Assembly (NCBI GenBank): GCA_051294375.1
Contig: CM119265.1
Coordinates: 18,462,631 to 18,526,630 of the forward strand
DNA: 64,000 nucleotides
Source: Paraspadella gotoi
Lineage: Eukaryota; Animalia; Chaetognatha
Direction: 5' to 3'
How positions within the stretch are numbered: the first letter of the stretch is position 1; each line of letters opens with the position of its first letter. The notes beneath the pieces are model-generated. The model was not told the DNA's origin, ran no database searches, and saw only the letters and a program-made list of their open reading frames with translations. Shown in pieces: positions 1 to 64,000 of the stretch. Both the position numbers and the translations under genes were made by a program.

Positions 1-461
1 TGGACAATTGTTTTGTTTTTATTTGGAGTAAGAGCGAAATAACTCTTCGGAATATGCAAAGATGCTACTCGCTCAATCGAAGAAAGACAACAAAAATGGG
101 CGACTTTGCTCTCCAATTGGAACGAGAGAGAATATGGAAATTTTTCAGTCATTTGCGCTCAACAAGTTTTTCCATTTATTTGTTTGTCTGTTACCGAAAA
201 AAAAAATTCTGTAGATGTGTCAGATTCGTCTTTGAGAAGTTCTTTTTCTTTTTTTTTTTTTTTTTTTTTGATAACCTTTTTAGTGACGGATGAAAATATG
301 GACGACAAAGGAAAAGGAACGAAAATGAAAATGATGATGACGACGACGACGACACGACTAATGAGACCTATGATGATTAAGCCTCCGACGGCGAAGACCG
401 AACGGCGTTTTTCGCGACGACCACCCTAACGAGGCTGACTCCACTTTCCATTAATCATGGC

Positions 462-463
462 TG

Positions 464-549
<86 letters not shown>

Positions 550-927
550 CTCACACAACACACACACACTTTTACTTCTTTTTTCTAAAAAATATTTCTG
601 TGGAGTTATATATCTCTTTTACTTTTCCATTTCTCATTTCTTATTCTTCTCCCACTTTGAAATGGTTACCTCTCTTATTCATTTTCTTCTCCCTATAATT
701 GAACTTGTTTTCACTCCCTTTCTATCCCTTGATTTTCATTCTCTGTCGAGCGGAACAAGAGGGAGAGAGAGAGAGAGAGAGAGGAGGAGAGAGAGAGAGG
801 GAGAGAGAGAGAGGTAGAGAGGAAGCTTCTCTCGTTCGGATATCCTCCGGCTGAGGGCCAAAGGGGAGAGGAAGGACTTCATTCGTTTTCCGTCCGCTAG
901 GCGACGAGAGATAGAGGAAGAGTGAGC

Positions 928-958
<31 letters not shown>

Positions 959-1020
959 AGAGAGAGGAAGAGAGAGCGAGAGCGAAAGAGAGGGGAAGTG
1001 AGAAAGAGAAAGAGAGAGAA
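462..1020. repeat. (CT)n / (CA)n / (GA)n microsatellite cluster
   Basis: Long (CT)n at ~462-552 followed by (CA)n, and imperfect (GA)n tracts at ~760-820 and ~925-1020. Confidence 0.95.
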
Positions 1021-2019
1021 GATGGATGGAATAATCTCCTTTTTTTCACGACTTTGGACGGAGAATAAATTTCCGAGTTCGACTCAAAAGTTTTTTGTTA
1101 TCGCGAAATAAAAAATGAGAAAAAGATCAAGACAGAGAAACGAAGAAAAGGGGAAAAAAGGAAAAGAAAGTTATTGTACACAATGAAGTAAATAGAGAAT
1201 GGAAATATTCGACCTTGAAAAGGAGATCGTGAAATCTCTAGACGTTTTCGCCAATGCGATCTTAAAATTCTTTCAAAATACACGTCTATGAGTATGTATG
1301 ATTATGTAGCATGAACTTTCACTAAATTAAAAAAAGCCGAATCAAAATAAAATATATAAAACAGAGCTAAGTCGCTGACTTATTAATTCTAACAGACACC
1401 AGTTCTTCTTATATATATAACCTTATTTAAAATTTTAACCAAATATAACGATTGGTATTCGAATCAAGGTCCCAAAAACTTTTCCTCGATTTCACGACGC
1501 AGGCCTAGAAACAAGAGGTCGCGTGCGTCGGTCGAGACTGACCGCTTTTGGTCCAAAAAAAAATTATCGAGCGGCCACCCCGTCGTTGGTTTGTTTGTCC
1601 AGTGTCAGTTTGTCCAGGGACGGAAACCCGTGTCAAGTGTTTGTCGTTCGTGCGGATAAGCGGTCGCCACTGGGAGGGGGGGGGAGAATCGGGAGGGGGC
1701 GTGTCAAAGCGATAAGGCGTAACAGCCATTCAAGGGGCAATCGAGAAATATTTTAGTTTTCTTTCGATCACGACGAAATAATCTTAACTAAACTTAACTA
1801 AATATAACAATCGATCAATCGATATCGAGAGTACGTGCCTTTAACGCGAAGCGCCCACATCCAACAGACCTCACCCGACCCACGGCCCCACCCAGGTAGC
1901 CCGAAGATGACTTACCTTTTGTCTCTACTTTTGACGAAAACCCAAAAATAAATCCGCGTCGACGTCATTTTTCGTGCGGCGGCGACGAACTGTCACGTCT
2001 CGAACTCGGGGTAAACAAG

Positions 2020-2062
<43 letters not shown>

Positions 2063-2360
2063 AGGGGCGTCGTAAAGTGCAGAAAAGGTAGGCAAGAGTG
2101 ATGAGTGAGGAGTGTTTAGTTTGGAGCTCGAATCAGACCCTCGGGGTCAGACGTTGCGTCGGAGATACCAGTAATGAATGTTTGGGGAGTTTTCAGATAA
2201 CGCGGTCATGCTTACTTGGCAAGCGTTAACTGTCAATGTTGAATGTTTGTTTAACTATACAATGTAAAGTGTAAAGCAACAGTCGAGCTTCTTCCCCAAG
2301 ATGCGTTCGGTTATCGCGAAAGAATTTGAATTCTACAATTTTTGACTCCGTTCTTTCCGT

Positions 2361-2484
2361 GAAATTGAAACCGTTTAAAAATCTAGATCGTTCAACGCAC
2401 TTCCTACTGAATCTCAATTGAAATTGAAATTAAAACCGTTTAAAAATCGAGATCGTTCAACGCACTGCCTACTGAATCTCAATT
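2361..2484. repeat. Two-copy tandem direct repeat (~60 bp)
   Basis: aaaccgtttaaaaatc(t/g)agatcgttcaacgcact(t/g)cctactgaatctcaatt occurs twice, separated by gaaatt repeats. Confidence 0.9.
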
Positions 2485-3009
2485 TAAGTCGACATAATTT
2501 TCTCCCCTTTTCGCGAAGCCAAATATTGGCAGGATAATCACTTTTACAGAGATTTCTGGGCGTCGCCGCTTTTCATCGCCTGGGCGGCTACCCGCTCTGC
2601 ACTGTGGTCCCTCGAGGCTGACCCACTCTGCGAACCCCCATGCCACCCCCGGCGAAGCGTTTGACCACCCGCTCTACGACTCCCGTTGGGCCACCCACCG
2701 GGGCCCGTAAATCTTCGCCAAGCCGCTTAGCCGCTGCTCCCCCCCCCACCCCTGGGGTGACGTCTTAATTTATCTTTGCCGACATTCCTCTCAAGTTCAC
2801 TTCTGAGCAAGAAAAATCTTATGATGCTTCCTCCGTCACCCTTTCACCGCCTTACCTTACCATACCATTCAACTTTCAACCTTCGACCTGCCACCCTTGG
2901 GAAGGGGGTGCCTCAGGAACTGCCACGGCCGAGTACTTCCGCCATACAACTACAGAGCAACTTCGTCGTACCCTTTGCGAGAGTAAATATGTTATAACTT
3001 TTTCTTCTC

Positions 3010-3580
<571 letters not shown>

Positions 3581-4446
3581 GTCAGGGTTCCAACGACGAT
3601 AGAAGCACAACTCCCGCGGGTTTGGAGGACGAGTCGTCGTCAACCGTCGCTCGCTTCTTTTTTTTTTCTCCACCCCCCCCAACCATGACAGTCCCAACCC
3701 CAACCTACCCGAGTCACAGGCTAGTCCCGCCCCCTTCTGCTTTTTTTCCCCCGCGAGTTTTCTTTTTCCTCGTTTGACTCCATGTTATTCTTTTTTTCAA
3801 AAGCGATATTTAAAGTTTTTAGTATGTTAAAAAATGATCCTAATGTCTATGCTACGCTTCAGATTATTTATAAACCGCGATGCATTGCACTTACTATATA
3901 AAATGTGAAAATTCTAAATGAGTTTTTTCTTAGTTTTGAAGCATAAATGAAAAAGTTGGTAAAGGAAAAGGTAAGTCTTTTTTAAAAAAACTATTTTTTT
4001 ATACTAAAATTGAATAAAAAAGGTCAATTATAAAAGTTTTTTCAAACTATGATCCACCTAATATAAATATTTTCTTAATAAATAATTATATTTCTTTATA
4101 TCAACTTTTGATAACATACTCAAATTTGCTTTTAGAAATAACGAAAAACTATTTGGAAATTTTGACATTTTATATAAAGCTGGTACAATTTGGTCCAATT
4201 TTAATTCTATATGACTTTTAAAATTTTTATTACAAAGTTTTGGATCCGCACGGCGAACCTTGTGTGTCTCTTCTTACTGGTCACTGTGTGTGTCACTTAG
4301 TGGTCAGTGGTCAGTCACTCTCGGATTCACGGGTCTTTCTCGATTTTTTAAACCTAACTAGCGATATAGAAAAAGATAAAAAATAAGCAAACTGATCACT
4401 TTGCTACTGTAATAGATTTATTGCAGTTGTATTAACAAATTCGTAT

Positions 4447-13882
<9,436 letters not shown>

Positions 13883-15488
13883 TATGCTGGAGGTTTTTTA
13901 AACGATGTTGTTCTGCTAGTTTTTAATGATTATGCACGGAAGAGAATTGACTTGGTCTTAACTCTTACGAAAACAAGGAAAGAACGCAGAGTAGGATTAA
14001 AATGTATCTTTTTTTTTTAAAGTAAAAAGATTAAATTTACTATTTAACCTTAAAATCGAACCAGATCTGTGTTGCGGATGAGGGATATCAAACTTTTCTC
14101 AGAGCGGATTGTGACGCGGAGTGACAGAGAAAGCTTGTATAGTGTTGTATAGTATAGTATTCTATACATTACAATGTATATACTATGTATACAATGGATA
14201 CAATTGGATACCATACAATGTATAGAGAGACCACTAGGTTAAACTCTCGCTCTTCTCCGGAGCCCCCAGCAAAATGACTGTTTTTAAGCACCCCAGCCAA
14301 CTCGCCTTCGTTTTGGCTCAGCAGTTCTTTAATTTTTACCTTTTATGAAGGTAAAAATGCAAACTGGAGCGGAAAACGGCTAATGCCTAATAGTTTAGAG
14401 GAATCTCTCTCCTCTCGTTTGTTGTAAATCAACCGGCGTCGTCCAGCCAGGGAAAAAAGTTCATTTAGAAATGGAGGAACAAAACGAGACAGAAGGCAAC
14501 TACTTCATAAAGTTCTACGCTCTTCTTCTTGAAAAGCTGACTTCATTTTCTCTTTTCTTCTTTCTCATTAGACTAGATGAAACCATTTCTCGTACTTGTT
14601 ACCTTCCTCCCCATTTCCCAATCCCTCTTATACTTATAGTCTTACTCCTTTCTTACTCCTTTCACCCCAAGTTCCCGACCAGACAGCGATAGTCACGCCC
14701 CTGGGATTAAGAAAGACATTCGACCGGGAAAGCTATTCTCATTCTGTAAGGCGACGTTAACCATAAATACAAAAACGAATTTTACAACAATTAATATCTT
14801 TCTAAGTTTACAAATTATCCAAGTATAGATTTTTCCATCCTTAATCATCCTTTTCTAATGAGGTTAGAGGTGTATTTCCATTTTCAAGTTACTAAATTTG
14901 GTTTACTAAAATAGGTGAGCTATAAAAGCAGTAACAAACAGTAACAAATACTTAAAATCCTCAATAGCGCGGGAAGACTACACAACGACCTTCTCCGACT
15001 AACAGCAATTTCTCTTTCAAGACGCATTACCCTAAATCCTAAATTTTAGTCTCGACGGCTTAACCTTGGGACAGCTTCACGCTTACCTGACTTCCCGTCT
15101 CGCGGGACTCCGATTTCTGAGTTGGGGGGCGTCTGCTCGTCAGGCTGATTAAAATTTACAATAAATAGCCGGAGTGAATCTTTAAAATTATCACTTACGA
15201 CATGGTTGCCATTTTTTTTCGTAATCGCCATTCTACGTATGTGTCCTCGTTGGTGAATCATCAACGCTTCCACGGCCCATATATGTGGGACGAGAAACGA
15301 CGGGGGAATGAGGAAGGGTGACGAAGTTTCTATTCATTATTCATGAAAGCGAGAAATAAGGAACGAGGTCGCGTCGAGAGGAAGATAGAGTCATTTATGG
15401 ATAATGGAGGATCCAATCTTAAAACCTCGACGGGGACGACGACTCCGTAAAAATATGAGCCAAAAACAAAGCGAAAAAAAAATTTATG

Positions 15489-15498
15489 NNNNNNNNNN
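15489..15498. other. Assembly gap (10 N)
   Basis: Run of n characters. Confidence 1.
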
Positions 15499-16350
15499 CA
15501 GGGCTAAGGATTGACAGGCATACTTTTCATTTCACCGAGCGGAACCGAACCGTTCGTATATTTTTTTATTCGCATATTGTGGCGGTATATTCACAACTTC
15601 TCACCTTCTGCTTCATTCAGCCAATCCCATTGGCTCAGAGGGGGAACACACCATCCCAAGCGTTGCGTTCCAATCCTCAGTCCTTACGATGTCCCTGTGT
15701 TGGCAAAGCGAGACCGTCCTAGAGTAACCGCGTCAGTGACAGATGGCGTCACTGAGGATAGGAAGCCCCCAATACAAAGTCAACAATGAGATGCCACATC
15801 CCAATGGGCATCACAGGCAACCCGTCGGTTGCCATAATATTATATTGAAACAACCAATATAAAAATTATCCATTCATTTAATAAATAGGCTATCTTGCCC
15901 CCGGCTTTGGTGGGTTAAGTTTAGGATTAAGGGAAGTGAGGGTTAGGGGTGTTACTGGTGTTGAGGTTTGTGTTTAAGCGCTTATAAGCAGAAAAAAAAT
16001 AACCGACCAAGATCATCCTAAACAGTGAATTTATAATTTTATCGATTGTCACAAAGCTAATTTATAATAAATAATAATAATAAAAAATAATAAATAACTA
16101 ACTCTTCTACTATCACGACAATGAATAATAACGAATCATGAAAACTTCAAGATATCGAATTATATTTTCAGGTGGTAAGAATAGTAATGACCACGAATTG
16201 AATTTAACAACGAGGCACGTAGAAAGTCAACTATGATGAGAATCGAGAAAATATTTATAATCACAATTCGAAAAAAACCGGGATAAAAGAGAGGAGACGC
16301 CATGGCGATGCGTTCATCCATGAGAGAAAAAAGATGATCGTCTTTTCCGT

Positions 16351-16764
16351 TCACTTTCCTATTCGTTGAACGACCCACTCTTGCTGGCAGAGGGGGCATC
16401 GATTATTCTGCTTCACCCAGAGACTCATGCAGCAATTGTGAAACGAGTGATTGCAGTCGCCCCACACTACGACGCAGTCATCGTGCTGTCGAAAAGAATG
16501 GAAAAAATGCAATGCAAACCACCCCAAACACATAATGATCACAGAAAAAACGCTCCTTACCTTGTTTTCGGCTTGACACCGTAGACAAGCGTCCATGACT
16601 TGGACGCGACAGATGGCGCAGGTGTCGCACTCCACGTCCCAACTCCACATCGCGACTCCGTTCCACTTTTTCAAGGTGAACATTTTGCCGGCGACGGCGG
16701 TGCCCGGCTTTTCTTTGTCCTGAATCATCGCGGCGTCGTCCATCGTTTCGTCGGGGTCAGCCAT
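16351..16764 (-). CDS. RNF7: RING-box protein 2 (RBX2/SAG)
   Basis: MFTLKKWNGVAMWSWDVECDTCAICRVQVMDACLRCQ...DCVVVWGDCNHSFHNCCMSLWVKQNNRCPLCQQEWVVQRIGK. One in-frame, stop-free 75-nt GT-AG intron at 16486-16560. Confidence 0.97.
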   Translation of the reverse strand: MADPDETMDDAAMIQDKEKPGTAVAGKMFTLKKWNGVAMWSWDVECDTCAICRVQVMDACLRCQAENKVRSVFSVIIMCLGWFALHFFHSFRQHDDCVVVWGDCNHSFHNCCMSLWVKQNNRCPLCQQEWVVQRIGK

Positions 16765-16823
16765 GATTTTTTTTGGTGATATCGACCGATTTGCCGTTAT
16801 TTTTTGTGCCGAGAAAACGGAGT

Positions 16824-17343
16824 TTAATCTTTCTTTCCGGATGTTTGATCGGTTCCGCCGAAAACTGACTTCTTTGCTTTCGACAGAGTGTCGGAAATCG
16901 AGCCTATTGTAAAAAGTTGATTATGTACAAAAAATTGTTTTTCACGATTCAACATTTAAAAAACCGAAACGAATGATCGCCGTAGACAAAGCCAAACTCA
17001 CCAGGAATAACGATTATGGCGGCAGTGGTAGACCGCACTGCTCTGTTCCAGGCGGTCTTGAACGCGCAATGGTAGGTTCCAAGATCAGGAAGCTTATTGG
17101 CCAAAGCACTCAAATCGGGGAAAACCTTGGCTACCTGAATTGATCCCCCCAAAAAATTACAAAAAACAATCGAGAGACGGTCATCCCTTCTTAGAGCGCT
17201 TTCTGCACCTGATTGGCGACGGGAAGGGAGTCAGACGCTTTGCCCCAAACGCCGAGTCTTACGGTCGCGTAAGTCAAGAGACACGGGATTCCCACTCGTC
17301 CACCAATTATCAAAGTTTTTTTCAATGCAGGAGGAATGGCCAT
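16824..17343 (-). CDS. MICOS13: MICOS complex subunit MIC13 (QIL1), 115 aa, 3 exons
   Basis: Exons 17343-17209, 17134-17002 and 16903-16824 give MAIPPALKKTLIIGGRVGIPCLLTYATVRLGVWGKASDSLPVANQ|VAKVFPD...FKTAWNRAVRSTTAAIIVIPG|SISDTLSKAKKSVFGG...KKD*. Has an N-terminal hydrophobic segment with Y-x-T-x3-GVWG, the conserved WN motif, and the size of MIC13. Confidence 0.8.
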
Positions 17344-17537
17344 CCCCTGACAACAAGAAGGCGTAACACGAAAAACGTTAACAACGAAAACAAGATAAAC
17401 ACGGCGTGGAGTAAAATTTCAATTGGTCTGGTTTTTTGAGGGAATTGAAGTTGTCTGTTTTATTAGTTTTCGTAATTGTCAACTTAAATAACCGATTGAA
17501 ATTATAACCAATATGGTTTCTATGATGAAAACACTAA

Positions 17538-18611
17538 TCAACTAATAAAATCATTCCCTTCAAAATTCACGTCCTCATTCTGCTCTGAGTCTTTGCATCG
17601 TCTCTGCAAAATCTCGGCCACGTCAGATAGGTGCACTTCTTCCCCAGTTTTCGTTTCCCGATGCATGATCCGGACAATTCCGTTCCCTTTTTGGCCAACG
17701 CCTTTGAGGTCGAGAAAGAACGGAACTCCCAGACCGTTGTTTTCTATGATGTTGGTCAGTCCTAGCGTCTCCATAGACTCACAGGGGACTCTACGTTTTT
17801 TCAATTCGTCATTGATATAGCTGGCAACTCGGCGATCTCCCTCGTGCAATTCGGCTAAAGGGATGACGACTTTGATAGGTACTAGCCGCAGGTCAAGGGC
17901 GAACTGCTGGCGGCGGCGCCAATGGTCATGTGCGTTGAGAAGGTAGGCTACTGCGGCGTTGGAGGGGGCGCTGCGCAATTCCAGTATTGTGGCACCAAAT
18001 GGATCTCGACCATAAGAAATAAGGCGTTCAACGATGACGTTGTCATCGGAAGAGGTTTCGTCGACGCGTCGCATCCGCTCGTCTCGTGAGTCACCCGGCA
18101 ATTCGCCCGGAGAAAAGCGCATCTCGCAGGAATCGTGAATACAAAAACTTCCGGGCGGTTCGACAAAGCGACGGTAAAACATTCGGCGATCTCGAAATAG
18201 GGCGCGAGTCGATCGGTCGCCCGACGGAAGATACAAAATGGTCGATCGACAGGAGATCGTCGACGGATGCCCGGGGGTTCTGTAGAGTGTCGAAGAGTCC
18301 ACGTCGTCGAGAACCTGGTCAACGGAGAAGGAAATTTTTCCCTTCGATGATTCTCGGGCAACCCTGATAGCCTGAACGGCGGATTTGACATGATCCTCGC
18401 AGAATGAACAGTTTCCGTCCAAGGAAGCGAGATAGTTGGAGACAGCGTTAGAGTCGAACCACGACTCAGCCTTTACGGACACCAGCGGAGTCCACGTCTT
18501 TAATTTTGCGAGACGGAGCTGCTCCTCGATGTTGCGACGCAAGGCGGTTAAATAAACCTCGTCGCCTAAGTGGTTGTACTTGCGCAGATGGCGCAACACG
18601 GAAGACAACAT
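17538..18611 (-). CDS. POLG2: Mitochondrial DNA polymerase gamma accessory subunit, divergent and intronless
   Basis: 357-aa ORF. The C-terminal anticodon-binding-like domain (LDLRLVPIKVVI...GVPFFL...NGIVRIMHRETKTGEEVHLSDVAEIL) matches the POLG2 pattern LxLHPxLAPIKV...NGLIxLRSRDTTxKExxHIS. Confidence 0.72.
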   Translation of the reverse strand: MLSSVLRHLRKYNHLGDEVYLTALRRNIEEQLRLAKLKTWTPLVSVKAESWFDSNAVSNYLASLDGNCSFCEDHVKSAVQAIRVARESSKGKISFSVDQVLDDVDSSTLYRTPGHPSTISCRSTILYLPSGDRSTRALFRDRRMFYRRFVEPPGSFCIHDSCEMRFSPGELPGDSRDERMRRVDETSSDDNVIVERLISYGRDPFGATILELRSAPSNAAVAYLLNAHDHWRRRQQFALDLRLVPIKVVIPLAELHEGDRRVASYINDELKKRRVPCESMETLGLTNIIENNGLGVPFFLDLKGVGQKGNGIVRIMHRETKTGEEVHLSDVAEILQRRCKDSEQNEDVNFEGNDFIS

Positions 18612-18917
18612 TTCGGTACGAGTAGGGACGAAGAAATATGTTGGAAGACAAGGTCTTGTTTCCTTGCCAAGTTAAGGAATAACCGGCTGGTGGGGGCAAA
18701 AGTATCGACGAAAAATTTAATTTAGCCATGTTTCTATCGGGACGATAGATCACGATGGGTTGGACCAGTTCTTCATTCTTGTATTTGACACTTTTTAACT
18801 ATAAAATATTTCGTAAATAAAAAATAAAATTTCATAATGATAATTAATGCAAAAGCGCGAATAAAAATTATATCTCATTCACTCATGACTTATAAAAAAA
18901 ATTTCATCATTTCCCTC

Positions 18918-20489
18918 TCAACGACTGTGCGTACGAGAGTCGCTAACGGACGAAGCTTTCTTGCTGACAGAAGGAGACGGCGATCCAGAGGCGTTAACCG
19001 ATCCACCCGGAGTCACCTTTGGCGAAGCCATCGAAGAGCCGTGATTTGACGAGGCTGGCGATCCCGTCGAACCCGGCGGCATGCGCTCGTTAGCGCGATC
19101 CAATCGCTTGGCTGCGTCGAAACGATCTGCCCTCGATTCCTTCAAAGACGCCTTCAAACCTTCCCGACCCTCGACCAGTGTCCCCGATGGGAGGGTATTG
19201 GTACCCGAGAGTCCTTTCAGCGTGTATACCGTTTCGGACTCCTCGCGGAGCGTGCTAAAAACTTTGGCCATTCTACCGACGGCGCGGATCTTGGCGCGGA
19301 TTTTGTTTTTTCTGTCCTCGTCGGGATAGTCGTCGTCGTCGTCGTCGCCCTCGAGTTCGTCGTCGCTGCAGACCTGGAGGACGGCAACCAAGATTTCTGT
19401 AACCTTCTCTGCGACGAAAGGCAGCGACCAAGTGAAGACGTCCATAAAATTGGGCAGCCAGTAAGGGTGCGGGCTGAAGTTAAACTGCCGAATGTTCATT
19501 ACCAGGTCCTTGTTGGGGTTTGCCTCGTACTTGAGAATGGCCGCCTTGTTGTTGTAAACATCGAGGTAGTTGGGCGCCGAGAAGATAGTGATAAGCGAGG
19601 GAAACCCAGTTGAAGAACATTTACGGTACATTCTGTAACCAGCGTCTTGCGCCTCGTGGGCTCGAATGACGGCAAGCAGGTTGTTGTGCGCCAAAAACTG
19701 GCAGCAAGCGCTAAAAGAGAAATAGTAAGAGCAACCGCGAACGGTGTTGTGGGTGAAGTGCTCGTTGGTCTTTTCGCTACCATAATCTTCGTGAGGATCG
19801 GCCCAAAGAATGTCGCACATCGGGCCAAAAGGCGGCGGCTCCCTAAATCGGTCGATCCGTCGGATGTCGTCGACGGTGTGGATCTCGGGCGACAGGCCAC
19901 CGTGGATGCAGAGGTACTGGTGGTTCATTACGGCCGCAAGAGGGAGGCAGTCGAACGAGGACATGCAGGCCTCGTACACCTTTTCCGAATATTTGACGAG
20001 GCATTCGGTCTTAAAGGTAAAGTACTCGCTGAGATGACGGCACTCATGATTGCCGCGTATCATGTAGAAGGTATCGGTGAAAAGAATTTTGAGGGACCAA
20101 AGATAAAGGACAATTTCTATGCTGAAGTTTCCCCGATCGACGTAGTCGCCAAGAAAAAGATAGCGCGTCCTTTCGGGCGCGCCCCCGACGTCAAAGAGCT
20201 TCATGAGATCGTAAAACTGGCCATGAACGTCGCCACAAACGGTTACCGGCGCCGTCACGTCTAGCACTGTCCTCTCACGGCCGAGCAAGGCGGTGCCTTC
20301 GTTGATAATACGTAAAGCGACGAGTTCCTCCACTCGACCCTCGCGGATGAAGTGCGCCTTGAGGACGTCGGGTCGTGGCTTTCCACGCGCGTCGTAGACC
20401 TGCTGCATTGTGAGGCGATTCGCAGGAGGAGGCGGAAACGTGTCCACGACGCGTTTGTTCACATCGATCGCTTTAGCGGGCCGCGCCAT
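18918..20489 (-). CDS. PPP3C: Calcineurin A (PP2B catalytic subunit), intronless
   Basis: PPP motifs GDVHGQ, GDYVDRG and RGNHE; [12 protein letters not shown]; CNB-binding [12 protein letters not shown]; CaM-binding [20 protein letters not shown]; autoinhibitory [16 protein letters not shown]. Confidence 0.98.
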
Positions 20490-21544
20490 GATAAAGGTGA
20501 TAGAACAAGGGTTATCGTTTGATTTTGTTTGGATTTTATAGGAATTGGACTGGAGCTAAAAAAAGTAAAATGTATGAATCATAAAGTTACAAAATTTCAT
20601 ATTAAGTTAGTACGGAATCCTTAAGTTAAGGAATATAAATTAACTTCATTTGCATCAACATTTGTCATGAGTTATAAAACAAGTCGCAGGTTTTCAAAGC
20701 TGTGATCATTTTTGTTTTAAAAACGATGTTATTGTCATTCCTGTAAAAGAAACAAAAAAAATCAATAAATATCATTCAAACATTGCCCAAAAGTTGAGTG
20801 AAAGTTAGACATGCGACCAAAAGGAACTCTTTAGTTATTGTTTAAATATATAATAATAAAGCATACATCAATTAAAAATCTATAATTCAGAGTTACAATT
20901 TAAACGGCTATTATTATCTAGCACAGGTTGACTAGTGTCGATTATGAAAATATTAAGATATGAAAATTTTTAATTTTTAGAAATTATCTGGAAGATTTTA
21001 ACCAAGACCACAACAGGATAGAAGATGAGACGCAAAAATTTGTTCAATTTTAAATTTACCATCAAGCTGAGATACAAGCAGTATGAGTTGACTATCTAGG
21101 AAACAGAACTTTAAAAAAATACAAATTTGAAATCACCCTTTATGTTATCACAATAAAATTTATATATTCATGGCAAAGCAAACATTAGTTTGTCACGATC
21201 CATCACAATTATGATAATCATGGATTTAGACTCATCAATTGTATAATGTATGTATAAAATATAATATAATGGGAGAAAATTTAAATAAAGAGCATTTTTG
21301 CCTTTCATCTTTTTTGTTGTGTAGTCTTTAAAGTAAGTGTGCTATCAGTTACTTTAACATTACTACTGTTCAAAATTAATTTTCCCTTAATCGGCGATGT
21401 CTCCAGGAATGTTTGAAGATGATGCCCTTATATCATTTAATTATTCGCATAACAAAAACAACGATCTGGACTAAAAAACCGACTAAAAATAAAGCTAAGG
21501 GGAGAAATAATAATAGTGGGAGGGTGGTAAAAAAAAATTATCCT

Positions 21545-24500
21545 TCAGTGTTTGAACGGAATTTGGAGCGTAAAAGAATAAGACAACGGAACAGAGAGGA
21601 GGCCGCCGGATTCCAGGCGTTCATCTTCGACTTGAGCGTCATTCTCGTCGGAGAGAGAATCGACGAACGCGTTGAAAGTCAACGGTGCAACGTTTTCCAC
21701 GTCAATAATCTCCGTTTCGCCGACATCGGCGAGAGACTGCCGCAAATCCCAGACGAAAGAGGCTTCGATATCACAGTCGATCGTCGGCTGCGAATCCGAT
21801 CGATTCAGAGCAACGATGTCTAATACTACGTCTTGCCGAAAATTGGAACCTTGGTCAGAGTCAATGGCACGAGAGAGAAGAGGGTCTTTTAGGCGATATC
21901 TCGCGCGAGAACGAGCATCGGCGAGGGCGACGACGATTTGAACCAAACGGGATTCTTCATCGCCGGGCACGACGTGAACAGCGTGTCGAGCGCGTAACGC
22001 CGGGCGAAAAGAGACGACTTCCTCGACGGGATCAGAGAGCCAGGAGCACCGAAAAACGATGCGTCCAGTTCGAGGATCGACATCTCCTTCCGCCAAATCG
22101 TGATGACCGACGACGACGAGGTCTTTAATGTAGGGGGCGTAAGGATCGGATATGTCGCGGATGAGAAAAGAGTCTTTCTCTCCGGGCGCGAAAACGCGGC
22201 AACCGCGAGAGTCGAAGACATCAACAGAGAGTGGAGCATCGCTGTCGAATCGGGAGTCCTTGGGGACCGCAACGCGTGTGGCGATAGCATCGGACAAATG
22301 GAGAAACGCCGCTTTGAAAGATGCCGCGCGACCGGCCGGAAATGTTCGTTCGACGAGGCGGTCGGACGGGAGTTGAAGACGGACTCGGGCAAGTTGTCGC
22401 CGCGCTTCGGCGAGTAGGCGAAACCGGAGGCCGGCGAAGTCGGGGACAGTTTCGACAAACTTGACGCCATCAAGCGAGAGGTTGAGCCGGTGAAATCCGT
22501 AGAATCTGGAAAATAAGACGGTTTTAAGGAAAAATTAAATACTGTAGATTTGTGCGAACATTTAATTTTAAACAGTAGCGATCAAAACTGTACAGACTGT
22601 ATAGTATATGTGAGACGCTCACCCAGGCTCTAAACCATTAGGAATCGTAGTTTTCAAATAGAGCAAGTTTGAGCCGGGATAGATTCTCGGATTCTTCAGC
22701 TCCATCGTCTCTGCTGCAACTTCGTCGGCATCCTCGGGCGTCTGGCGATTTTTAATCAGTTGATAAACCGAGTCGAGTTTCTTCAATGTGGCCGCCGGAT
22801 TCCGACAGGCCACGTAAGCGGCGACAATGGATCGGCGCGGTCCCGGTTGTCCCAGGTCGAGGCGCGACACCTGCGAAATCAGGGCATTTTTTTTTAGAAT
22901 TTAAATAGCCTGATGCATTTTAATTTCTTTTTTGTATGATTTCATTTACGTTGTGTTTGATATAAGAAGAGAAAATATTTTTATATCAACAACGATAACA
23001 ATCCATCGTCGTTGAAAAAAAAAATTATCTTCTAATTTCTTTTTTTAAAGAGGCCGATTTCAAAATAGTTTATACTCGTAGGCTACGACAAAATGACTAA
23101 CCATCTGCAAACGCTCTCCCTCCCACGCCGCCAGTGGATTGGCCAACGCCGGTGGGAAGTGAAAGACATGCGGCGATGCGTCGTCGGGCCAAGCGTCGCC
23201 GGGGCAAGGGGCGCCGTTAACGCCTTGATGAGGGAGGCGACGTATGGTCAGGGTCAGCGAAGTAGGAAGAAGTTGCTGAGGTAAATTACTGAGTAGTCGG
23301 AGTGCCACCTGAAAGGATAGAAGCATATATGGATAAGGGAATTAAGGAGAGGAGCTCAGAGCCGAGAGACTAACGGTGACGTCCTCTCCAGGCGCTAATT
23401 CCATAGGTGGCGCGTCGTCTTGAGCGTCCCCCGGGGACGTGGCGCCATCGCTTAGCCCCAAGGCTTTCGCTTCAAAAACAGGAAGGAAAGCCACGCGGGT
23501 GGGCGTCTCCATTTCGTCGTCGTCGGTCCTCTCCGGAGTATCGGACGACATGGAGGCGGGGCGCGAGTTCGGTAGGCGCATTTCGCTGGTGGAGTTGGTA
23601 CGAGAATTGGGGCGGGAATTTGATTCGTCGAGGCCGTTGGCAAACGAGGATTCTAAGGAGCGAGCGCAATCTGACAGCTCCTGGAAAAAAAAAAATAATA
23701 ATGAACTTTATAAAAAATTCGAAAAGTTTAAATAAGTCACCTTCTGATAAAACTTTCTCATTTCCAAATCGCAAAAACCGGAAGCTGCCAGTTCCGTAAG
23801 AATCTTGAAATACTTATGCGTCTCCCCGGTGGCTTGGTAGCACAAAGCCATCTCCTTACAAATGGCGATGGTAAGTCGATCCCACCGTTGGGTCTGGTAC
23901 ATACGTAGTAAATCCTGAATTGAAGGATCCCATGAACCGTTAACTTATCACATTTGAGCCATCTTACAATAAACACCGCTTATCAGAATTAAAAATTGGA
24001 CCAGGGGAAATTTCATTTAAAACATTTCTGCGTCGAATGCAAGTTAATATAATAGTGACTTTTTCCTTACCAAGAAAAACGATTCGGCCTTGTGGTATTC
24101 TCCCAGCTTCATATAAAATCTCGCGAGGTCGCGGCCGATGACCCTCGCGGATCGAATCCTGCCGATATGCTTATAGGTGCCCATGGCCAGCTCCGCCACT
24201 TCCATGTACAGTTTTTGGAATGCGGCCTTTGAGGAGAGGGCTTCCCTGAGTTTGGCCATCGGGCGGCCAGGAACGTCGTAAAGGTGGTCCCCCATTCCGG
24301 CCACCAGTTCGACCACGCGTTGCAGTTGGTCCGAGGTCGTTTCCGTGTCAGGCATCAGGCCGCACAGACGATCTCCTATGAAAAAAATATGCAGTCAATA
24401 ATACTATCAAAAAACAAAACTCGACAAAAAAAATTAAAATTACCCAAGATAAGCAGCTTTTCTCTGGCGTACGCCCACAAATTAGCTGTGTGGAGAGAGT

Positions 24501-27042
24501 AGTTTTCTATTTCCGAACTGTCACTGTACTTCTCACAAGTGTGGAGAACCTCAAGGCAGGAGAGGAAGACCCAACACGCTTCCGCGCCATCAGTTAAGGA
24601 GACTTCGAGGATTTTTAATTCGTTGATTGTCTGGAGATATAGAATACATGTCATAATAGAAATTAAAAACCCTTGACTAAATTCCTCTTCCCTTACCTGA
24701 TGCATAAAAGGCAATGAGCGCTTTGCGACTTCCCAGGGTCTGCACAAGAGCAACAGCAACGAACATTGACGAGAGAAAACGTAATTTCTAAAGTCCAACA
24801 GAGTTGCTGACCGGTATTTTAGCATTTCGCGTTTTTTCTAAAATAAAAAAAAATATAAGTATTCAAAATTATTGAGGGGAGGTACGTACACTAGGGTGGA
24901 GTGATGAAAATATTGAGTGATTGAACATTATTTTTTTGCTGCCTATGGATATATAATTAATGAATTTTAAATCCTTTTAAAAATTTTTTTAGCATAACAG
25001 TATAGCAAATTTAATTATTTATGTAGTAATATCCTTATAAAATCGTCAAATTTCAAAATAATTTTTTTTTTATTTTTAAGAACTGATTTGGATTCGCTGT
25101 AAAAAACTAAAAAACTTTTATAAAATATGTTATATGATATTTTAATGTTTAGATCACAAAAAAATGACTAAAACATTTTAACATATATAAGTTTCTACTA
25201 CAGAGAATAAAAAAGTCAGGAATTTTCACTTTTTTTCTTATTTTGAACATTGAAGATGACAGAAATTTTGATAACATGTTTTATATTTTTGATTCAACTT
25301 TTTATGAAGAATCTGAATCTTTATTAAAAGTTTTATAAAAATTATTTTTAAAATTTACTATTTTATAAGGATATTACTACAAATATATTATATTTTACTA
25401 TTCTGTTCCCGAGATAATATGAACAAAATATTTTTTGTATTAGTTAATCATACTATCTCACATCTAAATATCATTGTTCGATCATTCAAATAAATTTTTT
25501 GTTCTTGAGTGCTCCACTCTAACGTACACGTCGACTGAGGACGATATCTAAATTAAAAACAAAACTACCTGGTTGATAGGAAATGACAGGCACAGTCCAT
25601 CCCAGCTGGTTACGGTTTTAGCGGCGAAATCGGCAAGCCATTCTAGGCCAGAAGTTGCGCCAGCTCCGGAGTTAAGAACGAACTGGGAGAAGAGGGCGTC
25701 CAGTTCATCGTATTGGATCAGTGCGTCCTCGTAAAGTCCCATCATTTCATAGGCGAAGGCCAGCTCCTCCTAATAAGAAAAAGGTAATCAGAGTACGAAA
25801 ATTGATTTTTTTTTGGAAGGCTTACTTGCAGAAGAAAATAATCCAAGAAATTCCACGAAGATTCTGTTCGCCGTTCTCTCTGCCAATGCACAACAATGCA
25901 GTAGATGGAAGCAGAATAACATTAAAAACTTCTCTATATGGTTAAAGCATGAAAACACTTACCTGTGTCCGCATATGATCTTCAAACAGAGAAACATGAT
26001 GGTTGAAGGCGTTCATGAGCTGACACCGCAGTCTGTCCATAAAGGTCTGCCAACTTTGGTCGGATCCGCGGTCATGTTTCGAAGGGTCCAATAAGTTAGT
26101 CACCCGTTCTTGGAAAAAAAAAATACATATTTGACATAATCCGTTAAAAAAACGTTTAAAAATTTTAAATTACCCGGATGTTTGGGACAAAAATCCGATC
26201 TGATCTTGTCATCGATGGAGGTTCTGAGAGGATTGAGCTTCCTGTTCGGAGTCTTGGCCTCTTGCGTTCCCGACCCTGATACCACAACCACCATCCATTC
26301 CTTGGTAGGGGGGAGGGAAATTAAAATTGTCCGAACCGTTATTTGGTCAATTAAAAATTAGCAATCTATTCGTCAACTATGATAAAAATTCACTTGTTCA
26401 GCGTTGTATTTCCTGAGAAGCGATATCCAGTTGGCTATGTCATCACGAACCGAAGACTTGTACCTTTTTTTATTAAAAAAAAGTAACAGGATAAAATTTC
26501 AGGTTTTTTTAAAATTTGCCCCTCAATTAAAATACCGGTCTAATTCACAGATTTCAACCCAAAAGATGTGGAAAAAGGGTTGTTCTGTAAGAGCCAATTC
26601 AATAGCAGATTCCAGAAAGCTTTCCTCCAGAAATACGAACTGCGCTTCAACGTGTACGGTTTTAGGAGGCCGGCCGTAAGACCTTGTAAAACAAATCTTT
26701 AATTGATTGTCGATAACATATGTAGAACTGTATAATTTTCAGAAAATATATTTATGGTATAATCCTTTCTGATGACAAAGAAATTTTTATTGTAATGTTT
26801 ACAAACAATGATTTTTGTAAAAATTACAAAAAATTGTTTTTGTTAGAAAATATGAAAGTTGCAAAATTACTTGTTTCACTAATCACTATCAGTATCACTT
26901 ATATATTAGATTAATTGTTCTTTTCCTCCAACTACCTTTTCCAATCGATGGGTTCTTTCGGTAAATTTTGCACAACCCGGCCGGCCAGGTTATAGAAGAG
27001 AGACTGATCCCCATAGCAGGTGACCACGGGTTTTTTCTCCAT
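21545..27042 (-). CDS. TRAPPC10: Trafficking protein particle complex subunit 10 (TRS130)
   Basis: ATG 27042 MEKKPVVTCYGDQSLF...; WNFLDYFLLQ|EELAFAYEMMGLYEDALIQYDELDALFSQF; ATLLDFRNYVFSRQC; ELAMGTYKHIGRIRSAR. Multi-exon, with a long divergent last exon (~22505-21545). Confidence 0.93.
24892..25521. mobile_element. hAT-family MITE in TRAPPC10 intron (24838-25568)
   Basis: Perfect 8-bp TSD ACGTACAC at 24884-24891 and 25522-25529. TIRs TAGGGTGGAG / TAGAGTGGAG. Internal inverted repeat tagtaatatccttataaaat / attttataaggatattacta. Confidence 0.88.
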
Positions 27043-27294
27043 GACAATCGTGCTCGAAAACGAGCCGAGCGAGTTTGTTGCGACCTTTCGGCGCTCATGC
27101 GCATTTGGTGGCGTCTTTACGGCCCGCGCTTATGTTGGACTTAAAACGTCGACGAACCCCAAGTCAGACTCCATTTGTAAATCTCAAGCTACGAAGATTC
27201 AAAACAAATAAAATTTATGGTTGTAACAGGTCAATTGCGATGAATTTATCACATTCATAACGATCTAGATCTAAAAATAAAAGATTTTGGGGTA

Positions 27295-30200
27295 TCAATA
27301 ATAATAGCGGTCTCGACATCCATTTGCCCAATGTCCCCGGCGTCCACATATATAGCAACTCCCGTAACCACCATAATAGGCGTCGGGGTCACCGGAAAGG
27401 CTTGAGCTGGAGTCGCTGTCGCGATCATCGTCGTCACTCTCGTCGGTTTCGTCAGGAATTTGCCAAGACGTCGATGGGCTAGAAATGATAACCATAACAA
27501 ATGGAGCATACCTTATTGAACATCAAATTTAATTCCACTTACTCTGCCAACGCGGGTTGCTTCAGCCTGTCCTTTTTTTGTTGTTCTCTAAATTCGACGT
27601 TCGTTTTCCGTCTCTCCTTCATTTCATCCCCGAGATGCTCCACCATTCTGTCGATGTAGGAGTCCAGGACCAGCGCTCTCGTTTCTGTGGTGATACGCTG
27701 CCGACAAATTGGGCATTCGTTTTTGTTCTTTCTCCATTCCTGAAAAAACAAAAAAAATTAAACAAAGCTTAACGAACGTTCCGAATGATGATTGGGAACT
27801 CGCCTTTATACAGTAGGAGCAAAATGCATGGGAGCAATTGAGGGCGGTGGCTTCGATGAACAACTCGGTACAAACGGCACATTGAAGCTCCTGCTCCATC
27901 GTCTCCTCCAACTGATTCAAAACAAGACGCCGCGAATCGAGTTCATCGTCAACCTGCATTATATTCAATTACATTCAATTTAATTTAATCATATTTTACA
28001 TTTAATTACCAATAGATTAAAACCGAACGGGACAGTCGTCGACGTTTACCTCGGAGCTCTTTAACCTTTCCAATTCTCCAGCCAATCTTGCCTCCTTTGC
28101 TTCTCTCTTTTCTATCTCTTGATCAAGGTGAGTCTTTTGTTTTCTCAACTCCTCCTCCAAACGCGCGTCCTGCTCCTCCAGTTTTTTGTTCATTTCCTCC
28201 TGTAAGCTCGCTTCTATTTTCTTCTTCTCTTCCTCCAGGCGGCGTTTCTGCGATTCCAAGTCTTCCTTAATCTTCTCTTCCTTCGCTCTCAACTCCTCGG
28301 CGAGACTCTTCTGTAGATCTGCCCTCAACTTTTCTCGTTCTTTTTCGAAGACGACTTTTTGGTAGGCTAGCTGCAAGTCCATGTCCGCCGTCTGCATAAA
28401 TAATCGAATTAACAAGAAATAAAAACTCCCAATAAAGCATAAAATTCTCACTTTGGTCTGAAGTTGTTGTTCTAATAACTTTTTCTTTTCCTCAAAACTC
28501 CTGCGCTGTTCGTTCATCTCTTCCGTAATTTTATTTTGCTCCTCCGCTTGTCGCCACTTCAGCTCTTGGCCGAGTTCCAATTCCAGACGAGCCTTCTCCT
28601 CCGCCAGTTTTTTCGAGGCCGCTTTCAGCTCATTAGCCAGTTGATTCTCTTTAGTTTTGAGGTTTTTGTCCATCTCTTCTTTGGTGATTTGCTGTTTTTT
28701 AATGGCAGATCGAAGCTGCTCCTCCAGCAGTTTTTTTTCCTCAGCGAAAGTATCGACGATGGAGCGGATATTTTGGTCGTGAGCAGCGGCCTTGCTACTC
28801 ATTTCCTGCTGAAGTTGATGCTCGAGTTGCTCCCATTGACGTTTCGTTTCCTCGTTCAACCGGTTTCTTAAAACGGCCTCTTCCTCGATCAGTTTTTGTT
28901 CCATTTTTCGCTCAGTCTCTTTCTTCACTCGTTCTTTTTCCTCCTCTTTCCGCTCCAATCTCTCCTCCATATCTCGCATCTGCACATTCAGTCCAACCAA
29001 CTGCTCATTTAGTTTCGAAGAGTTTGATTCCTCAAAACGAAAGCGCTTCATCGGTACGTCTACTAAGTCGTCAGTACGAATAATAACATTTACGGCGCTG
29101 AATTTAAAACCGTTTTAATTTCTACGTTTTGTTTTACCGTTCGCGTTGAGGCCGCATCTCTTGAACGCGTTTGGTCGCCCCTGAGTGTCAACAACGGCTA
29201 GTTCCGGAATATCAGGATGCCATCTAAACTTTAGCGCACGATGAAACATGAACTGGTAACCCTTTTCTTCCTAAAGACGGAAGCGATTCGTGGAAGCAAT
29301 TCGTGCAAGCGTTTTGGGACGAAAAATGGACAACTTGACTTACCTGAATATCATCGGGACCCAACTGCAAAATATCCCTATCGTGAAGCAGATGAGGCGT
29401 CATGGGAGAGAGGAGTTGCCCGTTGATCCGGGTTCCGTTCAAAGATTTGTTGTCGACGACAGTCCATTCGCTGGTAGATGTCGCGATGAATTACGAAACG
29501 CGAACATTCAAATGTACATACAAACTCGCCTGCGAATGGCGGACTCACTTAGCAGAGATTTCTTTGATTTCCGCTTGTTTTCTCGAGAGTACGACGTCCG
29601 GGATGCAAACCTGGATACAATCATTTCGAAAATTAAAATATATGAGGATTAGGTGCCAAGTGGTCTGAAATTGTTTAATCCATCTCGCAGCCATGCAACA
29701 GGTCCTGGGCTTGGAAACGGGCTTGAGAGTTTTCCAGGCTCACAAGGCGGTTTACAGCCGTCCTCACGCTCCTTGCAGGATAAGTACCATTGGGGATCGA
29801 TCCTTAAGCTCATTAATGATTTTCCAACAGGAATGATGTGCGATATCTATTAGAAAACTGAAACAGAAAGTAATCTAACCTTGTGTTGTGTAGATGCACC
29901 CTCTATTTCCAAACATATACAAAAATATTTAACAAATAAATAAAAAAATAAATATTAGTTATTTTAAATCTAAAAAATAAAAAAATAAAGATAGTGAAAC
30001 AAGTAATTTTGTAACTTTCATACATAGAGTATTAGATTTTGCTTTTATGTCACTGACGTCCGGCATCACCTGGTTATCGTCGGCTCTTCCGATCCAATAA
30101 GATTTCCCAGATTCAAGAATCACGTGACGATTTGCGGTGACACAACTCAACCGGCGCAGGCATCGTACGAAACAGCGGTTCGATTTAGCATTATCCGAAA

Positions 30201-30453
30201 CTTGGTCGCGAGAGGCGAGGTTCTCGTTTTCTTTCGTGACGACTGTCTCCTCACATTTCTCCGGGATGTCATTTTCCATTTCCCGACCTTGAAGAGTATC
30301 ATCGACGGAAGATTTGAACACAGAGACATTTGCAACATTGCTTGATTTCTGCGTCACCGAAGAAGAGACGATTAAGCGAGTCGAATCTTCGCGCGGCGAA
30401 TCGCTTTCAGCAGGAGATGATTGTGGAATATTTGCTTTCATTGGCTCAGTCAT
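27295..30453 (-). CDS. RNF8: E3 ubiquitin ligase RNF8-like (FHA, coiled coil, RING, CCHC knuckle)
   Basis: FHA: YWIGRADDNQ|VCIPDVVLSRKQAEI...WTVVDNKSLNGTRING...DILQLG. Long coiled coil at 29050-28030. RING: ELQCAVCTELFIEATALNCSHAFCSYCIK|EWRKNKNECPICR. The start codon (30453 or 30441) is uncertain. Confidence 0.9.
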
Positions 30454-30855
30454 GTCGGTAAGACATGTTTTTCCTTTACTTTTTACACTAACGAACAAAA
30501 AAAATGATAACAAGTAATGTCTGATATTGTACTAGCAGTATAACAAAGTAAAGTAAAAAACTGAAATATGAATTTTTGAGCTGGTAAAATCTATCAGATT
30601 AAGTCATAAATTTAAATGAAATCATTATTAAAATCGTACGACATGCAATTAATAATATATTCATGCAAGATAAATCGTTACTTGCAACGTGTTAGCTGTA
30701 AACCGATAAAAAAAAAGGAATTGAGAACAATTAGTAGAGCATGCATATTGCTTAAGATCTTTAAAAATAGTGAATCTCAACGAACCACAACCATTGAAGG
30801 CACGAATCGGTTGGATAAAGCTTTTTAGATCAAACAAGTATTGAACGGTATTCAT

Positions 30856-33334
30856 CTAGAGACCGTCTCCAAGACGGAGCACGACCCCTTGACCCGGTTT
30901 CAAAAGGATGTCCTCTTTCTTCACGTCAATGACTTTATCAACAGATATGTCAGGATGTGCGTTTGAAGTGGTCGCCACTACCTTGGCCATCTTTGGACAG
31001 TCCGAGGAAAGTCCCACTGGAACTGAAGCGGAAAATAATGGTCAAATCAAAATTAGTAATGATTTTCTCTGAACATTTATACTAAGACAATGCGAAAATT
31101 AAATCTCCCTACCCGTTGTTACGGCGTTTCCAAAATTTACGGCTACGTAGTGTTTCGGGTGGCCCATGGCGTGACGAACGAAGGCGAATAGATTATCGTT
31201 GCCGCTGTCCAGAATCAACTGATCCCCATACATAAAGGCCGGGATACGTCGTAATTTGGCCACGTGTACAAAGGTTTTGAGAATGGATTCGTCGTTGCCG
31301 ACGGCGAGTTCAAACCGAACGTTGAGAGTTTTGGCGTCGGCGCCGAGTGGCGTCCACGGAGAATCGCCATTGGTGAAGCCGGCTTTGGAAGTGTCGTCCC
31401 ACTAAGTGGTCGAGGTACAATTTATCTATTTGCAGAAACTTCTACTTTTTATGACAGCTTCATACCTGCATTGGAGAAAAGGGCGTCTTTTTCTCGGCCA
31501 TTCCGATTTCGTCGCCGTACCATATCAAAGGCGTCCCGCGAAGCGTCAAGAGGAGAAGATTAAAAGCATCCCTGAGATCTAATCGTTCGACGCGCGATCC
31601 GAGGCGGCGCACTGACGGATCGGAGACCAACCAGTTGGGCCATGCCCACTTGGCTTCGTTTCCTGTCAGCGCAAACGGACAAAAGTTTACGAAATTTCGT
31701 TGATGAAATGCAAAGCATTACCTTTGCTCATATCTGATGATTCGGTCGAGTTGACGACGTCTTGAACGAGCTTCTGGAGGCAACTGCCCGACAGACGACC
31801 ATCACATTCCAGTCTCCGGATGAAATCGTTGTTCAGGACAACGTGGGCGCCAGGGTTGACGCCGCTGTGGTAAAAACGATCCTGAACGCGCTGATTGCCA
31901 GTGGTATCAGCAGCATCAACGATCAGAACGGCGTCGCGACCAGATTCGGCAGTGTAGTCGTCTGAACAACAATTTTAAAAAACATAAAACACACATTCGT
32001 AATTGCAAATGTAGCATCTTAAACCATTACCAATAAGTTTCCGAATTTCCGCTACGAACTTGACAGATTCGGGCCGATTCTGAAATCCATCCTCGACGGT
32101 TTCGTCCTCCACAAGAAATGCGGTGGAGCGAACTAGGAATCCATCGATCCCTTCGTTCAACCAGTAAGACATCGACGTTTTCATTATCTCCTACGGAGAG
32201 CGACGCGGAAAAATTTTTTTTTAAAAATTACAAGATAAAAAATATCCACTACCACAACTAACCCGAACTGCGGCGCTCCTGTAGTTGAACTCTGGATAAT
32301 TTTTTCCCAAACGACCGTAATACCACTGTCCTCTCTCCGCGCTCCAATGCCAAGCAGAGGTTCCGTCGACGGCTTGCCAAGAGTTGGGCGGCTTACTTGA
32401 ATCAGCACTGTTGTGCCAGACGTAAAAGTCCTGCGGGTCATGGATATCCGTCAACGCGCTTCAACCTTATCACAGAAATATGCCCAAACAAGCCCATACC
32501 TCGCGGCCCTTCAGCTTAGTAACGCTATCGTTGAAGAAACGATGTTGATCGCTCGACTGATTGGGGTCGATCTCGACGACCACCTTAAGGCCCTTTTTTC
32601 GGGCATCCTTGAAAAGCGCTTTGACCTCCGCCAGGGTACCGAGTTCCGCATTGGGCGCCATAAAATTGATCACGTCAGCGCCTTCGGAGACAACCGCTTC
32701 CGTTTTCGAATCCATCGCCCGCGCAAAAAATGGCGAAAGGGCGATGGAGTTTACGCCAAGGTTTTTGATGTAGTCGAACTTTGACCGTAGACCTTTGAAG
32801 TCGCCGACACCGTCGCCGTTCGAATCCTTTGGAAGTTGGAATGTACTTCGTAAATATGTTTAATTTAAAGATTAAAACTGTATACTATACTGTATAAACA
32901 AACCTTGTAACTTTTAACAAAAACCCTATATACGGCGCCGTCGTCCCACCACTTTTGCGGAGGGCGGGGTGGACAGCGCGGGGAGACGGCGATGATGACG
33001 GCGGCGGCAACGACCATCGCTATCCACACCGCCCAAAAGGCGAAGAAAAGGGCGCGACGAGTGCGAATCCAAAATGGGTCTTCCGCAAATACCGACAACT
33101 CTTCCTTAGAGAGTCCGATGAATTGCGTCGTCGGTTTCCGATCCTTCTCAACAAGATCTGCGTGCTGTAAGATAAGGGGAGATAAAACACAAACTGAGTA
33201 GCTATATAGTATATAGCCTAAAATACTTGATAATTGAACGTTAAATTCATTACCTCAGCGTGAGGATTAGCGATGGAAATTTCTTCTAAACCGGGTTTTG
33301 CGGGTAACGCCGCTCCTTCTTCCGTGGCAGACAT
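30856..33334 (-). CDS. SLC3A: Heteromeric amino-acid transporter heavy chain (SLC3A1/SLC3A2-like; type II TM plus inactive GH13 domain)
   Basis: DPFWIRTRRALFFAFWAVWIAMVVAAAVIIAVSPRCPP...WW; DSNGDGVGDFKGL; DGFLVRSTA lacks the catalytic Asp of DGFRxDA. ATG 33334, stop TAG 30856. Confidence 0.9.
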
Positions 33335-33517
33335 GGCAAAAAAAACTGGCAAGCTGGCAATTAATGGCGTAAAAAATATCTGTAAAAGTTAAAAGAACAA
33401 TAATAAAAACAATACAGTTAACTAGCAATCCCATAGAGTGTCAACTCATGTGTAAACAAGAATAAAATTAAAAACGATTATTAATAGAATTAAAATTCAA
33501 AACACAAGTGAATAACA

Positions 33518-35770
33518 TCAACGACCTTTCAAAGCTCGACAAATAACGTTACGGACCTTGTAAACGATAACGAAAAAAATACCTAACAACAATACTGCTT
33601 GGAGTACAGGCGCAGTGTTCGGCGGTGGCGGCGGGGTTGGCATCGACCAATGATTTACTCCTCTTCGATCCGGAATAAGATTGAGGGTTAGTAATAGGAC
33701 GGAAACGGCTTCGTCGCGGCTAATCAAGAACTTGTCTTCGAAACTAAAAAAGCCCAAAGTAGACCCAGAAAAAACATCTATGAGCTGAAATTGTTGTGCC
33801 GAGGGAAGCAAGGGATAGTAGGTCTTGAAAATGGAAAAATATATTTCTGTCTCCACTGCGTCACCTGCAGGTAAAAGTTTGAGAGATAAAACATTTAATT
33901 CGATTCAAAAATACTCATAAATTACCTTCCATCATTTCTTTCGATTGTTCGGCGAGAAAAGCAATGGCGAGGGACATCCCGCTCATTTCTTTTACCCATA
34001 TTCCAACTTCCTCCTCAATATCTGGAAGATGTTTTAGTTTGCGACCCTGCTTTCCCAACGGATCTTGATTGATGTCGATGATTCTTTTGTTTTTCAGAAG
34101 TTCCTACGAAGTTTTTTTCGAACAACAATTAAATGACAATGATCGTAACGAATACAGTCAGAGTTTGTTCTTCTCTTTCCCTTCCGACAAACCTTCGCCC
34201 ACGGATCAATCTCCTCCAAATCGACAGACATGAACAAAGGGGACGCCCAAATAGCCCACATGGCCATTTGCACTCGACATTCGTGCTCCGATAGTCCCTC
34301 GTTCCCGATCAACAGTTGGTCGGCGTCGTTCCATGCGCCGGGTCTCGCGAGGTCCGCAATGTCGTCCTGGAGGCGCTCGTATGTGCGAACGATACCTAGG
34401 ATCGAATTTATGGACTCCGTGACGTCGTCGGCGATGCGCCACATGTTGCAGTGTCGCGCCACAAGAGACCAATTCGGTGCTCTACGGGCAGTCAAGACGT
34501 AGAATGGCCAAGAGCAGAGGTAGGCAATCGGTCGTCCGGTTTGCATTAAGAGATTCGACATCATTATATAATCGGGCTGTAAATAAAATGGATAAGGGTG
34601 AGGAATCGGGTGAGGGTGTGGCAACGACAACAACAACCATCAAGACCACAATCACAAGAAATTTAGTTATGTTGACCTTTCAACCTCGCAGAACATTACC
34701 TGACCTTGCTCTTTGTTTTAACTATTGTTCTTGCTCTATTTTTTTTTCTTCTTCTTTCCGTTTTTCACGGTTTTTTTTAATTTTTTTTGAATGATTTCGT
34801 TCAATTAACAATTTTGTTAAAAACCGTAGCTTCAAACTCTTGAAACTTTCTTCCGACATATGGGGCGAGAACAAAAAATGTATGTATAATAGATGGTGGA
34901 TGGGAGTGAGTCAAGCGAGACTTAGACCTACGAAGTACTTAGTTTGTATTTTTTTCATAGAAATCGATTTCAACATCAGTTGAGTAAAAATAACTCTTGC
35001 ATCTCACTAATATTACCAACAACAAACGCTAGCTAAACATTGCAACTATCTATATATTATTCAACGCCGAGTTCAATTACACGGGCAACCTCAAGATGAT
35101 TCGGTGGCACGTAACAACCGTCGAACTTGACCATGTCGACGCCCCATTCGGCGTACAGACGTGCGTCCTCCGCAAAGTGACCTTTGTTTCCGGGATACTT
35201 CATGCACGTTTTCAATCCGACGGAGCCGTAAATGCCGAATTTGAGTCCATGAGAGTGAACGAAATCGACCAAGTGCTTCATTCCGTTTGGGAATCTGAGA
35301 GATAAAAAACCTTGATGCAGTTCTCGTCGTCAAGATTTGTGACTTGTAATAATGGAAAAATAAAAAACCTCGTTGGATCTGGAGTAAGTTTTTCGTCTTT
35401 GTCGCGTTGCCTGCTGAGCCAACAGTCGTCGAGTGCGACATAATTGTATCCAGCGGCCAAGTATCCCTCGTTGACCATCGCCAGGACGGTTCGTTTTATC
35501 AGGGCCTCGCTGCAATCATGACGGAAATGCTTAAATTTCGACAGCTGTCGTGAATTTTAATCCATATTCCGTTCCACGGTTCTCATCTCCCGACCTGATG
35601 CAATGGCGCGGTTGTTTCTTGCAGTCCGTCTCGCACTTAAAGCGTTGCCAGCTCATCCATCCCATCGGTGGAGTGAGAGCGACACCGTTATAAAGACCGA
35701 GGCCAATACGACAGCACCATAAAAGGGTTATCGCAACAACGAAGAGATACAAAGGCAAAGAGGAGATCAT
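33518..35770 (-). CDS. NAGA: GH27 alpha-N-acetylgalactosaminidase / alpha-galactosidase with C-terminal TM helix
   Basis: Signal peptide; LYNGVALTPPMGWMSWQRF; YVALDDCW; KFGIY; DMVKFDGC (nucleophile); CNMWRIADD (acid/base); PGAWNDADQL; INQDPLGKQG. Confidence 0.88.
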
Positions 35771-36647
35771 GACTGCTTTCGACCTTAGGACGCGCAAATA
35801 AATTAGTTAGGGAAATGCGCGGACGGGGTGAGGCTTTTTAGGCTCGATTTATGCGGGCATATTAGCCGAGATTTTTTTAGGACACATGATCTAAAAAAAT
35901 TGAATAAAGCTTTGGTTTAATTCGGATGGAGTGCGTTAAACTTTTTGAACATTAAAGACAAAAGAATATATAGCCCCGAAACAAAAAAATTGAAAATTGA
36001 CTATAAAACAAAGAATAGGAATAAGCAATAAATATTTCCTAGAAATTTCAGAAAATTAGTAACGTAACTATACACTTCAGAATACAAATCGGAATGCTAA
36101 CTTTAAATTTTCCATCACTAATCGATAGTCAACAATAAATATTTTTATAATTCTAATCACTTAGAAAAGTATTGGCATTATAATTATAATAATTATAATT
36201 ATAATCCTTAATCCACTAACAAAAAGAATTTACCTCGCTAAAATGATACTTCATTTAATAACATCATGTGGCGGCACGACTTATATAAGCCGTGTCACCA
36301 TTGTCCACTATCAGCCTTGTCTCAATGGCCACCTCAGGAATCAGTATGTCAAAATGTCACTAAGTATGTACGTCATAAAAGCAGATCGTAAGTCTGAAAA
36401 AACCTTTAATATAACATTCGAGACGAATCTCGCGTCCCTTCCCCCCCCCAAAAAAAAATAAAACTAATAAATCAAATTGGAAATAAACACGAAAGTTAAT
36501 AGAAAAAATATGTATCTTTAGAAACGCTGTCAGAATTAAAACGTTAAACTTAAATATCAAAAATTCACAACACAAAATAATTTAAGAAATAACAGTAAAA
36601 GAAAAAAAAAAAAAAAACTGAAGGAACGAAGACTTTTTTTTTGATGA

Positions 36648-39417
36648 TCACGAGTCCTCAGCAAGGGATCCTTGAGATTTTTCACCCTCCTCCGTCGTCG
36701 TCGTCGCATCTTCGGTTCTTTTGACGGCGTCGGGTCGGAGAATCTCCCTTTTCCTGTCCTCTTCCATCGTCGGAAAGAGGATGTTAAAGCTCATTCCAAT
36801 GGGGACGTGATCGGTGAGAGAAGCCAGGGCGGCGATGAAGGAAAAGTGTTCCAAGTCTGGAACGAAGCGGGAGTCCAGAACGCGGCCGAAACAGATGTAG
36901 TCGATTCGCCGTTTGCCTGGAAAGGCAGGGGAAAACGGGGAAAAAAAAATCTTTAGGGATCATTACGAGCATTGATAAAAGGCTTTAATGATGTTTTTAC
37001 CGTTGCCATTATCGACACCACCGCGCTCCGAGCTTGCCACATAATCCGGTCGACGCGCGTCGTCCTTGAGTGTCTCTCTCAAAGCTTCCGGGGTGGCCAC
37101 CTCTTCGTCGTAAAGGCGAGACTGGATTAACTCAGTACCGACAGTCCACGGTTTATCCTCCCCAGACGCTTTCCTAAGGATGGTGGCGATTAAAATTGTT
37201 AACTATAGACAATTTATTATACATAAAATATACGTGTAATTCTAACGTGGGGCATCTTATATATTCATTATTATTATTATTATATAAAAAAAACCTGCAA
37301 GGGTCGATGTAAAGACTTTGAAAGAGTTCATGGGACCACTTCTGCTCATCGCTGGTGGATTCGGAATCGAAGTTCAAGTCACCCGAAAGAATGTCCAAAC
37401 AAACGACCTGCTTGGCGCCAGAATAGGATTCTCGGTCGTGAAACTTTTTGATGTCTTCCACGGCCAGATCCAACTGACGTTTTTGAAATTTTCCCGAGTT
37501 GGCTGATATTCGCGCTTGAAGGTGGGTTTGACTGATGAAGCCGACCACCTCAGTGCCGTCCTGAAGACGAGCGATCAGCACCTTGACCAAGAGGATGCCC
37601 TTGCAGGCCATGCTATCGGAACCCTCGTGGGCGCCGTATTTGTGGAACTCGGCATCAAGAATGGGATATCGAGAGGCGAAGAGCAATCCGCTATTACAAG
37701 GCAGAAAGCAGGGTCTCTCGGCTATGTCGTAGAGAATGTAGTTAAAGTGTTTGCGCAGCTTTTGAATAATTATCTTTGCGGCGCCGCGATCGAAAACCTC
37801 GCAGAGGCAAAGAAAATCCAGGTTTTTAGAGAAGTAGAGATCCACATCGTGGGAGAAAGCGTCGAATCGACGGAGAATTTTGCCATGGGTGACAACGTCC
37901 ACCCCGGCGACGCCGTTTTCAATAGAGTCAACGTTGGACGCGTTTTCGGAGATCGAAGACGCGTCTCGGATCTTATATCCCGGCGGCGCCGAGCTCATCA
38001 TGATCTTCGGGACGGCGGAATGGTTGGGCAAGTTCTTGACGCTCTGGGCGTCGACGGTGTCGATGGAGACGGATTCCCCGTCGCCCACGCTACCGCCACC
38101 CGCCGTGGGTCCGAGGCTGAAAGCGACAGGATTGGGCAGCGCAGCCGTCGTCGACGTAATGACGCTGGAAGCGATGGACGAGGTCTCGTCAAGACCGACG
38201 ATAGAAGTTTTCATCTTGCGGCCGCCATAACTGAAAAGAGAAACGGAAGCTATTCTTTAAAGATCATAATTAAAATAGTACTGGAATTTGAAGTACGTTA
38301 AATACTTGTTAAAGAACAATCCTAACGCACCTTTCTTCGTTGACTGAGCCGTTTTCCGTTCGGTTCTCATCGCAACTGGCGTTGTCCAGGGCGGAGACGG
38401 AGTGATTGACAGAAGTCAAGCACATGTTGGAGTCGTACTCCTTGGACCGAATCTCGCCAGGCTCAAGCCGGTCGTCCTTTAAACTAACTACAGGGTTTTC
38501 CATTGGCTTGATTTTATACAGCTGCGAGTAGAGTGACCTTTGCGAGAGTTTGTCGTCTGTGGCGAGAAGCGTTCGAGCATCCGAGGTCACGGTAACCGCG
38601 TCCCCCGATTGTGCGTCATCCTTTGATATAGAAGGTTCAAAAGACATTTGAATTTTTAAACGCATAAATCTTAATCGTTATGAATTCTATTTCATACTTT
38701 CGAGACACTAAACAGTAAACGTCAAGAAGGGCTTACTATCAATGATTAACGTCCGAGAAAAGTCTATGAGCGAAACATCCCATTATTAAGTTTTGAGAAC
38801 GCACCTTAGCAAGTAGCGATGGCGTCTCGGATCCGTTTACGCGGACGATGACTTCGTCCAGATTTCCGTCGCGCACTAGGCGATCGACGATAGGCCCAGC
38901 GCGATTCCCCGGCGCATCGAGATTATTTGAGCGCGTGGCAAATTCGGGCAACAGGCAAACATTGGCCGTGGCCACACTGAAAACCCGCGGGGCGGAACCG
39001 GGCGCCCACGTGTCAACGGATGAATCAGCGTAGCCATTCTCAATGTATATGTAAGGCTTTCGGCAAAATTGAAGAGGGAACCAAACGAACGCGGCGAGCA
39101 GAGCTAAGGGAAGAGTGACGAGCAGTCCCGCGATTAGAAATGGGAAGGCGAAAAAGACGATGCAGAGATACTGGCGGAGGAATGATCAATGAAGATTTAA
39201 TTAACGAACTTTTGGTTTAGAAACAAAAACCGTCCCCCAAAATTACTTGGTAACAAGGGTCTTCTTCCGCCCTTCTTTCTTGCTCTTTGGTGGTCGGACG
39301 GAGAAGGCGGGCGAAGATATTAATGAAAAAAAGCGTTGGGTAGAAAAGATACCAAGACGCCTCGAACAAAACCGCGTTGGCTTCACAACAGCCGAATCTC
39401 CTACGATACAACGCCAT
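36648..39417 (-). CDS. SMPD3: Neutral sphingomyelinase 2-like
   Basis: Two N-terminal hydrophobic segments; SVATANVCLLPEFATRSNNL; Ser-rich insert; DFLCLCEVFD; NSGLLFASRYPI; THLQA; GDLNFD; KPWTVGT; LTDHVPI. Confidence 0.92.
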
Positions 39418-39602
39418 CTTCAGCGAATGATAATTGCTGAGTTAAGTATTCCGAAGTAGTACGATGAATGAGAGGGTGGCAAATAAGTTTTTGGCGATCA
39501 TTTTTAAAAGCTGAATCGGACTGCGGAGATGAAAAAATTTTACAAAAAATATCACAGTAAGCAAGTTTAACGTAATACTAAAACCTAAGCAAAAATGAAT
39601 TA

Positions 39603-42285
<2,683 letters not shown>

Positions 42286-43169
42286 TTGATTTTATCGGCC
42301 AGCTATAGAGATAACGAAAATCAAATGTTTCGAACTCACGTATTAGAAATCATTATTAAGATTAGACACACAGACTAAATAGTACGACAACAAAATAAAA
42401 AGACCGTAAACAGAATTTTAGGTATATAGAGTGACTTGAAAACAAGTCTTAGAACCGTTGAAGTGTTTTTTTTTTCGATTAACACTAGTATTAAAAAAAA
42501 TTCATTAACTACCAAAAAATAAAGAATTGAATGTCCTAGTATGTAAAATATACAACAAAACTTTTAACTGCTTTACAACAGTTGATAACAAAACAACTGG
42601 ACCGAATCATTTAAATAGTTATATATTCGTTATGTCATGATCAAATTAATGCACTATCGTTAAATTTCCGGAAAAGAAATTGGCACATTGAGGGATGATA
42701 AAGACATTTTCCATATTCGCTCCCTAGGCTTGTCGCAACCGAATTACATAAAGTTCTTTCGATAGTTAAAAAAATATTTCAATGTGTAATTAAGATTCCG
42801 GGAACTTGGAAGTGGGTATTAAATTCGATTCTACTCCTAGTCTTAGATCACTTTGGCTTCAGACCGAATAACCGATACAGCTTGAACATAGAAAAACATA
42901 ACGAAAATAGAAAAATTACCTAGTCATAAAGATTGTATCACAAAACAAGTGCTAAGCGCTTCAGCACAAATGAAACAGTAAAATACTCGGGTTTTAGTAG
43001 CCTTTCCAATTAGAAAGAATAATAAAAAAAAGACCATTAACCAAAGTCTATCCTAAGTGTACAAAATTGACTATCCCCCTCCGTACGAAACATTCGCGAA
43101 AAAAAATACTGAGTCTGTCAAAAACTCCATCTACACCCATACGCCCCCCCAGAGCAAAAAAAAAAAAAA

Positions 43170-46100
43170 TTATTTAAATTTGGCGACGGTGGCCGTTACT
43201 GAGCCAGGAACCCTCGCGGGAAGTTGGTGAAAAATCTGAGGCCTTGGCGCTGCCATTACCGGCGGGCCTAACCGTGGAGGCGGGGGTACGAAATCTTTCA
43301 CAGCGGGAACGGGAGGCAGGGGACAATGCGGTAGCGGTGGCGCCGGCGGGGTTGCCATTGGCGGCAACGCGGCGGTGGGTTGAGGCGGCGGAGGAAATCC
43401 CGGTCCTCCGACAAGCGAATGAGCATTGACTTGAATGGGAAACGGTTGAGGGGCGAAGGTCGACGGGTGGGGCAAAGAGGAGGAGAGACTAGTCATGCTA
43501 AAAGGGAGCGGGGCGGGACCGGCAGCGAAGAATTCGACGCCCCCGCTCGGAGCCGGCATCCATGGAATGGATCCCGGAGGAATGGCTTGCAAGAAGGCCC
43601 CCGATATTTCAGGGGGCAAGGAAGGGAGCGAGACCGGGGGTTGCAAAGGACCCATGGGAGGAAGGGAATGAGGATGGTGAAAGGAGGGGGTTAAAGTGGC
43701 CATGGGTGGTTGAGGAATAGTCATTGACGGAGAGAGACAGTCCGTAACTGTCGCGACTACTGGTGGGGGAATTGGCGGCGGGAGCAGCGGTCCCGAAGAG
43801 GGTGCCAATGGCGTCGCCTGCTGAGGCGGCGGTTGTTGTGGAATTGGAGGCGGCTGCAATGGCTGTTGAGCAACCTGTGAGGGCAGCGGAGACGAATGCG
43901 TTGGCTGCTGAGGCGGGGCCATAGGTAGTGTAGCGGGGGGATTGACGTTCGTGGCTGATTGTGTCGGTTGAACCGAAACTGCGACCACCGACGTCATCTC
44001 CGGGGATGAGGAAATGACCGCCGAGACAGTACCAGCGGCGCAACTGACAGAACCAGGAGGCGGCCCAGTAAAATTTGGAGGCGGTTGATGAACATCTGGC
44101 AACAAAAACTGTCTTGGCGGACCACTCCTCCTAGACTTGGGCGGACGAGTCTGGACATGTTGTTGTTGAGCCGAGGAGGAATAATGTTGCGACACTTGAT
44201 GCTGCTGCGGCTGCTGCGGCTGCTGCAGACAGGGAACTGGTCCTTGCCATGAACTTGAAGAAACCGCGACAGGAGGAGGAGCTGCAGGTGAAGAAATTCC
44301 CGAAGCTGATGAGGATGCCGATATCGACTGATTTGATATTGCAGCGGTGGATCCGTTGGTGCGTTTTCCCGTATGACCGCTGGAAATGGTAACGGGGCGG
44401 CCGTCAAGGGTGGAAACGTCGCTAGCATAAACCTCTTCCGTATTGCCGTAATCAATAAAAGTCACGACGGCGGTTGTACGACTAAGTTGATTGATCACTG
44501 CAGGGTAAAAACTTCCATCTTCCCAGTATTTGGCCAGAACCGTGTCACCCTGCGAAACTGGGGTAGGCGTTGTCGTCCGCCCCGATTTTGAGGGGACGCC
44601 TATCGTCTTGATCGCAGGTCCCATGCCGAAGGATCGCGGCGGAGGACCATGGACGCGCGGCGGGTAAGGCGGTTCGTGGGGGCCGCGGGCAGACTTCGAG
44701 TGATCCCACTTGGAGTAAAGAGATTCTCTGACACCACGACCTTCCTCCCAGCGATTAACGCCGCCCCGTGATTCGGAGCCGTATCGCGAGTCTTTCCGGT
44801 CTTGACGAGCGCCAGAGTCCGATTCGTGGGATCTTCTGAGCTCGACAGGACCGGCCGCCGAGGAACCTTTGGAGTCGGGCTCCTTCTTTGAACGGGAATC
44901 ATCCTTCACATCGTTGAGCTTTCCGATACCTTCCCCGCCCACGCTTTCAAGAAAACCGTTGTTCTTCTTGTAATCAGAACTAATGTTGCTCGTCTTTTCA
45001 TCGCTATTTTCCTTCGGCGTTGAGGCGGAAGGAGCATTCAGCGGTGCAGGTCCCGACTTTGTCGTCATCGGTAACGGACCGGATTTCGGCCGGAAAGTTT
45101 GATGGTGAATGGCACTGTTTGGATGTGCGGCAAAGCCTGAAGTGGACGGAGGGGGCGGGAAGTGGTTAACGCTCAATTCGTTAAAGTTATTTAAGATTCC
45201 TTCGTCAGCATCTCCGGACGCAGCGACGTCGTTATTGGATCCCTGAGTATGTTTGGACGATGATTTGCTCATCAGCTGCTTGTTCGTCTGCTTGCTTGTT
45301 TCCGTTTTGGCGTTGGCGGGAAACTTTGTCTCCAAAAAGTCAAAAAGGGTTGCGGGACCAGAAGGTCGCACGTCCTCTGCATCACCGGCGTCAATGGCAC
45401 CGCCTCCTACTGTAGCAGAACTAGTGCGGCCGCCTCGGCGTCCACCTCTCCCACTTTTTGAGCCTCGAGCAGAGTAGTCGGTCTCGTCGTTGTGGTGCGC
45501 CTTCGTAGCGGTATGTTCGACCGTCGTCGCCCAATCGACGTCGCGGTAAACGGGTTTTGATGTCACGGTGGCTGGGTGACGTTGATTGTCCTCGCCATCT
45601 TTGGCCACTGGCGCTGTGTTGACGTGAGTGGAAGTGTCGACGACGTGAGATTTCGTCCAAGTTTTGCCACCACCGAAGTTTTTCTTTGGCTCTGCCGCTT
45701 TGGCTTTAATTGCCTCCTTGACAAATAGTAAAAGACAATTTACGATCGGATTTAAACGTTGACGAAACCCAAACGAAATAGCCAAACCCACCAATTGGAC
45801 AATAACTAAAACATTAAACAAACCTGCAACGCCTCGTCCCGCTGCTGCTCAAAAGTCGACGCCGTAACATCTTTTTCGTCATTGACCTCTTTCCTCCCCT
45901 CCGTCCCTCGGACTTCGCAGGTAGCGACTGAGGGAAAGGCCGGTCGTGATGTGTCAACCTGACTGGAGGTTTTTTTCCCAAAGCCCACAAATGGAGGCGG
46001 ACCACCCTCCTGCGTGAGAATAAGTAATATAGTTAGAACTTGGTTCAGTTCCTTCCTTCTTGATTAACAACATCAACAAAGATTCTACTCAACCCGGGAT

Positions 46101-46959
46101 TCCTTTCTTACCTGACCACTATAAACTCTTCCAGTAATCTCGACCAGCCTATTGGCCTCCCACTTTTCGATGAGCTTTAACACTGAGCCACCCAATACTT
46201 TCACGTTGTTGGGGCCGACTTGAAGATAACCATGTCGGACGGGAATTCGGCCTAAAAGCTGAATCTTTGTTCCCGGCGGAGTGTTTAAACTTATCTGTAG
46301 GTAATACCCACCCAAAAATTATGTTAATTAGTTTCGACCCATTCAGCTAAAAATCGGTTAGGGAAAATCAAGGCCAATGCCACGAAACCTACATGATTAA
46401 TTGTTTCCAGTTCCAGGGCATTGACAGAAGATACACCATCCGTTAGTGTCAGCTTGAGCATCCGGGGCGCCGCTTGGGAGTCTTCATTGGCTTTTGGCGC
46501 CGCAACGTTTCGCACTTTCTGCACTTGAGTCACCATCGGTCCGTCAACGCGGTCTATCTTTCCAGCCTGAGGATAAAAAAATCGAAGCAAAATAGGAATT
46601 AAAGAAAATTTGAGGGGGGAGTATTATTAAACGTTAGTAAACACTGTACATTAAGAAAATCCAACATATAGCCTACCTTGGAAGCTTCCTCGGGTAAGCA
46701 GGCAACGCTGACGTTTTTGAGATCGACATTCTTTAACTCCTCCAGCGCGGCCTTCAAGGGGAGCTTCTCAAATTCTTCGATCTCCAGGTCGACCTTTTCC
46801 CGCGACAAGTGCCATCCCTCGGTTCGGAGCTTCTCCCACTTGCCGCTGGCGAAGGGCAAGGGCGTTTGTTTTGTTTTGTTTTTATGTTTTTTTTTTTTTT
46901 TTTACATTTACAAAGTAATAAAACAGATTCAATTACTTGGTATTTTCGCCGGAGGCCAT
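43170..46959 (-). CDS. TDRD3: TDRD3 paralog B (OB-fold, Tudor, long Pro/Gln-rich tail)
   Basis: ATG 46959 MASGENTN|[13 protein letters not shown]; [31 protein letters not shown]; LNTPPGTKI; [13 protein letters not shown]; [13 protein letters not shown]; [11 protein letters not shown]; Tudor [19 protein letters not shown]...[14 protein letters not shown]. Confidence 0.93.
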
Positions 46960-47439
46960 CTTGCACCGCTCAGCTCGAGACGGAAACGAGAGGCGGAGAG
47001 AGAATTAGCGATCGATTCTTTCGGTTCATGGAGGGACAAAAGGATTTCTGTCGCGATGACGTATTTGGAGCCAAGATTTTGCCGCACAAGCGTCTCCGTC
47101 GCACAGAATACAAAAACTCCTTTCGGAATATAAATGCCCTTAACTTTTATTGCATAGTTTTCGTTGGGAGAAAAGGGTCGTGGTGGTTGAGAGAACGAGA
47201 GAAAAGTGTTTCGCAGTTCGCGAAAGGAAGATCACAGTCAACAGCTAATAAACTAAAATATATTTTGTAAAAAAAAGTGCCGCATTCGTGATGAAGAGCG
47301 CTCACTGGATTTGGGACAAAAAATAAAAATTTGGCATAAATATCAAGCACAAGCGTCAATTATCACCAATTAAAATTCGTCAAAAAATCCGACAAAAAAA
47401 TGAGAAAATTTCGCACTTGTAGCTTAAAATTGCTTCGAG

Positions 47440-50400
47440 TCAATATCTTCGTCCCCTCCCTCCCGCTCCACCTCCTCTACGACCTCCACGACTACCGCGA
47501 CCTCCTCTACCACCACCTCTGCCACCCCCGCTTCCTCCACCGCCTCTAAAGCCCCCTCCTCCAGAATTGGCCCCTCTAAAACCGCCTCGCCCGCCTCCTC
47601 TGTTACTCCCACTATTTCCACCTCGTCCGCTTTTCGATTCATCGACAACGGATTCTCCGTCAAGAGTTCTTAGGTCCGCCACGTCGACTCTCTCCACGTT
47701 GCCGTAATCCAAGAAACTGACAACAGCCATGTTCTTCGCCAGTTCGTCGACGACGGCGACGTAATACTCGCCGTCGGCCCAGTACTTGGCTAGCAAGGTA
47801 TCCCCCTCGGAGACGGAGGGTCTAGTCGGCGCGCGGAAAAGGTCGCCTCGCCTTCGATCATCTTCGCGCGGCGCGTGATGGTGAACGGTGCCGTTGGAAG
47901 GAAGCGGGAAGTCCTCAAGATCCGCGTGGAAGTCCGAAATTGGCTGGGGTCCGCGATTTCGAGAATATCGTTGTTGATTGAAAAAATTAAAGCCCTGAGA
48001 ACGAGATCCTCCTCCTCCTCCTCCTCCTCCTCCTCCACCGCCGCCGCCGCCGCCGCCGCCGCCTTTTCCGACGTCTCCTCCTTCGTGAATTTTTGTCTCC
48101 AAAAAATCAAAGAGAGTGGCTGGTCCTGAGGATGGCGGAGGCGCGGCCTGGTCTTCCTCCTCGCCCCTCCTCCCTCTTCCACGTCGACGCCCACCACGGC
48201 CGCGCCCCCCTCCACCGAATTCGTTTGCGTCCGCTTGCGCGTTGGAGACTCCCCTCTGCTCCTTGGCCCAGTTTACGTCGCGATAAACGGCAGAAGAGTT
48301 TTCAGTTATTCCCGGATCTTCGTCGGTCGATGCCACACGACGACGCGGGGGAGCTGACATCGGCTTAGAAGGTAGACGGCCCCCGCCGAAAGTTTTTTTC
48401 GGTTCCGTATCTTTGGACTTGAGCGCCTCCTGAGCATTAAACGAATTAAATCATTTTGGTAAAAGAGTTCAATTCTTGGCAATAATTTTGTAGAGTAACA
48501 AGTCGACAAAACCTGAAGAGCTTCGTCACGTTGCTGTTCAAATGCAGCATTTTTCTCCTGAGTTCCATCCTCTGGGGTATCGCCGTCGACGTGGTCGACG
48601 GTTCCGAAGGCCGGTTTGGAGACGTCTACATCTTTCGACTTCTTACCAAACGCAACCCACGGGGGCGGACCTCCTTCCTAGGAAGACATAGAAATATTAG
48701 GCGTAATAAGCAGAACAATATACATTCCTGTAATTAATCGAACTGAGTCCGAGGGAAAACACCTGGCCAGAGTAGACTCGGCCGGTCATTTCGACCAGTC
48801 TATTGGCTTCCCATTTCTCCACCATTTTTGCGACGCATCCGCCAAGAACTTTGATATCCTTGGGGCCGACTTGAACATAGCCCTGACGGACAGAGATTTT
48901 ACCAACAATTTGCACTTTGGTGCCTGGCGGTGTGTGGACGGTTAACTGAAAAAAAGGCAAACTTTTGGAAATCGGAAAAGGAATCTTTACTAAAAGTACT
49001 TGATAATTATATTTATATCAAAGAAAGAAAAAAATGTCATGAAGTTATGAAGCTAGACCCTAAACTTGTATTTATTGTTGCGCAACGTGCCTGATTGACA
49101 TGATCAATTTCCAGCAAATTGACGCTGTTAACGCCATCGGTGAGAGTGAGTTTTAGCATACGTGGCGCATGTTGCGATTCTTCATTGGATTTAGGAGCAG
49201 TAACGTTTCTGACTTTTTGAATCTAAATGAGGAAATGGGGTAAAAAGAAAAAGGTAATTCAGCGCCATGAAAAAATCTTAAAAGTATAGTGATCTCGCCA
49301 GACGTTACTATCAAAGAAAATTAATGAAAAAATTAATGATGATGATATAATAGTAATTGATGACTGATGTAATAATAATCGAATATTGATACGATGATAA
49401 CCAAAAGATTGATGCGATGATAACCAAAAGATTTATGTGATGATAACCAAAGGATTGATAGTTTTGATACGATGATAACCAAATATTGATGCGATGATAA
49501 CCAATTATTGATGCGATGATAACCAAATTATTGATGCGATGATAACCAAATTATTGATGCGATGATAACCAAATTATTGATGGGATGATAATCATTCATT
49601 GATTCGATGATAATCATTCATTGATTCGATGATAATCATTCATTGATTCGATGATAATCATTCATTGATGCGATGATAATCATTCATTGATGCGATGATA
49701 ATCATTCATTGATGCGATGATAACCATTCATTGATGCTATGATAATCATTCATTGATGCTATGATAATTATTCATTGATGCGATGATAATCATTCATTGA
49801 TGCGATATAATCATTCATTGACGCGATGATAATCATTCATTGACGCGATGAGTCATTCATCGTAAATAAAACAAACAAATGCCTGTATAAGTGAGAGAGA
49901 GAGAGAGAAAGAGAAAAAGAGAGAGCGGCATATAATTTAAGGAGAGAGAGCTAGACAGCCGTTGGACAGCCGCTGGAGAGCTGCTGCAGAGCTGAACTCG
50001 TCTATATAGACAAAAATTGTTTTGTAAATAAAACAAACAAATGAGTGGAGGAATCTGAAACAACAATTTAAAAGACCTCAATGATGAGAAGCCATGTCAA
50101 AACTTTCTATGGTTACACATTTGAGCTATTTCCAATGTTAAAACATCATGACTGATGAGTGGGTCCAACATGACGACGGCGGCGGCACAAAGAAGCAATA
50201 CTAAATGGTTATCTACGCCCAAGACGTAGATAAAAATATTTAAAAATATTAAAGCCTTAATCTACTGCGGTAAAAACACCACTGTCTCGCAATACCTGCG
50301 CTACAATTGGCCCCTCGATTTTATCAGTTTTGCTGCCCGCCTTGCCAATGTCGTCAGGAAACGAAGGTAAGCCGACTCCCTTGAGATCCATGTTTTTCAG

Positions 50401-50517
50401 AACTTCCAGCGCTGACTTAAAGGGCAGGTCGCAAAAGCCGGGAATCTCTTGGACGATCTTTTCCGGGCTAATCCGCCAACCGTCGGCTTTAAGCCGGTTC
50501 AGTACTTCACCCGACAT
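47440..50517 (-). CDS. TDRD3: TDRD3 paralog A (OB-fold, Tudor, RGG tail)
   Basis: MSGEVLNRLKADGW; [30 protein letters not shown]; HTPPGTKV; EGGPPPWVAFGKK; [11 protein letters not shown]; Tudor GDTLLAKYWADGEYYVAVV...AVVSFLDYGNVERV; RGG-rich C-terminus. Confidence 0.93.
49380..49857. repeat. 22-23-bp minisatellite in TDRD3-A intron
   Basis: About 20 head-to-tail units, changing from tgatgcgatgataaccaaattat (23 bp) to tgatgcgatgataatcattcat (22 bp). No unique spacers. Confidence 0.95.
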
Positions 50518-51440
50518 GGTGCAAAATTATCGCTTATTTAGTTTATAAATAGCTAATAAGACTTCATTTCTATATGTATCTCTATCGAGAAGAAAAAAGT
50601 AAATGAAAATACTCGGGGCCAAAACAAATGCCAGAAAAAAATTGCGGACAAATTATATAATTTAATTAAACGAAAGTAAAGAATTAAAAAAAAATCGCGG
50701 CATTGTTCAAGGACTTGCGTTGCGAGAAATGGCCAAGTATTTAAGCTACATAAATGCATCTTTTTAAAATTTTGCCTTATGCGATTAACGGGCCAAAATA
50801 CTTCCGCAGCAACTAAAAAAAAATAAGATTCTCTCATTCTCAATTGTTCTTGATCTAATAAAGGAAGATCGCCGATTAAAAACGTAATAACATCTGAGAG
50901 AAAAATATGTACAATTGTAGGGGAGGGAAAAAAATTCATGCAAGATAATTCAAAATAGCACGGAAACAACTATGACAAAATGATATAACGAAAATTCACT
51001 ATTTTCACGCACAGGTAAAATTAAATAATGAAGATGAATATCAAGCGATCACTACGGATACTTGCGAGGGGAAATTGATGGATAAGATCTAAAGCGTGAT
51101 GGAGCAAGAATCTAGGATCTGCTAACATTAAAATGGTTAAAAAATTGAGTAAAGAAGTATTTCTCCTAGCATAATAAATATAATTGATAAACTTGAATCT
51201 GTTATGGGATAGTTCAAAATAAAAACCTGGAATATGCTAATTGAACGAAAATTTTGTCAATCTATTTTTAAATATAAACAATATAATTAACTGCTGAGTT
51301 AGTAAGTGTCTAGTTTTTAATTCGAAAGAGTTTGCATTTAGATACAATGATAATGACACATAATTAATATCTTAAATATGCAGTAAGTTGTATGATGCCG
51401 GATATAAATAAAATATTCACATAAACACAGGAAGGGAATG

Positions 51441-54400
51441 TCAAACGATAGAGCAATGGCCTTTGGACTTGCAACCATCGCACCACCTCCATCGGTTCTT
51501 TGGCCACGAGGTTTTGCACGATTTGCCGCGAGTTTTCGAGATCTTTCCTCTCTTGATCTTGGCACGAACGTTTCCTTCGATCCCGTTTTTCTCTCTTTCC
51601 AGTTGCGAATCGATTGAAGCTATATCGTTCGGATTGTCCGAATTCTCCGAATGCTCCGTAGTAAGGGGAATATCTCCTCCGATTAAGCCGTCGTTGTCGT
51701 TGTCATCGATAGGGGCGACGATGTAAGGTGGATCGGCGACGAAGACGACGACTACGGACTTTTTTCTTTTGAGCAGTTGAGCCTTCGTTGACGGAAGATT
51801 ACAATCACGACACTCTGATAAAGCCGAGGTAGTTTCCTCGGATTCATGGCTTGTGGCCGATGGAAGAAGAGACTTTTTTCCTTCTGGCGTCAGCATGTAT
51901 CGAATCTCATCATCATCAGAAGATTCTTCTTCCTTTTCAAGATCCAAGTGGTCGCCGACCGAAACGTTTTCTCTCCCGACACATTTTTTCTTCAACGTGC
52001 ATTCCCGACACCAAAGCCACCGACGAGATAAACCGTATTTTTGACGGCAACTGTGCCCTACTTCATTTTCAGACAAATAGTAAACAACTGACTCTTCGTA
52101 ATTCGGATTAAGGCGATACAATGGATCTTCTTCATCATCCAACACGTCGACTTCAATTGAGTTTGATTGTGTCCCGATTGAAGACTCTTTCTCGCTATAT
52201 TTTTTCAATTTCTTTTTCATCTCATCGACGACGATTAAAGGATCACCGAAAGTCTCGCGAGATTGCAAGGATGCTTCCGTCGTCACATCCGACGAACTTG
52301 CGGGCGTCTGGACCGACGTTTCCCACAAACGCCTCCTGGAGGAACGAAATGAGGCGGAATCGCTCCAAAATCGCCCGTTTAATCCAGAATCTATTTTAGG
52401 AGAGGTCAAAATTGCTCTTGATGAGGACAAGCTTCGAGTTTTAATCCTTTTAAAATTAGTCTTCGTCATTGATTCCGCTGATGTGGCTGCAGCTGGCGTC
52501 GCTGGAGCAAGAGTCGATGAGGCATCAAACGGTAACGCTATGCGAAAGGTGCGTTTCTTCTTTAACGGTTCAAAATAGGAGTTTGAGGATAATGTTCTCT
52601 GACGCCTTCCGCTCTCAAGATTCCAAAATTTTCCGTTCAAGCCAGAAATGGAAGCGATTGATGTCGAGACGGGATTTTGTTTAGCGGATTTTCTTCGGTG
52701 CTCCATTTCGTTGGACAGGAGAGAATTTTTAATCGGTCGATTATGGACGCCACCGTCGCTGAGATGGCGCCGCTTTGGTTTAAAGTGTTTTCGGCGGGGA
52801 ACTGAAGATGAACGACGTCGTTGTCTCTCGGGACGATGAATATCGGGAATCCCGGATACGCTGAAGGAGACGTGAGCGCCTTTTCGAGTAGAGTGAGGCC
52901 TCTCCACCTTGCTGGAGAAAAGAGGTGACTCTAATGCTTGGTTGTTTTCGACGTGGGGAGTCAATGAAGACGATGGAAAATTCGGATCGTTCGGGGTTTT
53001 GACGCGATGGCTCGACCGACGTCTCTTAGATTCGGCGCGCCAAAACCCACCGTTGAGTCCAAGGTCATTTATCAACGATGCGCGCCTTTTCTTCGCTCTC
53101 TCTGCTTTTTTCGCTGCTTCCGCTCTCTTTCGCTCGATAGCGTTCACCCGCTTGCTTGGAAGGCCGGGACGGTTTCCCTCGCCTTGCCAGAACTCGCCGT
53201 TAAGTCCGGTCGAGGAGGCCCTGGCCAGTTTTTTCATGAGGATAGACCGCTTACAAGACTTGAATCGCGTCCGAGATGGAGAAAGCGGTTGAGTCAGACA
53301 ACCTTCGATTCCATCCGCCGAAGTCGAAACGTGAGCAGTTGGAATCTCCTCAAAGACATTTTCGCTCTCTTGATGTAGACTCGAAGATTCTTTAACTATG
53401 AGTTTCGACAGGGAGATACTGTCTTGGCATCCAGGGCACCTAGAACAAGGGATGATTTTTTTTTCAAAATATAAATAATAATAAAAATAATATTGAAATG
53501 TAATTTTCCCTTACCTTCTGCAATACGTGCCGACTATGTTCCTTGATCGCCTAGATCGGATGGCAATTCTCTTTAGACTCAGATAGATTCTAAACTGCTC
53601 TGCACGTTTGACGCTGTTTCGTTTCATTTCAATCAGTCGCCTCTTTCCGAGCGATTTAGAGGATCTGCATCTACTTTTTGGCCGGCATGACTTGAGTTGG
53701 CGAGAATTGTTCGAACCGGAGGGAGGAGGCTTTCGCGAGGGCGAGCCGCCGGAGGTACGTCTAGAAGGCGACGGAGGTCCGCCGATCGGATCCGTGGCGG
53801 CCAGGGCGATCATTTTCGATTCGCACTTAAGTCTGTCTCTTTCCGAGTTTTTGCGTAATTCCCTTCCTTCGACTGGAGCGGGCGCGAGCTTCGCCTCTTC
53901 AGTCTTCTTCGAATTTTCCAGGATCTCACGTTGCCCATGTTCTTCCTCTTCATGGGTTCTAAGTTGACGGCGATAGTAAAACTTCTTCCCGCAAGTCAAA
54001 CATGCGTAAAGATGGCAATCGGTATGAAACAGCGATCGGTGGTAGTTGAGTTCGCTGAAGCGGAGAAATTCCTTGTCACAGCGGTCGCATTGGTATTTTC
54101 CAGAGAGGTTGCGAAAGAGGTGCGATCTACGGGAAAGAGGAGATTCGGCCTCGTCGGCGTCATGTGTCGACGATGTGGGCGAGGATAACTCGAGCGGGAG
54201 AACGGCGGGAACGCGGTCGAGCGTCGCGGGGTGAGGTGGCAGTGGGAGAGGCGATGGCGGGGGAATTGTCGGAGATTTGGCAACGGCCGCGGAAGGATTG
54301 TTCATCGATTTGACGTCGCAGGTGATTGAGACACTCGCCGTTGAATCGACTTCAGCTGACTCCGAGTTGCGCAAATGATGACGATGACCGGAGTTTCTTT

Positions 54401-57400
54401 TCGCCGGCGTTCGACGAACCGGCGGGGGAGACAAGCGAATGGGTGATTTTCGGCGCTTCTTCGAATCCCTGATTACAAACGAAACCACAGTGAGTTTGAC
54501 CATGCGATTAAAAAATCATAAACGTCTAAGATTCGCTAATTTTATTACCGATTTATTTTGGGATTGGAAATATTTTCCTCTTTGAACTTAAAAGATTTGG
54601 ACAAAGCTGTCTTCAATAATTTGGAACTTGCGTGTTTGAAAGGACTGAAAAAGTAAATATTGCATAGTAACTTGTAACATTTTATATCTAATAATCTATA
54701 AGGAATATTCAGATTTATTCTCCTCATTCCTTGCCTACCTTTCGAAAGTGACTGTATACTCTGGATCAGGACAGAACGAAATGAAAATTCTGCGACGTTC
54801 TCTCTCGTGCGATTTGGCGCTACCACGACGACGAGGAATGAAACTGGCTCTTTCTTTGGCTCGTTCGTCTCTTCTCCCTCCTCCGCCGCCACAGACGCGT
54901 AGGATCCCGTCGCGATCGACGACAGGATATTCCACGGAATCGTCAAAGGAAGGGGCGTCCACGCAGGATGCGCGGGCCTCGGTATCGGAGAAAGCGTGGC
55001 TGTCAGAGTGCGCGTTGGACACCGCGTTCAGACCAGCGATTACTTCGACCATATCGAGTGATCCGGAAGATGGGGAAGGGACCTTGAAGAGAAAGAGTGT
55101 CAGTCTGTCAGATAATTTGTTTCGTAGAAAAACTTAAGAAAGATCGACGATTCGCATACCGAATTAGGCGTCGGGGGAATTTCCATGTCACTAGCTTCAT
55201 CCGAGTCGTATCCGGCTGCGCCGTGTCGAGGGACGATGATGAGGTACGGCTGCACAACGTTGTCGGCATTGTTGTTGCGAGAGGCAGGGACAACGACTTC
55301 CTGGGGAGCGCCTCTTGATTCGGCGATAGAGATGGTGACCGGGGTGGTGACGGGAAGGGATCGTGTGGGCGCTGTGGATGGAAGGGCCTGCTTCGTCAGC
55401 GTCGCATCCGGTTCAGGGTCGGGGGTGATGGGCGAGGAGAGGGGCTCATTTTCAGTACCCGAAGCGATTTGTTTAGGACCACCGGTCAACGTTTGAGGTT
55501 CTGAAAAAAAAAATATCACATTTTAATACATTTTCAACTGTGCTTATACAGTCAAATTATTAATCAAATAAAATGTACACGTAAATACATAGTCTCACAT
55601 TAGTCACGCATTCAATAAAAGTACCTTCTTTGGATTCCGTTGAATCTACTCCTTCTCCCTCCGCTTTGAGATCTCTCGGAAAATTTAAAAGGCATCGTTT
55701 ACGTTTGCAGCAGTTCTCACACCACTTTTCCCTTTCTCGAGGACCGTAGTAAGAACGACACTTGCGCCCCTCCACGACAGCCAACAAAACATCCGTAGAA
55801 AGGTGGCGTTTCCTGGCGCTCTTTCGCGGCGCGCCGACTGTTCCGCCAGAGCAATCCGAAGAAGCTCCGGAGATTAGGACATTCGATTCGATTGATGATT
55901 TCGATTCGGCCTCGGAAACGACCGGATTCGGATCAGATGACTCGGACACTTCCTCGTTTTCATTAAGCCCCTTTGAATCAATCAAATTCGTCGCCGAATC
56001 TAATGTCGCGTCCGGTTTAGGAAGCGTCGCGACGGAGGAAGTCGAACTCAAACTATTCATGGAAGAATGACAAACAAGAGCTTTCTCAGAAGTCGAAGTT
56101 GTCGGTGGCGGAAGAGAACAGAGTATTTGAATTTCCTCGTGGACAGCATTTGAGGACCCGCTAGGCGAAAGCAGGGGCTTGGCCTTTCTCTTATTGGCCC
56201 GAGCCACGGCATCGGCGAAGGCATTCGCTCTCGGGCCCCTGGGCGTGGAGGTTATGGAAGAAGAAGCCGTCGAAGGCGACCCTGGCACAGGAGCAGACCC
56301 ATTGAGGCTCGGAGAAGATTGGGGTTCGAGGATGTGATGGTCGGAGGAGGGAATAGGGGATGCTTCGGGAGAAATAGGCGGCGAAGATCGAGGGACGGGG
56401 GCTTGATTAGGTTCGTTAGAACCGGCACATGCCGTTGAAGGCTTTGGCGTGGAAGTTGAAGATGACGATGAGGTTTTGACAGATTGAGTTGTGTTGGAAG
56501 AGAGCGTAGATGTGGGTGGGGAAACAGACATTAGGCCCACAGCAGCTGACTTGAGAACCGCTATGACAGACTCCAAACGAGATCCAGCGGGACCTGCTGT
56601 TCCCTGAGGAGTCTTGGGTGCATGGTTAGGTCGAGAAAGTGCTGGGGTTGGTAATGCGACAGGCGCGGCACTGCTCGATGGACTGACTCCATTCAACTCT
56701 TTCGGCGGAAGTGCCGGAGGGGCCTCCGAAACGATTTCGGCGACGTCGGCCTTGTAAGAATTATCGAAGTCGGCGTAATCCGACGGCTCGAACTTGAGTT
56801 TTTCGAAAGGTTTGACGCTGCAGACAAAATCGAGTTTTAGTCTAGAGGAGGGAGCGCTAGGATGCCGAGCCATATGAACAGAAAGCCCCTTGCTGAAATA
56901 AAATTGGCGCCCACAAAACTGGCATTGGTGTCTGCCGAATTCCTTGAGCGGCGATCTAGGTTTGGCGGGCGTTAAGTTAGTGCGCGCACCTGCCGGCGAT
57001 TGACGACGAACCGGGGACGGGGAATCGCAGCGGGGATTAAGATGCATCTCAACGTGCGTCTTAAATGAGAGATGCAGGAAGAAAGAAGCGCCGCAGTTAC
57101 GGCACACATACTTGCCCTCTTCGTCTTTGTACCCGTGAGCTGGGTCGACGCAGGAGCGCCGAACTTCGTTCATGGATGATGTCAGAGGCGTGGATTTTCG
57201 GACAAGCAGAGTCGGCGTGGACGATGACGGAGCGCCGGTGAGAATGTGGCACGAAACGTCATCGTCGATGCCATTGGCCGTGCATGCGGCGTTCGAGAGA
57301 CTAGATTGTTCGGCGGGAGTGACAGCGACCGCGGATAAACTGACACCCGGCGCCTCCGCCTCGGAGGCTAGATGATCGGGACACGAGTACGCCGTCGACG

Positions 57401-58463
57401 CACGAGTCTTGCCGTCCATGAGGATCTTGTGCACGCTTTTGAGATGGCGCTTGAGAGCTTTGTCGTGGAGGAATCTTTTGGTGCACAGTGAGCAAGCCAC
57501 CTGCTCCGCCGTCATATGGGCCCGTATTCGATGATCGTGTAAAGCCTTAGAGTGAAGGAACTTTACAGGGCACAATTCGCAAGCAAACTCAAAACCTCTG
57601 GCTGGCATCTGAGCCGCAGGAAACGTTGAAGCCGGAACGCCGTTCGTCCCGACTTTAAACGCCGACGCCGCGTGGACATTACGAAGTCCGTTGGCGTCGA
57701 TACGAGTCGTCGAATCGGCAGAGGAAACTCCCTCGTTCATAGTGGCCCATCCCGTGGCCGAATTGAGAACGCCATTGCTGTACACCAAAGGCGCCTTGCG
57801 AATCGCGGGCCGTTGATGCGCCGGAGCACGGGGTAAAGGACCGCGAGGGAGCAGGAGCCGGTCGGTAGAGGACGAAAGAGAAATCGGAGCCGAAGGACGA
57901 TGATCCATGCTGGAGGAGAATTTGGTGCATCTCTTCTTCTTGCAGCATGCCTTGCACCATAAATGCTTCAAACGGGGACCAAAGCGTCGACGACATCGCC
58001 AAAGAATGGGGCCCACCGTCGCGGAGGTCGACAGGTTCCTCGAATCGTTGGAACGAGACGAGGCATTCTCGAATCGAGAACCTGGAATCCGACAATATGT
58101 AATTATTAACTAGTAATTGCTATATAAAAGAAAAAAGTAAAGCAACAAATTAAAAAAGGCTGGAAAGCTTTCTAAAACAGAGAGAATTAGAGTACTAAGC
58201 CTTGAGAAATTTATTTGATCCAAAAACCGAAACGAGAGCGAAATCTCACCAAGATTATTAACCGATATGACGGTCTCCCTCACGTCCGAAATGATAACCC
58301 TGTCGTCCAAATCTGTCCCTGATTGAAGTGTAGAGACGGTGGGAGTGGCAAAATGGGGCGCGTCTCCGCGTTCTCGTTTGACGATGACGTGATTAAGACG
58401 CGTAGGACCGGAAGTCGAGGGGGGGCTGACGATAGGGTGACTAGTGGCGGCCATTTCGCTCAT
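51441..58463 (-). CDS. ~2100-aa zinc-finger protein with 6 C2H2 fingers and 4 C-clamp-like Cys4 motifs
   Basis: Six phase-compatible GT-AG exons: 58463-58250, 58081-55625, 55500-55160, ~55082-54739, ~54469-53516, ~53440-51441. C2H2 fingers include FACELCPVKFLHSKALHDHRIRAH and YQCDRCDKEFLRFSELNYHRSLFH. C-x12-C-x2-C-x5-C motifs are present. Confidence 0.88.
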
Positions 58464-58839
58464 GGCTCGAAAAGCGCCAGTGGGCGTGGCCGATAGTGAT
58501 CAACGCATTGTCGTTTTCCATCGAAAGCGCTTTCACGATAGCATCTGGAAAAAAAAATGAAAAACTTTAACTTCCAAAGATCGTTTAAACTTTTTCATGA
58601 ATATATTGTTTTTGATATATGTGAGATTAAATTGAGTTAAAGTCGGTTCGAATAATAAAAAATAAAACAAAGGTTTATAGTAGACACCATATAAATTGAA
58701 GGCATTAAATAGATCCTTGTCGCTCTGTCTCATAGTTTGTATGGGTAAAAAGAAAATTTGACTGACATCTGAATTAACAATTTAGATCAAATCCGAATTT
58801 AATGTGATTAAAGTGTTGATTGTAAAAATGTCTTCTATC

Positions 58840-58935
58840 AACGGTCGCCATTTTGCACCGATGCAGTGGAGAGCTCTCAAGCGCCATTAAGGAAGGGGAA
58901 AACACATGCTGGTCACGTGATGCATCCGGAGACTC
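58840..58935. promoter_or_regulatory. Putative bidirectional promoter between the zinc-finger gene and DHFR
   Basis: GC-richer island in an AT-rich divergent spacer, with a YY1-type CGCCATTTT (~58846), GCGCCATT (~58881) and an E-box GGTCACGTGA (58911-58920). Confidence 0.5.
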
Positions 58936-59319
58936 GCTTTAAAACTATTTTCAAATACGAATTTTGTCAAATACTCATGGTTAAATTCTTAATTTTTCGA
59001 TATAGTAATTGTCGAAAAACGTGTTGTAATAATGAAGAAATCGTGTTCAGATAATTAAAACCAAATTAATATCACATTGATAAATATGACATTGATTAAA
59101 AATTAAATCTAAAATTTTACAATAATCGTTGGATAATTTTTTTTAATGTCAAGAATTGCTTTATTCTGCCGATGAAATTTTACATTAATGCCTTTCGTAG
59201 CGTTGACCTTTTGTTTCTTAATTCTCAAAAAATCAGTTTATTTCATCGCGATTCGCAACGCGAAGAACGACTTTTTCTCACCAAAAATACCAAAATTTCT
59301 GGGTGAAAGTGATAATTTC

Positions 59320-60115
<796 letters not shown>

Positions 60116-61521
60116 CCAATAGCCATTGTAAAATTGACTTAAATGTCACAATCATCTAACTTTCTAAGCACTGTTAGTGAATACTCTTTCCAAGATGCTT
60201 ACTACATATTTCCTGTTTCAATCTTAATGAACTTTGGCTTTGGCTCAGAGTCAACTGTGTCCAATGTCGTTTTGAAACTAAATGTTGACCTCAGTGATCG
60301 TTAAGTATTGGTAAATTTTTTTCTTCTAAAGCAAAAATTCTTTTTAAAATTTTTTTTTTAATCATTTAAACTAATTAAGGAATTGATGAAAAACATAAAA
60401 CATATTTAGCAAATTTAGACAGAGCAAAATAACAACGATCTTTTTTAAACAAAAAGCGTTAAAAAATAAGATTGACAAATACTATTGTGCAGATTTAATA
60501 CTGAACAATAAACTTAAAATAAACGGCGAAAATGATAACTACGCAGTAAGCAATCAGCTGTTTTCCTTGTTTTTTCATGGAAAGCAGAAAACTAATAATT
60601 AGTAGGATTGTGAGATCAAATTTGAAAAGTAAACTTATAAAAAGGATCTTTGAAATAAATCGAGCTTTCTCCCAAAAGTCAATACATGACGCGAAATTAT
60701 ATGAAATACGAGGGATCATGCGATACAAAGGATTCAATAAACCGGGAGTATGCTACTGATAATGATTATATTTAAATAAATACTCTTAATAAAAAATTAC
60801 TGCCTAACTTTATTATCCAATTGTACAACCATACAATTACGTGAATCGCGACAAACACAGTGCATTTTAATGTTACAAAAAAGCAAAACATTTTACATCA
60901 TCCGCATTTGTTCGTTCTAACATTGGTCTCAACTAGATTTTTTTTGGTTGTACTAATGTTTATGATAAAAAATAAATAAGCATCATATCAATAAAAGAGA
61001 GGTATACAATTTTATTTTTTCGGCTATGATCTTAAAAATACATTAAGACCTGTTTTGATTCAGGCACATTTATTTTTTAAAATCATTTCAAGGAACATAT
61101 AAATTTCCATTCACTAGTACCTGGTTTTACAGCGCTTCATTCAAAGTGAAGGATAATAAGTGTCATAAAAGGTTCCATGCCTTTGAAGGATCTTCCAAAA
61201 ATCATCATTTCACAATTGTTTTGGATTCAGAAAACCTAATTAGAAAAAAGAAAAGTTTTTTGGGAGGTTTAAATTACGATCAAGATTTTCTCTGATTGTA
61301 AAAATTTCCGAAAAAAATGTATTTAATTGAAACATTTTTTCTTAAATCAAAAACGTTTATTAAATGCACAATGGAACACAATTTTTTTCTAGTAAATAAA
61401 CATTAAACAAATCAAACAAGTAAAATTAAGCATTAAATATTAAACAAACTGAGCAAGTAAAATAGCGAAAAAAGTGAAGATGAAAAAGGAATTGTTTATC
61501 GAATCGTACCCTTGTCGGAGC

Positions 61522-64000
61522 TCAAGAATTGGGCAACGCCCAACAAACGGCTTGTTTGTCAGCACTTGTGGACACAAACGCCAGCTGTGTAGGGTGCCAC
61601 CGGGTTTGAATTATTTTGTCATCATGCTGACCTACCACGACGCTAGGAAGAGGTTGGGTCAGGTCACCTAGGCAAAAAAAAAATTTACAGATTCCTTAAG
61701 TATACACTTTATTAAATTGGTAAAACAAATATAAAATTATCCATTCATTTACGAAAGAACGAAATATCTTGCCCATGATTTGGATTTGGACAGAATACTT
61801 CAGTTAAGGACAGTTGTCTTCTGCAAACGGTTTGACTTTTGTTAGCAGTGTTGTTCTGAAGGGGGCACTATTAGTTTTACAACGAACGACAAATTTAAAG
61901 CGAAGAAAAGTTTTCATTACATTAGAATTTGGATATTAATAAATACACCTTAAAATAGAAGATAGAGATAATAATAGAAATAAAAATTCAGTATTAGTTT
62001 TAATTTCCTAACCTCGATTTATTTGTTTATCATATACAGGGACTTCAATCTGGTATGATACGAAAAAATATAATCGAAACAAAGAGCAATCAGGTAATAA
62101 AATTTTTTCATACTAATTAAAAAATATTTGATTTTTTTAAATTGTGTTTTTTCCTTTCTGTTTCATTGTGATTTGATTTAGAACAAAGTTTGAAGAGAGA
62201 TTTAACAACGATTTTTATTTCATAGTGAAACGGACATGTTTCGACTCGTATCTTTTTATGATTAATAAGATCCTGTAGCAAATATATAAAAAATATATAT
62301 TAAAAATAAAAATTTCAGTTTGGAAAAAAAAATCATAAAAGACGACTTTAATGATAATTAATAATAAATAAGCAAGGTTTTATATGAAATGTTTTTTTAC
62401 AATAACAAATCATTAAACTGACTTTTTATCACCAAATTTGTTTATTTTTATATCAGATAACTTTATAATCAGCCTTAAAAATTATTAAATTATTAAAAAC
62501 TTAATATTTGAACAAAAAAGAAAAGTAGCTGTGCGCTGGAGACCCACTGTTATTATACTATTGATTTTTGAACATAATAGTTTTCTAACTAATAAATGGT
62601 ATAAAAATAATATACAGTGAAAGAATTACAAGTTTAATCAAGTCTTTTTGTATCGCTCCAGCTTGAAGTCCCTGTAGAGGTTTTTACATTAGGAAACGGA
62701 AAATTTTATCCGAATGAACGACCTTTATTTTTTTTTAAAATATAACGTTCGTGACCAAATAGAATTTGTTAAGGGGAAATGTAAGATAATCGTCAAAAGA
62801 CAAAGGTTTAAAAACATCCAATTGGTTGAACAGGATTTGTCGAAATGAATGAAACCAGATAAAAGTTAACTTAATGCAAATAAATATTGACTTATGAGTC
62901 ACCAATGTAAATGGACGAACAAAAATAATGTCGGTAAAATTTTACTTTCGCCGACCGGGGTTTTGGCGTCTTATATTATTTAAAAATAATTATTTAAAAA
63001 AAAAAAAGATTATTACCCAAACCCTAAACCCTATTAACCCTATAGTATAGGCCTATACGGTAGGGCAGCAAGAATGTGAAAGAAACAAAAGTGCCATCTC
63101 TGAAACCTATATAATCTTAAGTATACCCATGAAACTTTTAATGTGGTAAGGCAACAAAGTTAAGGGTAACCGCACTCAATGGGGTGGTTCAAAAATTTAG
63201 AGCGAGTACATGCTCAGACGAAAATTCATACATTTTATACTTTCAATGGACAAAAAATTGTGTATATGGCTCTATACCCTAGTAATTATTTTTTTAATAT
63301 TTATTTATAGATAGGAAAGGCAAAAAAAAATTGAGATATTTTAAATTTTCAGATAGCTCATAAAAAGTTGTCTACACAAAGTATAATTCTTTTTTAAATA
63401 TTTTTATGATATGTAGGTTAAAAATGAGAAAAACACAAAAAAATAATAGTCATCATCTTTCGCTGATTTTATCATTTTTTTTATTTTCATTGAAAAAACA
63501 TAAGAATTTTTTAAAGCTGTAATTATATTTCTAGTTTAACTTTTTATGCTCTATCAGAACCCATCAAAAAATTTTAAGATTTCAATTTTTTTTTCTCTAT
63601 ATAGTAATATAATAATTTTAACTAAGCGAGTACCCTCAGAAGAAAGCATTTTTGATTAAAAATATTTTAATACTATATTTTATCAAAGCAATATTTTTTT
63701 AAATGCTAAAAATATTTAAGGAGTTTTAATGAATATACTTACAATTTGAATGTCTATATATCTATCATTATCTACAAAGCATAAACTTTAATTTAAGACC
63801 ATTACCAACTTTCTACGATTTTTCGTTATTAAATTATAAGAAAAATTATAATAAAAAAATTAATTAACACTTTCAAAGGGATTATTTATTAAAAATAAAG
63901 ATAAAAATATGTTCTCAAAATGCCCTAAACCACTCTTAATAATTGAGCATTTATGCATCGGCCAATACCCTTTGTCCTTACCATGAAGGTCAGTGAGAAT
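61522..64000 (-). CDS. WDR47: WD repeat-containing protein 47, 3' end (partial; absent from ORF track)
   Basis: The exon ending at 63982 (ILTDLHG|) splices to exon 61667-61522, [47 protein letters not shown]. This matches the WDR47 C-terminus TDLQGDLTKQLP...EHKDKVIQCRWH...SSADRT. Confidence 0.88.
63162..63637. mobile_element. Degenerate MITE/foldback element in WDR47 intron
   Basis: Short terminal inverted match agggta.cgc / gcgagtaccct, and a long internal inverted repeat (63307-63388 versus 63521-63602). Confidence 0.55.

Follow-up and report, generated by a model that had tools for sequence, protein, structure and literature searches.

A run of 13 genes on the minus strand of the window (the whole 64-kb stretch of DNA analysed here) probably represents one or more operons resolved by spliced-leader (SL) trans-splicing, most clearly over RNF8-TRAPPC10-calcineurin-POLG2-MIC13-RNF7 (30453-16351), and likely comprises at least two transcription units. 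The first-pass annotation had put forward SL-resolved polycistrony, possibly driven from ~58.9 kb. One unit starting there has no direct support, but RNA contigs support the polycistronic reading distally: some genes of the run are likely transcribed together and leader-spliced, because contigs span three gaps between genes and nine unplaced letters are joined at the calcineurin splice acceptor.

The co-orientation described earlier was borne out, as all 13 genes lie head-to-tail from ZNF (ATG at 58463) to RNF7 (stop at 16351), with DHFR (+) head-to-head upstream; an SH3 exon (5855-5965) is also on the minus strand. The run starts with a C2H2 zinc-finger gene (ZNF, 51441..58463; Pfam E 3e-5, just under the cut-off), followed by TDRD3-like A (47440..50517) and its tandem paralogue TDRD3-like B (43170..46959), each with Pfam matches to an RMI1_N OB fold and a Tudor domain, an ACAT2-like thiolase (39603..42285, Pfam), an SMPD3-like gene (36648..39417, homology) starting 185 nt past the thiolase stop, an alpha-galactosidase/NAGA-like gene (33518..35770, Pfam) and, 183 nt past NAGA, an SLC3A heavy chain with SLC3A2_N and amylase domains (30856..33334, Pfam). 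Then come an RNF8-like gene with FHA, coiled coil, RING and a weak zinc knuckle (27295..30453; Pfam for FHA and RING, RNA contig), TRAPPC10 (21545..27042; Pfam, RNA contig), an intronless calcineurin A catalytic subunit (18918..20489; Pfam calcineurin-like, RNA contig), an intronless POLG2-like gene (17538..18611), a MIC13-like gene (16824..17343) and an RNF7/RBX-type RING-H2 gene (16351..16764; Pfam zf-rbx1), whose single intron is RNA-supported in two runs. The POLG2-like gene was named from ESM Atlas features (0.93), with no POLG2 match in Pfam or in PDB (phmmer). The MIC13-like product (115 aa; exons 17343-17209, 17134-17002 and 16903-16824) is weakly identified (QIL1 E=0.16 on a single exon), and both its introns are RNA-supported. 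Exon structures of the proximal genes were obtained by reading the sequence together with exon-wise Pfam matches. None of 15 hand-picked plus-strand ORFs inside the run had a Pfam match (23 of 256 plus-strand ORFs were scanned overall). The genes, described earlier as unrelated, are mostly so; TDRD3A and TDRD3B, however, are tandem copies (identity of 45-68% over three of the matched segments and 32% over another).

By a simple random-orientation calculation with 12,000-20,000 genes, 1.5-2.4 runs of at least 13 genes are expected per genome, or 2.9-4.9 runs of at least 12 if the tandem pair counts as one. Hence, co-orientation by itself is within chance expectation. This is compatible with a first alternative, namely that these are tightly packed, independent monocistronic genes, each with its own promoter, which in many cases would overlap the 3' UTR of the gene before it, and with the calcineurin end being a very short cis-spliced first exon. 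Considering all the evidence below, we regard this alternative as rather unlikely.

First, the spacing of the genes was measured. In PMC12460157, 18% of P. gotoi genes are placed in operons, the criterion being less than 250 bp between genes; the longest operon in the accessible text has nine genes. All eight stop-to-ATG gaps quoted in the first-pass annotation were right, that is 185 nt (ACAT2-SMPD3), 183 nt (NAGA-SLC3A), 194 nt (POLG2-MIC13), 252 nt (RNF8-TRAPPC10), 306 nt (calcineurin-POLG2), 402 nt (SLC3A-RNF8), 480 nt (TDRD3A-TDRD3B) and 59 nt (MIC13-RNF7), but four gaps of 877-1055 nt had been left out (ZNF-TDRD3A 923, TDRD3B-ACAT2 884, SMPD3-NAGA 877 and TRAPPC10-calcineurin 1055 nt). 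By stop-to-ATG distance alone, 4 of the 12 junctions (59, 183, 185 and 194 nt) are below 250 bp; contig ends narrow TRAPPC10-calcineurin to 186 nt and calcineurin-POLG2 to at most 89 nt, and the RNF8-TRAPPC10 spacer (27043..27294) is bridged by a contig. Five other proximal junctions measure 402-923 nt. Between independent genes, gaps of 59 nt and of 183-194 nt would be tight. The spacers had also been described as U-rich and ending in a polypyrimidine-AG, which fails for MIC13-RNF7 (16765..16823): this spacer is A-rich (T 0.20) with zero AG. The acceptor closest to RNF7 is that of MIC13 intron 2 (16904), with 139 ATG-free nt upstream of RNF7.

Second, we analysed the contigs of run X1 over 16100-29900, the distal 14 kb of the run. 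X1, whose listing reads "RNA?", was taken to be RNA since GT-AG introns are missing from its contigs (14 of the 15 displayed joints fit such introns). Record 1 joins POLG2, MIC13 and RNF7 in one spliced contig, crossing unspliced the POLG2-MIC13 spacer (17344..17537), which carries AATAAA at 17464. Likewise, the spliced record 3 runs from RNF8 into TRAPPC10 through their unspliced spacer (piece 26934-27478). Three of the five distal spacers are thus bridged by contigs, which do not equal single molecules; a two-gene contig does not prove a single transcript, as overlapping UTRs of packed genes would look alike. The unbroken passage of records 1 and 3 over the predicted trans-splice sites 18687, 17347, 16904 and 27189 is neutral at best. 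Runs X2-X4 yielded short pieces only, none spanning a spacer among the 32 displayed of 534.

Third, both contig ends in the 1055-nt TRAPPC10-calcineurin spacer coincide with the two highest-ranked of its 34 AGs (first for TRAPPC10, second for calcineurin), which argues against independent packed genes. The TRAPPC10 contig extends 803 nt beyond the stop to 20742, inside the AG of the best-scoring acceptor-like site (20741..20764) and 1 nt short of its end. This end need not mean trans-splicing, since U-rich sequence with CA is an ordinary poly(A) context too; the other outer contig ends, at 18880 and 16271, do not look like clear poly(A) sites. Record 2 spans 18880-20555, and its letters 1678-1686, absent from the window, are unplaced exactly at AG 20557-20556 of the calcineurin acceptor (20556..20579), a candidate trans-splice site; presumably, these nine letters belong to a spliced leader. 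For the check proposed earlier, a non-genomic tail at the named AGs, the unplaced letters at 20556 are one candidate; no leader-like sequence was seen among the 24 displayed of 202 loose contig ends. No contig covers 20556-20741 or 18791-18879, where the depth bins are fully accounted for by records 1-3; these two stretches were given no weight in either direction. The piece joined at 20555 is likely not G-ended because the aligner takes shared letters greedily: in record 3 it took the G at 29060. Of the 14 cis exons, by contrast, 11 end in G. The best donor in 20556-20741 scores -4.1, under all 14 true donors (lowest -2.0), so that the short cis-spliced first exon would find no normal-strength donor nearby. 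The weak donors around calcineurin follow non-G letters, however, which also agrees with the non-G end.

Table 3 of PMC2481426 lists 26 chaetognath leaders, all with a terminal A, and in some forms the divergence sets in exactly ten letters before the end. A-ended leaders would fit the likely non-G end at the calcineurin junction. The fit of the nine-letter length to these leaders is post hoc, because the two dominant Spadella leaders have 13 terminal letters in common rather than 9. Within the 64-kb window, we found no Rfam match and 0 matches to the chaetognath-leader pattern. The nine-letter chaetognath leader end was found in 7 of 80 metagenome loci, all distant from any 5' end and hence uninformative.

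Acceptor and donor models were trained on 14 RNA-shown introns (15 joints displayed of 31; the non-canonical 29270/29345 was dropped). Within 100 nt of the ATG, 6 of the 12 downstream genes pass the acceptor model versus 4.3 in dinucleotide shuffles (P=0.23), 22 of 92 other non-coding sense windows and 5 of 12 on the antisense strand. Therefore, the acceptor pattern from sequence alone is weak, and sites not clearly over background are also what packed genes would show. All AGs named in the first-pass annotation are present, two of them displaced by 1 nt (true positions 18687 and 20556). They were said to lie shortly before the ATG, which is not the case for TRAPPC10, where AG 27189 is 146 nt off and three upstream ATGs intervene; for RNF8 and for TDRD3A, a single ATG lies after the named AG and before the start. 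Acceptor-like sites (all minus strand) lie 81 nt before the ZNF ATG (58545), before TDRD3A (50582) and ACAT2 (42303), both passing the model, and 3 nt before the MIC13 ATG (17347), with a strong one before POLG2 (18687), downstream of two upstream ATGs. SMPD3 (AGs 39521 and 39437) and SLC3A (acceptors 33380 and 33354) have no normal-strength donor in their spacers, whereas such donors occur upstream of the POLG2, MIC13 and TRAPPC10 acceptors (0.3, 1.4 and -1.6, respectively). TDRD3B and NAGA have no acceptor passing the model within 100 nt of the ATG.

In the SL-operon reading that we favour, the polymerase would read through consecutive genes. Cleavage and polyadenylation of each upstream mRNA would take place at a U-rich AG or immediately ahead of it, and the acceptor preceding the next ATG would receive a short leader exon, by which upstream ATGs would be lost. 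We infer that the precursor is one molecule, as well as the places where its units begin. Since the MIC13-RNF7 spacer has no AG, RNF7, if trans-spliced, likely reuses the acceptor of the last MIC13 intron; otherwise a MIC13-RNF7 mRNA would stay undivided, an outcome we find plausible, albeit tentatively, for this pair alone.

Where transcription starts was considered from promoter-like features. The interval 58840..58930 would act as a bidirectional promoter for DHFR (+) and ZNF (-); it contains what we take to be an E-box (58919-58914), the sole intergenic one of the run and at its head, and a presumed YY1-like motif at 58854. Its position at the head only disfavours packed genes. Conversely, GC and CpG are richer upstream of TDRD3B, TRAPPC10, NAGA, POLG2 and RNF7 than in introns (41-52% vs 29% GC), and what we assume to be YY1-like motifs cover the TDRD3B ATG and the SMPD3 start, as promoters of individual genes would predict. 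With 52% GC and 15 CpG in its upstream 150 nt, the TDRD3B upstream region looks like a candidate internal promoter. This bears on a second alternative, in which all 13 genes form one 42-kb SL-resolved unit driven from ~58.9 kb. Unbroken co-orientation, the single E-box, the passing acceptors before TDRD3A and ACAT2 and the 1055-nt gap speak for it; since RNA shows that 803 nt of this gap are 3' UTR, the other 0.9-kb gaps may shrink too. However, RNA contigs reach only the distal 14 kb and not 30-58 kb, where three gaps are ~0.9 kb, TDRD3B and NAGA combine promoter-like features with the lack of a passing acceptor, and the longest operons in the accessible parts of the published accounts count nine genes in P. 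gotoi, seven in Ciona (PMC7986045) and seven, tag-supported, in C. briggsae (PMC9258526). Together, these points make the 42-kb unit distinctly improbable. A single SL-resolved operon of 10-13 genes, up to 42 kb, with RNF7 served by the last MIC13 intron acceptor and one splice site choosing between two mRNAs, is likewise unlikely.

A third alternative invokes stable, undivided bi- or tricistronic mRNAs whose downstream ORFs, above all RNF7, are reached by leaky scanning or re-initiation. Long upstream ORFs rich in ATGs make scanning to the next ORF unlikely, and POLG2 and RNF8 are such ORFs. Although records 1 and 3, both spliced, continue without a break over three spacers, no other contig adds depth in the record 1 bins, the MIC13-RNF7 spacer has zero AG and directly translated Drosophila dicistronic mRNAs are cited in PMC2776167, this alternative also leaves the foreign letters at the calcineurin acceptor unexplained and is very improbable for the run. 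The MIC13-RNF7 pair resembles those Drosophila mRNAs in its short first ORF, 59-nt spacer and absence of an acceptor, but it is part of a longer series of genes in which one 5' end bears signs of splicing.

Among known systems, the favoured SL-operon reading comes close to chaetognath operons, with co-oriented genes, mostly of housekeeping type and in several cases separated by under 250 nt, and an upstream RNA that stops only a few bases from an acceptor; the Spadella cephaloptera RP S14-PCNA operon has a 3-nt intercistronic gap (PMC2481426). Tandem and lineage-wide duplicates are shared with the P. gotoi genome, and the CpG observed/expected ratio of 1.09-1.67 (seven exons here) fits a lack of gene-body methylation. 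Unlike chaetognath operons, the MIC13-RNF7 junction has no acceptor of its own, and the present run could reach six to thirteen genes against the reported maximum of nine. In Ciona operons without intercistronic DNA and in C. elegans SL1-type operons, as described in PMC1488885 and PMC9258526, the upstream mRNA ends at the acceptor, as the TRAPPC10 contig does; here, by contrast, the calcineurin contig begins 185 nt further along, at another acceptor. The five leaders in Table 1 of PMC7986045, which come from C. elegans, Ciona, Hydra and Schistosoma, are G-ended, unlike the probable non-G piece at the calcineurin junction. As in C. elegans SL2-type operons (~100-nt intercistronic), POLG2-MIC13 has AATAAA, ~115 nt and then an acceptor, but the acceptors here are ordinary polypyrimidine-YAG sites. 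A nematode SL2 operon was rejected, as calcineurin falls outside a 99-100-supported nematode clade (one gene, long branch) and the likely non-G end misfits SL1 and SL2. Literature searches on SL trans-splicing in gastrotrichs and on dual cis/trans acceptors returned nothing relevant, which is not proof of absence in print.

In calcineurin trees (one gene, long branches; no chaetognath, tunicate, flatworm or gastrotrich row), the gene groups with environmental relatives and a second paralogue. This clade, supported at 99, lies within Bilateria and separately from the named nematode, arthropod, mollusc/annelid, deuterostome and rotifer rows. Homologue searches and a cluster look-up yielded no named close relative. 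The clade stands beside rotifers at support 86 in one tree, and its placement is not resolved in another. On balance, the animal is more likely than not a chaetognath. No ascidian protein was among the 120 best matches of either of two homologue searches. One candidate sponge gene (L009) was rejected as such, since it groups with lophotrochozoans. Of the 80 loci found when metagenomes were scanned using the closest calcineurin (P0004), none belonged to its lineage, and no other gene of the window matched any of them.

Chaetognath SL operons are already published genome-wide, and the present locus may already be in the operon table of PMC12460157; if the animal is a chaetognath, only the length and the acceptor common to MIC13 and RNF7 would be new. 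A single operon of 10-13 genes, if true, would be longer than the chaetognath, Ciona and C. briggsae operons cited above (9, 7 and 7 genes in the accessible texts); in an animal other than a chaetognath, it would also add SL operons with an A-ended or otherwise non-G leader from a further, poorly sampled bilaterian phylum. If confirmed, the run would be a long animal operon with three junction types, that is a gap of about zero, AATAAA with a ~100-nt gap and an acceptor-free gap, and would allow the competition between 3'-end formation, cis-splicing and trans-splicing to be addressed within a single precursor; PMC1488885 raises this question for Ciona operons.

By reading the whole window, checking gene identities exon by exon and scanning 111 eye-picked ORFs (88 minus, 23 plus; drawn from ORF lists that include those of 225 and 256 ORFs) against Pfam, we found 13 genes between 58463 and 16351, all on the minus strand. 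In run order these are a C2H2 zinc-finger gene (ZNF), two TDRD3-like genes (TDRD3A and TDRD3B), a thiolase, SMPD3-like, NAGA-like, SLC3A and RNF8-like genes, followed at the distal end by TRAPPC10, calcineurin A, POLG2-like, MIC13-like and RNF7/RBX-type genes. The POLG2-like label has one line of support and was not confirmed by other searches, and the MIC13-like identity is weak. None of the 15 plus-strand ORFs tested within the run had a Pfam match. The stop-to-ATG gaps are, in order, 923, 480, 884, 185, 877, 183, 402, 252, 1055, 306, 194 and 59 nt; the first-pass annotation had the eight short ones right but left out the longer ones (923, 884, 877 and 1055 nt). At its head the run is ended by DHFR (plus strand, 59.3-59.9 kb, 59300-59910), head-to-head with ZNF, and upstream of DHFR lies the last exon of a WD40-type gene (61520-61670, minus strand; weak Pfam matches). 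Past RNF7, a 2.5-kb gap containing a run of N is followed by an orphan 159-aa ORF and an SH3 gene, which continue the run. This acidic single-exon ORF (13885-13406, minus strand), without a Pfam match, may be an orphan gene or a piece of the downstream SH3 gene, which is multi-exon (5270-12750, minus strand) and combines its SH3 domain with acidic segments in a layout that may resemble nephrocystin-1. A stretch at 15150-15330 is richer in GC and promoter-like, and TDRD3A intron 1 carries a 22-nt minisatellite of at least 10 copies (49322-49839).

With random orientation and 12,000-20,000 genes per genome, 1.5-2.4 runs of at least 13 genes are expected, and 2.9-4.9 of at least 12. Using an acceptor model trained on 14 RNA-shown introns, over at most 100 nt before each ATG, 6 of the 12 downstream genes passed, versus 4.3 in dinucleotide shuffles (P=0.23), a test that is conservative given the small training set and the U-richness that shuffling retains. 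The background was 22/92 in other non-coding windows and 5/12 on the antisense strand. Within the ATG-free stretch preceding the start, a passing acceptor is present for calcineurin, POLG2, MIC13, SLC3A and thiolase; TRAPPC10, TDRD3A, TDRD3B, SMPD3 and NAGA have only weak AGs there, RNF8 has none, and the 59-nt MIC13-RNF7 spacer contains no AG. The co-oriented run proposed at first pass is real, with 13 minus-strand genes; to establish an operon, however, more is needed than this sequence pattern.

Then, we aligned contigs of X1, a public run listed as guessed RNA (88% of the sampled words), on 16100-29900; the alignment covers one run, and contigs rather than molecules. X1 contigs skip GT-AG introns at 14 of the 15 joints shown (31 joints in all). 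First, record 1 (2273 nt) joins POLG2, MIC13 and RNF7 in spliced form while retaining the two spacers. Second, record 3 (5919 nt) joins RNF8 from 29060 to TRAPPC10, also with the spacer between them retained, and extends 803 nt beyond the TRAPPC10 stop to end at 20742. These spliced contigs over distal spacers support part of the first-pass operon reading. Third, record 2 (1686 nt) covers 18880-20555, and its final nine letters were left unplaced by the alignment. The TRAPPC10-calcineurin spacer (1055 nt) contains 34 AGs, and the two that score highest, 20741 and then 20556, coincide with the ends of records 3 and 2, respectively. The best donor between them scores -4.1, the lowest of 14 true donors being -2.0. 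A good donor lies farther upstream in the TRAPPC10 3' UTR (21136, score 4.0); given assembly by 31-letter words, a splice from it should leave about 30 letters common to record 3, not nine. As the aligner takes up shared letters, the piece joined to the calcineurin acceptor at 20555 likely lacks a terminal G; 11 of 14 cis exons end in G. The remaining contig ends (18880 and 16271) are not clear RNA ends, and U-rich sequence with CA is a normal poly(A) context too. Two intronic elements, at 29650-29870 and 24880-25520, reach a summed X1 contig depth of up to ~4800 with many variants and are expressed or high-copy repeats, the second being MITE-like with 87-nt inverted arms.

All 26 chaetognath leaders in Table 3 of PMC2481426 end in A, which is compatible with the likely non-G end at the calcineurin acceptor, whereas all five leaders of other phyla in Table 1 of PMC7986045 end in G. 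Some chaetognath forms have exactly their last nine letters in common, where a contig would branch, but for the two dominant forms in Spadella the common end is 13 letters long. We regard this nine-letter likeness as a post hoc hint; no leader-like sequence was present among the 24 listed of 202 loose ends.

The DHFR gene lies ~0.4 kb from a putative E-box/YY1-like element, likely a bidirectional promoter shared with ZNF. In the motif scan the E-box occurs at the run head only. The region before TDRD3B has 52% GC, a YY1-like motif, AATAAA upstream and no passing acceptor, and candidate internal promoters before TDRD3B and NAGA are plausible. Independent, tightly packed genes are unlikely. One unit of 10-13 genes with an acceptor used both in cis and in trans is quite unlikely, and the single giant unit raised at first pass, holding all 13 genes, remains a minority reading that we consider distinctly improbable. 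That polycistronic mRNAs are left uncut is very improbable. Records 1 and 3 are unbroken at predicted acceptors; this lends no support to trans-splicing, but would be expected if leader-bearing ends were short tips, which such assemblers tend to remove.

Together, our observations point to several SL-resolved units in the run as the probable arrangement. The distal six genes (RNF8 to RNF7), perhaps with NAGA-SLC3A, would be co-transcribed, and thiolase-SMPD3 would be a separate co-transcribed unit. Each downstream mRNA would receive a leader at a U-rich AG, the upstream mRNA being polyadenylated nearby. For RNF7, either the acceptor of MIC13 intron 2 would be used (16904, separated from the RNF7 start by 139 ATG-free nt) or the gene would stay in a bicistronic mRNA that is not cut. 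Upstream ATGs of TRAPPC10 (27104-27174, minus strand, including an in-frame 14-codon ORF) and POLG2 (18729-18776, minus strand, including an out-of-frame ORF overlapping the CDS) could limit translation unless spliced away.

The calcineurin A paralogue (18918-20489, minus strand) is intronless and fast-evolving, and could possibly be a retrocopy inserted into the run. Its nearest proteins are environmental: P0004 (70%), with which it shares a short insertion, and P0003/5/6 and P0121 (61%). In quick ML trees built from rows outside tunicates, flatworms, gastrotrichs and chaetognaths, the query and its environmental relatives formed a clade with support 99 and two paralogue groups, the slower one being P0003/5/6. 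This clade adjoins rotifers in one tree (support 86; careful search unfinished); in the other, its position is not settled within Bilateria, but it joins none of the groups formed by nematodes, arthropods, molluscs/annelids and deuterostomes. An unrelated lophotrochozoan-like environmental contig, L009, carries an intact intronless calcineurin beside a broken partial copy (2095-3591 and 4416-4843).

Operons are already known in chaetognaths and in Ciona: a Spadella operon has 3 nt between poly(A) site and acceptor (PMC2481426), and Ciona operons have no intercistronic DNA (PMC1488885). For P. gotoi, trans-splicing is published for roughly half of the genes, and 18% of genes belong to operons of up to nine members (PMC12460157). 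The CpG o/e of window exons (1.09-1.67) resembles the genome without gene-body methylation described there, and the retained duplicates, like the lack of named proteins among the homology matches, also fit chaetognaths, which we hold to be the probable lineage. The operon list of that study may already include this locus. Most probably the locus adds an example to an animal operon type that is already known, and its support exceeds what sequence by itself provides.

Follow-up and report, generated by a model that had tools for sequence, protein, structure and literature searches.

The C-clamp proteins that we found described carry one copy each of this zinc-binding domain. The PMC13538051 supplement calls it an under-explored DNA-binding class and counts more than 8,000 such proteins, which fall into two known clades. 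Within the 64,000-nt stretch of Paraspadella gotoi DNA analysed here (the window), a first-pass annotation had read one minus-strand locus as a six-exon gene for a protein with four such clamps and six C2H2 fingers. Does a single gene encode this combination, are the motifs what they appear to be, and what might such a protein bind?

Gene structure and RNA support

The locus is one spliced gene in which multiple clamps and fingers share a single reading frame (Table 1). A contig of 8,477 nt from a public run, X1, joins the exons into a coding sequence of 2,134 codons with no internal stop, most of the protein being of low complexity. The proposed single-gene architecture is supported by this RNA evidence, with the exon count revised from six to seven, exon 5 having been missed. 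All six introns are GT-AG and absent from the contig, for which reason X1 is taken as RNA-derived, and no differing letters between contig and gene were listed inside the gene. Expression evidence comes from this single run of a single study.

Table 1. Coordinates of the gene and its motifs in the window
Feature	Positions	Strand	Remarks
5' leader	58464..58544	-	After a strong splice acceptor (AG at 58546-58545); three upstream ATGs
Coding exon 1	58250..58463	-	ATG at 58463; aa 1-71; X1 contig covers 58248-58548 and joins exon 2
Coding exon 2	55625..58081	-	From clamp 1 through fingers 1-4 and a long Ser/Pro linker to clamp 2
Coding exon 3	55160..55500	-	Low complexity; exon 3-exon 4 junction also found in related species X3
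Coding exon 4	54739..55082	-	
Coding exon 5	54549..54644	-	96 nt, in frame; frame also kept if skipped
Coding exon 6	53515..54468	-	Fingers 5-6
Coding exon 7	51441..53439	-	Four GLNGxFW repeats, clamp 3, motif 4, stop
C-clamp 1	57927..57995	-	aa 101-123, canonical; PDB 7DTA top match, E=0.0041
C2H2 fingers 1-2	57429..57581 (57516-57581, 57429-57494)	-	aa 239-289, 7-residue linker
C2H2 finger 3	57042..57104	-	aa 398-418, isolated; kept in related species X3
C2H2 finger 4	56862..56924	-	aa 458-478, isolated
C-clamp 2	55692..55760	-	aa 846-868, canonical; PDB 7DTA top match, E=0.0043
C2H2 fingers 5-6	53937..54089 (54024-54089, 53937-54002)	-	aa 1278-1328, 7-residue linker; kept in related species X2
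Four GLNGxFW repeats	52365..53207 (53187-53207, 53040-53060, 52623-52643, 52365-52385)	-	Basic low-complexity region
C-clamp 3	51981..52049	-	aa 1933-1955, canonical; PDB 7DTA sole match, E=0.00056
Clamp-like motif 4	51453..51518	-	aa 2110-2131; C-x11-C-x2-C-x5-C, degenerate

It is very improbable that this architecture is an artefact in which separate genes or chance cysteine patterns have been joined. The RNA evidence is one assembled contig from one run, and the same contig enters the neighbouring gene, so contigs here can span genes. However, the six introns are all GT-AG and removed in RNA, one frame runs through all 2,134 codons, clamps 1 and 2 lie together in one exon and clamp 3 and motif 4 in another, and the exon 3-exon 4 junction is seen again in the related species X3. 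The motifs are also not expected by chance: when the residues of the protein were shuffled 20,000 times, no shuffle contained a clamp pattern (three strict and four relaxed observed), and the C2H2 pattern averaged 0.0008 per shuffle against the six observed.

At the 5' end, the main X1 contig begins 4 bases ahead of the exon behind the strong acceptor, and depth upstream falls from 58.5 to 3.4. This is a hint of trans-splicing at the 5' leader. The neighbouring genes are of housekeeping type (DHFR and a TDRD3-like gene), together with a calcineurin-like neighbour, and no second copy of the gene was found within the window.

C-clamps, fingers and other motifs

The C-clamp is defined by the spacing C-x12-C-x2-C-x5-C together with basic stretches (PMC4999783). 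All four proposed motifs and all six fingers were recovered on the minus strand, with one correction to the proposed clamp consensus, in which six residues rather than five lie between the glycine and the tryptophan. Clamps 1-3 all have the defining spacing, with 4, 3 and 2 basic residues, respectively, around Cys1 and 4, 4 and 3 between Cys3 and Cys4. When each was compared with 177,635 PDB sequences, the solved C-clamp of SLC2A4RG (7DTA) was the top match for all three, at modest single-motif E-values of 0.0006-0.004, and a profile of the four motifs reached E=6e-7. The predicted structure of clamp 1, the only one of the three modelled, retrieved 7DTA and nothing else among 48,161 chains (Z 3.6, rmsd 2.3, 33 aligned residues), a small match given by a model whose alignment included TCF-type clamps; Foldseek gave TM values of 0.60/0.69 with an E of 0.98. 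A Pfam scan returned no clamp family, either here or for the midge protein Panish with the same Pfam set, and Atlas features pointed, as a lead only, to PF27556 ZNF704_C at 0.80. The assignment of clamps 1-3 as C-clamp domains is supported by sequence, and for clamp 1 additionally by its predicted fold.

Clamps 1-3 and nine clamps from outside the window, TCFs and Panish among them, have eight invariant positions in common. Any two of clamps 1-3 agree at just 10-13 of 23 residues and at roughly half of their third codon positions; because both identities are low, we regard them as old copies in which the invariant residues have been kept.

The fourth motif is where the count of four clamps does not hold. 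It lacks R, G and K residues that are invariant in 12/12 aligned canonical clamps, it did not match 7DTA in the search of PDB sequences, and it scored 5.1 bits with a clamp HMM, compared with 25-30 for clamps 1-3, a partly circular comparison since the 12 outside clamps in the HMM were themselves found with the window's profile. Its model was of low confidence (pLDDT 65), and a fold search with it returned no rows. Motif 4 is likely weakened or altered in specificity.

All six fingers follow C-x2-C-x3-F-x8-H-x3/4-H, and the best Pfam zf-C2H2 match (E 3e-5, 24.5 bits) lies under the cut-off of 25.2. Classical tandem fingers are joined by a linker with the consensus TGEKP. Here two pairs have 7-residue linkers that are not of this type, and two fingers stand alone. 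The pairs likely contribute sequence preference; among human finger pairs 3-10 residues apart, motifs were obtained in 112/132 cases, as given in the PMC13538051 supplement.

Four GLNGxFW repeats had been overlooked in the earlier motif inventory. They never arose in the 20,000 shuffles and have no match in PDB or Atlas. They are likely a partner-binding motif, and with their basic flanks would be expected to dock a chromatin or co-regulator partner. Co-factor motifs in their usual definitions (PxDLS, WRPW, EH1, HCF and AT-hook) are absent from the protein. A weak match to the WDR5-binding pattern, again as usually defined, occurs at residue 1898.

The reading frames of all seven exons contain no HMG box detectable with Pfam (the control, P0008, gave HMG at 1e-21); with E values of up to 10 allowed, exon 1 still matches no Pfam family, and a beta-catenin-binding domain was found neither there nor in the other exons. 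With both domains absent, the protein is not a TCF. The seven exons likewise gave no catalytic, CXXC or known chromatin domain.

Relatives and origin of the clamps

Among 1.84 billion proteins searched with the profile, 11 matched, including three HMG-box TCF-like proteins and Panish (P0010). Two of the 11, both unnamed, have two clamps, and none has three. The earlier view that proteins elsewhere carry a single clamp stands for described proteins and gives way for these two. The first-pass annotation had not recognised the architecture, and we likewise found no multi-clamp protein in print. The two unnamed proteins, P0001 and P0002, are singletons from contigs of 2,000 and 741 bases and possibly partial; their two-clamp state likely reflects independent duplications.

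Word-indexed searches covered proteins of up to 2,000 aa, a range in which a full-length ortholog could not appear; they gave 5 candidates for the clamp 1 region (none at E<=10), 98 for the four-clamp alignment and 3 for fingers 5-6 (none scoring in either case). A metagenome scan with fingers 5-6 produced 375 pattern matches at 6 loci, all 16 residues long and one of them (L001) an unrelated ORF, and all were dropped. Viral contigs scanned with P0002 gave seven pattern matches and no relatives.

Ortholog fragments were obtained from two related species, X2 and X3, with three contigs each. No clamp lies in the pieces shown, which at 200-300 bases and a depth of 3-5 are uninformative on clamp loss. 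One X2 contig, with two matches of 21-22 bases, was set aside as chance. Changes in the finger region of these relatives are mostly synonymous (4/4 listed codons in X2 and 7/9 in X3).

A clamp tree built from 30 columns had no supported branch (0/14) and included no named member of the Glut4EF/ZNF395 clade. The window clamps sit on long branches in it, Panish is the row nearest to clamps 1 and 2, and a single origin of the four motifs is neither shown nor rejected (p-AU 0.138). Could the protein be a Panish-like offshoot of TCF, acting on Wnt helper sites and tuning or competing with TCF in development? Panish retained the clamp as its sole TCF part and now acts as a determinant in development (PMC9133022, PMC6783274), and it is both among the profile matches and closest to clamps 1 and 2. 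However, that proximity has no supported branch behind it, the HMG and beta-catenin-binding domains are absent, nothing ties the protein to Wnt, and the neighbours are of housekeeping type, arrow-worm operon genes being depleted for developmental functions. We consider such an offshoot improbable, and the earlier suggestion of competition with TCF at Wnt elements found no direct support.

Candidate function and comparison with known systems

C-clamp function requires zinc and the basic residues between Cys3 and Cys4 (PMC3896468), and CpG methylation strongly lowers C-clamp binding (PMC4267635). In the PMC13538051 supplement, human ZNF395-family clamps favour an apparently dimeric CCGGCCGG site. 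From the behaviour of characterised clamps (PMC4999783, PMC4267635 and the PMC13538051 supplement), we put at somewhat better than even, roughly 0.55, the probability that the protein is a multivalent reader of unmethylated (A/G)CCG/CCGG sites. Counting against it, the clamps of human TCF7 and TCF7L2 gave nothing in HT-SELEX when isolated, just 9 of 17 clamp proteins tested in that supplement yielded motifs, and the C-terminal half of the window clamps looks TCF-like. By analogy, each of the three intact clamps would likely bind a zinc ion and one unmethylated (A/G)CCG or CCGG site, and avidity would hold the protein on GC-rich unmethylated DNA, where partners would be recruited. The intact clamps are separated by 745 and 1,087 residues of Ser/Pro-rich or basic linker, so each would sit on a site of its own, or the protein would bridge DNA segments, instead of reading a single composite motif of fixed layout. 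Such a protein would act outside the beta-catenin switch. The observed/expected CpG ratio in the window is 1.3; with no depletion, unmethylated sites would be abundant and would provide little targeting alone. The idea that the protein marks CpG-rich promoters is weakened accordingly, vertebrate-type CpG islands being unlikely here. Helper-type words show no enrichment in the interval from DHFR to this gene (4 vs. 2.6 expected).

Alternatively, the clamps could be relics, or could contact protein or RNA, with the C2H2 pairs alone setting the binding location. Motif 4 has decayed, TCF-type clamps often give no result in vitro on their own, the TCF clamp also contacts the HMG box without needing zinc (PMC3896468), the window clamps have long branches, and what is conserved in the fragments from relatives is fingers and linker motifs. 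We nevertheless find this unlikely: three old, diverged copies keep 8/8 invariant residues together with both basic stretches, a pattern not easily accounted for unless the DNA-binding surface is under selection.

The DNA methylation of the species invites two further readings. According to PMC12460157 (section 9), methylation in Paraspadella gotoi falls on transposons and not genes, and zf-CXXC is missing from the DNMT1 paralogues as well as from all three TETs. Three supplementary PDFs of that paper have no entries for TDRD3, ZNF704 or clamps. The protein might belong to the methylation system itself, as a stand-in for CXXC readers that marks unmethylated genes so that methylation and silencing are confined to transposons. 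The methylation sensitivity of C-clamps and the undepleted CpG of the window fit this proposal, which nonetheless seems doubtful, with no catalytic or known chromatin domain in any of the seven exons. A speculative proposal, to which we give equally low weight, is a new arrow-worm reader of unmethylated CpG built by multiplication of the TCF C-clamp, a scaffold of four clamps and six fingers that coats unmethylated genes. Methylation would have shifted from genes to transposons and CXXC would have been lost from the DNMT1 paralogues and TETs; the scaffold would bridge distant GC sites, engage chromatin partners through the GLNGxFW repeats and keep silencing on transposons.

The occurrence in nature of a protein with three intact clamps shows that this motif is open to multiplication as a module. 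The protein offers a direct test of whether avidity rescues TCF-type clamps that are weak in isolation and replaces the dimer binding of the ZNF395 type, and, in a lineage whose methylation machinery has been rewired, it is a candidate for distinguishing genes, which are unmethylated, from methylated transposons. Two more motifs yet to be characterised are the x11 clamp variant, seen here and in P0002, and the GLNGxFW repeat.

How does the protein compare with known systems? TCF/LEF E-tail isoforms, Pangolin and POP-1 share with the window clamps both the spacing and the basic stretch between Cys3 and Cys4, whereas TCFs have a single clamp beside an HMG box. Panish, from Chironomus riparius, similarly has a TCF-type clamp and no HMG, but it is a protein of 131 aa with one clamp and no fingers, known from midges only. 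The order in P0001 (639 aa), a clamp, three C2H2-like motifs and a second clamp, resembles that of exon 2; similarity between the two proteins is essentially restricted to the clamps. The first clamp of P0002 (197 aa) has the x11 spacing of motif 4. The zf-CXXC proteins KDM2A, CXXC4, TET3 and MBD1 are a functional analogy only, as zinc-dependent readers of unmethylated CpG (PMC13538051), and their motif is unrelated to the C-clamp. A C-clamp is likewise combined with C2H2 in the absence of HMG in ZNF395, ZNF704 and SLC2A4RG (HDBP2, GIG1 and HDBP1/GLUT4EF; Glut4EF in fly). The clamp of SLC2A4RG resembles clamps 1-3 in sequence and clamp 1 in predicted fold. In the 7DTA chain and in P0001, however, a tryptophan stands two residues after Cys3 and a small residue precedes Cys4; both features are absent from the clamps described here, the tryptophan from all four motifs. 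SLC2A4RG and ZNF395, each with one C2H2 finger, seem to act as dimers in binding CCGGCCGG. The layout of the present protein is not that of this family, because its six fingers and its three intact clamps and one degenerate clamp are spread along a chain of 2,134 aa.

Gene structure and transcript

The four C-clamp motifs and six C2H2 fingers reported by the first-pass annotation all lie on the minus strand where it had placed them. The public sequencing run X1 contains 88% of the region's sampled words, and one of its contigs, of 8,477 bases, has the gene's six introns removed (all GT-AG, 75–168 bases), with no other letters listed inside the gene. X1, a single run from one study and not recorded as RNA, was taken as RNA from this intron removal. 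The original six-exon model had to be revised to seven, the RNA adding a 96-base in-frame exon at 54549-54644; joined, the exons give 2,134 codons with zero internal stops. A single contig joins all seven in one frame. Shuffling the protein 20,000 times never produced the clamp patterns, and gave the finger pattern 0.0008 times on average. The multi-clamp gene is real, spliced and conserved, and we regard an artefactual architecture as very improbable.

Clamps, fingers and repeats

A C-clamp is defined as C-x12-C-x2-C-x5-C plus two basic stretches (excerpt of PMC4999783), and clamps 1–3 have both the spacing and the stretches. Among 177,635 solved sequences, the best match of each is 7DTA, the SLC2A4RG C-clamp (E = 0.0041, 0.0043 and 0.00056, respectively), which the four-motif profile also finds at E = 6e-7. 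The proposed structure prediction agreed: a model of clamp 1 (pLDDT 77), built from an alignment that included TCF-type clamps, has 7DTA as its sole match both in Foldseek (TM 0.60/0.69, E 0.98) and in a comparison with 48,161 chains (Z 3.6, rmsd 2.3), the scores being low because the motif is small. Of the four clamps originally claimed, these three stand as canonical, but the fourth is degenerate. Motif 4 retains the tryptophan and four cysteines, has x11 spacing, has lost R, G and K, and returned no 7DTA match among PDB sequences; it scores 5 bits against 25–30 for clamps 1–3 in a partly circular HMM comparison. Aligned with nine outside clamps, clamps 1–3 keep 8/8 invariant positions, which may be set beside the losses in motif 4 when asking whether the clamps are relics or serve contacts other than DNA, a reading we consider unlikely. 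Clamps 1–3 appear to be old copies, since they share only 10–13 of 23 residues and 10–12 of 23 third codon positions.

The intact clamps are spaced by 745 and 1,087 residues, with 177 more to motif 4, and the linkers are Ser/Pro/Thr-rich or Lys/Arg-rich. The fingers are arranged 2+1+1+2, each pair having a 7-residue linker, and score below the Pfam cut-off. The basic region of the last exon carries four copies of GLNGxFW, each with six invariant positions, a pattern absent from all 20,000 shuffles and with zero matches in the PDB and Atlas; we infer a putative partner-binding motif.

Orthologs, related proteins and neighbours

Two further organisms of the same study gave three contigs each at 80% likeness. 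At finger 5, all four listed codon changes in run X2 are synonymous (4 of 16 differences listed), as are seven of nine at finger 3 in run X3 (11 of 21 listed). Read by hand, the relatives' loose ends stay in frame, with 7/10 identical residues before finger 5 and 5/9 into finger 6, and X3 splices the exon 3–4 junction at the same site, followed by 8/10 identical residues; both ends flanking finger 3 showed no similarity. Because of the synonymous changes and in-frame similar ends, we conclude that the gene has orthologs constrained in the fingers; none of the listed pieces spans a clamp.

Against 1.84 billion representatives, the four-motif profile returned 11 matches at E≤0.001: three HMG-box TCF-like proteins, Panish, five unnamed single-clamp and two unnamed two-clamp proteins. 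The search for proteins with two or more clamps thus succeeded at two; none of the 11 has three, though such a chain would rank highest, and as the library consists of representatives clustered at 50%, most of them short proteins, absence is not proven. P0001 reads clamp, three finger-like motifs, clamp, and resembles our protein essentially in the clamps alone. P0002 has an x11 clamp, as in motif 4, then a canonical one; this one-residue-short variant may recur independently. P0003, P0005, P0007, P0009 and P0011, short and with one TCF-type clamp each, are possible further Panish-like genes or fragments; no HMG was found in the four scanned (P0003, P0005, P0009, P0011). A clamp tree over 30 columns did not resolve the branching.

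Features around the multi-clamp gene
Feature	Position	Strand	Remarks
X1 8,477-base contig span	47440-58548	minus	gene, 923 bases, then TDRD3-like gene, unbroken; TDRD3-like introns also removed
TDRD3-like gene	ATG 50517	minus	PDB TDRD3, E=1e-8
Repeat in TDRD3-like gene's intron	49255-50156		X1 contig depth up to 7,005
Second TDRD3-like Tudor exon	43173-45848		892-aa ORF, long Pro/Gln-rich tail
Three upstream ATGs	58441-58544		before main start
DHFR	58545-59322 (interval)		head-to-head with gene, 777 bases from its first acceptor
Phosphatase ORF, presumably calcineurin A-like	18918-20555		single, intron-free, 545 aa; Pfam Metallophos

Between the gene and its TDRD3-like neighbour there is no AATAAA and there are two ATTAAA; the pair forms either a two-gene operon or overlapping UTRs. 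The Tudor domains of the two TDRD3-like genes are 52% identical, and the second is likely a tandem duplicate. The transcript's 5' end lies at a bare splice acceptor, upstream of which the RNA coverage is 3.4 instead of 58.5, as expected of an outron; trans-splicing and operons are widespread in P. gotoi (excerpt of PMC12460157), and the part of PMC2566580 consulted yielded no usable leader. This acceptor, the contig's continuation into the TDRD3-like gene and the undepleted CpG of the window are all compatible with arrow-worm DNA. Two of the upstream ORFs are tiny and in frame (3 and 2 aa) and one, out of frame, overlaps the main ATG (26 aa), making translational control possible. A promoter shared with DHFR is likely. 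The phosphatase ORF, intron-free amid intron-rich genes, is a possible retrocopy.

A candidate multivalent reader

Helper-site binding requires zinc, all four cysteines and the C3–C4 basic residues (excerpt of PMC3896468), and a preliminary EMSA saw it strongly lowered by CpG methylation (excerpt of PMC4267635). Clamps of the ZNF395 family favour unmethylated CCGG and an apparently dimeric CCGGCCGG, and 112/132 human proteins with such finger pairs gave motifs (excerpt of PMC13538051). By analogy, we slightly favour (probability roughly 0.55) a multivalent reader in which three clamps on long flexible linkers would each bind an unmethylated GC site of their own through avidity, finger pairs would add preference, and GLNGxFW repeats would recruit partners. 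Against this reading, the human TCF7 and TCF7L2 clamps failed SELEX when taken in isolation, 9/17 tested clamp proteins gave motifs (same excerpt), and the clamp as driver of promoter selection is disputed (excerpt of PMC3479169). Also against it, unmethylated sites should be common, because CpG is undepleted, coding or non-coding (observed/expected 1.3 over the window, 0.94–1.49 in 4-kb bins).

P. gotoi methylates transposons alone and has lost zf-CXXC from its DNMT1 paralogues and TETs (excerpt of PMC12460157), which speaks for a CXXC stand-in within the methylation system. No exon yielded an HMG, β-catenin-binding, CXXC or catalytic domain. On balance such a stand-in seems improbable, and it is equally doubtful that in arrow worms this protein took over the reading of unmethylated CpG. 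A Wnt modulator resembling Panish, itself a TCF-type clamp without HMG, is a shade less probable still (excerpts of PMC9133022, PMC6783274, PMC13446688).

The claim of an unrecognised architecture held: phrase searches, including tandem and duplicated C-clamps, found no multi-clamp protein in the literature searched, most subscription papers lying outside its scope, and the excerpted cross-animal survey names two clades and no multi-clamp form (PMC13538051, PMC11601247). We did not find described the combination of three canonical C-clamps, one degenerate, six fingers and four GLNGxFW repeats; already known are the individual parts and the unnamed two-clamp database proteins, and the function suggested here is drawn by analogy. 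The protein is not a TCF; it resembles ZNF395, ZNF704 and SLC2A4RG in a putative clamp-led reading without HMG, and by layout stands outside that single-clamp family.
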